IMG/VR virus record: IMGVR_UViG_3300005977_000075
Span: 1 to 17,869 of that record
Length of the DNA: 17,869 bases
Reading direction: 5' to 3' (one strand)
Part shown: piece after piece, positions 1 to 17,869 of the stretch
Position numbering within the stretch: the first letter of the stretch is position 1
Layout: every line of letters starts with the position of its first letter
The notes under the pieces: model-generated
Databases searched by the model: none
What the model saw: the letters and a program-made list of their open reading frames with translations, nothing else
Told to the model about the DNA's origin: nothing
Position numbers and translations under genes: made by a program

Positions 1-614
1 TTATCTTTGAAGATGATAGGGTATTCTGTGACTTTTAGGTTAGATTTAATAATTTTAAATACTGAGCAAATTTGGAATTCATAACCATTTGCCGTTTCAC
101 AATCTAATGCTAATGTTCCAGCTTTGCGTGAGTAAACTCTGTAATTTGTCGTGTTATCGTTCAAGGGGGAACGTGAAATCAACTTAAACAGATAATTTGC
201 ACCCCTACTTATTACTCTCCTACTTAATGACCAATTTTCTATACCACCACCCTTTACGTATCGCGAACCAATTACTAAATCATATTTGCCTTCTATTGCT
301 ATTTTAGTCATCTGTGATAAGTATAAAGGATCGTGGCTTAAATCCGCATCCATTGTTACAATAAATTCAGTTTCTAACTCCAATGCCTTTTTAATTCCGT
401 ATCGTAAAGCTGACCCTAATCCTCTTTCATTTCTTACAAAAACTGTTAAGTTAGGGATTTTCAAATTTCTTAACGCGTCTGCTGTACCGTCTGGGCTGTT
501 ATCGTCGATTACAAGTATCCTAGAATTAGGAAGTAATTTCACTATTTGTTGTATTAGTAAGACTATGTTATCCCTTTCATTATAGGTGGGTATTACTATA
601 GAAACGTTAGCCAT
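1..614 (-). CDS. GT2 glycosyltransferase, dolichol/polyprenol-phosphate mannose synthase-like (3' end runs off the window)
   Basis: Manual translation from ATG at 614: MANVSIVIPTYNERDNI...ILVIDDNSPDGTAD...RGLGSALRYG...IVTMDADLSHDP...DLVIGSRYVKGGGIENWSLSRRVISKGAN. These are the canonical DPM1-like GT2 motifs (PTYNE, DDNSPDGT, MDADLSH, IGSRY). The frame is open to the window edge. TATA-like TTTATAAA on the minus strand at about 653-660. Confidence 0.93.
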   Translation of the reverse strand, partial: MANVSIVIPTYNERDNIVLLIQQIVKLLPNSRILVIDDNSPDGTADALRNLKIPNLTVFVRNERGLGSALRYGIKKALELETEFIVTMDADLSHDPLYLSQMTKIAIEGKYDLVIGSRYVKGGGIENWSLSRRVISRGANYLFKLISRSPLNDNTTNYRVYSRKAGTLALDCETANGYEFQICSVFKIIKSNLKVTEYPIIFKD

Positions 615-995
615 TGCACATCTCCCATACTTATAGCTAAATAGCTGAAAAGTTTATAAAGCCGGGAAAAATTGTGCGGGCTGGTCTGGAGCTGGAGAAG
701 ATTTTCTCCCAAACAGCTGTTTAGGTGAGGTTGTGTGTGTCCACCCCGCCCCCCACAGCCACCAAGCCTGCAGAGAAAAAATTCAACGGCTACAGCTGAA
801 TTAACAAAATATCGCGTTTGAATTGTCCAAACATATGGTTGAGGCAAATTCTGAACCCGTCATGACCTAGTTAGGACAAATAGAACAGTTATGAACGTGT
901 GTGAACTAACGTACTATTACTAGATATAGATAAACAAAAATATTTTTAATAAAGAGAAGCCGACGGGGGGTGAGGCATGCCACCCACCCGCTTTG

Positions 996-1898
996 CTACA
1001 ACATTATCTTGAAACTATGTAGGCGTAGTAAAGGACTAAATAGCAAACTATGTAATAGTGGGTGTCTTAGCCTTCTGACATATCTTGTCCCGTGGTTTTG
1101 GTTTTCATACTCAACAACAAAGTGGTTAAAACCTACGTTATGCTCTGTGTCGGACTTATACAACTGGATTGCCTCGTCCCTACGATTGTCCCTTAGAAGC
1201 AGTAATATTACAGCGATCTTAATTACGCCGAAATTGTAGAGTTTTGCGAACTTATCAATTTTACTAATATATCCATATCTTTCAAGAAGATCGAAGGCAT
1301 ATTGCTGTATAAGCTGTCTACGCATTTGTATTTCTGCTTTAGATACATCAAGCTCATTATTGAGAATATAATTCAAGTTGGCTAACGCATCAGATAGTTT
1401 TTGCCTTGCAGTTGTCTCTTCTTCTTCTATGAAGTTAGGTATAAGCTGTATTACGTCATTAAAATCAACAGAGCAGTATCGAATTGCGAATGCACCAAGT
1501 ATATAGAATTTATGTCTAAGTTTCCTATGAAAGATTTTTTGTACTATCCCCATGAAGACAGCTTTTTGTACTGAATTATTAATTAATGCAGATAGTCTGT
1601 GTGCAAAGACGTAGTATTTTAGCCTCCTGTTGTCGAACTTTGAAGGGATTGTACCAATCCCATAGTTAGGTAAAAGAGTGTAATGGCGTTCGTAATGAGA
1701 ATAGATCTTCTTATTGTCTTTAGATAATTTATGAATCCCTTCTGTATTGCTAAAAAACCTCTCATCATCATATTGTATAACTTCTCCAGTTTCGGCACAC
1801 ACGACGTATATGCCGTGTGTGACAAACTCCTTGCACTCTACAGTTTGGTCTGGAGTTTGGTTGAGAACGGTTTGGTTGAGAACAATTGATTCTGTCAT
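996..1898 (-). CDS. Diverged transcription factor B (TFB/TFIIB)-like protein
   Basis: 300 aa, close to TFB length. N-terminal VVCAETGEVI resembles the atypical Sulfolobales TFB1 ribbon (YICSETGEVL, from memory). LLPNYGIGT resembles the reader/linker (IHDRGLST), ILNNELDVS the inter-repeat segment (LLRELDVS), and LLLLRDNRR the second cyclin repeat (LLHDERR). These occur in the same order as in TFB. Confidence 0.65.
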   Translation of the reverse strand: MTESIVLNQTVLNQTPDQTVECKEFVTHGIYVVCAETGEVIQYDDERFFSNTEGIHKLSKDNKKIYSHYERHYTLLPNYGIGTIPSKFDNRRLKYYVFAHRLSALINNSVQKAVFMGIVQKIFHRKLRHKFYILGAFAIRYCSVDFNDVIQLIPNFIEEEETTARQKLSDALANLNYILNNELDVSKAEIQMRRQLIQQYAFDLLERYGYISKIDKFAKLYNFGVIKIAVILLLLRDNRRDEAIQLYKSDTEHNVGFNHFVVEYENQNHGTRYVRRLRHPLLHSLLFSPLLRLHSFKIML

Positions 1899-1913
1899 AC
1901 TGTTTCATATTGA

Positions 1914-2448
1914 CAAACAGCTGTTTAAATATATTTAGCATCATGAAACACGTGAGTATCCTAGACCGGCTCCTAACATGAGGGTTTTGAGAAAGAGTTG
2001 AGGGCGACTTAATGTACTCTGTTCGAAAAACGATTTTACCTTTGGGTTAAAAGTGGATAACGAGATATGGATAGTAGTAATCTGCGTATACGTTTTTGGA
2101 TAGTATAACATCGCCGACGTGATGATTAGGTATTGTGACCACGATCCTGTTCCAGTCCCTGAACTCTTCGAAAGCTATCTCGTTATTGCGTTGAACTATC
2201 GCTATCGTCGGCAGAGAGTGGAGGTCGGCGTGTCGTATATTACCCTTAATAAATATCTTGTTTCCTTCGACCTCATAATCGATATTATACTTCTTCAAAA
2301 GATCGATTACCTCTTGTTGCATTTTTTTGCTCTGGTTATTTTCGTCCCAGAATTCTTGTGCCATTTTTATCCGTTTAATATTCTCAAACAGCTGTTTAAA
2401 TATATTTAGGATCGTGAAACGCATATATCACGTAGTATCCCCCCGGCT
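1914..2448 (-). promoter_or_regulatory. Duplicated promoter block (1914-1968 and 2385-2448) upstream of the TFB-like gene and the 105-aa gene
   Basis: On +, both read CAAACAGCTGTTTAAATATATTTAG-N-ATC-N-TGAAAC...CACGT(G)AGTATCC...CCGGCT. Confidence 0.85.
2047..2364 (-). CDS. Hypothetical protein, 105 aa (start revised to ATG 2364, MAQEFWDE...)
   Basis: The longer ORF start (2424) runs through the promoter. The ATG at 2364 lies about 30 nt downstream of TTTAAA, in a promoter duplicated with that of the TFB-like gene. Confidence 0.75.
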   Translation of the reverse strand: MAQEFWDENNQSKKMQQEVIDLLKKYNIDYEVEGNKIFIKGNIRHADLHSLPTIAIVQRNNEIAFEEFRDWNRIVVTIPNHHVGDVILSKNVYADYYYPYLVIHF

Positions 2449-2465
2449 TACTGAGAACTGGAACA

Positions 2466-2500
2466 GAAAAGAGAAGAGAAGATGAAGAGAAGAGAAGATG
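2466..2500 (-). terminator. Pyrimidine-rich putative terminator; 16-bp tandem duplication (AAGAGAAGAGAAGATG x2 on +, 2469-2500)
   Basis: Lies immediately after the stop of 2514-3548 and reads as a U/C-rich tract on the transcript, as Sulfolobales terminators do. Confidence 0.45.
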
Positions 2501-2513
2501 TATACTTCCTAGC

Positions 2514-3548
2514 CTAGTAGGACATCATGAAGTTTCTGAGTATAAATTCGTAAATGTTGTAGGACTTGAGTTTTTGATCCAAGACGGAACGGAAGTCATC
2601 GTCGATCTTGTAGTTAATTCGTGCGTTAAGCAGTGACATAGTGACGTTGAGCATCAGATCGAACAGTACGTTTCTCCAAAATCTATCCTCAATCCTGTAT
2701 TCTTGGGACAGGACTTCGGCGATGTTACTCAGTCTCGATCTGCTCAATTGTCTCTCGGCGTCTAAACCCTTGACGTAACTCTGAAGGGCTCTAAACGTTT
2801 TTGTCAAGTCACTCACTGTTGATGATTTAAATCCCCGTGTTCCCGGTTCGAGGAAAAGTTGTCTCGTTACGTCAATCATGCCGGTATATCCTATCTTGTT
2901 CCCTGTCATGGAAATGTTGAAGGACATTATCAGGGGGAAATATAACGTGTAAAAGTGATGATTCCCTTTTTTCTTACTTTGCGGGTTTAACAGGTTCTCG
3001 AGCTCTTTCATCATACGTTGGTATGTGGACGTCATTTTGGTCTCCAACACTTCCTTCAAAGACTTAACTGGAGCGTTTACGGTGTCAGCGGTGGTCTTGG
3101 AAAGCATCAACATCTTGTACACGTGCGACAATGTGTCTGTGGAGACCGTTAAGTCTTCCCCCAACGGGACTCTTGTAGTGAGGTCTGACCCTATGGTGAC
3201 ACTCTGTAGGAATTTAATTAGTCCCAGTTCAGTCAGTAGAGAGGCTATGTAGTACTGGTTCAGATCCCCGGTGTCTATCTTAAGTTCGTCCTTGAGCTCC
3301 TCTGCCCTCCTAAACACTCTATCTAACTTGTCCTTGAGCCCGTTAACGTGCCCAATCTTGCCGTAGTCCACAGGGAGAAGGAACCCCTCCCTTAACCACC
3401 GGGCAAAGGTAGCAGATTCATCCCTGGAGATCTTGTTGCTTGACCTTGACTCTATAAGGGGGAGTACATCGTTAACCACGTAATTTATGAGTAACCTGTC
3501 TGGGTCTGTTGTTGGTGATTTGAACGTTTGAATATTCATGATCATCAA
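2514..3548 (-). CDS. Hypothetical protein, about 344 aa, unknown function
   Basis: Long ORF with natural composition. Upstream AT-rich TATA-like tract plus both palindromic motifs; downstream pyrimidine-rich tract on the coding strand. No family recognised. Confidence 0.85.
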   Translation of the reverse strand: MMIMNIQTFKSPTTDPDRLLINYVVNDVLPLIESRSSNKISRDESATFARWLREGFLLPVDYGKIGHVNGLKDKLDRVFRRAEELKDELKIDTGDLNQYYIASLLTELGLIKFLQSVTIGSDLTTRVPLGEDLTVSTDTLSHVYKMLMLSKTTADTVNAPVKSLKEVLETKMTSTYQRMMKELENLLNPQSKKKGNHHFYTLYFPLIMSFNISMTGNKIGYTGMIDVTRQLFLEPGTRGFKSSTVSDLTKTFRALQSYVKGLDAERQLSRSRLSNIAEVLSQEYRIEDRFWRNVLFDLMLNVTMSLLNARINYKIDDDFRSVLDQKLKSYNIYEFILRNFMMSY

Positions 3549-3769
3549 TCTATGTGTTGCCTGGCTGATATTTTAACTTAACACATATGTTTTATGATCT
3601 GCCTAACAAGTTAGGGAAGTTTAGGGTGAAACTGAGGTGGGTGAAGAAAGTGGGGGGTGAGGGGTGAAGTGAAGAAGAGAGGGGCGAAGAAAGAACAAAT
3701 GTAAGAATACATATGTTTTACGATAAAGTAAAGGCAAGAATGGGACGAATAATATAAAAACTAGAAAGT

Positions 3770-3842
3770 GGTAGAATATGGGGAGAAAGATGGGGAGAAA
3801 GCGGGTAGAATATGGGGAGAAAGATGGGGAGAAAGCGGGTAG
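3770..3842 (+). repeat. 34-bp direct repeat x2 (GGTAGAATATGGGGAGAAAGATGGGGAGAAAGCG) containing ATGGGGAGAAAG x4
   Basis: Read directly: 3770-3803 is identical to 3804-3837, followed by a partial GGTAG. Confidence 0.95.
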
Positions 3843-3877
3843 TAGTAGAGGTGCATGGGGTAGAGGGGGAGGGGGAG

Positions 3878-3901
3878 GAGGTGTTTAACGAGGTGTTTAA
3901 C
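3878..3901 (+). repeat. 12-bp tandem duplication GAGGTGTTTAAC x2 (duplicated RBS of the wHTH gene)
   Basis: Read directly; it contains the archaeal SD-like GAGGTG just before the ATG at 3903. Confidence 0.9.
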
Positions 3902-3902
3902 T

Positions 3903-4454
3903 ATGAATAAATCAACACCTAATAATAAACTTTTCGGTGAACCTCCTTTTAGGTCTAAAAAAATAGAAAAAATATTTGAGGAGTTATCAAAGGGAGGAAA
4001 GCTAGCACGAGAGCTTGCGGAATTGATCAATGTGCCTTCCAAGCAAATCTATCCCAGGGTCAAGAGGTATATCGAAAAAGGCTGGATCTGTGTGAAAAAG
4101 ATAAACAACATTAACATTTATTACTTGTCAGAAACTGCTAAGAAAATATTCGAGTTACAGAGTAGTAGTTTTGAGAAGGTTAAGGAGAAGGCAGAACATT
4201 TAATGGGAAGAAAATTGGACGAAGATGAATTAGAAATTCTAAAGTTCTTCTATGAACTAAATGGCAGTTATGTAGAAAGGAATGAAAACGAATCCATAGC
4301 AGAACAGGTTTACTACGCACTGAAACTGAAGAGGATAATACTCTCTAGGGTAACTGAAATACTCACTGAATTTACTAAAGCTAAGGTACTTTTTGCATAT
4401 AGGTTAAGAAATGGTGTAATTCTGAAGGTAAGACTGAATAAGAATCTTCTCTAA
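3903..4454 (+). CDS. Winged helix-turn-helix DNA-binding protein (possibly two wHTH domains)
   Basis: N-terminal KIFEELSKGGKLARELAELINVPSKQIYPRVKRYIEKGWICVKKINNINIYYLSE is a typical ArsR/TrmB-like wHTH. The C-half (ESIAEQVYYALKL...VTEILTEFTKAKVLFAYR) suggests a second wHTH. Confidence 0.85.
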   Translation: MNKSTPNNKLFGEPPFRSKKIEKIFEELSKGGKLARELAELINVPSKQIYPRVKRYIEKGWICVKKINNINIYYLSETAKKIFELQSSSFEKVKEKAEHLMGRKLDEDELEILKFFYELNGSYVERNENESIAEQVYYALKLKRIILSRVTEILTEFTKAKVLFAYRLRNGVILKVRLNKNLL

Positions 4455-4830
4455 ATCGAGAATAAGAAACACCTAATTCTATCTTTCATGTTTCTCATTC
4501 TTGTAATAAATATTCAAACTAACGTAACCACCAGTTTAATTTGTAAAAAGTTCTTGAAAGTTAAACTAATTCTTTGAATTAGTTCTCCAGTTTGCTTCTA
4601 AAAATCCTAGATTCTCTAAAAAGAGACTTACTATTTATTACTACTACTCGACTTTTCACAACAAATAAAGATGTCAATAGACGTTCTTTTACTGGTGTCA
4701 ATTTTACGTATTTTTATGAAGACTAACTTACACTTTCTGAGACTAATTGAATTATTACTTTTACTTTTAGGAAAATTTTTGCGAAAAAAAGATGCCAAAA
4801 GAAAGGAGGCTTCTTTACTTACCTGCACAC
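4455..4830. other. AT-rich non-coding region with inverted repeats (candidate origin/unwinding element)
   Basis: 13-bp IR 4459-4471/4489-4501 (1 mismatch) and a perfect 9-bp IR AACTAATTC-TTT-GAATTAGTT at 4564-4584. No convincing ORF. Confidence 0.4.
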
Positions 4831-4964
4831 TTACCGTGTTCCGCTTACTTTTCTCTGCTCTTCTTCTCTGCTCTTCAGTAGTAGTTATTACCAGCAGTTG
4901 AATTTTTCTCGGCAGGCTGGGGCTTAAACAAATCCCCCTCAAACAGCTGTTTAACGCTTTGTTC

Positions 4965-5055
4965 TAGCATACCCCGCTCGTCGTGGTGGCGTCATTCCTG
5001 CCTAACTTGCTAGGCAGAAGATTTAAATACCAGTCCCCACAAGAGTATAGTTGTG
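4965..5055 (+). promoter_or_regulatory. Duplicated promoter: CCTAAC-NN-GCTAGG palindrome, BRE (AGAAGA), TATA TTTAAATA
   Basis: Closely similar copy at 5851-5929; the same architecture occurs on the minus strand at about 13973-14007. Confidence 0.8.
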
Positions 5056-5511
5056 AGCCACATGAGTCAAACCCCCAAAACCATGAGTCAAACCCAAAGT
5101 CAATCCCAACCCAAATATGAGAACTGCCTCTTAGTTTCAAGGCACAGGTTGCTATCATCGCAGGAAACTGATTTGGCGACAATATGTGGAAAAATCAGTA
5201 AGGTGGATACACTGCCAAACAATATAGATGAACTAAAAAAGATGGTCGACTTTTACGACGCAATAGTAGGGGTAATTCCGCTGACATTTCAGGTTCAACT
5301 ACTGCAAATGAAAAAAGCAGTATTGTTATTTTACATGGAAAGTTTGGGAACCACAGGATCAAAACAAGAAGCAGAGCAACTTTTAGCTGGGAGGGAGGGT
5401 GTCATCCTGCCTCCCTCCAGGGAGGGTGAATCATACCGTGTGAGCGTATACCGGGGTATTAACAAAGTGAAGGCGATCAAGGTTGAAGACGAATTCATCA
5501 TACAACACTAG
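5053..5511 (+). CDS. Small Rossmann/CARF-like protein resembling Csx16/Csx20 (candidate ring nuclease/anti-CRISPR)
   Basis: CLLVSRHRLLSSQETDL and DAIVGVIPL resemble the hhSRH and D-x-h-h-G-x-h-P-h motifs of Csx16-like proteins. The start could be GTG 5053 (leaderless), ATG 5062 or ATG 5083. The CDS is well supported; the family call is tentative. Confidence 0.55.
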   Translation: MSHMSQTPKTMSQTQSQSQPKYENCLLVSRHRLLSSQETDLATICGKISKVDTLPNNIDELKKMVDFYDAIVGVIPLTFQVQLLQMKKAVLLFYMESLGTTGSKQEAEQLLAGREGVILPPSREGESYRVSVYRGINKVKAIKVEDEFIIQH

Positions 5512-5531
5512 TTCATATAAGGGGTGGTTCA

Positions 5532-5681
5532 ATGGTTAACTGCTTAGAATACCTGAGCAATAACAAGTACAATCTCAGTGGGTACAGCCCCGATACATTC
5601 TATTTTCTTTTTAACACAGACACAGAAGGAGAAGAAGAATGCGAAGCGTTATTCCTGTATCTTGAAGCCAGGTACGGGTAA
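5532..5681 (+). CDS. Small acidic hypothetical protein, 49 aa (MVNCLEYLSNNKYNLSGYSPDTFYFLFNTDTEGEEECEALFLYLEARYG)
   Basis: Manual translation. Strong SD GGGGTGG at 5521-5527, 20 nt after the previous stop, followed by T-tracts. Confidence 0.65.
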   Translation: MVNCLEYLSNNKYNLSGYSPDTFYFLFNTDTEGEEECEALFLYLEARYG

Positions 5682-5850
5682 AAGTCAGCCCATTTTTTAT
5701 GTTTTTCACCATAAAACAGCTGTTTTAGGTTAGGGTTGGCTGGTGGGTTCATCCACCCCCTCCACCCCAGTTTGTCCCTACACTCACTTTCATTTTGCAC
5801 TTTCATTTTGCAAGACTTTTGAAGTGAGAACTTCTTCACTCATCCGTGTT

Positions 5851-5929
5851 TTAGCATCCCCGTCGTGGTTCTGCCTAACTTGCTACGTAGAAGATTTAAA
5901 TACCACTCCCCACCAAGAGTATAAGTGTG
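5851..5929 (+). promoter_or_regulatory. Second copy of the duplicated promoter (CCTAACTTGCTA...AGAAGATTTAAATACCA)
   Basis: Aligns with 4965-5055. Confidence 0.8.
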
Positions 5930-5936
5930 GAGTAAG

Positions 5937-6065
5937 ATGTTATCATTAGATAGAATGAAATTGTGGTACTATTACGCTAATAAAGAAGTGAAGTTTACCG
6001 ATATAGAGAAAAAGCTATTATCTGAACTAGGTATTAAATACCAGTCCCACGGTGGTTATGCTTAA
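5937..6065 (+). CDS. Small hypothetical protein, 42 aa (MLSLDRMKLWYYYANKEVKFTDIEKKLLSELGIKYQSHGGYA)
   Basis: First ATG after the duplicated promoter, with GGAG upstream. Its TAA overlaps the next ATG (TAATG). Confidence 0.6.
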   Translation: MLSLDRMKLWYYYANKEVKFTDIEKKLLSELGIKYQSHGGYA

Positions 6066-6472
6066 TGATGATTAGGTGCTTTAAGATTAAATCTTCTTCT
6101 TCTAATGAAATATTTACTAGCCTCAATATTAAAGCTAATGAAATAGTTTGCATAGGCGACTCTCAATGGCTTATTAATCTTACCAGAAGAAAGGCGTTCA
6201 TTTTACTACCGGAAGAAATGGACAACCTGCTGAAACTTCATCTTCCTAACGAATTCAAAGTCGAAGTAGTGTCACGCCATCGCTACGAGCCAAGGAAACA
6301 CTACACTATTTACAGTATTTATAAAGTGTCACCTGGCAAGCGTCGGCGTCGGTATTTCATAGAAGTTTATGATGGATCGAGTACTGCATATACCTATCAT
6401 TTCTGTGAGTCGCGTGTTAAGTGTATGGCTCTTGAAAAAGATCTTGAAGAGGACAATATAATGCTTTATTAA
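6065..6472 (+). CDS. Hypothetical protein, 135 aa
   Basis: ORF coupled to the upstream small ORF, GGTGG SD-like upstream. No family recognised. Confidence 0.7.
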   Translation: MMIRCFKIKSSSSNEIFTSLNIKANEIVCIGDSQWLINLTRRKAFILLPEEMDNLLKLHLPNEFKVEVVSRHRYEPRKHYTIYSIYKVSPGKRRRRYFIEVYDGSSTAYTYHFCESRVKCMALEKDLEEDNIMLY

Positions 6473-6571
6473 TATTACTAAAGCGAACGACAATACTCGC
6501 CACTCGCCCTTCTAGGTATTTTGTTGGTCAATGTTGTCGATGTCGATTATCTCTTATCTCTTATCTTTTTC

Positions 6572-6600
6572 CACCTGAGACCCCGTCCATAAGTGCGGGG
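6572..6600 (+). mobile_element. Degenerate IS200/IS605-like right-end hairpin remnant
   Basis: CACCTGAGACCCCGTCC...GCGGGG shares 17 identical nt with the reverse complement of 16275-16311. Confidence 0.5.
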
Positions 6601-6665
6601 AGCTAAGTATAAATATGAATTTTGAAAAACGATTCGTTTTACCAAGTTCATGGTAAATCGTTTAG

Positions 6666-6785
6666 TAAATAGTTTAATATTGTTTCGCAAATATCGTTGT
6701 CTATATCTTTTACGTCAGTGAGAGATCCTCTAAATAGTTTAATATCGTTTCGCAAATATCATTGTCTATATATTTTTCGTCAGTG
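6666..6785 (-). repeat. 55-bp imperfect direct repeat (6666-6720 and 6731-6785, 4 mismatches) duplicating the 3' end of ORF 6710-7081
   Basis: Read directly; period 65 bp. Confidence 0.92.
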
Positions 6786-7081
6786 GCAGACCCCCAATGT
6801 CCTCGTAATTTGCACACTCCTCTACTATATACTAAATCTATGTTAGGGCCTCCAAAAGTTATACCAATGTCGAAGCCTACTAGTTCTCTACTTGGTAAAG
6901 AGGTGTAAAGTATTATGTCGATGGCGTCGTCTATAACCTCTTGTAACTTGTCCTGCTGGAATTTGTCCTTAAGTTCCTTTGCTATAAAGTCCAAATTTTT
7001 TTCTAATGCTGTACGGTTATCTGCAGAATTTATCAAAATATCTAACATGTCCTCTTTATTTTGACCAAATTCCTGCGACAT
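6710..7081 (-). CDS. Acidic hypothetical protein, 123 aa, with a FGGPNI...GHWG motif
   Basis: Leaderless-type gene: CTTAAATA TATA about 22 nt upstream, preceded by AAACAGCTGTTT. Function unknown. Confidence 0.8.
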   Translation of the reverse strand: MSQEFGQNKEDMLDILINSADNRTALEKNLDFIAKELKDKFQQDKLQEVIDDAIDIILYTSLPSRELVGFDIGITFGGPNIDLVYSRGVCKLRGHWGSATDEKYIDNDICETILNYLEDLSLT

Positions 7082-7155
7082 AAGAAAATGTTTTCACAGC
7101 AGTATTTAAGCATTTCGTAAACAGCTGTTTGAGGTGGTATTTCCTTGGCGAACCC

Positions 7156-7332
7156 CTACTGCTTCTCCCGTTTGTCGATGAGGACTTTTCCGTGGATTTT
7201 TAACACTCCGGTTCTGTCATACTCTGCTAACGCATCAAGGTATTCTCTATAGGTCTCGATAATATAATCTACCCTGTTATGCATTCTCTCCAGGATCTTT
7301 TTCTGCTCGTCGGTTAATTTATGCGTTACCAT
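7156..7332 (-). CDS. Small protein, 58 aa (MVTHKLTDEQKKILERMHNRVDYIIETYREYLDALAEYDRTGVLKIHGKVLIDKREKQ); possible stand-alone Phd/Doc-type antitoxin mimic
   Basis: Manual translation (below the ORF-track cut-off), with its own TATA-like TTATAAATA upstream. The amphipathic helix IIETYREYLDALAE resembles Doc-neutralising helices. Function is inferred. Confidence 0.6.
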   Translation of the reverse strand: MVTHKLTDEQKKILERMHNRVDYIIETYREYLDALAEYDRTGVLKIHGKVLIDKREKQ

Positions 7333-7377
7333 CTGATTCCCTATTAAATATTACACCTAATACTATTTATAACATCT

Positions 7378-7929
7378 TTACATTTCGCTCCACATCCCGG
7401 TTGCCATAAGGACGTATATTACGCTCATCACTTCTCCGAACGATGCTATGAAATCGATAATTAACGAGAGGTCATGGACAAACAGCTGTATTGGCGGAGC
7501 GATGAACGGCAACGATATGTTGGACGTCATAGGTAGCAGTATAGCGGTGAAAAACACTAAAATGCTTTCAAAACTATTGAAAATGAATTGAAGTAGTAAA
7601 TAAATGAAGATTATTTGCATAGTACTCATATTTTGCTGTGACAAGTTCAGGAGATAATTCCTTGTAAATAGTGCAGAAATAGTAGCTAGTCCTGCTATTG
7701 CTCCTCCTGCTATTATGCCGGCACCTTGAAAAACACTCCCTAGAACATGTTCTAGGAACAATACTAGGTTGAACGACAACAATAACGATATGTAATTTCC
7801 AAGTGCGGGGTCTGTTGAATACTCATTGAAATTAATCAAGGTTACCAGCAGATCGACGAGAAAAGTCGAATATATTATACCTTCGTTGATCCTGTAAAAG
7901 ACAGTTGCGAGTGAACCTATCAGTCCCAT
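7378..7929 (-). CDS. Multi-pass membrane protein, 183 aa
   Basis: Several long hydrophobic segments. Leaderless-type gene with TTTTTAAT about 22 nt upstream, overlapped by AAACATATGTTT. Confidence 0.85.
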   Translation of the reverse strand: MGLIGSLATVFYRINEGIIYSTFLVDLLVTLINFNEYSTDPALGNYISLLLSFNLVLFLEHVLGSVFQGAGIIAGGAIAGLATISALFTRNYLLNLSQQNMSTMQIIFIYLLLQFIFNSFESILVFFTAILLPMTSNISLPFIAPPIQLFVHDLSLIIDFIASFGEVMSVIYVLMATGMWSEM

Positions 7930-8000
7930 GAGATGATTTTAGTTCTTAGATTAAAAAAACATATGTTTTAGCTCTAAGGTTCTTCTCAGCACCTTCTCTT

Positions 8001-8032
8001 AGGCTAACAATTATGAAGGCTAACAATTATGA
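8001..8032 (+). repeat. 16-bp tandem duplication AGGCTAACAATTATGA x2 overlapping the stop of 8027-8653
   Basis: Read directly. Confidence 0.9.
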
Positions 8033-8653
8033 GTAATCAGCGTGGATCTTGAAAAAAAGGTAATAACCTAAGGAGTCCTTTGAGGGTATAGGTGTTCTAT
8101 CGGCAACTAATGCGTGTAATAATGCTCCGCTTAGCTCAGATATATAAGGGAATACTTCTTTTTTCTTTATATATATCCGTATAGGCATCCCGAAAAATCC
8201 TACTAGGAAATTAGCGATGTTGAATATATCTTTAATCCTAGAATCTTTTGTTGTTTTTATGTTAGTCTTATGTAGTTTTAAGTACACTGTTGTTACGAAG
8301 CGTAAATACAACGAATAATAAGCGGTTATTAGGAAATTAGGGTTATCAGAATTTAATACCTCTTTGTAGAACTCCTCTTCATTTGTCTTCAACCCGTCAA
8401 TAAGTTTTTGTAACCCGTTCATTACCATATTAACGTATTCTTCTATAGTCCCGTTACTGTCAAACATAAATCCAAAATCCTCCTTTATTTTTTCAGCTTC
8501 TTTTGACAGCATTTTTAACTTGTCCTTGTCTTCATTTAGGGCTAACATTAGCATATCCTCATGCTCACGTTTGGCTAAATAATCCCACATCTCCAAGCGG
8601 ACAGGGAAATATTCTTCTAAAAGGCGAGAAAGGTTAGCTAACATAATTACCAA
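8027..8653 (-). CDS. Hypothetical alpha-helical protein, about 205 aa
   Basis: Long ORF; AAAAG-TTAAATAT BRE/TATA upstream on the minus strand. Confidence 0.8.
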   Translation of the reverse strand: MVIMLANLSRLLEEYFPVRLEMWDYLAKREHEDMLMLALNEDKDKLKMLSKEAEKIKEDFGFMFDSNGTIEEYVNMVMNGLQKLIDGLKTNEEEFYKEVLNSDNPNFLITAYYSLYLRFVTTVYLKLHKTNIKTTKDSRIKDIFNIANFLVGFFGMPIRIYIKKKEVFPYISELSGALLHALVADRTPIPSKDSLGYYLFFKIHADYS

Positions 8654-8755
8654 TCTAATTTAGTTAGAAGGTTAGTATATTTAACTTTTGATCGGTTGCC
8701 GTGGAAGGGCGTTGAGGAGGTCAGCAATTTAAAGCGAACATGGTAAGTTATAGAC

Positions 8756-9274
8756 ATGAAGCGAGGGTACAGGAAAAAAATCAAGAGGGTAAAGACACAC
8801 AACCACGCCATACACATATATGCATTTCCATGGGAGTGTTACAAAGTCAGGGAAATAAGCGATGATGTTTATGAATTGTTCCAAGCAGATTGCAACGACC
8901 CAGAAGCTAAAAGAAAAGCGGAGACTTCAGTGACAATAAACGTGAAAAAGAGGGGTATATACAACATTTTGTTATTTCCAGAGAAGATAGTTTTCAAATT
9001 AGCGAAAGAAGAACATAGATACACTGTAACTAATTTACTATTTTTCCCCAGAAAAGTATACGATCTGCAATTCGATGACGAGAACCTTATTTTAAAATAT
9101 GTATATCCTTCTGGGAAAAAAGTAGGCACTGTGAAAATCAAGTTAATGAAACCCGTTGTATTTGAGAGAGATAAAAAAGACCACTACAGTATAATGAAGT
9201 TCGGGAAACCTGACGATTACCAGATTTTGAAAAAAGAAATTCTGGAAAAGGTGGAAGTTGTCGCTAGTAAATGA
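8756..9274 (+). CDS. Basic hypothetical protein, 172 aa
   Basis: TTTAAAG TATA about 22 nt upstream (leaderless); overlaps the ATPase gene, suggesting an operon. Confidence 0.8.
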   Translation: MKRGYRKKIKRVKTHNHAIHIYAFPWECYKVREISDDVYELFQADCNDPEAKRKAETSVTINVKKRGIYNILLFPEKIVFKLAKEEHRYTVTNLLFFPRKVYDLQFDDENLILKYVYPSGKKVGTVKIKLMKPVVFERDKKDHYSIMKFGKPDDYQILKKEILEKVEVVASK

Positions 9275-10181
9275 TTATATAAAATTAAATGATACCGACC
9301 CAGAAAAGGCACTCTTGAGAGTAGATTACAATACACTGTTACCTATGTTCGAAAAATACTACACACAGGTGTATGATGCTAATGTGAAGTTCATCGATTT
9401 CCCCTACATGGAGAAACAGTACATTGAATTATCTAGAAAATATTACATGGAAGGTATTGCCGATTTAACGGTTCTCATGATGCATACAATATACCAGATC
9501 ACGATAGACAGAAAGGAACACAAGTTCGAAAAAATAAGACCTGTCCCGATTGACACCGGTCAGACGACGATCGTTAGCGGGGAGTCCAGGGGAGGGAAAT
9601 CCTCATTGGCGTTGTGGCTTGCGTACGCGTTATATGGCGATTGGGACGTCGCTATCGCACACATTATCATCGATCCGTTGCAACTCGACGACCTAATTGA
9701 GGGAATGAAAACATACGGGATAAACAAGATCCCGATGATAATTATTGATGATGCCGGTATAGGTTTCGGAAAACAGGTAGGGAAGATGGACAGACTTAGA
9801 CTAGAAAAGATACATAAATATGCACAGACATGGGCAATAAAGTTCAGTAACGTGTTGATGACTATACCGTCGGAAACTAGGCTTTCTGGTGTATTGATGA
9901 AAGCCATGCCATCGTCGTATGCTATTACAATAAAACCATTGACAATGATGACGTCTGAGGCTCACGTATACAAGAACGTTGTCAACATCACAGGAAAGTT
10001 ACTGAAGACTAAACATACACTTAGGGATTACAACAGTGTTAACGTTGGGCTTATCTTAAAGAACGAGCTAAAAAACAAGTATTCGCATATAGTGTATACA
10101 CCAAGGCTAATGCCAGACGAAGCTTACGTGAAATATAAGCAACTCAGAGAAGACTATCTATACATTATCGCGAAGATGTGA
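9258..10181 (+). CDS. P-loop ATPase (possible viral packaging/morphogenesis ATPase)
   Basis: Walker A TIVSGESRGGKS and Walker B MIIIDDAG; GGTGGA SD before the TTG start. The specific role is inferred. Confidence 0.88.
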   Translation: MSLVNDYIKLNDTDPEKALLRVDYNTLLPMFEKYYTQVYDANVKFIDFPYMEKQYIELSRKYYMEGIADLTVLMMHTIYQITIDRKEHKFEKIRPVPIDTGQTTIVSGESRGGKSSLALWLAYALYGDWDVAIAHIIIDPLQLDDLIEGMKTYGINKIPMIIIDDAGIGFGKQVGKMDRLRLEKIHKYAQTWAIKFSNVLMTIPSETRLSGVLMKAMPSSYAITIKPLTMMTSEAHVYKNVVNITGKLLKTKHTLRDYNSVNVGLILKNELKNKYSHIVYTPRLMPDEAYVKYKQLREDYLYIIAKM

Positions 10182-11147
10182 ACCTTTTTTTACAGAGGGG
10201 ATTGAGGAGGAACTCAACCTACTTATTATTTCTCTTCTTCTCAGCGGGAACTCTGTAGCAATTGCAGTTAGGATGCCGTAAACTATTCCAGTTACCCCAA
10301 AAAGTTCCTGGAAGAGCAAAGTCCACAGATAAACCCCGTAACTCACCTCGCCTAAGAAGACCGTTACACGACTAAGTACCCTGGGTGGCTCCACGATAAG
10401 GAGGGCGAAAGCGGGTAACGCCAAATTGTAAATCAAGAACCTTGTGAAGAACTCATATACAAATTCATTAGAGGAAAATACAAATGTAATAAGAACATAT
10501 TGAGCGTAAAGTATTAGTATGAAATATTTGGCTTTTTTGGCTGGTTCACCTTTCTGTTTCTTCTTCAAAAGGTAAGCAATTATTCCCCACCCGTATGCCC
10601 CTAACCACAAGGGTGGCATGAAGTAAAGTAAGTGGAACTCGTCGTAAGGAAGGAAGACGATAAAGAGACTGTAGAAGAACGATATAAATACCAATAAAAC
10701 AGCTGTTTGAAACTTTGCTTTATCGCTCACTCCATGAATGACGGGGATAGCTAAGTACATCCATTCCTCCAGCTGGAGAGACCAGAAGAGATATTGAAAG
10801 GAAAACGGTGCAAAAACGAAGGAAACAAACGCAAAATGGAGTATCAAGTCGTAATACGTCACGCCCATATGGAACACGTATCTGTCGGCTAAGAATACAG
10901 TGACTACGGCAAGGAAGTAGAGTGGCCATATCCTCCTCACCCTTCTCGTGAAGTAACGAGCTAGTGAGGGGTTTTCGTCGAGTCTGTTCAGAAGGAGAAA
11001 AATCGATAGCTCGAAAAATAGGGGAACACCCAACCAACCAGGACGGAAAAATGTGAGAGGGACTAGTTGAAGAGTCCACAGATGATATAAAGCTACAGAA
11101 AAAGCAGAGAAAAAACGTAGCTGGGCTATTCTAGGGTCATACTCCAT
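10158..11147 (-). CDS. Acyltransferase family 3 (OafA/YrhL-like membrane O-acyltransferase)
   Basis: RIAQLRFFSAFSVALYH, GWLGVPLFFELS, YFTRRVRRIWPLY, FWSLQLEEWMY and FLGEVSYGVYLW match the AT3 motif series; about 10 TM segments. Confidence 0.92.
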   Translation of the reverse strand: MEYDPRIAQLRFFSAFSVALYHLWTLQLVPLTFFRPGWLGVPLFFELSIFLLLNRLDENPSLARYFTRRVRRIWPLYFLAVVTVFLADRYVFHMGVTYYDLILHFAFVSFVFAPFSFQYLFWSLQLEEWMYLAIPVIHGVSDKAKFQTAVLLVFISFFYSLFIVFLPYDEFHLLYFMPPLWLGAYGWGIIAYLLKKKQKGEPAKKAKYFILILYAQYVLITFVFSSNEFVYEFFTRFLIYNLALPAFALLIVEPPRVLSRVTVFLGEVSYGVYLWTLLFQELFGVTGIVYGILTAIATEFPLRRREIISRLSSSSIPSVKKGSHLRDNV

Positions 11148-11878
11148 TTTAGTCGCCTGGCATATATCATGCCGATCTTCTTGTTTCCTTTAATTGTAAC
11201 GTTAAACCCTGATGCTCTAAGCAGATCTGCAAGATGTTGAACGCCGTTATGATATTCTATGATAATTGTGTGATATCTACTAATCAAACGTGGTGGAACA
11301 GCACCAAAGAAATCGTATTCACACCCTTCACAATCGACTTTAAGTACAGACTCATAAGGAATATTATATTTCAGCGTTATAATATCTAAATTATTCGAAA
11401 GTCCACACTCACAACGAATCGGCTCAACGACGTCTTTTACATTGTTTTCCCTTATGTTCTTCTCTAAGTACCACACATTAACGTCAAACGCATAGACTTT
11501 CTTTGCACCGTTCAAGACAAAATAAATTGGCGAATCGCCTATCCCCGCACCGACATCAACTACTGTCCTTCCTTTTACATCAACATCATATGCACCGTCT
11601 CTGAAAATTTCCCCGAGAGCCACGAAACTATTTGTATCGAAATAGAACTTTAGTATCCTGTCCCTGTATCTAACTTGTATAAATCTATCATCAACATAAA
11701 TTACGTCAAGATCGCGTAACGTTGTAAAGAAATAAGCGTGCCATTTCGACTTTATTTCTACTTCCAACCCGTTCCTTAAGTTAGCTGTGAAAGGGAACTT
11801 GTTTAATGCTGTCTTAAACATGACATTTAACGGATTATGATATGCGGACATATACGCCTTAAACGTTTTGAAATCCAT
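11126..11878 (-). CDS. FkbM-family SAM-dependent methyltransferase
   Basis: VVDVGAGIGDS (motif I), KVYAFD, LKVDCEGCEY, IIIEYH. Confidence 0.92.
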   Translation of the reverse strand: MDFKTFKAYMSAYHNPLNVMFKTALNKFPFTANLRNGLEVEIKSKWHAYFFTTLRDLDVIYVDDRFIQVRYRDRILKFYFDTNSFVALGEIFRDGAYDVDVKGRTVVDVGAGIGDSPIYFVLNGAKKVYAFDVNVWYLEKNIRENNVKDVVEPIRCECGLSNNLDIITLKYNIPYESVLKVDCEGCEYDFFGAVPPRLISRYHTIIIEYHNGVQHLADLLRASGFNVTIKGNKKIGMIYARRLKWSMTLE

Positions 11879-11945
11879 GGTCTTTATCTTGTGCGTGTTG
11901 TAATTAAAAATGTGAAAAACAACTGTTTAATATCTTCATTCATTA

Positions 11946-13946
11946 TCACCATGTCCCAGTGACAGGGAAAGAGTCGGACTTCAACATTTTCTCCCTTATT
12001 ATTGTCATTTTCACCCTTATTTCGGTCAGTGATTCTATAATGTCATTTGCTAATTCGTCCTCAGTTTTTTGCATTAATTCTTCATAGTTAAAGCTACGGC
12101 AGTACCCAATGCCGTCTGGCAGGGTATATTGTGGACATTCATATTCTTCATAATCCTCATCACCTTCGCGATGAGACAAGTTATTTTTATTCTGTAGTAA
12201 CTTGTTGTACAGTACTACAGCTTTCTGGAATAATTCTGACACTGCCCCCCTCACATCGTCACCAATCGAACTATAATCTCTCTCGTACTCCACAATTGCT
12301 TCATCGTAACCCCTAATGAAGTACAACATGTTCTTTACCACACTTATATCATCATCATCTGAATAACGCCCAGATAACCCAGCATACTCTAAGAAAATCG
12401 GTACAGGCATATGACCCTCATTTGTACTGATTAAGGAATGGTATGATGATAACCTTTGCTGTTTATCCAGTTCTAATGCCACATTACAATGCTTATCGAA
12501 TATACAGTTAATCTCAGCAATATCCTTAATCGGCGATGTAAAATCTGGGACTTTGTCCCTCACATAACCAATCGTCTTATCGATAACTTTGATGGTAGTA
12601 TCAACAAACTTCTCAACGTATTGTTTGACCTGATTGAACGGCATTGGATAGAAGTACCTTTCCTCAATTTGCCTGTTAATTATATCTGCAACTTTCTCTT
12701 TACTGAGGTTTTTGAGTCCATTAAAGTCCCTCACGTCAAAATACCACAAATAAGTCCTTAGAGATGTTAAGAGCTTATTTTCTTCATAAACACCGATGTG
12801 AATTTCGTCTTCGTGTCCTTTTATTACTATATATTTGTAGCCTTTTATTACTATATATTTGTAGCCGTTGTCTATTTCAAAGCTATCAGCACTTTGTGTG
12901 ACATTAACTCCTAATAATAATTGCAAATATTTTTGGACGTTTTTGGACGGAACTATATGGTAGTAATCTCCACCACAACTATCAAATATATAATAATCTC
13001 TAGGCTCGTAAAACAGGAGACTTTCTTTCTTTGGATTTATATCATGTATTGTCTGCATTGGGTCAATATTTAGTATATTTAGTATTCTAGCGACTTTTAG
13101 CAGATAGTCATAATGCACTTTAATGAACCAAAAGTCGTTTTTGTGGAGCTCAATACTGACAGGGACATTAAGCCTTGACATTTTCTCAATTATAGGAAGT
13201 ATATCAGCTCCCCAGTTCTCATCCTTTAGTTCTAGTACTATATTATTCAGGGATACTTCGGTACCATCAGTTGTTATTTTGTTAAACCTTTCAATTACCG
13301 GCATTAACTTATCAATTACCGGCATTAACTTATTCAATATCTTCTTCAGGTTTTCCTTCCCTTTGCCTTCTAACCCTAGCTCCTCACCATAAGCTTTTAT
13401 GGCAAATTCGGGTTTTGATAAAGACAATTTATCTAAGACGTCTCTGACGTCCTGGTCTATGAAATCTCTAATTTTTTTGTATATTTCCCAATTCTTTATA
13501 CTTAAAATGATGAATTTCTTTGTTTCTTTGTCGTATAAAAGAGAAATTTTGCCTATGATATCTATTAAAATCATGTCGTTTTTAATAGTAGAAAGGGCTA
13601 TCTCATCATTATCAGTAGTTAAGTTAAGGTTAATTAGTTCCTCTGGCAACGGTTCTAGCTTAAAGACACAGAAAAAACCTAGTTCTGAAAACTTTAGTTT
13701 ATCAATGTTTATATTAAATAGTTGAGATAAATTTGACAAAACCTGGTCAGCCTTTGAAAAATAGGGTGTCCTGATGTATACGTCGCCACTAGAGTCTACA
13801 ATGAGAGTAAACTCTTTACCCCGAGAGAAACAACTGTAGTAGTAACCGTTAAGACCACATACTTCGTTATTATATTCTTCACGACACTCTACTCCTATAC
13901 TTTCTATACTTTCTATAATTTTTTTTACTCTTTCTACCATTTCCAT
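11946..13946 (-). CDS. Large hypothetical protein, 666 aa, with two in-frame tandem duplications
   Basis: Long ORF with GYKYIVIK x2 (12817-12864) and KLMPVI(D/E) x2 (13291-13332). Its promoter has the same type as that of 5053. No family recognised. Confidence 0.88.
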   Translation of the reverse strand: MEMVERVKKIIESIESIGVECREEYNNEVCGLNGYYYSCFSRGKEFTLIVDSSGDVYIRTPYFSKADQVLSNLSQLFNINIDKLKFSELGFFCVFKLEPLPEELINLNLTTDNDEIALSTIKNDMILIDIIGKISLLYDKETKKFIILSIKNWEIYKKIRDFIDQDVRDVLDKLSLSKPEFAIKAYGEELGLEGKGKENLKKILNKLMPVIDKLMPVIERFNKITTDGTEVSLNNIVLELKDENWGADILPIIEKMSRLNVPVSIELHKNDFWFIKVHYDYLLKVARILNILNIDPMQTIHDINPKKESLLFYEPRDYYIFDSCGGDYYHIVPSKNVQKYLQLLLGVNVTQSADSFEIDNGYKYIVIKGYKYIVIKGHEDEIHIGVYEENKLLTSLRTYLWYFDVRDFNGLKNLSKEKVADIINRQIEERYFYPMPFNQVKQYVEKFVDTTIKVIDKTIGYVRDKVPDFTSPIKDIAEINCIFDKHCNVALELDKQQRLSSYHSLISTNEGHMPVPIFLEYAGLSGRYSDDDDISVVKNMLYFIRGYDEAIVEYERDYSSIGDDVRGAVSELFQKAVVLYNKLLQNKNNLSHREGDEDYEEYECPQYTLPDGIGYCRSFNYEELMQKTEDELANDIIESLTEIRVKMTIIREKMLKSDSFPVTGTW

Positions 13947-14058
13947 TCCTGGTCAAACATATGTATGCCAAAACTGGTATTTAAACCTTTTTGCCTAACC
14001 AGTTAGACAAAAAGTAGGGTGATGGAAAAACAGCTGTTGGAGCTATTTTCTCTTTCGT

Positions 14059-14101
14059 CCCACCTCAAGGAGGGAGACGTCTGCCCCCTCAACCCCTGCC
14101 C
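14059..14101 (-). mobile_element. Degenerate IS200/IS605-like left-end remnant abutting the TATA box of the RHH gene
   Basis: CCCACCTCAAGGAGGGAGACGTCTGCCCCCTCAACCCC aligns with CCCACCTCACGGAGGAGGACTTACGCCCCCTTAACCCC in the 14457-14557 element; followed by TATTTAAA. Confidence 0.55.
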
Positions 14102-14132
14102 TATTTAAAAATAATCTGGCAAGAACATAATC

Positions 14133-14450
14133 ATGGGAAAAAGAATCGTCTCGTTTAGAATAGAACGTAGTGCACTTGAATTGATTGATTCTAAGAACAA
14201 GAATAGATCTTCAGTGATGAGAGACGCTATAAACTACATTATCCGGGAAGGTATAACAAAGGACGATATACTAATAGCCCTATCCATCCCGATAGACGAG
14301 AAGAGGCAAACAAGTGTTAAAATCGATGAAGAGACGTTAGACAGGCTAAAACTAATTGCGGAAGAGAACCATATACAAGTAAGTGAACTCATGAGAATCG
14401 CAATATGGAAACTCCTCCTGAAAGACGGAGCAGTTAGTGTGCCCCAGTGA
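14133..14450 (+). CDS. Tandem ribbon-helix-helix (CopG-like) transcription regulator
   Basis: Two RHH units: RIVSFRIERSALELID...NRSSVMRDAINY and RQTSVKIDEETLDRLKLIAEENHIQVSELMRIAIWKLL. Leaderless, TATA at 14102-14109. Confidence 0.88.
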   Translation: MGKRIVSFRIERSALELIDSKNKNRSSVMRDAINYIIREGITKDDILIALSIPIDEKRQTSVKIDEETLDRLKLIAEENHIQVSELMRIAIWKLLLKDGAVSVPQ

Positions 14451-14456
14451 ACTTTT

Positions 14457-14557
14457 GTGAACTACCCCGCCCTAATGGGGCTTCCTGCTTCAAAGGTGGC
14501 TATCCATCCCCCACCTCACGGAGGAGGACTTACGCCCCCTTAACCCCCCAGAAACTA
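14457..14557 (-). mobile_element. Miniature non-autonomous IS200/IS605-like element (left end plus right end, about 100 bp, no ORF)
   Basis: On the minus strand: TTTAA, then GGGGTTAAGGGGGCGTAAG...GGGGATGGATAGCC (left-end-like), then GAAGCAGGAAGCCCCATTAGGGCGGGGTAGTTCAC (right-end hairpin ending TCAC). Near-identical copy at 17036-17146. Confidence 0.7.
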
Positions 14558-14595
14558 TTTAAACACTGCTCAAACATATGTTTAAGTGACACCAG

Positions 14596-14814
14596 TTGAA
14601 CCCGTTTGCAGTATTCTTTATCGCAGTTTTTGTCCTAATACCGTTTTTATTGCTTATCGTAGTTTTGGCAAACAACTTTACCGGATTATTTTATAGCATA
14701 GATGGGAGTTCATTTACACCAGTGGCAAATACTGTAAACTACATGTTGTGGGCATTCGTAGTTTTGGCAATAGCTTTGGTTGCAGTCCTGATAATATACA
14801 AGAAATATACGTGA
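14596..14814 (+). CDS. Small two-helix membrane protein, 72 aa; possible minor capsid protein
   Basis: Two hydrophobic helices, an N-F-T sequon in the linker and a basic C-terminus (IIYKKYT), as in spindle-virus capsid proteins. Confidence 0.65.
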   Translation: MNPFAVFFIAVFVLIPFLLLIVVLANNFTGLFYSIDGSSFTPVANTVNYMLWAFVVLAIALVAVLIIYKKYT

Positions 14815-14849
14815 ACTGACCGTCCTAAGGGAACCCTCGCCCTTTACGG
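14811..14849 (+). mobile_element. Truncated tnpB 3'-end/right-end-like fragment
   Basis: GTGAAC...CGTCCTAAGGGAACCCTCGCCCTTT resembles the Sulfolobales orfB/tnpB terminus (coding RPKGTLAL, from memory); the second hairpin arm is missing. Confidence 0.45.
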
Positions 14850-14922
14850 TAGACCCAAAATCACCTCCTTGAAATTAAAAGAGGAAAATAATTAATAAAT
14901 AATTCTAGATTTTAAAAAAAGT

Positions 14923-15564
14923 TTAACTTTTATTTGTTAAAGCTTCTAAATCAGGCAACGTATGTTCTATATCGTATAATACGCTGTCTATCTCATCTAG
15001 TAAAATGCTTAATACCTCTAATTTATTACTGTCGTCCAGTTCATCATAAAAGCCCTCCCAATAACCTATTTCCTCATAATAGCCATAATTTTTCACTCCG
15101 AAGACGGTATCGCCTATCTTTTTGTACCAATAATCCAAATCATCACCACTTAATGGCTTCTTGTTTTGTAATGCACGCTTGATTGCATCAGCGAATTTAA
15201 CTAATACCTCGTCGTAAGCTTGTAGACGTCTAGCTTTACTGGCGTCATCAAGCTCATCGTTTTGCACTATATTTTGATATAACATCTGTAATTCATCGCC
15301 GAGAGAACCACCGGCTTTTAGGCTCATCGTTTCCTTCCACAAACTCTCATATTCCTTTTTCACCTCGTCCCAGAAGTTGTCTGAATTTTCAATCGCTTTG
15401 TCGAGATCTTCAGCTTCATTCTCATCAAGGTATGCATCTACAAAAACGTCCAATTGGTCTGGGTTGTGGTCTGTCAAGCACCCGAGTGGTGTGTCGCCAC
15501 TAATATTTTCACAATAATTGGCTACTCTGTCCATCACGAGTTGAGCTACATCACGTGGTTCCAT
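14923..15564 (-). CDS. Highly acidic hypothetical protein, 213 aa
   Basis: About 50 D/E versus about 20 K/R by hand count. Own promoter (AAACAGCTGTTT-GAGAAAG-CTTATATT) and T-rich downstream tract. Confidence 0.88.
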   Translation of the reverse strand: MEPRDVAQLVMDRVANYCENISGDTPLGCLTDHNPDQLDVFVDAYLDENEAEDLDKAIENSDNFWDEVKKEYESLWKETMSLKAGGSLGDELQMLYQNIVQNDELDDASKARRLQAYDEVLVKFADAIKRALQNKKPLSGDDLDYWYKKIGDTVFGVKNYGYYEEIGYWEGFYDELDDSNKLEVLSILLDEIDSVLYDIEHTLPDLEALTNKS

Positions 15565-15638
15565 TTTTATTCCCGATACAAAATTCCTGAGTCGGGAATA
15601 TAAGGCTTTCTCAAACAGCTGTTTTATTTATTTAGGTA

Positions 15639-15733
15639 CGGACTTCCTCCCCTCACTGGTAGGGCGAGGGAAGGCTAAGCATTTCCTATGCTTCTCCGGA
15701 GGGTGAGGTTTTCCATCCCCCTTAACCCCCAAC
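15639..15733 (-). mobile_element. Miniature IS200/IS605-like element of a second subtype (degenerate)
   Basis: Minus strand: TTTATAAA, then GGGGGTTAAGGGGGATGGAAAACC (left-end-like), then CCCTCGCCCTACCAGTGAGGGGAGGAAGTCCG (right-end-like; compare GGGGAGGAAGTCAG). Confidence 0.5.
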
Positions 15734-15813
15734 TTTATAAACTTTCCGTTTCAAATCAATCGAAGTGCGGGGTTTTTAAGTATTTCCTGTGTACTCTAAT
15801 ATTAGGACTGGTC

Positions 15814-16278
15814 ATGACAATTGAGGACAGAATTTATCGTTTAATTAAACTTTTGCTTTACACTGCAAAAGAGGAGAATGCAAAAGTCACTCCGACCAAA
15901 CTGCAGAAGATTTTCTTTTTACTTGAGAAAGAGAAGGGAATTAATCTAGGACTGGATTTTGAGCCTTGGTTCTTCGGTGCTTACTCGTCGAAATTACAAG
16001 ATTACGTCCATAAACTAATCGCAATAGGAGACGTCGACGTTGTAAAGGAGAAAAAAGTAAGAGATCCATTGAGCGGAGCAATAATAGGGTACGTAAGGAA
16101 TCATGTTTTAAACAGCGAATTTAAGCCTGAGGAACAAGACAAGGAGATTGAGGCATTTTTCAGGGAATGGGTCAAGAAGAGCAAAGACGAGATCATGAAC
16201 TACGCGTATCGGAAATACCCTGAATACTTTGAATATTCTAAGATTAGAGATCACATTTTTAGCAAGTTGAAAAGGTAA
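15814..16278 (+). CDS. SocA/Panacea (DUF4065)-like antitoxin, 154 aa (start revised to ATG 15814)
   Basis: VTPTKLQKIFFLLE...FEPWFFGAYS and YAYRKYPE match the KLQKLLY...F-x-W-x-x-GP pattern. The longer start at 15688 lies inside the mini-element. TTTTTAAG TATA at about 15773. Confidence 0.75.
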   Translation: MTIEDRIYRLIKLLLYTAKEENAKVTPTKLQKIFFLLEKEKGINLGLDFEPWFFGAYSSKLQDYVHKLIAIGDVDVVKEKKVRDPLSGAIIGYVRNHVLNSEFKPEEQDKEIEAFFREWVKKSKDEIMNYAYRKYPEYFEYSKIRDHIFSKLKR

Positions 16279-16311
16279 ACTACCCCGCCCTCACGGACGG
16301 GGTCTCAGGTG
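16275..16311 (-). mobile_element. IS200/IS605-like right-end hairpin overlapping the stop codon of the SocA-like gene
   Basis: Minus strand: CACCTGAGACCCCGTCCGTGAGGGCGGGGTAGTTTAC, with hairpin CCCCGTCC/GGGCGGGG; the same end as the 14457 and 17036 copies. Confidence 0.65.
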
Positions 16312-16513
16312 TCAAAAGATGAAGTCGACTTTTGTTAACTTTCTCTTTTTCCGTTTTACGTTATTTCTGCCTAACTGGTTGGGCTGAAACTGTCCCTATT
16401 CACTTCTCTCTTGTTTTTCTCCCATTTTTCTCCCAGTTGTTTTTCTCCCAGACCAGGAATAGTGAAGCGAAAAGCTTATTAATACCTCAAACAGATGTTT
16501 TACACGAAGCAAA

Positions 16514-16984
16514 ATGTCAGTTTCGGTAATCGTTCCGTCCGCAAAAGCAACAGGAGCAGGTGGTAAGAAAGCAAAAATGTTCAAGGTAATTAACGTTCAT
16601 ACACCAAATGCAAATAGTGTTCATATACCAAAAATAAAGAAAGCGACTAGAATTCATGATCCAGGAGTAGCAGGGTCGTTAGTCAGAGTAACGTTTGGAA
16701 CCAACGGGTTTGACATTCCAACAATAGCAATAGCCCTCTTGATAGTCGGTGTAATAATAGGACTATCAGGTTTAATTCTCTCTATCTTCGCCACAGCTAC
16801 TGCCTCAGCAATAAGCAATCCGTCACCAGGAACATTAGCGTATAACTTGACGCACCCGCTGGTAAACGGTATGGTATCGTTCTTCAGCTTCTTCCCAACG
16901 CTATACGTATTGCTCGGTGTGACCGGAATAGTACTCATCGCGGCAGGTATAATATCCATAATAATGGAGAAATTCAAGACTTAA
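16514..16984 (+). CDS. Probable major capsid protein of a spindle-shaped virus (basic N-terminal region plus two long hydrophobic helices)
   Basis: Basic N-terminus of about 65 aa, helix 1 DIPTIAIALLIVGVIIGLSGLILSIF, linker with an N-L-T sequon, helix 2 FFPTLYVLLGVTGIVLIAAGIISII, then a basic tail. This is the architecture of fusellovirus VP1 and bicaudavirus capsid proteins. Strong BRE-TATA (GAAAAG-CTTATTAA) and T-rich terminator. Confidence 0.75.
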   Translation: MSVSVIVPSAKATGAGGKKAKMFKVINVHTPNANSVHIPKIKKATRIHDPGVAGSLVRVTFGTNGFDIPTIAIALLIVGVIIGLSGLILSIFATATASAISNPSPGTLAYNLTHPLVNGMVSFFSFFPTLYVLLGVTGIVLIAAGIISIIMEKFKT

Positions 16985-17035
16985 AACTCGAAGTCAAACA
17001 TGTGTTTTTTTCCGCGAATTCACTTTCTTCTTCTT

Positions 17036-17146
17036 GTGAACTACCCCGCCCTAATGGGGCTTCCTGCTTCAAAGGTGGCTATCTTCAAGGGGGCTATCCA
17101 TCCCCCACCTCACGGATGGAGTCTTACGCCCCCTTAACCCCTTTCT
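17036..17146 (-). mobile_element. Miniature non-autonomous IS200/IS605-like element, second copy
   Basis: Near-identical to 14457-14548 plus a 15-bp internal insertion (TTCAAGGGGGCTATC); abuts the TTTTAAAA TATA of the next gene. Confidence 0.7.
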
Positions 17147-17174
17147 TTTAAAACTCTTCTGTTAAGATATTAAC

Positions 17175-17869
17175 ATGGCACTGAAAACACCGTCTTCAAA
17201 CATAAGCTTTACAAATACGGTACACCCACACTCAGCTCAACCTGTTACAGCTTTCTCGTTATTTCAAATGCTAGCATCTCCACCATATGTTTACATTTTC
17301 ATCGCTCTAGGCATACTAATTATAGTATTCATTGTCGTATACGTAGCGTTCAGAAGGTCGTATATGAAAGACCCAATAAGAGGAGGGCTAATAAGACAAA
17401 TTCGTCGCTCTAAGAATAGTGACGTTGTAGTCGTGAACGTCGACATATCTACTAGGTCTGCTCAACTGTACCTAGGTGAAAAATTATCGCCGTCGTTGTA
17501 CACAGTCCATGACCCAGTTACAGGCGAAGAGCTAATTGTCCCAGTCACCTCGGAATCCATGGTAGGGATGATACAATACGGGAATCTACATAGACCGTTG
17601 TTAATCACTATAAGGAAAAACAACACAATGCCGTATGCGATAAGGTTAGAGACGTTAGAAACATCGATACCTGTGTCTGAGTATGATACGGCAGAACCAG
17701 AATTATTAGCACAGTTGGCTAAGGTCAAAAAGATGATTACTGGTGCCATAACGTTATCTCCTACCACAAAACTTTCTATCGCTGTTGACCCTAAATTATT
17801 ACTTAACCGTCGGCTATCGCAAGAGTTGGAGATATTGAGTACAATACCCACGACGGTTAAGGAGATGAA
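17175..17869 (+). CDS. Membrane-anchored protein (partial, runs off the window); possibly virion/assembly-related
   Basis: Manual translation MALKTPSSNISFTNTVHPH...YVYIFIALGILIIVFIVVYVAFRRSYMKDPIRGG..., open to the edge. One TM followed by RR; TATA about 21 nt upstream. Confidence 0.85.
   Translation, partial: MALKTPSSNISFTNTVHPHSAQPVTAFSLFQMLASPPYVYIFIALGILIIVFIVVYVAFRRSYMKDPIRGGLIRQIRRSKNSDVVVVNVDISTRSAQLYLGEKLSPSLYTVHDPVTGEELIVPVTSESMVGMIQYGNLHRPLLITIRKNNTMPYAIRLETLETSIPVSEYDTAEPELLAQLAKVKKMITGAITLSPTTKLSIAVDPKLLLNRRLSQELEILSTIPTTVKEM

What the first reader, a model, noticed from the sequence alone, without database searches (positions are those of the whole stretch)
711..17007. Window-wide palindrome AAACA(GC/TA)TGTTT marks most promoters: a candidate master regulon or genome-organisation site
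Seen: 13 perfect copies of AAACA-NN-TGTTT (mostly GC or TA centre) and 6 one-mismatch copies. A rough base-composition estimate gives under 0.1 perfect copies by chance in 18 kb. Twelve of the 13 are intergenic. Their positions vary relative to TATA: overlapping it (1915, 2386, 7957), just upstream of BRE/TATA (7119, 11917, 15613), or between TATA and start (14572, 16489, 13955). Targets include both the capsid gene and small accessory genes. Inference: one dimeric viral protein, plausibly the tandem RHH at 14133 or the wHTH at 3903, controls most transcription units, acting as repressor or activator depending on position (for example a lysogeny/carrier switch). Alternatively it is a parS-like or packaging mark.
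Basis: partly seen in the sequence, partly recalled or inferred. Interest (0 to 1): 0.8.

Follow-up and report, generated by a model that had tools for sequence, protein, structure and literature searches.

The report
Promoter-linked palindrome shared by bicaudaviruses
A short DNA palindrome (core ACAGCTGT) sits at fixed positions in most promoters of this hot-spring archaeal virus and its relatives, and also inside genes, so it is almost certainly the docking site of one still unidentified master DNA-binding protein.

Summary
The window has 13 perfect AAACA-NN-TGTTT sites against 0.06 expected, and 7 one-mismatch sites against 1.6. Twelve of the 13 lie outside supported genes.

The window is a Yellowstone metagenome contig of a Sulfolobus monocaudavirus (SMV) relative. 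The motif is not private to it. SMV1, SMV3 and SMV4 carry 28-31 copies each, and many uncultivated hot-spring contigs carry 3-9.

The core ACAGCTGT is the most over-represented 8-base palindrome in all six bicaudaviruses tested. ATV has 44 copies and ATSV 9, each with its own flanking bases. It is absent from STSV2, SIRV2 and 135 kb of host DNA.

Sites keep fixed geometries. Either TATA, then the site, then 9-17 nt, then the start codon; or the site lies 7-30 nt upstream of BRE/TATA. The arms are 98.5% conserved across orthologous promoters whose flanks are 82% identical. Only the 2-bp spacer is used.

Sites inside genes are also far above chance, use only tolerated reading frames, and even out the spacing.

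Best reading: an operator for a virus-encoded regulator whose effect depends on position. The wHTH at 3903 is excluded. The single-chain tandem RHH at 14133 is the best in-window candidate but is unproven. I found no prior description in the searchable literature.

The parts
711..722 (.). Perfect site AAACAGCTGTTT, preceded by CCC (one C short of the usual CTC flank). The context is unassigned: only doubtful ORFs lie here.
   Evidence: No ortholog found in SMV1-4.
1915..1926 (.). Perfect site. The TATA (AAATATATTT) abuts it on the minus strand, and the ATG of gene 996-1898(-) lies 16 nt beyond. TATA-site-start geometry.
   Evidence: Conserved in SMV3 and SMV4; one change in SMV1.
2386..2397 (.). 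Perfect site. It is a duplicate of the 1915 promoter, serving gene 2047-2364(-).
4941..4952 (.). Perfect site with a CTC flank, at the edge of the doubtful ORF 4631-4942(-).
   Evidence: Conserved in SMV1 and SMV4.
5714..5725 (.). Perfect site 14 nt downstream of a TATA-like ATTTTTTATG. It lies after the conserved 49-aa gene 5532-5681.
   Evidence: Conserved in SMV3 and SMV4.
7119..7130 (.). Perfect site 7 nt upstream of the TATA (abutting BRE) of gene 6710-7081(-). It is also 25 nt past the stop codon of the Phd-like gene.
7957..7968 (.). Perfect site (TA centre) overlapping the TATA of gene 7378-7929(-).
   Evidence: Identical in SMV1, SMV3 and SMV4.
10697..10708 (.). Perfect site inside the acyltransferase gene 10158-11147(-), in the reading frame that gives Thr-Ala-Val.
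   Evidence: Conserved at SMV1 47058.
11917..11928 (.). Perfect site (AC centre) 7 nt upstream of the TATA of methyltransferase gene 11126-11878(-).
   Evidence: The SMV1 ortholog has a GC centre.
14572..14583 (.). Perfect site (TA centre) with a CTC flank. TATA, 7 nt, site, 12 nt, then the TTG start of gene 14596-14814(+).
   Evidence: Identical in SMV1, SMV3 and SMV4.
15613..15624 (.). Perfect site between the divergent genes 14923-15564(-) and 15688/15814-16278(+). It lies next to a TATA on each side.
16489..16500 (.). Perfect site (GA centre). BRE/TATA, 6 nt, site, 13 nt, then the ATG of gene 16514-16984(+), the SMV1 gp03 ortholog.
   Evidence: Identical in SMV1-4.
16996..17007 (.). Perfect site (TG centre) 11 nt after the stop codon of 16514-16984 and upstream of the SMV1 gp04 ortholog.
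   Evidence: The centre varies (TG, TA, CG) among orthologs while the arms are mostly kept; SMV3 has one arm change.
13955..13966 (.). One-mismatch site between the TATA and the ATG of gene 11946-13946(-). That promoter also carries the early-type inverted repeat.
14028..14039 (.). One-mismatch site about 65 nt upstream of the TATA of the tandem-RHH gene. SMV4 has a perfect site at the matching place.
3581..3592 (.). One-mismatch site upstream of gene 2514-3548(-).
14133..14450 (+). Gene for a 105-aa single-chain tandem ribbon-helix-helix protein. It is the best in-window candidate reader of the palindrome, but this is inferred and not shown.
   Evidence: Pfam RHH_1. Alignment of two RHH repeats. 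AF2 model with pLDDT 86.8 and order strand-helix-helix, extra helix, strand-helix-helix. Best PDB matches are chains E, F and G of F-plasmid relaxosome cryo-EM entries, TM 0.71, which I take from my own knowledge to be TraY; single-chain Arc ranks lower at E = 1.5.

Best explanation
The palindrome is the operator of one sequence-specific DNA-binding protein that governs most transcription units of this virus and of its whole lineage. The full form in the SMV lineage is CTCAAACA(G/T)(C/A)TGTTTGAG, made of two 9-bp half-sites. The core ACAGCTGT is shared with ATV and ATSV.

Shown: the element is strongly selected, locked to promoters and conserved.

Inferred mechanism:
- Where the site lies between TATA and the start point (about -17 to -6), the bound protein lets TBP/TFB bind but blocks RNA polymerase, which gives repression.
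- Where the site abuts BRE or lies about 30 nt upstream of TATA, the protein can help or hinder TFB/TBP recruitment. In the two timed SMV1 genes this geometry goes with middle/late expression.
- One factor could therefore switch the programme: shut off one set of promoters and turn on another.

The best candidate in the window is the single-chain tandem RHH (14133-14450), which resembles AvtR and F-plasmid TraY. I put that at about one chance in three. Extra selected sites inside long genes suggest that binding may also spread or bridge along the genome.
For: Excess:
- Window 13 sites against 0.06 expected.
- SMV1 28 against 0.15.
- SMV4 28 in the first 50 kb; SMV3 23 in the first 50 kb.
- ACAGCTGT is the top palindromic 8-mer in the window, SMV1-4, ATV (44 copies) and ATSV.

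Specificity:
- Only the 2-bp spacer is enriched: 37-43 copies per genome against 0-3 for spacers of 0, 1, 3 or 4 bp.
- Absent from STSV2, SIRV2 and 135 kb of Sulfolobales host DNA.
- All 120 retrieved genome hits to the 18-mer are single copies in non-Sulfolobales organisms, nearly all bacteria.

Promoter link:
- Intergenic enrichment p = 1e-7 to 4e-7 or lower.
- 22 of 42 oriented intergenic sites end 9-17 nt before the start codon.
- The class geometries repeat in the window, SMV1 and SMV4.

Conservation:
- Arms 128/130 identical against 82% in the flanks, Fisher p = 4e-8, while the centre varies.
- Half-site logo CTC-AAACA-K from 102 sites.

Timing: see PMC10681719.

Candidate reader.
Against: - There are no binding data and no mapped transcription starts. 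The start points are inferred from TATA spacing.
- Many sites are inside genes (SMV1 10-12 of 28; ATV 28 of 44). Spacing is more even than random (CV 0.61-0.77 against 0.97). A plain promoter operator does not need either feature.
- Tandem-RHH relatives exist in STSV2, which lacks the motif. ATV and ATSV have only distant versions.
- The RHH gene's own promoter has at best a distal, imperfect site.
- Structural genes carrying the 'repression' geometry would be predicted early, which is odd.
- The timing evidence covers only five genes and rests on unpublished data cited in a paper.
- A host factor is not excluded by a 135-kb sample.
Confidence: 0.55

Rival explanations
1. Genome-organisation or nucleation sites. 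The palindromes are evenly spread loading points for a protein that coats, bridges, condenses, partitions or packages the viral DNA. That protein could be a spreading repressor/silencer or a centromere-like binder. Effects on promoters are a consequence of this, not the primary role.
For: - Sites inside genes are more than 30-fold above chance. They use only the Gln-Leu or Thr-Ala-Val reading frames and never the Ser-Cys frame (ATV 18/10/0).
- Long genes carry several conserved internal sites.
- Spacing is more regular than random in ATV, SMV3 and SMV4 (p = 0.0008-0.02).
- RHH regulators of archaeal viruses are reported to spread about 100 bp from a primary site (PMC5569661).
Against: - Intergenic sites sit at fixed distances from TATA and the start codon. 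A pure structural mark does not need this.
- No ParB-family protein was detected in the window, and BLAST found no SMV1 counterpart of the annotated ParB-like ATV gp70.
- Sites are dispersed, not clustered next to a partition operon.
Confidence: 0.2
2. The sites are read by a host (Sulfolobaceae) transcription factor that these viruses have recruited, not by a viral protein.
For: - The same 8-bp core is kept in viruses as distant as ATV and the SMVs, whose proteins are mostly 25-35% identical. No clearly orthologous small DNA-binding protein with matching conservation was found apart from one wHTH family.
- The half-sites AACA/TGTT are those of the host Ara-box AACATGTT (PMC7264815).
Against: - There are no copies in 135 kb of host DNA from three genera.
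- There are none in SIRV2 or STSV2, which infect the same hosts.
- The Ara-box spacing (no spacer) is not enriched in these viruses.
- Flanking bases differ by viral lineage. That fits co-evolving viral readers, although the hosts differ too.
Confidence: 0.13
3. The function is the same (operator), but the reader is the small winged-helix protein of the SMV1 gp43 / ATV ORF98a family. This family is not encoded in this window.
For: - The family occurs in SMV1-4 and ATV, and weakly in ATSV. It is absent from STSV2 and SIRV2, which matches the motif's distribution.
- Identity is 56% over the 77 aligned residues between SMV1 and ATV, far above most shared proteins.
- The AF2 model is a canonical winged helix, closest to CRP/FNR DNA-binding domains.
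- A site lies just downstream of the gene in every genome checked.
Against: - Close homologues (65-80% identity) occur in Sulfolobus conjugative plasmids and host genomes. Plasmid pHVE14 has the gene and no ACAGCTGT; pKEF9 has only 3 copies.
- The gene always follows a non-coding stretch of about 650 nt, which suggests an origin-associated role.
- The putative recognition helix is not notably polar or basic.
Confidence: 0.15
4. The palindrome acts at the RNA level (hairpin or terminator), or it is a restriction/methylation site (CAGCTG).
For: - Several sites lie just past a stop codon (16996, 7119, 11917).
- The window encodes a methyltransferase.
Against: - Predicted hairpins are weak, 0 to -5.6 kcal/mol at 37 C, and no better than shuffled sequence.
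- No T-run regularly follows the site.
- The centre is free: GC, TA, GA, TC and others. CAGCTG itself is therefore not required.
- Viruses normally avoid restriction sites rather than accumulate them.
Confidence: 0.03

Closest known systems
Operators of archaeal-virus ribbon-helix-helix regulators (AvtR of AFV6, SvtR of SIRV1, F55 of SSV1)
   Same: - Small virus-encoded regulators read short repeats in or near promoters.
- AvtR is a single-chain tandem RHH of about 100 aa, like the window's 105-aa protein, and both represses and activates depending on context.
- Spreading from a primary site is proposed for AvtR and SvtR (PMC5569661).
   Different: - The published consensus sites are unrelated (AvtR ATnnTnnTAnnACnTT, SvtR ATnnTTCAAnAnnnnnAAAATG, F55 ATAGATAGAGT).
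- Those regulons have about 2-8 sites. This one has 28-44 per genome, including selected sites inside genes.
- There is no detectable sequence similarity to AvtR in the PDB search.
Early-gene (anti-defence) promoter sequences of archaeal viruses, including the SMV2 inverted repeat (Bhoobalan-Chitty et al. 2024, PMC11065993)
   Same: - A conserved regulatory sequence is shared by many promoters of one viral genome.
- In SMV2, inverted repeats overlapping BRE are proposed as a repressor site.
   Different: - The SMV2 element is TTCTGCCT...AGGCAGAA fused to TTTAAATA(T/C)C, which is a different sequence.
- The window carries that element separately at three other promoters.
- The Phd-like anti-defence gene has no AAACA-NN-TGTTT in its promoter.
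Ara-box AACATGTT / XylR regulon of Sulfolobales
   Same: - The half-sites AACA/TGTT are identical.
- It is palindromic and lies upstream of BRE/TATA in activated promoters (PMC7264815).
   Different: - There is no spacer in the Ara-box, against a strict 2-bp spacer here.
- The spacerless form is not enriched in these viruses (0-2 copies against 37-43).
- The viral motif was not found in the sampled host DNA.
aCcr1-box (cell-cycle RHH regulator and its viral homologues ATV gp29 and SMV3 gp63)
   Same: - An RHH regulator is encoded by the same virus family.
- Its palindromic box lies between TATA and the start codon and gives repression.
   Different: - The box A(T/G)G(A)TA(G)A(T/G)TACN is a different sequence and sits in host promoters (cdvA).
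- The window encodes no aCcr1-type RHH.
Dispersed palindromic chromosome-organising sites (parS/ParB, Noc-binding sites, SlmA-binding sites)
   Same: Palindromes of 12-18 bp occur in tens of copies across a replicon, including inside genes. This resemblance rests on my own knowledge.
   Different: - The sites here are locked to promoter geometry.
- No ParB-like partner is encoded in the window or the SMVs.
- They are not clustered around an origin or a par locus.

Membership tests
RHH-regulator operator (Arc/MetJ/CopG/AvtR type) | An RHH DNA-binding protein is encoded by the same element. | tested here: met
   Window 14133-14450 scores Pfam RHH_1 at E = 9e-8. It has two RHH repeats. The AF2 model has pLDDT 86.8, and its best PDB matches are F-plasmid relaxosome chains E-G at TM 0.71, which I take to be TraY from my own knowledge.
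RHH-regulator operator (Arc/MetJ/CopG/AvtR type) | Repeated half-sites are spaced about one helical turn apart, so that adjacent RHH units bind successive major grooves. | tested here: inconclusive
   The 9-bp half-sites CTCAAACAK are arranged head to head with centres about 9 bp apart. This is compatible with RHH binding but not specific to it.
RHH-regulator operator (Arc/MetJ/CopG/AvtR type) | The protein binds the site specifically. | not testable with these tools
   This needs EMSA, footprinting or DAP-seq.
RHH-regulator operator (Arc/MetJ/CopG/AvtR type) | Autoregulation: a site in the regulator's own promoter. | tested here: inconclusive
   In the window a one-mismatch site lies about 65 nt upstream of the gene's TATA. 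SMV4 has a perfect site at the same place. SMV1 and SMV3 have none, because mobile elements are inserted upstream.
RHH-regulator operator (Arc/MetJ/CopG/AvtR type) | Protein and motif co-occur across genomes. | tested here: inconclusive
   Close homologues occur in SMV1-4. Only distant ones occur in ATV ORF189 and ATSV gp35. Distant ones also occur in STSV2, which lacks the motif.
parS / ParB centromere | A ParB-family protein is encoded with the sites. | tested here: not met
   No window ORF gives a ParB hit in Pfam. ATV has an annotated ParB-like gp70, but no SMV1 counterpart was found.
parS / ParB centromere | A few sites are clustered near the partition locus or origin. | tested here: not met
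   There are 28-44 sites dispersed over the whole genome, with promoter-locked spacing.
Ara-box / XylR regulon | An AACATGTT octamer with no spacer. | tested here: not met
   Spacer 0 gives 0-2 copies per genome. Spacer 2 gives 37-43.
aCcr1-box regulon | The 9-bp box A(T/G)G(A)TA(G)A(T/G)TACN, read by a 58-aa RHH. | tested here: not met
   The sequence is different, and the window has no aCcr1-type RHH.
Anti-defence early-promoter regulatory sequence (PMC11065993) | A conserved sequence embedding a strong BRE/TATA, shared by early single genes. | tested here: not met
   The SMV2 element is a different inverted repeat. In the window that element is at 5023, 6034 and 13974, apart from the palindrome sites.
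Intrinsic terminator / RNA hairpin | A stable stem followed by a T-run on the transcribed strand. | tested here: not met
   Free energy is 0 to -5.6 kcal/mol, with z-scores from -1.7 to +0.6. The base after the site is mostly G, T or A followed by AG.

The most novel reading that the evidence does not exclude
Bicaudaviruses carry a sequence-nucleated, genome-wide control system. Evenly spaced palindromes, about one per 1.3-1.8 kb and deliberately placed even inside long genes, act as nucleation points for a small cooperative protein such as the single-chain tandem RHH. That protein spreads or bridges over the viral DNA. It would set the silent, carrier or productive state of the whole genome at once, and would have been conserved since the split of ATV, ATSV and the SMVs.
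Probability: 0.2. Interest if true: 0.8.

Novelty: new variant of a known kind. Interest (0 to 1): 0.62.

Why it matters
- Almost nothing is known about how large spindle-shaped archaeal viruses (ATV, ATSV, SMVs) time their genes or hold the carrier or lysogenic state. The 2017 review names only untested candidate regulators for ATV.
- A single 12-18 bp element marks more than half of the promoters in at least six genomes and many uncultivated relatives. That gives a direct experimental handle. It can be used as bait to fish out the regulator, to predict promoter classes and to annotate starts. It already flags two likely mis-annotations in SMV1. It could also be used to build switchable promoters for Sulfolobus genetics.
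- The selected sites inside genes and the even spacing raise the possibility of a control layer beyond ordinary operators.

Tried and rejected
- DnaA/Cdc6-like protein (9258-10181): present in STSV2, which lacks the motif.
- aCcr1-box and Ara-box identity: rejected.
- Identity with the published SMV2 inverted repeat: rejected.
- RNA hairpin or terminator: rejected.
- Restriction or methylation site: the centre is variable.
- Literature searches for the exact strings AAACAGCTGTTT, ACAGCTGT and CAGCTG with archaea or Sulfolobus found only primers and unrelated work. The original ATV and SMV1 genome papers are in subscription journals and could not be read.
- Co-variation test: the search for related loci with the divergent RHH alignment failed. 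With the single protein it returned only close relatives. Protein/motif co-variation across distant lineages could therefore not be tested properly.
'No Sulfolobales hit' is therefore only indicative. I substituted 135 kb of host DNA fetched around Phd-like genes.
- Pfam on about 45 viral ORFs gave no further DNA-binding candidates apart from a SWIM zinc finger (SMV1 gp17), a B116-like protein (ATV gp06) and the RHH/zinc-finger ORF189.

Full report
**1. The observation**

Dinucleotide-preserving shuffles give a mean of 0.06 and never more than 1. Allowing one mismatch adds 7 sites, not 6, for 20 in total against 1.6 expected.

The flanks show that the palindrome is longer than 12 bp. Many copies read CTC-AAACA-NN-TGTTT-GAG. 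A logo built from 102 sites in the window, SMV1, SMV3 and SMV4 gives the 9-bp half-site C(54%) T(73%) C(50%) AAACA followed by G or T. The centre is therefore GC, TA or the hybrid GA/TC.

**2. What the window is**

It is the whole of a 17,869-bp JGI metagenome contig, sample 3300005977. It is related to the Sulfolobus monocaudaviruses SMV1, SMV3 and SMV4, with 83-88% identity over a fifth of its length.

Pfam recognises only four domains in about 30 ORFs:
- RHH_1 in 14133-14450.
- A weak TrmB-like winged helix in 3903-4454.
- An acyltransferase in 10158-11147(-).
- A methyltransferase in 11126-11878(-).

The window has no homologue of the major head protein.

**3. The motif in relatives and controls**

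Perfect 12-mers:

| Genome | Copies |
|---|---|
| SMV1 | 28 (0.15 expected) |
| SMV4 | 30 |
| SMV3 | 31 |
| SMV2 | 3, but 18 with up to one mismatch (2.5 expected) |

SMV2 also has degenerate copies at orthologous promoter positions.

An exact scan of IMG/VR with the 18-mer returned 48 stretches. Most come from hot-spring samples and carry 3-9 copies of the 12-mer each.

ATV has no perfect 12-mer. An unbiased ranking of all 256 palindromic 8-mers nevertheless puts the core ACAGCTGT first in every bicaudavirus examined:

| Genome | Observed | Expected |
|---|---|---|
| Window | 10 | 0.24 |
| SMV1 | 22 | 0.8 |
| SMV4 (first 50 kb) | 33 | 1.1 |
| SMV3 (first 50 kb) | 20 | 1.0 (26 in the whole genome) |
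| ATV | 44 | about 0.9 |
| ATSV | 9 | about 0.7 |
| SMV2 | 6 | 0.9 |

The flanks differ by lineage: A-R-A-ACAGCTGT-T-Y-T in ATV and TCACAGCTGTGA in ATSV.

Controls:
- STSV2 and SIRV2, which infect the same hosts, have none.
- 135 kb of chromosomal DNA from S. solfataricus, A. hospitalis, S. acidocaldarius and related MAGs has none.
- All 120 retrieved genome-collection hits to the 18-mer are single copies in non-Sulfolobales organisms, nearly all bacteria.

The spacer is strict. AACA-N2-TGTT occurs 37-43 times per SMV genome. Spacers of 0, 1, 3 or 4 bp occur 0-3 times.

**4. Link to promoters**

Sites outside genes are strongly over-represented:

| Genome | Sites outside genes | Intergenic fraction | p |
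|---|---|---|---|
| Window | 12 of 13 | 0.24 | 4e-7 |
| SMV1 | 16 of 28 | 0.12 | 1e-8 |
| ATV | 16 of 44 | 0.08 | 1e-7 |

SMV4 has 22 of 28 sites in the first 50 kb outside genes, where about 13% of the sequence is intergenic; no test was run for it.

Oriented towards the nearest gene, 22 of 42 intergenic sites in the window, SMV1 and SMV4 end 9-17 nt before the start codon.

Two geometries recur:
- **Class I:** BRE/TATA, 0-14 nt, site, 9-17 nt, start. Window genes of this class are 996-1898(-), 2047-2364(-), 14596-14814, 16514-16984 and, with one mismatch, 11946-13946(-). Both head-protein genes of SMV1 and SMV4 belong here too. With the usual Sulfolobus TATA-to-start spacing (my knowledge: TATA centred near -27), the site occupies roughly -17 to -6.
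- **Class II:** the site lies 7-8 nt upstream of TATA and so abuts BRE (6710-7081(-), 11126-11878(-), and the divergent pair around 15613). Alternatively it overlaps TATA (7957), or lies about 27-30 nt upstream of TATA (SMV1 gp04 and gp38).

About 11-13 of roughly 20 transcription units in the window carry a site.

Those that do not include three promoters with a different element. That element is a TTCTGCCTA...TAGGCAGAA inverted repeat fused to TTTAAATACCAG, at 5023, 6034 and 13974. It is the element shared by the SMV2 anti-defence-gene promoters described by Bhoobalan-Chitty et al. 2024. The Phd-like anti-defence gene 7156-7332(-) also lacks the palindrome. The palindrome is therefore not the published early-gene signal.

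**5. Conservation**

Ten of the 13 window sites (all except 711, 10697 and 11917) have an ortholog in at least two of SMV1, SMV3 and SMV4. Over 13 pairwise alignments the ten arm positions are identical in 128 of 130 cases. The surrounding 37 nt on each side are 82-83% identical (Fisher p = 4e-8). The two centre bases do change (TG/TA/CG at 16996, AC/GC at 11917, GC/GA at 15613). This is what is expected if a protein contacts the arms.

**6. Sites inside genes and spacing**

Intragenic copies are far above chance: 28 in ATV and 10-12 in SMV1. They use only the frames that read Gln-Leu (CAG CTG) or Thr-Ala-Val. In ATV the split is 18/10/0.

The only two SMV1 sites in the Ser-Cys frame fall in an N-terminal extension of gp11 and a C-terminal extension of gp43 that relatives lack. 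These are probably annotation errors, and the first is a typical class I promoter.

Internal sites of the large structural gene are conserved among SMV1, SMV3 and SMV4.

Inter-site distances are more even than random: CV 0.61-0.77 against 0.97, with p = 0.0008 for SMV4, 0.009 for ATV, 0.02 for SMV3 and 0.06 for SMV1. Part of this may follow from gene spacing. The internal sites in long genes, however, suggest selection against long site-free stretches.

**7. Who reads it**

- **wHTH at 3903-4454: excluded.** Its only homologue among sequenced viruses is in SMV2. SMV1, SMV3 and SMV4 have none.
- **Tandem RHH at 14133-14450: candidate.**
  - It is identical on 13 contigs from several samples. 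Identity is 85% to SMV1, 73% to SMV3, 77% to SMV4 and 59% to SMV2.
  - It consists of two RHH repeats. The AF2 model has pLDDT 86.8 and pTM 0.79.
  - Its best PDB matches are chains E, F and G of F-plasmid relaxosome entries, at TM 0.71 and rmsd 2.2 Å. From my own knowledge I take these to be TraY, a single-chain double RHH. Single-chain Arc ranks lower at E = 1.5.
  - Distant homologues are ATSV gp35, ATV ORF189 (tandem RHH plus a C2H2 finger) and two STSV2 proteins. The second beta-strand reads TSVK in both the SMVs and ATV but differs in ATSV and STSV2. This is suggestive only.
- **Winged-helix family of SMV1 gp43 / ATV ORF98a: second candidate, not in the window.** It has the right distribution and unusually high conservation. 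But close homologues occur in conjugative plasmids that have few or no sites.
- **DnaA/Cdc6-like protein:** also present in motif-free STSV2.

No candidate is demonstrated.

**8. Timing evidence**

A 2023 paper, using unpublished SMV1 transcriptomes, calls gp01, gp05 and gp36 early and gp04 and gp38 middle/late (PMC10681719).
- gp01 and gp36 have no site.
- gp05 has a class I site.
- gp04 and gp38 have the site about 27 nt upstream of TATA.

Five genes prove nothing. The pattern does fit a factor that shuts off class I promoters and turns on promoters with upstream sites.

**9. Comparison with known systems and novelty**

The element works like the operator set of a phage or viral regulator. 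The closest parallels are the RHH regulators of archaeal viruses (AvtR, SvtR, F55), whose published sites are unrelated. It is not the aCcr1-box, the host Ara-box or the published early-promoter sequences.

It is unusual in scale, with 28-44 sites per genome. It is also unusual in being conserved across a whole virus family with lineage-specific flanks, and in having selected intragenic copies with even spacing.

I found no description of it in the searchable literature. The original ATV and SMV1 genome papers could not be read, so prior mention cannot be excluded.

**10. Verdict**

The interpretation as a master cis-regulatory site is well supported. A broader organising role remains possible.

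Noticed in passing
window 7156-7332 (-): This 58-aa protein is homologous to SMV1 gp44, the Phd-like antitoxin mimic shown to neutralise a host Doc/Fic toxin (PMC11065993). Near-identical DNA occurs in rudiviruses SIRV7-10. Host homologues sit next to Fic genes.
   Followed up: partly
window about 4985-5035, 6034-6045 and 13974-14010: A second promoter class is present: the inverted repeat TTCTGCCTA...TAGGCAGAA fused to TTTAAATACCAG. It is the same element as in the SMV2 anti-defence-gene promoters gp37/39/41/51/52. The promoter of the 666-aa gene carries both this element and a one-mismatch palindrome.
   Followed up: partly
window 1915-1950 and 2386-2421: Two neighbouring minus-strand genes have almost identical promoter and leader segments (site + AAATATATTTAG + S + ATC + R + TGAAAC). 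This indicates a local duplication.
   Followed up: no
window about 3878-3902: The direct repeat GAGGTGTTTAAC occurs twice immediately before the ATG of the wHTH gene 3903-4454. A G-rich, purine-rich stretch precedes it.
   Followed up: no
window 5532-5681 (+): A 49-aa ORF is conserved in ATV (gp05), ATSV (gp04), SMV3 (gp70) and SMV4 (gp62), with invariant motifs GYS.DT and EARYG. Its function is unknown.
   Followed up: partly
L001 (SMV1) 43038-44096; L214 (pKEF9) 15590-16516; L215 (pHVE14) 19625-20567: A conserved small winged-helix gene always follows a non-coding stretch of about 650 nt. This holds in SMV1 and in Sulfolobus conjugative plasmids, and likewise in SMV3 and SMV4. The stretch may be a shared replication-origin module.
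   Followed up: partly
L001 (SMV1) 16772-16893 and about 44000-44096: The annotated start of gp11 (second head protein) and the C-terminus of gp43 appear over-extended. The 'coding' palindromes there are the only ones in the Ser-Cys frame. The first is a typical TATA-site-ATG promoter, matching SMV4 gp14.
   Followed up: partly
window 1-990: This region has no supported gene. The ORFs 286-585(+) and 596-847(-) start with TTG and have no family hit. It holds one perfect and one one-mismatch palindrome, and has no counterpart in SMV1-4.
   Followed up: no

What the first reader, a model, noticed from the sequence alone, without database searches (positions are those of the whole stretch)
996..1898. 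Virus-encoded, diverged TFB (TFIIB) homologue
Seen: a 300-aa protein with collinear resemblance to Sulfolobales TFB1 (CAETGEVI ribbon, YGIGT linker, NELDVS, LLRDNRR). The PEWRAF B-reader motif and the C-terminal BRE-reading HTH are not recognisable. Established: TFB recruits archaeal RNAP through its ribbon and reads the BRE through the C-terminal HTH; the truncated paralogue TFB3 acts as an activator. Inference: the virus may carry its own basal initiation factor that redirects host RNAP to viral promoters (a sigma-swap analogue), or a decoy that blocks the RNAP dock or TBP. Its own promoter has the AAACAGCTGTTT site overlapping the TATA box, which suggests a regulated cascade.
Basis: partly seen in the sequence, partly recalled or inferred. 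Interest (0 to 1): 0.82.

Follow-up and report, generated by a model that had tools for sequence, protein, structure and literature searches.

The report
Viral protein with TFB-like N-terminus
A conserved protein of Sulfolobus monocaudavirus-like hot-spring viruses probably starts with a diverged copy of the part of the host initiation factor TFB that grips RNA polymerase, but the rest of the protein could not be shown to be TFB-like, so it may be a polymerase-docking factor and is not a proven viral TFB.

Summary
The 300-aa ORF is real, lies on the minus strand (996-1898), and has about 60 homologues, all in SMV1-4-like viruses and hot-spring metagenomes and all annotated as hypothetical.

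Only the N-terminal part resembles TFB above chance. Residues 29-88 align with the ribbon and linker of crenarchaeal TFB (hhalign E 4e-5, probability 70%, score 34.0 against at most 20.9 in 120 shuffles). The family shares the non-canonical two-cysteine C-x-E-T-G-E-V ribbon of Sulfolobales TFB1 and a G-x-x-T linker motif at matching spacing. The GPEWR B-reader is absent.

The 9-10-helix core gave no Pfam TFIIB hit in any of 41 members, no profile signal (best E 0.018) and no internal repeat. NELDVS and LLRDNRR are not above chance. Foldseek put TFIIB first among non-self matches in two libraries, but never significantly (E at least 0.66, TM at most 0.39). A small beta-rich basic domain replaces the BRE-reading helix-turn-helix.

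The AAACAGCTGTTT site next to the TATA box is confirmed and conserved at -28 in 27 of 37 relatives.

Most likely this is a TFB1-derived RNA-polymerase-docking module fused to a family-specific body. A canonical viral TFB is already annotated in rudivirus ARV2 (gp35).

The parts
996..1898 (-). ORF of 300 aa. It belongs to a family of about 60 proteins found only in SMV1-4-like viruses and hot-spring metagenomes (SMV1a gp39, SMV4 gp54; PHROG 19561, function unknown).
1770..1835 (-). Residues 22-43: a ribbon-like three-stranded beta element. C22 and C34 are invariant and the knuckle reads C-A-[ED]-T-G-E-V. This matches the non-canonical two-Cys ribbon of Sulfolobales/Desulfurococcales TFB.
1629..1769 (-). 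Residues 44-90: a low-confidence linker with no GPEWR B-reader. It contains the invariant LLPN-x-G-I-G-T-I-P motif (res 75-85, bases 1644-1676). That motif aligns with TFB's H-D-x-G-L-S-T-x-I-D at similar spacing from the ribbon Cys (46 vs 44 residues).
1155..1628 (-). Residues 91-248: an all-helical core of 9-10 helices (pLDDT 88 when modelled alone). A cyclin fold was not demonstrated.
999..1136 (-). Residues 255-300: a small basic beta-beta-alpha-beta domain (pLDDT >90). It sits where TFB has its BRE-reading recognition helix. No match to any known fold.
1915..1926 (.). Palindrome AAACAGCTGTTT at -28..-17 from the ATG. It lies at -28 (+/-2) in 27 of 37 distinct upstream regions of family genes. 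The window holds 8 exact copies.
1924..1937 (-). A/T-rich TATA-like box (TAAATATATTTAAA on the gene strand). Its last three bases overlap the palindrome.
   Evidence: consensus of upstream regions; its role as a TATA box is inferred from position and composition
2047..2397 (-). Neighbouring 105-aa gene (2047-2364) with a near-identical TATA-plus-palindrome promoter (palindrome at 2386-2397).

Best explanation
The gene encodes a protein specific to monocaudavirus-like viruses. Its first ~90 residues are a diverged copy of the RNA-polymerase-binding N-terminal module of the host's TFB1. That module consists of the non-canonical two-cysteine ribbon and a B-linker-like G-x-x-T segment, without the B-reader. 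It is joined to a family-specific helical body and a small basic C-terminal domain.

Inferred mechanism: the ribbon docks on the host RNA polymerase where TFB's ribbon docks. Because the B-reader and the BRE-reading helix-turn-helix are missing, the protein cannot simply replace TFB. It would either compete with TFB1 for the polymerase (repression or host shut-off) or act alongside TFB1, as the truncated paralogue TFB3 does, with the C-terminal parts supplying other contacts.

[quoted passage not shown] Many promoters of this virus share that palindrome.

Shown: homology-level similarity of the N-terminal module, absence of the B-reader and HTH motifs, and the conserved operator. Inferred: polymerase binding, competition or co-activation, and the identity of the operator-binding protein.
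For: - The quoted ribbon motif really belongs to TFB. A DNA pattern for CxETGEV-x8-GPEW retrieved 33 loci, all TFB genes of Sulfolobales/Desulfurococcales/Thermoprotei. Their ribbons have two Cys only. PMC6101594 states that Sulfolobus TFB1 has this non-canonical two-Cys ribbon.
- In the viral family the same positions are invariant or nearly so: C22, C34, T37, G38, E39, V40.
- hhalign supports the N-terminal match: A1 vs A2 E 1.9e-4; A1 vs A5 gave 54 columns, viral 29-92 vs TFB 24-83, E 2.5e-4; A4 vs A5 gave E 4e-5, probability 70%, reversed control 0.3. The shuffled maximum was 20.9 against 34.0.
- An HMM of the viral N-terminus ranked all 33 TFBs within the top 39 of 1836 host ORF segments, and the top 17 were all TFB.
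- AlphaFold predicts three short strands at residues 25-43.
- Foldseek's best non-self family is TFIIB in both PDB (5iy7_M at rank 1, plus 7zs9_M and 8wak_R) and BFVD (five giant-virus TFIIBs in the top 22).
- The operator is conserved at -28.
Against: - Pfam Zn_Ribbon_TF and TFIIB match none of 41 members.
- The profile search of 1.84 billion proteins found no TFB.
- The hhalign probability is only 43-70%, and its E-values apply to a single chosen comparison.
- The heptad C-x-E-T-G-E-V also occurs in many unrelated phage proteins. The N-terminal profile weakly hits the Fur zinc knuckle.
- The first hairpin is 4-5 residues shorter than in TFB.
- The ribbon is modelled at pLDDT of only ~55.
- There is no experimental or co-folding evidence for polymerase binding.
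Confidence: 0.5

Rival explanations
1. Whole-length diverged TFB paralogue. The 10 helices are two degenerate cyclin repeats that still bind TBP-DNA. The protein would then serve as a virus-specific initiation factor that redirects polymerase to viral promoters.
For: - Same length as TFB (300 vs 306 aa), with the ribbon at the same end and ten helices in the full model.
- TFIIB chains are the top non-self Foldseek family, aligned over 260-308 columns. The core-only model weakly hits cyclin H (TMq 0.38-0.39) and the TFIIB core 1vol_A.
- The best residual profile match is viral 166-188 to the first helix plus L-x-L-[PS] of a TFB cyclin repeat, E 0.018 against 0.3 for the reversed control.
- Bona fide TFB genes do occur on viral contigs, including ARV2 gp35.
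Against: - No Foldseek hit has E below 0.66 or TM above 0.39.
- No Pfam TFIIB repeat was found in 41 members, although the divergent viral TFBs L170 and L178 do hit it at about 1e-9 to 1e-10.
- The core HMM does not enrich TFBs.
- The helix mapping gave p=0.12.
- The viral core has no internal repeat, whereas the TFB core shows one at lag 94, r=0.49.
- The core is about 160 aa against about 200.
- The recognition helix is replaced by beta strands and the B-reader is absent.
Confidence: 0.2
2. No relationship to TFB. The N-terminus would be a generic degenerate zinc-ribbon or beta-hairpin knuckle that converged on the same short motif. The protein would do something unrelated to polymerase docking, for example act as a DNA-binding regulator, a replication factor or an anti-defence factor.
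For: - The motif occurs in many unrelated phage proteins.
- There are weak hits to Fur, DksA/yteA-type and DUF2093 knuckles.
- All curated libraries are negative.
- The family is an ORFan clade with no informative neighbours.
Against: - The match extends beyond the heptad to the G-x-Y-[IV]-C lead-in and to the G-x-x-T motif at equal spacing, in one posterior-supported alignment of 51-54 columns.
- The score lies far outside the shuffles.
- The shared state is the lineage-specific two-Cys variant of the host's own TFB1.
- TFIIB independently tops Foldseek in two libraries.
Confidence: 0.3

Closest known systems
Crenarchaeal TFB1 (TFIIB family) with the non-canonical two-cysteine ribbon
   Same: N-terminal position of the ribbon. 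Cys retained at the same two of the four ligand positions. C-x-E-T-G-E-V knuckle. G-[IL]-x-T linker motif about 45 residues downstream. Overall length of about 300 aa.
   Different: No GPEWR B-reader, no detectable TFIIB cyclin repeats, and no VTxRNRY recognition helix. The first hairpin is shorter. The C-terminus is a beta-rich basic domain.
Sulfolobales TFB3 (truncated TFB paralogue, DNA-damage activator; PMC6101594)
   Same: A TFB-derived ribbon joined to a non-TFB C-terminal part, with no BRE-reading HTH. It is a precedent for a ribbon protein acting alongside TFB1 rather than replacing it.
   Different: TFB3 keeps all four ribbon cysteines, needs them for function, and ends in a coiled coil. 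The viral protein has the TFB1-type two-Cys ribbon and a much larger helical body. Direct sequence comparison with TFB3 was not done.
ARV2 gp35, 'Transcription initiation factor B' (Rudiviridae), and other TFB genes on IMG/VR contigs
   Same: TFB-related genes carried by viruses or proviruses of the same hosts. The contig-L178 protein also lacks GPEWR and has H-D-Y-G-I-G-G, close to the family's N-Y-G-I-G-T.
   Different: Those proteins are recognisable TFBs: Pfam TFIIB at about 1e-9 to 1e-10, Zn_Ribbon_TF at 1e-10 for ARV2 gp35 (above threshold) and 2.9e-4 for the L178 protein (below Pfam's cut-off). The SMV-type family is not. There is no synteny or other shared genes with the window.
ATV ORF145/RIP (PMC5123050)
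   Same: The only characterised archaeal-virus protein that targets host RNA polymerase directly, and it comes from a related large spindle-shaped virus. It is a functional analogue if the present protein acts as a decoy.
   Different: There is no sequence relationship: tblastn against phage records found only SMV1-4/SMV1a. RIP binds inside the DNA channel, not at the dock.

Membership tests
TFB/TFIIB | N-terminal (zinc) ribbon homologous to Zn_Ribbon_TF | tested here: met
   Profile-profile match to TFB ribbons: E 4e-5, probability 70%, score 34.0 against a shuffled maximum of 20.9. Three strands are predicted. The two-Cys state matches TFB1. Caveats: Pfam PF08271 itself matches none of 41 members, and the heptad is not unique to TFB.
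TFB/TFIIB | B-reader (GPEWR[AT]F) | tested here: not met
   G43 P44 E45 W46 R47 are invariant in TFB alignment A2. They are absent from all family members, where the region reads Y-D-x-E-x-F-F.
TFB/TFIIB | B-linker motif H-D-x-G-L-S-T-x-I | tested here: inconclusive
   The family's invariant G80 and T83 in L-P-N-x-G-I-G-T-I-P align to TFB G72 and T75 with high posterior confidence inside the N-terminal alignment. On its own, however, the linker gives E 0.45.
TFB/TFIIB | Two TFIIB cyclin repeats, detectable by sequence (PF00382) | tested here: not met
   No Pfam hit in 41 of 41 members at E up to 10. The hhalign core gave E 0.018 at best. The core HMM does not enrich TFBs. No internal repeat was found.
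TFB/TFIIB | Two cyclin folds in the structure | tested here: inconclusive
   The models show 9-10 helices. In Foldseek, TFIIB and cyclin H are among the best hits, but with E of 0.66 or more and TM of 0.39 or less.
TFB/TFIIB | C-terminal helix-turn-helix that reads the BRE (V-T-x-R-N-R-Y) | tested here: not met
   The motif is invariant in TFBs and absent from the family. The model shows beta-beta-alpha-beta at residues 260-298 instead.
TFB/TFIIB | Binds TBP-DNA and recruits RNA polymerase | not testable with these tools
   This needs co-folding or biochemistry.
TFB3-type truncated TFB paralogues | Four-cysteine ribbon required for function | tested here: not met
   Only C22 and C34 are conserved. 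The requirement in TFB3 is described in PMC6101594.
TFB3-type truncated TFB paralogues | C-terminal coiled coil | not tested
   No coiled-coil prediction was run. The model shows a compact helical bundle plus a beta domain.

The most novel reading that the evidence does not exclude
SMV-like viruses encode their own promoter-specificity factor. It would be a TFB1-derived protein that holds host RNA polymerase through the ribbon. Through its family-specific body and basic C-terminal domain, it would recognise the virus-wide AAACAGCTGTTT element placed just downstream of the TATA box, in place of BRE recognition. That would be an archaeal counterpart of a phage sigma swap, with the gene autoregulated from the same element.
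Probability: 0.12. Interest if true: 0.85.

Novelty: new variant of a known kind. Interest (0 to 1): 0.55.

Why it matters
Archaeal viruses are thought to rely on host TBP and TFB (PMC5569661). Only one viral protein, ATV RIP, is known to act directly on the archaeal RNA polymerase.

A conserved viral protein carrying TFB's polymerase-docking module but lacking its B-reader and its DNA-reading parts would be a natural dissection of TFB function. It would also be a candidate tool for probing the dock interaction. It could explain how chronic spindle-shaped viruses come to account for more than half of cellular transcripts (SMV1a, PMC12199143).

SMV1a and Saccharolobus islandicus REY15A are already a genetic system in which this can be tested.

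Tried and rejected
**Database and profile searches that found nothing beyond the family**
- Pfam, PHROGs and NCBIfam on the protein and on all 41 family members gave no informative family.
- PDB sequence searches with the protein, the full profile and the N-terminal profile found nothing, apart from weak Fur zinc-knuckle hits.
- The profile search of 1.84 billion representatives found only the family plus one 321-aa singleton, P0065. P0065 has no relatives of its own.

**Tests of the helical core against TFB**
- hhalign of the core against TFB cores gave no significant match.
- My own profile alignment with column and block shuffles showed signal only when the ribbon was included.
- The helix-by-helix mapping to BH1-BH5' gave p=0.12.
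- Hydrophobicity cross-correlation and the internal-repeat test were negative.
- Foldseek of a separately modelled core (res 88-250) gave no hit with E below 1.

**Literature and context leads**
- Searching papers for the palindrome gave nothing relevant. The aCcr1 box is a different motif.
- The family is not in the published anti-defence gene lists.
- The SMV1a transcriptome paper does not give the expression class of gp39 in the text, and its supplements are not held.
- The L178 TFB-like contig was checked as a possible evolutionary intermediate. It shares no synteny with the window.
- Neighbouring genes gave no functional context.

Full report
**What is there**

The window is the 17,869-bp contig IMGVR_UViG_3300005977_000075, also recorded as Ga0081474_138484. 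It is related to Sulfolobus monocaudaviruses SMV1-4, which the records place in Bicaudaviridae.

The ORF at 996-1898 lies on the minus strand and encodes 300 aa. It has full-length homologues in SMV1, SMV1a (gp39), SMV2, SMV3 and SMV4 (gp54), all annotated as hypothetical. It also has about 60 homologues at 44-96% identity in hot-spring metagenomes, none carrying a precomputed Pfam domain. PHROG 19561, which it matches end to end, has no assigned function. It is clearly a real, conserved gene.

**Anatomy**

An AlphaFold model built from 41 sequences has mean pLDDT 73.6. It shows these parts:
- a conserved N-terminal peptide (M-T-E-S-I-V);
- three short strands at residues 25-43, at pLDDT of about 55;
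- a low-confidence linker at residues 45-89;
- ten helices between residues 91 and 248;
- a confident beta-beta-alpha-beta unit at residues 260-298.

The core modelled alone (residues 88-250) has pLDDT 87.9 and nine helices.

Across the family only two cysteines are invariant, C22 and C34. G38 and E39 are also invariant, and T37 and V40 are nearly so. The linker motif L-P-N-x-G-I-G-T-I-P carries invariant P77, G80, T83 and P85.

**Is the TFB resemblance real?**

I fetched real TFB genes with a degenerate DNA pattern for C-x-E-T-G-E-V, eight residues, then G-P-E-W. It returned 33 loci, all in Sulfolobales, Desulfurococcales or Thermoprotei genomes. Their ORFs are TFBs carrying Pfam TFIIB plus the TFIIB zinc-ribbon domain, named 'transcription initiation factor IIB' by their sources.

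Their ribbons have only two cysteines, and C-x-E-T-G-E-V is invariant. This agrees with the published statement that Sulfolobus TFB1 has a non-canonical two-cysteine ribbon whereas TFB3 keeps four (PMC6101594). The viral family shares that derived state.

Profile-profile comparison gave the following:
- Family against 27 TFBs: 13 columns, 69% identity, E 1.9e-4.
- Family against a more diverse set of 37 TFBs: 54 columns, viral 29-92 against TFB 24-83, E 2.5e-4.
- N-terminal sub-profile (residues 17-92) against the same set: 51 columns, E 4e-5, probability 70%. G-I-G-T aligned to TFB's invariant G-L-S-T with high posterior confidence.

Controls support the match. The reversed TFB profile gave E 0.3. 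120 column-shuffled TFB profiles scored at most 20.9 against 34.0. An HMM of the viral N-terminus placed all 33 TFBs within the top 39 of 1836 ORF segments from the host loci.

**Limits of that evidence**

- The E-values refer to one chosen comparison.
- Pfam's ribbon model matches none of the 41 members.
- A scan of IMG/VR for [IV]-C-x-E-T-G-E-V returned 77 loci. Only four were family members and two were true TFBs. Most of the rest were unrelated phage proteins with the motif in an internal or C-terminal position.
- The N-terminal profile weakly touches Fur zinc knuckles in the PDB.

The heptad alone therefore proves little. The case rests on the longer collinear alignment, the shared two-cysteine state and the N-terminal position.

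**The rest of the protein**

Nothing at the sequence level links the core to TFB:
- With the ribbon removed, hhalign gives E 0.018-0.037 at best. This is viral 165-188 against the first helix and L-x-L-[PS] of either cyclin repeat; reversed controls gave 0.1-0.3.
- My own profile alignment gave z of 5-8 with the ribbon and z of 1-2.9 without it.
- A helix-to-helix mapping test gave p=0.12.
- The best ungapped hydrophobicity register (+30) gave p=0.79. The TFB core shows its internal repeat at lag 94 (r=0.49), and the viral core shows none.
- The core HMM does not enrich TFBs.

NELDVS and LLRDNRR are therefore not above chance.

At the fold level no Foldseek hit is significant, yet TFIIB keeps appearing:
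- Full model against PDB: rank 1 is 5iy7_M, and 7zs9_M and 8wak_R also appear, at E 1.2-5.8.
- Full model against BFVD, after the family itself: five giant-virus TFIIBs in the top 22, at E 0.66-2.1.
- Core alone against PDB: cyclin H at TMq 0.38-0.39 and TFIIB core 1vol_A at 0.31, all at E above 5.

I read this as a shared gross architecture (ribbon, long linker, about ten helices) that neither proves nor excludes cyclin folds. The B-reader and the BRE-reading helix are definitely absent.

**Promoter**

On the gene strand the upstream region reads T-A-A-A-T-A-T-A-T-T-T followed directly by AAACAGCTGTTT, with the palindrome at -28..-17 from the ATG.

The window holds 8 exact copies of the palindrome. 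It holds 16 sites with up to two mismatches, against 1.4 expected. Several sit at comparable promoter positions. The next gene (2047-2364) has an almost identical promoter.

Among 37 distinct upstream regions of family genes, the palindrome lies at -28 (within two bases) in 27. An SMV2-like clade has a different element there.

A palindrome in this position suggests a dimeric repressor that blocks polymerase recruitment. That is inference from the usual mode of archaeal repressors (PMC5569661). The aCcr1 box is a different sequence.

**Interpretation**

Most likely (0.5) the protein carries a TFB1-derived polymerase-docking module on a family-specific body. It would act on host RNA polymerase as a competitor of TFB1 or as a TFB3-like partner.

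A whole-length degenerate TFB (0.2) and a chance or convergent ribbon with an unrelated function (0.3) remain open.

**Novelty**

Virus-borne TFB genes are not new. Rudivirus ARV2 gp35 is annotated 'Transcription initiation factor B' and is drawn as TFB in Baquero et al.. I found 21 IMG/VR contigs with canonical TFBs, plus a 254-aa TFB-like protein that lacks the B-reader.

The SMV-type family, however, is unannotated everywhere I looked and differs from all of these. I found no paper that discusses it.

Noticed in passing
window 711, 1915, 2386, 4941, 5714, 7119, 10697, 15613 (exact); 7480, 11917, 14028, 16489 (one mismatch): AAACAGCTGTTT is a virus-wide element. There are 8 exact copies, and 16 sites with up to two mismatches against 1.4 expected. 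Many copies directly follow an A/T-rich box upstream of genes. It is also frequent in related loci, including SMV1, SMV3 and SMV4. The protein that binds it is unknown, and I found no literature on it.
   Followed up: partly
window 2047-2397 (-): The 105-aa gene upstream of the target has a near-duplicate of the target's promoter: the same TATA-like box, the palindrome and similar flanks. The listed 125-aa ORF probably starts at its internal ATG (2364).
   Followed up: partly
L042, L080, L083-L086, L091, L093 upstream regions: In the SMV2-like clade the family gene's promoter keeps only the AAACAG half-site, followed by TCCCCGGCC. This suggests a changed operator.
   Followed up: no
L121:5125-5509 (SMV4, AVT99_gp51): SMV4 carries a second, partial and frameshifted copy of the family gene covering residues 172-300. 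Its last 92 residues are annotated as a separate gene.
   Followed up: partly
L170:9019-9867 (ARV2 gp35) and L178:11569-12333: ARV2 gp35 is a bona fide but divergent TFB in rudivirus ARV2, next to an amino-acid permease gene. The L178 ORF is a 254-aa TFB-like protein on an unrelated 38-kb IMG/VR contig. It lacks GPEWR and reads H-D-Y-G-I-G-G in the linker.
   Followed up: partly
L200-L220: 21 IMG/VR contigs of 7-144 kb encode TFBs, 20 of them canonical (37-49% identity to Sulfolobales TFB1); the other is ARV2 gp35 at 29%. Whether they are viruses, proviruses or misassigned host DNA was not examined.
   Followed up: no
L122-L197: Many unrelated phage proteins share an internal motif, [KR]-x-[VI]-[IVM]-C-x-E-T-G-E-V-F-x-S. 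This is a recurrent element of a large phage protein family that I did not identify.
   Followed up: no
window 1872-1898 (-), residues 1-9: The N-terminal peptide M-T-E-S-I-V-x-x-Q is nearly invariant across the family, although it precedes a variable, gappy stretch. I have no explanation for this.
   Followed up: no
L089, L102; P0064: Some metagenomic copies of the family gene are truncated to 48-99 aa, retaining only the region up to or just past the ribbon. They could be frameshifts, assembly errors or ribbon-only variants.
   Followed up: no
window 10158-11147 (-), 11126-11878 (-), 3903-4454 (+): An Acyl_transf_3 membrane acyltransferase (E 1e-19) and an adjacent methyltransferase-like gene are present, as in SMV1. 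The 183-aa ORF at 3903-4454 has a weak TrmB-type winged-helix hit (E 0.0015), which makes it a candidate DNA-binding regulator.
   Followed up: partly

What the first reader, a model, noticed from the sequence alone, without database searches (positions are those of the whole stretch)
5053..5511. Candidate viral ring nuclease of Csx16/Csx20 type (anti-type III CRISPR distinct from AcrIII-1)
Seen: a beta-strand followed by SRH, then LLSSQETDL, and later DAIVGVIPL; it is the first gene behind a strong duplicated promoter. Established: Csx16 and Csx20 are small CARF-like proteins of type III loci proposed to degrade cyclic oligoadenylates; Sulfolobales rely on cA4 signalling and their viruses use the unrelated DUF1874 AcrIII-1. 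Inference: this may be a second family of viral cOA-degrading or cOA-sponging anti-CRISPR.
Basis: inference. Interest (0 to 1): 0.7.

Follow-up and report, generated by a model that had tools for sequence, protein, structure and literature searches.

The report
Viral Csx16-like candidate ring nuclease
This small gene of a Sulfolobales spindle-shaped virus is a very distant relative of the CRISPR ring nuclease Csx16 and sits exactly where related viruses carry the known anti-CRISPR AcrIII-1, so it is probably a second kind of viral enzyme that destroys the host's cyclic-oligoadenylate alarm signal.

Summary
The ORF (5053-5511, +; likely start ATG 5062) and the three motifs are real. The "duplicated promoter" is only partly right. 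The protein belongs to a virus-only family: SMV3, ATSV_A144, phrog_31280 and over 100 hot-spring metagenome proteins. No curated model passes threshold.

Three independent lines link it to Csx16, an experimentally confirmed cA4 ring nuclease:
- Sub-threshold hits of family members to Pfam Cas_VVA1548 and the PADLOC Csx16 models.
- Profile-profile matches (probability 57-91%, far above shuffled controls) that put the RH after strand 1 and the G-x-(L/I)-P after strand 3 in register.
- An AF2 model of Csx16 whose best match in the whole viral structure library is the ATSV homologue.

Context adds the strongest functional clue. In SMV4 the same locus, with homologous flanks, carries a DUF1874/AcrIII-1 gene instead. 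A conserved 47-54-aa ORF follows DUF1874 directly in six viruses. It follows this family directly in the window, SMV3 and 20 of 21 metagenome loci.

Best reading (about 0.6): a divergent Csx16-like viral ring nuclease acting as an anti-type III CRISPR, interchangeable with AcrIII-1. Dimerisation, cA4 binding and cleavage are all untested. I rate it a new variant of a known kind.

The parts
5013..5033 (+). Archaeal BRE/TATA-type promoter element (TATA TTTAAATA at 5022-5029), 20-30 nt upstream of the start codons. The transcript is probably leaderless or has a very short leader.
   Evidence: Conserved in SMV3 and SMV4 at the same position. Exact match to the group-wide element, with near-copies at 5886-5906 and 13974-13994(-).
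5053..5511 (+). Gene for the Csx16-like protein (152 aa from GTG 5053; 149 aa from the more likely ATG 5062).
   Evidence: phrog_31280 at E 1.2e-59.
5053..5115 (+). Disordered Q/S/T/P-rich N-terminal leader (residues 1-21), containing a 14-nt direct repeat (5061-5074 and 5082-5095). Its first ~22 nt (to 5074) still align at DNA level with SMV4; its opening residues (VSHMSQ) match the DUF1874 proteins of L060/L088.
   Evidence: pLDDT below 50 for residues 1-16; repeat; DNA homology with SMV4 runs to 5074; in-frame leader in SMV4; the DUF1874 ORFs of L060/L088 open with the same first residues.
5116..5508 (+). Globular Rossmann-like domain, b1-a1-b2-a2-b3-a3-b4-a4-b5-b6. It has the same element order as Csx16, plus an extra helix a2 and an inserted b5/b6 hairpin.
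   Evidence: AF2 models; joint alignment.
5137..5145 (+). S29-R30-H31 loop directly after strand 1. This is the proposed catalytic or phosphate-binding dyad, aligned with Csx16's invariant R8-H9.
   Evidence: R30 and H31 are at least 90% conserved in 80 homologues. R and H are invariant in 41 Csx16 sequences. They are in register in hhalign and MAFFT.
5257..5283 (+). D69-A-I-V-G73-V-I-P76-L: strand 3 and the start of helix 3. It aligns with the Csx16 motif GD-x-V-I-G-x-L-P (D39, G43, P46 invariant).
   Evidence: P76 is the only invariant column in the 80-sequence alignment.
5437..5439 (+). R129 on the extra strand b6, nearly invariant in the viral family and with no counterpart in Csx16. It may stand in for Csx16's lost R72.
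   Evidence: The functional role is inference.
5532..5681 (+). Conserved 49-aa partner ORF (phrog_11751). It always lies directly downstream of either this family or a DUF1874/AcrIII-1 gene.
4915..5074 (+). Upstream flank homologous to SMV4 (76% identity) and ending inside the leader. This is the left boundary of the swapped cassette.
5565..5728 (+). Downstream flank homologous to SMV4 (74% identity). This is the right boundary of the swapped cassette.

Best explanation
The gene encodes a small, probably dimeric, Rossmann-like (CARF-like) protein. It is a highly divergent, virus-specific branch of the Csx16 ring nuclease lineage. The proposed mechanism has four steps. (1) The gene is transcribed from a conserved BRE/TATA promoter. 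(2) The protein binds cyclic tetra-adenylate (cA4) made by the host type III CRISPR Cas10. (3) It cleaves cA4, using the R30-H31 dyad in the loop after strand 1, with H31 as general acid as in AcrIII-1 H47 and Crn4 H15, and possibly R129 from the extra hairpin. (4) Csx1-type CARF effectors are therefore never activated, and the virus escapes type III immunity. It would be a non-orthologous replacement of AcrIII-1 (DUF1874) within a conserved two-gene module (ring nuclease plus a 47-54-aa protein). Shown here: the gene and its family, the predicted fold, the remote homology to Csx16, the motif register, and the cassette swap and gene-pair conservation. Inferred: dimerisation, cA4 binding, catalysis, the catalytic residues, and the anti-CRISPR effect.
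For: Fold: the AF2 model has pLDDT 89 and a b-a-b Rossmann-like order. The best PDB matches, all weak, are Rossmann-type folds. Homology to Csx16, line 1: when the 80 members are scanned singly, 8 hit Pfam PF09652 Cas_VVA1548 (best 3e-4, 21.4 bits against a cut-off of 25). Of only 12 PADLOC families hit at all, three are Csx16 models (7, 6 and 3 members; best 4.7e-5), and the CARF_HEPN_CSX16 and Csx20 models are hit too. Line 2: my own Csx16 HMM hits 92 of 144 family proteins at E<=0.01, against 3 of 144 reversed sequences. The viral HMM hits 143 of 143 Csx16 proteins, against 0 reversed. Line 3: hhalign gives probability 90.6% (A2 vs A3) and 57.5% over 67 columns (A4 vs A5), with scores of 41 and 33. 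Column-shuffled controls average 12 (sd 2, max 20; 0 of 100 reach the observed score) and reversed profiles score 13-15. Line 4: RH, D, G and P are in register in hhalign and in a joint MAFFT alignment that includes the methanogen-virus Csx16 proteins. Line 5: the AF2 model of a genuine Csx16 (pLDDT 96) has the same order of elements. Its top hit in BFVD is A0A120L048 (144 aa), which is also the top hit of the window protein and is inferred to be ATSV_A144. That match has prob 1.00, TM 0.56 and E 4e-3. Function of Csx16: it is a cA4-specific ring nuclease by experiment (PMC12409355). Context, line 1: the window and SMV4 share both flanks (4915-5074 and 5565-5728), but SMV4 carries a PF08960/DUF1874 gene in between (E 6.4e-18), with an in-frame Q/S/T leader. 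Context, line 2: the 47-54-aa ORF directly follows DUF1874 in SSRV1, ARV1, ARV2, ATV, SMV4 and L104. It directly follows this family in the window, SMV3 and 20 of 21 metagenome loci. Context, line 3: SMV3 and ATSV carry the family and have no detectable DUF1874, while SMV4 and ATV are the reverse. Context, line 4: every context seen is viral, and none is a CRISPR locus. Sulfolobales type III systems signal through cA4 (established knowledge; PMC8284326).
Against: No curated model reaches its threshold, and the window protein itself gives no Pfam or NCBIfam hit even at E<=10. Most of the HMM signal lies in one b3-a3-b4 unit. That same unit gives equally weak hits to Nitro_FeMo-Co (25 of 80 members) and Peripla_BP_6 (18 of 80). 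Csx16's invariant R72-G-x-E-L motif is not kept; only the G is. The reciprocal Foldseek E-value is marginal (4e-3). No dimer or ligand model could be run. The locus lies in a variable region, and the promoter is generic to the virus group, so shared expression signals alone prove little. The mutual-exclusion pattern rests on four genomes. Nothing has been tested biochemically.
Confidence: 0.6

Rival explanations
1. The protein is a cOA sponge or binder, not an enzyme. It has the same fold and pocket but sequesters cA4 (or another cyclic nucleotide) without cleaving it, as was considered for Csx15 and as known phage sponges do.
For: Csx16's invariant R72-G-x-E-L element is lost. Csx15, a relative of Csx16 and Csx20, showed almost no ring nuclease activity, and a sponge role was discussed for it. 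All the context evidence fits a sponge just as well.
Against: The R-H dyad is kept at 90% or more across a family that is otherwise only 23-35% identical. That is the pattern expected of catalytic residues, and His acts as general acid in AcrIII-1 and Crn4. The gene it replaces, DUF1874, is an enzyme and keeps its AIGH histidine.
Confidence: 0.12
2. The protein is a Rossmann-like viral protein with a function unrelated to cOA, such as another nucleotide- or cofactor-binding or regulatory role. On this view the Csx16 resemblance is a generic b-a-b similarity, and the locus is simply a hot spot where unrelated accessory genes are exchanged.
For: All database hits are below threshold. Equally weak Pfam hits to Nitro_FeMo-Co and Peripla_BP_6 fall on the same b3-a3-b4 unit. 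Compared with SMV4, the window has further insertions on both sides of this region. SMV1 has no cassette at all at this locus. The promoter type is used by many other genes.
Against: A generic similarity does not explain four things. The first is the RH dyad in register with Csx16's. The second is that PADLOC hits concentrate on Csx16, Csx20 and CARF models. The third is that Csx16's best match among all viral structures is this family. The fourth is that across two virus families the 47-54-aa ORF is preceded only by DUF1874 or by this family.
Confidence: 0.2
3. The protein is a diverged DUF1874/AcrIII-1 (Crn2) family member rather than Csx16-like.
For: It has the same locus and the same downstream partner as DUF1874 genes. 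Csx16 has been described as partly similar to DUF1874 (PMC8284326). A non-significant tblastn alignment of STIV B116 falls inside ATSV_A144 (E 4.4).
Against: No family member gave a PF08960 hit among the families listed. hhalign of the family against STIV B116 gives probability 0.2%. No DUF1874 structure appears among the top 50 PDB Foldseek matches. The AIGH motif is absent.
Confidence: 0.03

Closest known systems
Csx16 (Pfam PF09652 Cas_VVA1548 / TIGR02620), a type III CRISPR-associated cA4-specific ring nuclease
   Same: Small single-domain Rossmann/CARF-like protein with the same order of secondary-structure elements. It has (S/T)-R-H directly after strand 1 and D-x-V/I-I/V-G-x-L/I-P at strand 3/helix 3. 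There is a G after strand 4, followed by an acidic helix. Remote but reproducible profile and structure similarity.
   Different: Below every curated threshold. About 30-50 residues longer, with an extra helix a2, an inserted b5/b6 hairpin carrying the near-invariant R129, and a disordered Q/S/T leader. Csx16's invariant W15, H29, R72 and E75-L76 are not kept. Found only in crenarchaeal viruses, never beside cas genes or fused to Csx1, whereas cellular Csx16 occurs fused to Csx1/HEPN (L016, L023, L044).
AcrIII-1 / Crn2 (DUF1874, PF08960, STIV B116-like), the viral cA4 ring nuclease anti-CRISPR
   Same: Occupies the same genomic slot, with the same flanks as in SMV4, the same kind of N-terminal leader, and the same 47-54-aa downstream partner. 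It is found in the same virus groups and is roughly mutually exclusive with this family. A histidine-based, metal-independent mechanism is predicted for both.
   Different: Unrelated at sequence-profile level (hhalign 0.2%), and the AIGH motif is absent. The fold class is different by prediction; the models were not compared directly.
Canonical viral Csx16 of Methanobacterium viruses PhiF3 and Drs3
   Same: Virus-encoded Csx16-type proteins of archaeal viruses that share the RH and G-x-L-P motifs.
   Different: These are ordinary PF09652 members (32-39% identical to bacterial Csx16) from tailed viruses of methanogens. The window family is far more divergent (11-20% identity to Csx16 proteins in the joint alignment) and has added elements.
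Csx20 and Crn1 (CARF-type ring nucleases)
   Different: The signal is much weaker than for Csx16. No Crn1 or CARF structure appears among the top 50 PDB Foldseek matches.

Membership tests
Csx16 (PF09652 / PADLOC Csx16) | Scores above the curated family threshold | tested here: not met
   The window protein has no Pfam or NCBIfam hit at E<=10. The best family member scores 21.4 bits against a cut-off of 25. 8 of 80 members give sub-threshold hits, and the PADLOC Csx16 models are hit by 7, 6 and 3 members, best 4.7e-5.
Csx16 (PF09652 / PADLOC Csx16) | Remote homology detectable by profile-profile comparison | tested here: met
   hhalign probability is 90.6% (E 1.3e-6) and 57.5% (E 1e-4, 67 columns). 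Scores are 33-41, against shuffled controls of 12 +/- 2 (max 20) and reversed profiles at 13-15. Reciprocal hmmsearch gives 92/144 and 143/143, against 3 and 0 for reversed sequences.
Csx16 (PF09652 / PADLOC Csx16) | Invariant R-H directly after strand 1 | tested here: met
   R8 and H9 are invariant in 41 Csx16 sequences. R30 and H31 are at least 90% conserved in 80 viral proteins. The two are aligned to each other.
Csx16 (PF09652 / PADLOC Csx16) | GD-x-V-I-G-x-L-P motif at strand 3/helix 3 | tested here: met
   D69, G73 and P76 align with D39, G43 and P46. D69 is kept only in the clade nearest the window.
Csx16 (PF09652 / PADLOC Csx16) | Invariant R-G-x-E-L motif after strand 4 | tested here: not met
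   The window has L98-G99-T-T-G. Only the glycine is shared, and the alignment is of low confidence there.
Csx16 (PF09652 / PADLOC Csx16) | Five-stranded sheet flanked by helices (derived Rossmann/CARF-like fold) | tested here: met
   The element order is the same in both AF2 models, and the viral protein adds a2 and a hairpin. The Csx16 model's top BFVD hit is the ATSV homologue at TM 0.56 and E 4e-3. Strand order in space was not checked, because no coordinates were available.
Csx16 (PF09652 / PADLOC Csx16) | Encoded in type III CRISPR loci or fused to Csx1 | tested here: not met
   All the contexts are viral contigs or virus genomes. That is what would be expected for an anti-CRISPR copy.
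Csx16 (PF09652 / PADLOC Csx16) | Homodimer that binds and cleaves cA4 | not testable with these tools
AcrIII-1 / Crn2 (DUF1874, PF08960) | PF08960 domain with the AIGH catalytic histidine | tested here: not met
   No PF08960 hit. hhalign gives 0.2%. The SMV4 neighbour-locus protein does meet this feature (E 6.4e-18).
AcrIII-1 / Crn2 (DUF1874, PF08960) | Functional slot: a viral gene directly upstream of the 47-54-aa phrog_11751 ORF | tested here: met
   This is an analogy of position, not membership.
Csx20 | Match to Csx20 models | tested here: inconclusive
   2 of 80 members hit, best 8.3e-3. I had no Csx20 alignment for an HMM-HMM test.
Crn1 / canonical CARF | Structural match to solved CARF domains | tested here: not met
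   None appears among the top 50 PDB Foldseek matches, and nothing scores E<1e-3. No Csx16 structure exists in the PDB copy, so this does not count against Csx16 likeness.

The most novel reading that the evidence does not exclude
Sulfolobales and other crenarchaeal viruses carry a second, so far unrecognised family of ring-nuclease anti-CRISPRs. It is a Csx16-derived enzyme with a remodelled active site (the RH loop plus an arginine from an added hairpin). It is interchangeable with AcrIII-1 inside a conserved two-gene module. The second gene of that module (47-54 aa, phrog_11751) would be a dedicated partner or regulator of cOA degradation.
Probability: 0.4. Interest if true: 0.8.

Novelty: new variant of a known kind. 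Interest (0 to 1): 0.7.

Why it matters
AcrIII-1 is so far the only ring-nuclease anti-CRISPR described for Sulfolobales viruses. A second family that standard HMM screens miss would have several consequences. Current counts of viral cOA-degrading enzymes would be underestimates. The gaps where bicaudaviruses such as SMV3 and ATSV lack AcrIII-1 would be explained. A natural example of non-orthologous replacement between two ring-nuclease folds would be available. Csx16 lacks a solved structure, and a thermostable, easily expressed relative would help define its catalytic residues. The conserved 47-54-aa neighbour is a new, directly testable candidate partner of viral ring nucleases.

Tried and rejected
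- Direct family scans of the window protein gave nothing usable. Pfam and NCBIfam returned no hit. PADLOC returned only a weak 'Hp2' hit (0.0025) that I could not interpret.
- PDB sequence searches with the protein and with a family profile found nothing.
- Foldseek against the PDB gave only weak hits (E >= 2e-3, TM 0.2-0.37) to class I methyltransferases, HypX and CheY-like proteins. I rejected a methyltransferase reading because there is no glycine-rich SAM loop after strand 1 and the TM scores are low.
- The narrow alignment A1 (close homologues, Neff 2) gave hhalign probability of only 7.6% against Csx16. Diverse alignments were needed.
- hhalign of the family against the single methanogen-virus Csx16 sequences was weak (1.7% and 15%).
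- A NifX/Nitro_FeMo-Co reading was rejected. Hits are sub-threshold, occur only in the second clade, and cover only the b3-a3-b4 unit.
- A DUF1874 reading was rejected.
- 'Same promoter' was downgraded as an argument once the element proved generic to the virus group.
- The supplementary sequences of the Csx16/Csx20 paper are not held, and the CARF classification paper (PMC7498327) is not held. I therefore obtained Csx16 sequences another way.

Full report
**What is in the sequence.**
The window is an IMG/VR viral contig (IMGVR_UViG_3300005977_000075, 17,869 bp). It is related to the Sulfolobus monocaudaviruses SMV1-4 and to Acidianus tailed spindle virus, in the Bicaudaviridae.

SRH lies at nt 5137-5145 and DAIVGVIPL at nt 5257-5283.

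A BRE/TATA-like element (5013-5033; TATA at 5022-5029) lies just upstream and is conserved in SMV3 and SMV4. ATG 5062 aligns with the first ATG of the SMV4 and SMV3 genes. It is therefore the more likely start of a leaderless or near-leaderless message.

The "duplicated promoter" is only partly right:
- Near-copies of the 21-nt element lie at 5886-5906 and at 13974-13994(-).
- The only local duplication is a 14-nt repeat inside the coding leader.
- The element is a generic promoter of this virus group. It precedes many unrelated genes in 82 related contigs.

**The family.**
The protein matches phrog_31280 (E 1.2e-59, unknown function), an SMV3 protein (60% identity) and ATSV_A144 (47%).

Searches of 5.8 and 1.8 billion proteins found only a small family, about 25 clusters at 50% identity. 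A profile search extended it to a second clade with consensus VGRHxLLPxQ. None of these proteins has a Pfam domain.

The long contigs that carry members are typical ORFan-rich crenarchaeal virus contigs, not CRISPR loci.

Across 80 diverse members, P76 is invariant. V28, R30, H31, L33, L34, Q37, L54, P55, L61, M95, E106, L119, P121 and R129 are at least 90% conserved.

**Fold.**
AF2 gives a confident model (pLDDT 89). It has a disordered leader (residues 1-16) and a Rossmann-like order of elements: b1-a1-b2-a2-b3-a3-b4-a4-b5-b6.

Foldseek against the PDB finds nothing below E 1e-3. The weak top hits are Rossmann-type folds. In BFVD only the ATSV homologue and one further 133-aa viral protein match.

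The PDB copy holds no Csx16 structure. The lack of a PDB match therefore says nothing about likeness to Csx16.

**Testing the Csx16 idea.**
I obtained genuine Csx16 sequences in three steps:
- I used it only to fetch 38 real loci.
- I confirmed these loci as "Csx16"/PF09652 in the protein database.

Four results link the two families.

1. *HMM against sequence.* Scanned one by one, 8 of 80 viral proteins hit Pfam Cas_VVA1548 (best 3e-4). Of the only 12 PADLOC families hit, three are Csx16 models (best 4.7e-5), and the CARF_HEPN_CSX16 and Csx20 models are also hit.
2. *Reciprocal HMM searches.* My Csx16 HMM hits 92 of 144 viral proteins at E<=0.01, against 3 of 144 reversed controls. The viral HMM hits all 143 Csx16 proteins, against 0 reversed.
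3. *Profile against profile.* hhalign gives probability 90.6% (A2 vs A3) and 57.5% over 67 columns (A4 vs A5). The longer alignment puts Csx16's invariant R8-H9 on R30-H31, and D39/G43/P46 on D69/G73/P76. Scores of 41 and 33 compare with 12 +/- 2 (max 20) for 100 column shuffles and 13-15 for reversed profiles. A plain MAFFT alignment of both families, including the methanogen-virus Csx16 proteins, leaves R, H and P as the only invariant columns.
4. *Structure.* An AF2 model of a genuine Csx16 (pLDDT 96) has the same order of elements. Searched against the whole viral structure library, its first hit is A0A120L048. That 144-aa entry is the top hit of the window protein and, by length and identity, is ATSV_A144. 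The match has prob 1.00, TM 0.56 and E 4e-3.

The caveats are real:
- Every curated threshold is missed.
- Much of the HMM signal lies in one b-a-b unit. That unit also gives weak hits to Nitro_FeMo-Co and Peripla_BP_6.
- Csx16's R-G-x-E-L motif is not kept.

Csx16 itself has been shown to be a cA4-specific ring nuclease (PMC12409355).

**Genomic context.**
This is the strongest functional evidence.

A tblastn search with STIV B116 (DUF1874/AcrIII-1) found a homologue in SMV4 at 48103-48408. That lies inside the stretch whose flanks had matched the window. The details:
- Window 4915-5074 matches SMV4 locus L047 2794-2952 (76% identity).
- Window 5565-5728 matches L047 3378-3538 (74% identity).
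- The sequences in between are unrelated. The window has the Csx16-like gene there. SMV4 has a PF08960 STIV_B116-like protein (E 6.4e-18).
- The SMV4 reading frame continues upstream to an ATG aligned with window 5062, through a similar Q/S/T-rich leader.
- DUF1874 ORFs in metagenome contigs L060 and L088 even open with the same residues as the window protein.

The 49-aa ORF downstream (5532-5681, phrog_11751) is a conserved partner.

| The small ORF directly follows | Where |
|---|---|
| A DUF1874 gene | SSRV1 (gp33/gp32), ARV2 (gp37/gp36), ATV (ORF117/ORF48), ARV1 (ORF108/ORF54; ORF108 matches my DUF1874 HMM at 6.6e-32), SMV4, contig L104 |
| The Csx16-like gene | The window, SMV3, and 20 of 21 metagenome loci |
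| One gene further on | ATSV, where ATSV_B172 intervenes |

SMV3 and ATSV have the family and no detectable DUF1874. SMV4 and ATV are the reverse. SMV1 has no cassette at this locus, and neither gene was detected in SMV1 or SMV2. No DUF1874 is present in the window.

Across two virus families, then, one conserved slot is filled either by the known viral ring nuclease or by this Csx16-like protein.

**Interpretation.**
The best explanation (about 0.6) is a divergent Csx16-like viral ring nuclease that degrades host cA4 and so blocks type III CRISPR signalling. It would be functionally interchangeable with AcrIII-1.

R30-H31 after strand 1 is the likely catalytic dyad, by analogy with the His general acids of AcrIII-1 and Crn4. 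R129 on the added hairpin may replace Csx16's lost R72. These residue roles are inference.

The rivals are:
- A non-catalytic cOA sponge (0.12).
- An unrelated Rossmann-like accessory protein in a recombination hot spot (0.2).
- A diverged DUF1874 protein (0.03, rejected).

**Novelty.**
Canonical Csx16 genes are already annotated in two methanogen viruses. These are probably the "two phage genomes" reported in PMC12409355.

I found no paper that describes this crenarchaeal-virus family or its exchange with AcrIII-1. I rate it a new variant of a known kind, readily testable, with interest about 0.7.

Noticed in passing
window 5532-5681 (+): A 49-aa ORF (phrog_11751; conserved pattern roughly C-x-x-L ... 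Y-N-L-x-G-Y-S-P-D-T ... E-E-C ... L-E-A-x-Y-G). In rudiviruses and bicaudaviruses it lies directly downstream of either DUF1874/AcrIII-1 or the Csx16-like gene. Its function is unknown. It may be a partner or regulator of viral ring nucleases.
   Followed up: partly
window 5013-5033, 5886-5906 (+), 13974-13994 (-): A 21-nt BRE/TATA promoter element (GGCAGAARRTTTAWATACCAG) recurs three times in the window. It occurs 84 times in 82 related contigs, in front of many different genes (recurrent 127-aa, 61-aa and 137-aa ORFs). It looks like a co-regulated gene class of this virus group. Contig L053/L101 has two exact copies 350 nt apart.
   Followed up: partly
window 5061-5074 and 5082-5095: An exact 14-nt direct repeat (CATGAGTCAAACCC) spaced 21 nt apart inside the N-terminal Q/S/T-rich leader. 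It duplicates the peptide MSQT. Similar low-complexity leaders head the DUF1874 proteins of SMV4, L060, L088 and L104, and a 201-aa ORF in L053.
   Followed up: partly
window 5729-7179 and 7979-8727: Two blocks are absent from SMV4 at otherwise collinear positions. They contain ORFs 6065-6472 (phrog_28879, also in ATSV), 6710-7081 (-) and 8027-8653 (-; weak OTU-peptidase-like Pfam hit, E 0.0046). The whole region is a variable accessory island.
   Followed up: no
window 4455-5052: About 600 bp with no convincing ORF. SMV4 and contig L051 carry a 102-103-aa gene just upstream of the promoter. The window shows no DNA similarity to SMV4 across 4542-4914.
   Followed up: no
L016, L023, L044 (genome contigs): About 510-aa proteins in which a Csx1-like CARF/HEPN protein is fused to a C-terminal Csx16 domain. 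This fits Csx16 acting as a self-limiting ring nuclease.
   Followed up: no
BFVD entries A0A0N9NIQ7 (133 aa) and A0A2H4PAY0 (133 aa): A0A0N9NIQ7 matches the window model at TM 0.54-0.61 with only 16% identity. A0A2H4PAY0 appears in the hit lists of both the window model and the Csx16 model. Both may be further distant members of the same fold in archaeal viruses.
   Followed up: no
L002 1060-1299 (inside ATSV_A144): A non-significant tblastn alignment of STIV B116 (residues 28-111, 26% identity, E 4.4) falls inside the Csx16-like gene. It recalls the published remark that Csx16 is partly similar to DUF1874.
   Followed up: no
window 9258-10181 (+), 10158-11147 (-), 11126-11878 (-), 14133-14450 (+), 3903-4454 (+): Other annotatable genes: a DnaA-like/AAA replication initiator (phrog_11254, E 3e-130), an acyltransferase_3 membrane protein, a class I methyltransferase, an RHH (CopG) regulator, and a weak TrmB-like wHTH protein.
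   Followed up: partly
window 5053-5508 protein, residues 26-102: A weak PADLOC hit to a model named 'Hp2' (PDLC03005, E 0.0025, profile positions 30-102 of 359). I could not identify what this model is.
   Followed up: no

What the first reader, a model, noticed from the sequence alone, without database searches (positions are those of the whole stretch)
14059..17146. Array of miniature IS200/IS605-like ends punctuating single-gene cassettes
Seen: every intergenic gap from 14.0 to 17.2 kb holds an end-like element: 14059 (left end), 14457 (left+right), 14811 (right fragment), 15639 (left+right), 16275 (right) and 17036 (left+right). Further remnants lie at 6572 and about 8706-8724. Five of the six point the same way (minus). 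No tnpA or tnpB is in the window. Established: TnpA(Y1) recognises subterminal hairpins, works in trans, and can move DNA lying between a left end and a right end. Inference: a left end of one element and the right end of the next enclose one or two genes (for example 17146 to 16275 encloses the capsid gene; 15733 to 14457 encloses the acidic and small membrane genes). This would be an integron-like cassette architecture that host TnpA, or recombination between the near-identical copies, could shuffle.
Basis: partly seen in the sequence, partly recalled or inferred. Interest (0 to 1): 0.75.

Follow-up and report, generated by a model that had tools for sequence, protein, structure and literature searches.

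The report
Decayed IS200/IS605 transposon ends between viral genes
The short GC-rich hairpin elements between the genes of this Sulfolobales virus contig are shrunken, gene-less derivatives of a known transposon type (IS200/IS605, ISC1733/SMN1-like) that inserted one at a time next to promoters and stop codons; they are not boundaries of movable gene cassettes.

Summary
[quoted passage not shown] Only 14811 stays unproven. That transposon is about 1.72 kb, encodes TnpA (Y1) and TnpB, and lies in Metallosphaera yellowstonensis; SMV3 also carries a copy.

Every element in 14.0-17.2 kb that can be oriented lies on the minus strand. The window has no tnpA or tnpB.

The two near-identical 101/112-nt copies are fused LE+RE elements (PATEs, palindrome-associated transposable elements). 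They are related to a ~320-bp SMN1-like MITE. 16275 is a 44-nt single-hairpin "terminal-only" element that occurs in 64 distinct metagenome contexts.

Close relatives have exact empty sites for three of the elements, so the elements themselves are the mobile units. They insert 3' of TTAA(C/A) or TTCAT without an evident target duplication, as IS200/IS605 elements do.

The "integron-like cassette" inference is not supported. Gene order (RHH, membrane, capsid-like, next gene) is the same in relatives that lack the ends. The one variable gene has indel breakpoints that do not coincide with LE/RE boundaries.

Some deletions do abut end remnants, so the elements probably generate local rearrangements. 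Overall this is a new member of a known kind, of moderate to low interest.

The parts
14059..14097 (-). Solo LE fragment (LE profile positions 10-48, including the LE hairpin TCCCTCC-TTGA-GGTGGGA). It lies directly upstream of the TATA-like box of the RHH gene.
   Evidence: nhmmer LE profile, E 3.7e-6. 39 nt are 82% identical to the LE half of the 17036 copy. Also present in L051; absent in L045. SMV1 has an SMN2 MITE at this spot instead.
14457..14557 (-). Mini-PATE 1 (101 nt): LE (about 14504-14557) fused to the last ~47 nt of an RE (14457-14503). It fills the gap between the RHH stop codon/T-run and the TATA box of the 72-aa membrane gene.
   Evidence: LE E 9e-20 and RE E 1e-9. The LE half is 53/57 identical to the M. 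yellowstonensis IS LE; the RE half is 38/43 identical to a M. yellowstonensis MITE RE. The site is empty in L051, L045 and SMV3.
14811..14867 (-). Unproven RE-like remnant. It starts with GTGAAC, whose TGA is the stop codon of the membrane gene, followed by a weak GC-rich hairpin. It replaces most of a 95/130-aa gene that SMV3 and L045 retain.
   Evidence: No profile hit; fold z -0.67. Homology with L045, SMV1 and SMV3 breaks exactly at the GTGAAC.
15641..15670 (-). HgcC-type RE-hairpin remnant (CCCTCGCCCT-ACCA-GTGAGGGGAGGAAGTC), upstream of the acidic gene's promoter. Its outer portion is shared with SMV3, so it is older than the adjacent LE piece.
   Evidence: 26/30 match to the HgcC-like element in L044; 0 of 300 shuffles reach that score. 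The alignment with SMV3 covers the outer part of the remnant.
15673..15733 (-). LE fragment: GGGGGTTAAGGGGG joined directly to ATGGAAAACC, so the LE hairpin has been deleted, plus about 35 nt of further sequence. It lies next to the TATA-like box CTTTATAAAC.
   Evidence: nhmmer LE E 0.004; motif match with 2 mismatches. Identical in L051 and L011; absent in SMV3 and L045.
16275..16318 (-). Complete 44-nt terminal-only (single-hairpin) PATE: CTTTTGACACCTGAGA-CCCCGTCC-GTGA-GGGCGGGG-TAGTTTAC. It is inserted 3' of TTCAT (16319-16323, minus strand) inside the end of the 154-aa gene. Its GTAAAC supplies the new stop codon (TAA, 16276-16278).
   Evidence: RE profile E 8e-12; hairpin -9.4 kcal/mol, z -2.7. 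The site is empty in L045. A different variant occupies the same site in L243. The family has 64 distinct contexts, and flanks diverge just outside TTCAT and TTTAC.
17036..17147 (-). Mini-PATE 2 (106-112 nt; the outer LE boundary is ambiguous by 6 nt). Same structure as mini-PATE 1 plus a 15-nt tandem duplication at the LE/RE junction. It lies between the capsid-like gene and the TATA box of the next gene.
   Evidence: LE E 3e-22 and RE E 4e-10. Identical in L050. L011 has no element at this site (a 120-nt duplication of the capsid-like gene's 3' end lies just upstream), and L045 has a 45-nt terminal-only element in the opposite orientation there.
6565..6608 (+). Degenerate single-hairpin remnant (CTTTTTCCACCTGAGA-CCCCGTCC-ATAA-GTGCGGGG-AGCTAAGT) whose RE terminus has decayed. 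It marks the left edge of a 528-nt segment (6563-7090) that L051 lacks. It is homologous in position to an LE in L251.
   Evidence: Inverted match to 16283-16320 (38 nt, 87%). RE profile E 0.003. L051 comparison; L251 comparison.
8707..8724 (+). HgcC-type RE terminus remnant (GGGCGTTGAGGAGGTCAG), just upstream of the TATA-like box and the ATG at 8756.
   Evidence: 16/18 match; 0 of 200 shuffles give any match.
5770..5790 (+). Start of an SMN2-like element (GTTTGTCCCTACAC...), a different IS200/IS605-related MITE family that is annotated in SMV1. At this spot L051 carries an RE terminus (GGGCTGGGTAGTTTAC) instead.
   Evidence: 15-nt exact match to the SMV1 MITE-SMN2 end; sequences read.

Best explanation
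The intergenic GC-rich elements are non-autonomous, internally deleted derivatives of an ISC1733-like IS200/IS605 insertion sequence. They come in three size classes below the 1.72-kb IS: a ~320-bp SMN1-like MITE (found in relatives only), 101/112-nt fused LE+RE mini-PATEs, and a 44-46-nt terminal-only element with one hairpin.

Shown: the ends match those of an IS that encodes a Y1 TnpA and a TnpB. Each end has the expected subterminal imperfect 8-bp hairpin. There are no terminal inverted repeats. The elements are present or absent at exact sites among near-identical relatives. They lie 3' of a short target (TTAAC/TTAAA for the LE-bearing forms, TTCAT for the terminal-only form) without an evident target duplication.

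Inferred: they were moved one at a time by TnpA supplied in trans, through single-strand 'peel-and-paste' transposition. Candidate sources are the host (for example Metallosphaera or other Sulfolobales) or a co-resident virus or plasmid; SMV3 carries the full IS and L011 a tnpB-only copy. Because the target resembles TTTAAA, the elements pile up beside archaeal TATA boxes and stop codons, where insertion is tolerated.

The mini and terminal-only forms have lost the omega-RNA scaffold and the tnpA promoter, so they are passive passengers. Their side effects are replaced stop codons, rebuilt TATA boxes, and deletions that start at an end.
For: Identity of the ends.
- The RE motif is the 3' end of tnpB ORFs (Pfam OrfB_IS605 plus Cas12f1-like_TNB) in many archaea and bacteria.
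- A full IS with Y1_Tnp (E 4e-41) and TnpB, with matching LE and RE, lies in M. yellowstonensis (L134) and in SMV3 (L010).
- ~320-bp MITE copies occur in L044, L034, L045, ATSV, pHVE14 and pARN4.
- Profile hits in the window and the shuffle controls.
- Hairpins fold as expected.

Mobility.
- Empty sites for 14457-14557 (L051, L045, SMV3), for 17036-17147 (L011) and for 16275-16318 (L045).
- The canonical IS in L011 sits after TTTAAC, and L045 has an empty site there.
- 64 independent contexts of the terminal-only element share TTCAT|...TTTAC| boundaries.

Literature.
- SMN1 (320 bp) is mobilised by ISC1733 (PMC3718332).
- The RE-like tetraloop, HgcC and PATEs are described in PMC4615843.
- 52-bp terminal-only PATEs arise by repeat-mediated deletion and appear mobile in Haloquadratum (PMC3119063).
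Against: - Both mini-PATEs carry a crippled RE hairpin: 4 nt of the 5' arm are missing. Their outer LE junctions are non-canonical and differ from each other. TnpA-mediated movement of exactly these copies is therefore not certain; gene conversion or recombination could have copied them.
- No transposase is in the window, and the host is unknown.
- 14811 cannot be shown to belong to the family.
- The name SMN1 could not be verified against a reference sequence.
Confidence: 0.85

Rival explanations
1. An LE of one element and the RE of the next act as the ends of composite units, so single genes (capsid-like; acidic plus membrane) behave as TnpA-mobilisable cassettes in an integron-like array.
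For: - Geometry allows it. All LEs and REs in 14.0-17.2 kb are on one strand, so LE...gene...RE units exist on paper.
- The acidic gene family occurs at two different loci, each time with an LE about 50-110 nt upstream in the same orientation: the window at 15 kb, and L251 at the window's 6.5-kb locus.
- The L176 homologue has an LE/RE-like mini element at its 3' end.
- A 528-nt gene-bearing indel against L051 starts exactly at an end remnant.
Against: - The capsid-like, membrane, RHH and 154-aa genes are in the same order in L045, SMV1 and SMV3 without the flanking ends.
- Three empty sites show that the elements alone are the inserted units.
- Acidic-gene indel breakpoints against L045 are near 14922 and 15797, not at 14811/15733.
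- In SMV3 the acidic gene is at the same slot with only an old RE remnant and no LE.
- L251 has no RE after the gene.
- Each gene has its own TATA box, unlike integron cassettes.
- No case was found of one LE-gene-RE unit with an empty site.
Confidence: 0.07
2. The hairpins have been domesticated by the virus as cis-acting signals, for example 3'-end or terminator hairpins, mRNA stabilisers or insulators between tandem genes. This would be analogous to bacterial REP elements.
For: - They sit immediately after stop codons and before the next TATA box.
- One supplies a stop codon (16276-16278), and the 14811 GTGAAC supplies another.
- RE-like tetraloop RNAs were reported to affect growth in Halobacterium (PMC4615843).
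Against: - Presence or absence and type vary among relatives that are 95-99% identical, so the elements are dispensable.
- On the sense mRNA of the upstream genes the hairpin is the complement and carries a C-A mismatch.
- Archaeal termination uses T-runs, which already exist in the empty sites.
Confidence: 0.1
3. The dispersed ends act mainly as breakpoints for deletions and for recombination between co-infecting viruses and plasmids. On this view they shape the mosaic genome without being cassette boundaries. This does not exclude the best explanation.
For: - Window 14811-14867 replaces most of a gene kept in SMV3 and L045.
- SMV1 has a different deletion of the same gene, abutting an HgcC-type RE end.
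- The window 6563-7090 indel starts at an end remnant.
- The same intergenic slots carry different elements in different relatives.
- Homology with SMV1 stops at 14810.
Against: There are few events and no statistical test. Intergenic regions are where both indels and insertions are tolerated, so co-occurrence is expected anyway.
Confidence: 0.3

Closest known systems
SMN1 / ISC1733 (Sulfolobus non-autonomous element and its IS200/IS605 partner)
   Same: A ~320-bp gene-less element without inverted repeats, found in Sulfolobales plasmids and viruses. Its ends match a ~1.72-kb IS that encodes TnpA and TnpB. The window's mini elements share the LE at 93% and the RE terminus.
   Different: The window holds only 101/112-nt and 44-nt derivatives and solo fragments, not the 320-bp form. 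Identity with the published SMN1 sequence could not be checked here; it is inferred from size, host range and the literature statement in PMC3718332.
PATEs (palindrome-associated transposable elements), including the 52-bp terminal-only versions of Haloquadratum walsbyi
   Same: LE and RE of IS605-type elements are fused. There are no inverted repeats and no target duplication, and a 4-6-nt targeting sequence is used. Core deletion between the two near-terminal palindromes leaves a single-hairpin element that still shows strain-specific insertions.
   Different: Different phylum and a different IS subfamily. Here the elements are in a virus genome, with TTCAT and TTAA(C/A) targets.
TnpB omega-RNA 3' hairpin (RE-like tetraloop; Rfam HgcC RF00062 and sot0042 RF02656)
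   Same: An 8-bp GC stem with a tetraloop, followed by a short conserved tail at the very end of the IS. The SMV1, L044 and SMV3 copies give sub-threshold HgcC or sot0042 hits.
   Different: The window copies keep only the terminal hairpin, and in the mini-PATEs a truncated one. The ~150-200-nt scaffold is gone and no Rfam hit was found in the window, so they cannot be functional guide RNAs.
Bacterial REP/REPIN elements with RAYT transposases
   Same: Short intergenic hairpins with a conserved flanking tetranucleotide, derived from or served by a Y1 HUH enzyme, and concentrated after genes.
   Different: No RAYT-type gene was examined. The sequences here descend directly from IS605 ends, and copy numbers are far lower.
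Integron gene cassettes (attC / IntI)
   Same: Only the picture of a repeated structured element after each gene.
   Different: There is no integrase or attI. The genes have their own promoters, the elements are polymorphic while gene order is fixed, and the recombination chemistry is different.

Membership tests
IS200/IS605-derived non-autonomous element (PATE/MITE) | Ends homologous to the LE and RE of an autonomous IS encoding a Y1 (HUH) TnpA | tested here: met
   The L134 IS encodes Y1_Tnp (E 4e-41) and TnpB. The window LE half is 53/57 identical. Profile E-values reach 3e-22 for LE and 8e-12 for RE.
IS200/IS605-derived non-autonomous element (PATE/MITE) | No terminal inverted repeats; different LE and RE, each with a subterminal imperfect hairpin | tested here: met
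   The LE hairpin is CCCCCTCC-GTGA-GGTGGGGG and the RE hairpin is CCCCGTCC-GTGA-GGGCGGGG in the IS. The window copies keep the LE hairpin. The RE hairpin is intact in 16275 and truncated in the two mini-PATEs.
IS200/IS605-derived non-autonomous element (PATE/MITE) | Insertion 3' of a specific 4-5-nt target, without target-site duplication | tested here: met
   The terminal-only element follows TTCAT in nearly all of 64 contexts, with exact empty sites. The canonical IS follows TTAAC, with an empty site in L045. The mini-PATEs follow TTTAA(A), but their boundaries are ambiguous by 1-6 nt.
IS200/IS605-derived non-autonomous element (PATE/MITE) | No transposase of its own | tested here: met
   The elements are 44-112 nt long. 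tblastn with TnpA and TnpB against the window gives E > 0.9.
IS200/IS605-derived non-autonomous element (PATE/MITE) | Mobilised in trans by TnpA through a single-stranded intermediate | not testable with these tools
   There is only indirect evidence: presence/absence polymorphism and independent hits at one site.
   The genes stay in place in relatives that lack the ends. The acidic-gene indel breakpoints do not coincide with LE or RE. L251 has an LE upstream of a paralogue but no RE.
Integron | Adjacent tyrosine-recombinase integrase with attI and a common promoter; promoter-less cassettes each ending in attC | tested here: not met
   Pfam finds no integrase among the ORFs scanned. Each gene has its own TATA-like box. 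One gene is on the opposite strand.
Functional TnpB omega-RNA (HgcC / sotRNA) | A full scaffold of about 150-250 nt ending in the RE hairpin, scoring above the Rfam threshold | tested here: not met
   No HgcC or sot hit in the window at E up to 10. Only 47-55 nt of the RE is retained.
SMN1 (named Sulfolobus element) | Sequence identity to the published SMN1 | not tested
   No reference sequence was available; the Berkner and Lipps 2007 paper is not held. The ~320-327-bp relatives in pHVE14, pARN4 and ATSV fit the published size and dependence on ISC1733 (PMC3718332).

The most novel reading that the evidence does not exclude
LE-bearing remnants can carry an adjacent gene with them by one-ended or cryptic-end TnpA events. 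The acidic 213-aa gene family sits at two different loci in related viruses, each time with an LE just upstream in the same orientation. The gene-bearing 528-nt segment 6563-7090 begins at an LE-type hairpin and ends at a TTCAC pentamer.
Probability: 0.1. Interest if true: 0.6.

Novelty: new member of a known kind. Interest (0 to 1): 0.3.

Why it matters
The finding shows that small spindle-virus-like genomes from acidic hot springs are heavily colonised by shrunken IS200/IS605 derivatives. Insertion is specific enough (TTAA(C/A), TTCAT) that the same intergenic slots are hit repeatedly in different lineages.

For annotation, GC-rich hairpins after stop codons in Sulfolobales viruses should be read as transposon relics. 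They are not terminators, att sites or cassette boundaries. Some ORF ends and start-codon calls are artefacts of these insertions; for example, the 196-aa ORF call at 15688 runs through an element.

For biology, the window offers natural filled/empty pairs for testing how small an IS200/IS605 substrate can be: a single hairpin, or a 4-bp RE stem. It also links virus genome plasticity to host TnpA activity. It does not reveal a new recombination system.

Tried and rejected
1. SMV1's annotated MITE-SMN2 as the source. It is unrelated in sequence apart from an adjacent RE-like hairpin and a 15-nt end match at 5770.
2. Rfam on the window. There are no meaningful hits; the Clostridiales-2 match at E 0.1-0.57 is chance.
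3. The plasmid collection with the whole window. No match.
4. The mini-PATE junction pattern in viral contigs. It occurs only in this lineage, so there is no independent evidence that the 101-nt form is a dispersed family.
5. 14811 as an RE. Profile and fold tests are negative; only the exact homology break at GTGAAC argues for it.
6. A covariation test of the RE hairpin across the 120 genome loci. Not run, because the search pattern fixed one arm of the stem, so the result would be uninformative.
7. The SMN1 primary paper could not be read, and one literature search was swamped by the human SMN1 gene.
8. The 'capsid' label for 16514-16984. Only PHROG families of unknown function match, so the label is unverified.
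9. Relating the orientation bias to replication direction through GC skew. Abandoned, because the contig is incomplete: it ends inside a gene.

Full report
**What the window is.**
The 17,869-nt window is the whole contig IMGVR_UViG_3300005977_000075. About 7.2-14.8 kb is 83-92% identical to the bicaudavirus SMV1, and it is also related to SMV3 and SMV4. The remainder is shared with uncultured hot-spring viral contigs:
- L051, 95-97% identical over 7091-15767;
- L011 and L050, 95-99% identical over the right end;
- L045, 82-91% identical.

The contig ends inside a gene (17175 onwards), so it is not a complete genome. Pfam and PHROGs give an RHH protein (14133-14450), a DnaA-like ATPase, an acyltransferase and a methyltransferase. 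The rest are families of unknown function.

Yes.
- Two copies, 14455-14547 and 17034-17141, are near-identical.
- Short diagnostic motifs are far above chance.
- Profile HMMs built from related LE and RE sequences hit 14059-14097, 14457-14554, 15673-15733, 16275-16326 and 17036-17143, all on the minus strand. They also hit 6576-6600 on the plus strand.
- 8707-8724 matches a second RE type at 16/18 nt.
- The inner end of the 15639 element matches that same type at 26/30 nt.
- Only 14811 fails every statistical test.
- The window has no tnpA or tnpB.

**What the sequences are.**
The pattern GTRAACTACCCCGCCCTNANGG occurs in more than 120 genome contigs from many archaeal phyla and some bacteria. 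In many of them a 400-440-aa ORF ends exactly in the motif on the opposite strand. Eight such ORFs tested are TnpB proteins: OrfB_IS605 plus the Cas12f1-like TNB domain. The motif is therefore the reverse complement of the RE terminus of IS605/IS1341-type elements, an 8-bp stem with a tetraloop followed by TAGTTCAC. This is the 'RE-like tetraloop' already described for sotRNAs, HgcC RNAs and PATEs (PMC4615843). Sub-threshold Rfam hits to HgcC and sot0042 in SMV1, L044 and SMV3 agree with this.

In Metallosphaera yellowstonensis MK1 (L134) I found a 1.72-kb element with two features. It encodes a Y1 TnpA (Pfam E 4e-41) and a TnpB. Its first 100 nt and last 62 nt match the two ends of a 318-327-bp gene-less element. 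That shorter element is present in L044 (two copies), L034, L045, Acidianus tailed spindle virus, pHVE14 and pARN4. SMV3 carries the full IS. L011, a near-identical relative of the window, carries a copy with tnpA deleted and tnpB intact. Size, hosts and IS partner fit the published SMN1/ISC1733 pair (PMC3718332), but I could not check the name against a reference sequence.

**Anatomy in the window, read on the minus strand, LE to RE.**
- *Mini-PATE 1 (14557-14457) and mini-PATE 2 (17147-17036).* Each is about 55-60 nt of LE, including the LE hairpin, fused to about 47 nt of RE. The LE half is 93% identical to the M. yellowstonensis IS. The RE half is 88% identical to a M. yellowstonensis MITE (L106). 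Both copies lack 4 nt of the 5' arm of the RE hairpin. Copy 2 has a 15-nt tandem duplication at the junction.
- *16318-16275.* This is a complete 44-nt element with a single perfect hairpin. It has an LE-type left part of 16 nt and the RE tail TAGTTTAC.
- *14097-14059.* A solo LE fragment.
- *15733-15641.* Two juxtaposed remnants. One is a hairpin-less LE found only in the window lineage. The other is an older HgcC-type RE hairpin whose outer portion is shared with SMV3.
- *6565-6608 (plus strand).* A decayed single-hairpin remnant.
- *8707-8724 (plus strand).* An HgcC-type RE tail.
- *5770-5790.* The start of an SMN2-like element. L051 has an RE tail at that spot instead.

**Evidence that the elements themselves move.**
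- Mini-PATE 1 is absent at an otherwise collinear site in L051, L045 and SMV3. The flanks TTTAAA and AAAAGTTCAC are contiguous there.
- L011 has no element at the mini-PATE 2 site, although a 120-nt duplication of the capsid-like gene's 3' end lies just upstream there. L045 carries a 45-nt single-hairpin element in the opposite orientation at the same slot.
- The 16275 element is absent in L045. Another contig (L243) has a different variant at exactly the same TTCAT.
- A metagenome scan found the single-hairpin element in 64 distinct contexts. Flanks diverge immediately outside TTCAT on the left and TTTAC on the right.
- The canonical IS in L011 sits after TTTAAC, which contains the stop codon of the upstream gene. 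L045 has the empty site there.

These features are the defining behaviour of IS200/IS605 elements and their PATE derivatives: a specific short target on the LE side, no duplication and no inverted repeats. That includes the 52-bp terminal-only PATEs of Haloquadratum, which arise by deletion between the two palindromes and still appear mobile (PMC3119063).

**Why they sit where they do.**
The targets TTAAC, TTAAA and TTCAT are found in archaeal TATA boxes (TTTAAA) and around stop and start codons. The elements therefore fill the space between a stop codon and the next TATA box. Their consequences can be read directly in the sequence:
- The insertion at 16275 displaced the original TGA of the 154-aa gene. 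The ORF now ends at a TAA inside GTAAAC.
- The GTGAAC at 14811 provides the stop codon of the membrane gene.
- Mini-PATE 1 rebuilds the TATA box of the membrane gene.
- The 196-aa ORF call at 15688 runs through an element. The real start is the ATG at 15814, as in L045.

**The cassette inference.**
The order RHH, membrane gene, (variable slot), 154-aa gene, capsid-like gene, next gene is conserved in L045. It is partly conserved in SMV1 and SMV3, whether or not the ends are present. The supposed units '17146 to 16275' and '15733 to 14457' therefore enclose genes that are native to their positions.

The only variable gene in the region is the acidic 213-aa gene. It occupies the same slot in SMV3. 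Its absence in L045 has breakpoints near 14922 and 15797, which are not the LE or RE boundaries.

Some rearrangements do abut end remnants:
- 14811-14867 replaces most of a 95/130-aa gene that SMV3 and L045 keep.
- SMV1 has an independent deletion of the same gene next to an HgcC-type RE tail.
- The 528-nt segment 6563-7090, missing in L051, starts at a remnant.
- A 72%-identical paralogue of the acidic gene lies at the 6.5-kb locus in L251, again with an LE just upstream.

I read these as IS-end-associated deletions, together with the general crowding of insertions in promoters. I keep a 10% possibility that an LE occasionally carries a neighbouring gene along.

**Open points.**
- It is unclear how the two mini-PATEs spread with a 4-bp RE stem and non-canonical LE junctions.
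- It is unclear whether 14811 belongs to the family.
- The host and the source of TnpA are unknown.

**Verdict.**
The integron-like cassette architecture is not supported. The elements are new members of a known kind (PATEs/MITEs of the ISC1733/SMN1 type, including terminal-only forms), here in a Sulfolobales virus contig.

Noticed in passing
window 711, 1915, 2386, 4941, 5714, 7119, 7957, 10697, 11917, 14572, 15613, 16489, 16996: The palindrome AAACA-NN-TGTTT occurs 13 times against 0.06 expected (mostly AAACAGCTGTTT or AAACATATGTTT). Nearly all copies lie just downstream of TATA-like boxes. The motif is conserved at the same places in L045, L011, L176, SMV1 and SMV3. It is probably the operator or initiator site of a virus-encoded regulator, and the RHH protein is a candidate.
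   Followed up: partly
window 3600, 4999, 5872, 13992, 16368: A second palindromic motif, TGCCTAAC-NN-GTTAGG, occurs 4-5 times against 0.01 expected. Each copy lies upstream of a TTTAAATA-type box, and two copies lie in 43-nt repeats (4998-5040 and 5871-5913).
   Followed up: partly
L177-L249 (metagenome contigs); window 16275-16318; L045 4901-4945; L033; L020: A 44-46-nt single-hairpin element, TTCAT|CTTTT.ACACC.GAGA-CCCCGTCC-GTRA-GGGCGGGG-TAGTTTAC|, is dispersed in hot-spring metagenomes in 64 distinct contexts. Some contigs are 55-140 kb and look cellular. One site exists in three states: empty, variant A and variant B.
   Followed up: partly
L011 2256-3670: A near-identical relative of the window carries a 1.4-kb ISC1733-like copy with tnpA deleted and tnpB intact (413 aa). 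It is inserted right after the stop codon of the gene that runs off the window's right end, which may be why assemblies break there.
   Followed up: partly
L251 (IMGVR_UViG_3300005964_000043) 2881-3644 versus window 6049-6708 and 14909-15733: A 72%-identical paralogue of the acidic 213-aa gene, with an LE upstream, occupies the window's 6.5-kb locus in L251. The window keeps only the LE-like hairpin there. SMV3 has three places matching this gene family.
   Followed up: partly
window 6666-6793 and 3770-3837: There is a 63-nt tandem duplication (89% identical) overlapping the 3' end of ORF 6710-7081, and a perfect 34-nt tandem repeat at 3770-3837 built from GATGGGGAGAAAG units. The motif TTTTTCTCCCA is repeated three times at 16414-16450, upstream of the capsid-like gene.
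   Followed up: no
Genome-contig loci L052-L171: The 22-nt RE terminus (hairpin arm plus TAGTTYAC) is conserved nearly unchanged at the ends of tnpB genes. It is seen in Methanoculleus, Thermococci, Hadesarchaea, Marsarchaeota, Asgard lineages, haloarchaea, and some cyanobacterial and actinobacterial MAGs.
   Followed up: partly
L001 (SMV1) 8482-8757: The annotated MITE-SMN2 of SMV1 probably extends about 25 nt beyond its annotated end, because an RE-type hairpin (profile E 5e-5) lies immediately outside the annotated boundary.
   Followed up: no

What the first reader, a model, noticed from the sequence alone, without database searches (positions are those of the whole stretch)
14447..17154. 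Mini-elements sit between stop codons and TATA boxes: domesticated punctuation or stand-alone TnpB guide RNAs
Seen: each left end abuts a quasi-palindromic TATA-like sequence (TATTTAAA 14102 and 14556, TTTATAAA 15734, TTTTAAAA about 17147). In three cases this is the likely TATA box of the next plus-strand gene. Right-end termini coincide with or closely follow stop codons (GTAAAC contains the TAA at 16276; GTGAAC is repeated at 14447 and 14457 around the RHH TGA). Established: Sulfolobus TnpB uses a TTTAA TAM, which is also the insertion target, and its omega-RNA derives from the right end plus flanking DNA. Inference: TTTAA targeting explains the preference for TATA boxes. The same TATA read in reverse could transcribe a short left-end/right-end RNA whose 3' flank is antisense to the upstream gene end. 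That RNA could act as a minimal guide or decoy for host TnpB, an antisense regulator, or simply a terminator/stabilising hairpin. The elements look shorter than typical omega-RNAs, so the guide idea is speculative.
Basis: partly seen in the sequence, partly recalled or inferred. Interest (0 to 1): 0.62.

Follow-up and report, generated by a model that had tools for sequence, protein, structure and literature searches.

The report
Mini transposon relics at viral promoters
The GC-rich mini-elements are gene-less remnants of an IS200/IS605 (TnpA/TnpB) transposon that inserts next to TTTAA, which is also the core of this archaeal virus's TATA boxes. That explains where they sit, and nothing shows that they act as guide RNAs or as gene punctuation.

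Summary
The window is a fragment of a Sulfolobus monocaudavirus-like virus. It carries six short GC-rich elements between 14048 and 17147, and a seventh at 6563.

[quoted passage not shown] That element is complete (tnpA + tnpB) in SMV3 and tnpB-only in a related viral contig.

Two copies are intact minimal elements of about 100 nt: B (14457-14558) and F (17036-17147). Each sits exactly 3' of TTTAA on the minus strand, with no target duplication. Precise empty sites exist in close relatives (L249 for B; SMV1 and SMV4 for F).

The others are older relics with an RE only, an LE only, or degenerate ends.

This virus's TATA boxes contain TTTAA. Only the observed orientation leaves the TATA-to-start spacing intact. 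That accounts for the link with TATA boxes.

The link with stop codons is mostly genome compactness. The GTGAAC at 14447 and the stop codon at 14812 are ancestral.

B, F and E keep about 36-39 nt of RE. The published Sulfolobus TnpB guide RNA needs at least 113 nt more, so a guide role is unlikely.

Transcript contigs of the gene upstream of F end at a T7 run before the element.

These are new, very small members of the known SMN1/PATE kind.

The parts
14048..14104 (-). A: LE-only relic (LE tip, GGGGTTGAGGGGG block, inner hairpin). It abuts TTAAA at 14105-14109, which is the TATA box of the RHH gene.
   Evidence: 87% identity over 38 nt to the LE of the tnpB element in L011. The same relic lies at the same promoter in L249, L061 and, more decayed, in SMV4.
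14447..14452 (+). GTGAAC containing the RHH stop TGA. This is ancestral gene sequence, not transposon DNA.
   Evidence: It is present unchanged at the empty site in L249. Other relatives have TAAAC here. A DNA contig variant reads GTAAAC.
14457..14558 (-). B: intact 102-nt minimal element, RE (about 14457-14494) plus LE (about 14493-14558).
   Evidence: RE terminus 100% and LE 91% identical to the parent IS. An exact empty site exists in L249...GTGAACTTTT|TTAAAC.... The same filled site is in L236 and L237.
14559..14563 (-). TAM of B (TTTAA on the minus strand), part of the TATA box TATTTAAA at 14556-14563.
   Evidence: TAM identity comes from PMC11043419.
14811..14879 (-). C: RE-only relic with a diverged terminal hairpin.
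   Evidence: The hairpin core is 93% identical over 29 nt to the tnpB 3' end/RE of the annotated IS200-605 element of SMV1. Other strains carry a canonical GTGAACTACCCCGCCCTAAC joined at 14847. 14847-14879 is a high-copy repeat in the metagenomes.
15639..15736 (-). D: degenerate mini-element. Its LE lacks the inner hairpin. Its RE is of the type ending ...GGGGAGGAAGTC. It abuts TTTAT.
   Evidence: 16 nt identical to the LE. The reverse complement of its left end resembles the RE end of the SMV1 IS. It has no match in the phage collection and about zero depth in the RNA libraries.
16275..16323 (-). E: solo RE (9-bp terminal hairpin, end GTTTAC). Its reverse complement supplies the TAA stop of gene 15814-16278.
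   Evidence: 25/25 nt identical to the parent RE. Fold z-score -3.1. A DNA variant lacks 16269-16327 and uses its own TGA. It is a high-copy repeat with unit edges at 16275 and 16323.
17004..17010 (+). T7 run after gene 16514-16984, the likely archaeal terminator, upstream of F.
   Evidence: An RNA-library contig ends at 17015, and summed RNA-library contig depth falls about tenfold across F. The run is also present in SMV1 and SMV4, which lack F.
17036..17147 (-). F: intact 112-nt minimal element. It is like B plus a 15-nt internal tandem duplication.
   Evidence: LE 93% and RE terminus 100% identical to the parent IS. Empty sites in SMV1 and SMV4 read ...cttcttctt|ttaaaac.... The same filled site is in L053.
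17148..17152 (-). TAM of F (TTTAA on the minus strand), part of the TATA box TTTTAAAA at 17146-17153, which lies 29 nt before the ATG at 17175.
6563..6606 (+). G: degenerate E-type RE hairpin in the opposite orientation, in an intergenic region.
   Evidence: Inverted repeat I1, 38 nt and 87% complementary to E. Sequence read.

Best explanation
The mini-elements are non-autonomous deletion derivatives and decayed single ends of IS200/IS605-family insertion sequences. They belong to the Sulfolobus IS605 group with a TTTAA target and a TTCAC right-end terminus. Their top strand is the window's minus strand.

A Y1 transposase (TnpA) supplied in trans, by the host or by a co-resident virus or plasmid, inserts them as single-stranded DNA immediately 3' of TTTAA without a target duplication.

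This virus's TATA boxes have a TTTAA(A) core. The virus is about 85% coding. So the insertions that survive are those at a TATA box in the orientation that puts the element upstream of the box, leaving the TATA-to-start spacing untouched.

Stop codons lie only a few bases upstream of the next TATA box. The RE terminus therefore ends up next to a stop codon. In one case (E) its reverse complement GTAAAC provides the stop.

The elements are selfish passengers with at most incidental effects. B and F are recent and probably still mobile. A, C, D, E and G are relics.

Shown: homology to the parent IS, TAM adjacency, absence of target duplication, and presence/absence polymorphism.
Inferred: mobilisation by TnpA in trans, and selection as the cause of the orientation and the promoter bias.
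For: Parent elements:
- L011 carries TTTAA|LE, a 412-aa TnpB (Pfam OrfB_IS605, Cas12f TNB, HTH; E=1e-39 to ISDra2 TnpB structures) and an RE ending ...GGGCGGGGTAGTTCAC.
- SMV3 carries the same ends around a Y1 tnpA and a frameshifted tnpB.

Homology: B and F LE are 91-93% identical over 55-56 nt. The RE termini of B and F (17 nt) and of E (25 nt) are identical to the parent.

Exact empty sites: L249 for B; SMV1 and SMV4 for F. A DNA-run variant lacks E.

Target: 14 of 16 distinct LE sites in the family have (N)TTAA 5-10 nt before the G-run.

Literature:
- TTTAA insertion site and TAM, conserved TTCAC end (PMC11043419, PMC10640517).
- SMN1 (320 bp) is mobilised by an IS200/IS605 transposase (PMC3718332) and was recovered in the pyrEF promoter region (PMC1919505).
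- SMN2 copies and an IS200/IS605 element are known in SMV1 (PMC3839810).

Promoter bias: 3 of 3 observed against 12 of 96 available sites.

The RHH promoter was hit repeatedly: the A relic, a different mini-element in L250, and the full IS about 110 nt upstream in SMV3.

The LE occurs in 27 of 47 Sulfolobaceae genomes, with dozens of copies in some.
Against: - No tnpA or tnpB is in the window, although the record is only about 33% complete.
- The B/F-type element is known at only two sites. No contiguous copy was found in 47 Sulfolobaceae genomes.
- The LE tips of B and F differ (ATAGTTTCT versus AAGAAA), so one is not a simple precise copy of the other.
- The terminal RE hairpin of B and F is weak, about 4 bp.
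- Only 6 of 16 family insertion sites are promoter-proximal, so the TATA link is a tendency rather than a rule.
- Neutrality is inferred, not measured.
Confidence: 0.8

Rival explanations
1. Stand-alone TnpB guide (omega/reRNA) or decoy. A minus-strand transcript through the LE and RE reads into the flank and programmes, or titrates, a host or viral TnpB.
For: - The RE ends in the conserved TTCAC after which the guide starts in SisTnpB7.
- The flank after the RE of B and of F is identical to the TTTAA-adjacent sequence of the empty sites in L249 and SMV1, as IS605 homing logic predicts.
- PATEs are said often to encode omega RNAs used in trans (PMC10055086).
- The 320-nt SMN1-like relatives keep an LE TATA-like box. 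They also keep a strongly conserved interior of about 220 nt with 15 predicted pairs showing compensatory change.
Against: - B, F and E keep only about 36-39 nt of RE. reRNA activity drops sharply when the CDS-derived part is below 113 nt, and the full length is about 176 nt.
- B and F lack the LE promoter region.
- No RNA family matched at a meaningful score.
- No TnpB is in the window.
- D has about zero RNA-library depth.
Confidence: 0.05
2. Domesticated punctuation. The hairpins act as terminators, 3'-end stabilisers or insulators, and the LE tip supplies promoter-upstream (BRE-like) sequence for the next gene.
For: - The position between stop codon and TATA box recurs, including for SMN1 in pHVE14.
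- The A relic has stayed at the RHH promoter across lineages whose RHH gene 5' regions are about 83% identical at DNA level.
- The LE tip of B turns ...CTTTTTTAAAC into ...AGAAACTATTTAAAC, which is closer to the TATTTAAA seen at other promoters of the window.
- An RNA-library contig runs from the RHH gene through B to 14548.
Against: - B and F are absent from close relatives whose stops, T-runs and TATA boxes are intact.
- The contig of the gene upstream of F ends at the T7 run before F.
- The A relic has diverged more than the adjacent coding sequence (by eye about 65% against 83% identity; sequences).
- The elements at the RHH promoter differ between lineages.
Confidence: 0.08
3. The fragments are chiefly recombination scars or hot spots. 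Repeated IS ends mark and promote the exchange of gene cassettes between viruses and plasmids.
For: - D and E bracket gene 15814-16278. That gene is shared with Sulfolobales virus YNP1 and betalipothrixviruses and is missing at this place in SMV1 and SMV3.
- Homology to SMV1 resumes right after E.
- Many contig joints and loose ends fall at element edges.
- The B copy in L237 carries F-type LE variants, which suggests gene conversion.
Against: - This does not explain the exact TTTAA-adjacent, duplication-free insertions of B and F.
- Contig joints at repeats are also expected from assembly alone.
Confidence: 0.07

Closest known systems
SMN1 / SMN2 (Sulfolobus 'mobile non-inverted repeat' elements; 320-bp MITE-like elements mobilised by IS200/IS605 transposases)
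   Same: - Same LE, with the GGGGGTTAAGGGGG block and nested hairpins, and same RE terminus ...GGGCGGGGTAGTTCAC.
- Same TTTAA-adjacent insertion.
- A 327-nt relative is present in related viral contigs. It matches pHVE14 and a second S. islandicus plasmid at 90% and ATSV at 94% over its whole length.
- SMN2 copies are already reported in SMV1.
   Different: - B and F are only 102 and 112 nt.
- They lack the conserved interior of about 220 nt and the LE-internal TATA-like box.
- Their RE is the single-hairpin type found in a Sulfolobus MAG.
- This junction type was found only in this virus lineage.
PATEs (palindrome-associated transposable elements; gene-less IS200/IS605 derivatives)
   Same: LE and RE hairpins, no terminal inverted repeats, no target duplication, no gene, dependence on TnpA in trans (PMC10055086).
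   Different: PATEs are described as often carrying a whole omega RNA. These minis do not. The setting here is an archaeal virus genome with a TATA-box target.
IS605-type elements of S. islandicus REY15A (SisTnpB1 / SisTnpB7)
   Same: TTTAA insertion site and TAM. RE ending in TTCAC, followed by the guide. A conserved 38/39-nt RE.
   Different: Those are full elements with tnpA and/or tnpB and an reRNA of about 176 nt. The window has neither gene.
IS200/IS605 element annotated in SMV1 (classified as ISC1467 in PMC3839810)
   Same: The hairpin core of C and the RE-side terminus of D resemble its RE.
   Different: It has different LE and RE terminal sequences (...GGAGGAAGTCA), so it is a second lineage of the same family.

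Membership tests
IS200/IS605 non-autonomous derivative (PATE / SMN-type) | Both ends homologous to the LE and RE of an element that encodes a Y1 TnpA and/or TnpB | tested here: met
   L011 (tnpB only) and SMV3 (tnpA + tnpB) carry the same LE and RE. B and F LE are 91-93% identical, and the RE termini are identical.
IS200/IS605 non-autonomous derivative (PATE / SMN-type) | Insertion immediately 3' of a fixed pentanucleotide (TTTAA), with no target-site duplication and no terminal inverted repeats | tested here: met
   B against the empty site in L249 is exact. F against SMV1 and SMV4 is consistent, with a 5-nt ambiguity. Family-wide, 14 of 16 sites fit.
IS200/IS605 non-autonomous derivative (PATE / SMN-type) | Subterminal imperfect hairpins at both ends on the top strand | tested here: met
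   The nested LE hairpin is kept in F (z -2.75) and kept with one mismatch in B. The RE hairpin has 9 bp in E and the parent but only about 4 bp in B and F. So this holds clearly for the LE and weakly for the RE of B and F.
IS200/IS605 non-autonomous derivative (PATE / SMN-type) | Presence/absence polymorphism at orthologous sites (mobility) | tested here: met
IS200/IS605 non-autonomous derivative (PATE / SMN-type) | Excision and integration by a cognate TnpA in trans | not testable with these tools
   No tnpA is in the window. Candidate sources exist in SMV3 and in Sulfolobaceae genomes.
TnpB omega RNA / reRNA gene | Complete scaffold: at least 113 nt of tnpB-3' derived sequence plus the 38/39-nt RE (PMC11043419) | tested here: not met
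   B, F and E retain about 36-39 nt of RE only.
TnpB omega RNA / reRNA gene | RE ends in TTCAC and is followed by a flank that matches a TAM-adjacent target | tested here: met
   Sequence. The flanks of B and F equal the TTTAA-adjacent empty sites in L249 and SMV1. This follows from the insertion geometry itself.
TnpB omega RNA / reRNA gene | Top-strand transcript through the RE into the flank; association with TnpB | not testable with these tools
   Only contigs of the RNA runs were available, so there is no strand or end information.
SMN1 proper | Element of about 320 bp with a conserved interior | tested here: not met
   B is 102 nt and F 112 nt. The interior is missing.
Transcription terminator / domesticated intergenic punctuation | Transcripts end at the element, and the element is conserved at orthologous positions | tested here: not met
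   The contig upstream of F ends at the T7 run, at 17015. B and F are absent from L249, SMV1 and SMV4. The RNA evidence is weak because it comes from contigs.

The most novel reading that the evidence does not exclude
IS605-derived mini-elements in archaeal viruses could serve as homing or gene-drive cassettes, or as weapons between viruses. An RNA reading out of the RE of B or F would carry a guide identical to the TTTAA-flanked empty site of co-circulating genomes that lack the element (L249, SMV1, SMV4). A host or viral TnpB could then cut competitor genomes or convert them by recombination. For the 100-nt minis this would require a far smaller functional scaffold than any so far described, or help from the LE part. 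For the 320-nt SMN1-like relatives in sister viruses it needs no such assumption.
Probability: 0.06. Interest if true: 0.7.

Novelty: new member of a known kind. Interest (0 to 1): 0.33.

Why it matters
This gives a clean, sequence-level example of a TAM/target motif (TTTAA) that coincides with the archaeal TATA-box core. That coincidence funnels IS200/IS605 derivatives into viral promoters. One orientation is tolerated because it leaves the promoter intact.

It also defines about the smallest apparently mobile derivative seen for this Sulfolobus family: about 66 nt of LE plus about 36 nt of RE, with exact empty sites. That is useful for delimiting what TnpA needs.

It warns annotators that GC-rich hairpin islands in Sulfolobales virus intergenic regions are transposon relics, not regulatory inventions.

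It does not reveal a new kind of system.

Tried and rejected
- Rfam scan of the whole window at E<=1. The only hit was a chance-level one, 21 bits against a 58.6 gathering score, on A.
- Phage-collection search with D. No match.
- Search for the B/F junction in viral and metagenome contigs. It returned only the two known sites.
- 47 Sulfolobaceae genomes. No contiguous B/F-type copy.
- tblastn of the TnpB C-terminus against the minis and the 327-nt relative. Only the last 18 codons are recognisable in the 327-nt element, and nothing in B or F.
- Survey of 175 RE termini for long open frames ending in the GTRAAC stop. About a quarter do, but the set is dominated by GC-rich haloarchaeal genomes where long spurious frames are common. 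I draw no conclusion.
- The idea that RE termini were selected to donate stop codons is rejected for the RHH gene and for C. Those stops are ancestral.
- Metatranscriptome runs. Only contigs were available, so strand and ends are unknown, and depth over the repeats sums many copies.
- Berkner & Lipps 2007 and Greve et al. 2004, the original SMN1 papers, are not held. What I say about SMN1 comes from papers that cite them.
- A pair-count control on the SMN1-like alignment failed because my structure string was the wrong length. I did not repeat it, so the covariation support rests alone.


Full report
**Context.** The window is the whole of an IMG/VR viral record, linear and about 33% complete. 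Its right part is collinear with Sulfolobus monocaudaviruses SMV1, SMV3 and SMV4 (Bicaudaviridae), at 77-87% DNA identity. It is 38.8% G+C. The elements in question stand out as C-rich islands of 55-60% G+C in intergenic DNA.

**Observation.** The repeat finder recovers the families:
- B and F share 50 identical nt followed by a 55-nt block at 91% identity.
- A, B and F share a 39-nt block.
- B, E and F share GTRAACTACCCCGCCC.
- E has an inverted partner at 6563-6600.

**Identity.** I searched the two most conserved cores in IMG/VR. In several related contigs both cores lie about 300 nt apart. There they bound a 327-nt element present in near-identical copies with different flanks. In two contigs they lie 1.4-1.7 kb apart.
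- In L011 the interval is TTTAA, then an LE, a 412-aa ORF and an RE whose last bases are ...GGGCGGGGTAGTTCAC. The ORF is a TnpB. It matches Pfam OrfB_IS605, Cas12f-like TNB and HTH_OrfB. It also matches ISDra2 TnpB structures at E=1e-39 over residues 14-365.
- In SMV3 the same ends enclose a Y1 transposase (PF01797, E=7e-41) and a frameshifted tnpB.
- BLAST of these elements against the window maps LE positions about 10-69 onto 14493-14548 (91%) and 17087-17141 (93%). It maps weaker pieces onto 14059-14096 and 15717-15732. It maps the RE terminus onto 14457-14473, 16278-16302 and 17036-17052, at 100%.

So the elements lie on the minus strand. The GTGAAC end is the RE, and the ...CCCCCTTAACCCC end is the LE.

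**Literature match.** The S. islandicus IS605 elements insert at TTTAA, which is also the TnpB TAM. Their RE ends with an invariant TTCAC, and the guide begins immediately after it. The conserved RE is 38/39 nt (PMC11043419, PMC10640517).

**Insertion anatomy.**
- For B, a contig whose neighbouring 72-aa protein is 97% identical (L249) has ...CCCCAGTGAACTTTT|TTAAACACTGC.... The window has 102 extra nt (14457-14558) exactly at the bar. On the minus strand that is TTTAA|LE...RE|flank with no duplication, which is the IS200/IS605 signature.
- For F, SMV1 and SMV4 have ...cttcttctt|ttaaaac... and the window has 112 extra nt (17036-17147). A 5-nt microhomology leaves the boundary formally ambiguous. 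Placing it next to TTTAA matches the LE-tip length in the rest of the family.
- Across 16 distinct LE sites, 14 have (N)TTAA 5-10 nt before the G-run.
- A DNA-run variant lacks 16269-16327 (element E) and ends the gene with its own TGA at almost the same codon.

**What each copy is.**
- B and F are intact minimal elements, with about 66 nt of LE and about 36 nt of RE. F also has a 15-nt internal tandem duplication. Their single-hairpin RE is of the type found in many copies in a Sulfolobus MAG.
- E is a solo RE and a high-copy repeat in the source community.
- C is an RE-only relic. Its hairpin core is 93% identical to the RE region of the IS200-605 element annotated in SMV1.
- D has an LE that has lost the inner hairpin, and an RE-side terminus resembling that second IS lineage.
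- A is an LE-only relic.
- G (6563-6606) is a degenerate E-type hairpin.
- The window encodes no TnpA or TnpB.

**Why TATA boxes.** Twelve of the 96 TTTAA sites in the window lie 18-45 nt upstream of a start codon in the non-disruptive orientation. Most of them read (T)ATTTAA(A), which is the viral TATA consensus. A, B and F all sit at such sites. An insertion 3' of the TTTAA on the other strand would separate the TATA box from the start site. An insertion anywhere else would mostly hit coding sequence, which makes up 85% of the window. Target specificity is shown here. Selection as the filter is an inference.

Three further observations support a promoter tendency:
- SMN1 in pHVE14 sits 19 nt after a stop codon, and its TTAAA is 35 nt before the next ATG.
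- SMN1 was isolated in the pyrEF promoter region of S. islandicus (PMC1919505).
- The RHH promoter has been hit more than once. The A relic is in the window, L249, L061 and SMV4. A different mini-element is in L250. The full IS lies about 110 nt upstream in SMV3.

The tendency is not absolute. Only 6 of 16 family sites are promoter-proximal.

**Why stop codons.** In relatives without B, the RHH gene ends ...TAAAC or ...TGAAC, followed by a T-run that merges with the next TATA box. Any element entering that TATA box therefore lands about 10 nt after the stop. The GTGAAC at 14447 is ancestral. The stop at 14812 is at the same codon in L250, SMV4 and SMV3, which lack C. Only E really donates a stop. 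I treat the stop-codon link as a by-product of genome compactness.

**Guide-RNA idea.** SisTnpB7 needs about 176 nt of reRNA, and trimming the CDS-derived part below 113 nt sharply reduces activity. B, F and E keep about 36-39 nt of RE and none of that part. B and F also end their LE before the TATA-like TTTTATAG that precedes tnpB in the parent and is kept in the 327-nt element.

By contrast, ten SMN1-like copies of 71-100% identity keep a strongly conserved interior. The consensus fold has 85 pairs, 15 of them with compensatory changes. Those longer relatives could well be stand-alone omega-RNA carriers, an idea already in the literature for PATEs (PMC10055086).

The flanks after the RE of B and F equal the TTTAA-adjacent empty sites in L249 and SMV1. 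That follows from the insertion geometry and is not independent evidence.

**Punctuation idea.** RNA-library contigs cover the gene at 16514-16984 and stop at 17015, just after a T7 run (17004-17010). That run is also present in SMV1 and SMV4. Summed RNA-library contig depth falls about tenfold across F. One RNA-library contig runs from the RHH gene through B to 14548. This suggests read-through rather than termination at the hairpins. D has about zero RNA depth. These are contigs, so the evidence is weak and has no strand information.

**Distribution and novelty.** The LE occurs in 27 of 47 Sulfolobaceae genomes, and SMN1-like copies of about 320 nt are common there. The B/F junction was found only at the B and F sites of this virus lineage. 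SMN2 elements and an IS200/IS605 element in SMV1 are published. This is a new, unusually small member of a known kind.

**Unexplained.**
- The LE tips of B and F differ although the rest is at least 91% identical.
- The B copy in L237 carries F-type LE variants, which suggests gene conversion between copies.

Noticed in passing
window 707, 1911, 2382, 4937, 5710, 14568, 15609, 16485 (19-nt units): The palindrome CAAACAGCTGTTTG (core variants CATATG and CAGATG) occurs at least 8 times. By eye, several copies lie between a TATA box and a start codon. It is also present at homologous places in SMV1, SMV3 and SMV4. It is a candidate operator for a viral regulator, for example the RHH protein encoded at 14133-14450.
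   Followed up: no
window 3598, 4997, 5870, 13990, 16366: A second palindromic promoter-region motif, TGCCTAAC-N4-GTTAGGCA, occurs five times. It is conserved upstream of the homologue of gene 16514 in SMV1, SMV3 and SMV4.
   Followed up: no
Genome-contig loci L093-L212: The 16-nt RE terminus GGGCGGGGTAGTTYAC occurs in more than 120 genome contigs of Halobacteria, methanogens, Marsarchaeota, Nitrososphaeria and Thermoproteota, often at contig ends. This suggests a deeply conserved RE/omega-RNA 3' end in an archaeal IS605/TnpB clade.
   Followed up: partly
L015, L026, L029, L044 (327-nt element); L234:1242-1567 (ATSV); L235:601-925 (pHVE14): SMN1-like 327-nt elements occur in several copies in sister viral contigs and in Acidianus tailed spindle virus, where part of the element is annotated as a hypothetical protein. 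The interior is strongly conserved among copies of 71-100% identity and has a predicted multi-helix fold. It is a possible stand-alone omega-RNA gene.
   Followed up: partly
window 15814-16278: This gene is a cassette shared with Sulfolobales virus YNP1 (annotated there as a conserved conjugative plasmid protein) and with betalipothrixviruses. It is absent at this place in SMV1 and SMV3. It is bracketed by the transposon relics D and E.
   Followed up: partly
L250 about 940-1090 (upstream of the RHH homologue): A different mini-element of about 100 nt sits at the same RHH TATA box. It has a two-hairpin RE, and its other end resembles the terminus of the SMV1 IS. This is an independent hit on the same promoter.
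   Followed up: no
window 3770-3837 and 6666-6793: A perfect 34-nt tandem duplication, and a 63-nt direct repeat at 89% identity spaced 65 nt apart.
   Followed up: no
L015 around 5460 (reverse strand): GTTCAC|GTGAAC: the flank next to the RE terminus of a 327-nt element ends in GTTCAC, so the junction is palindromic, as if two RE termini met tail to tail.
   Followed up: no
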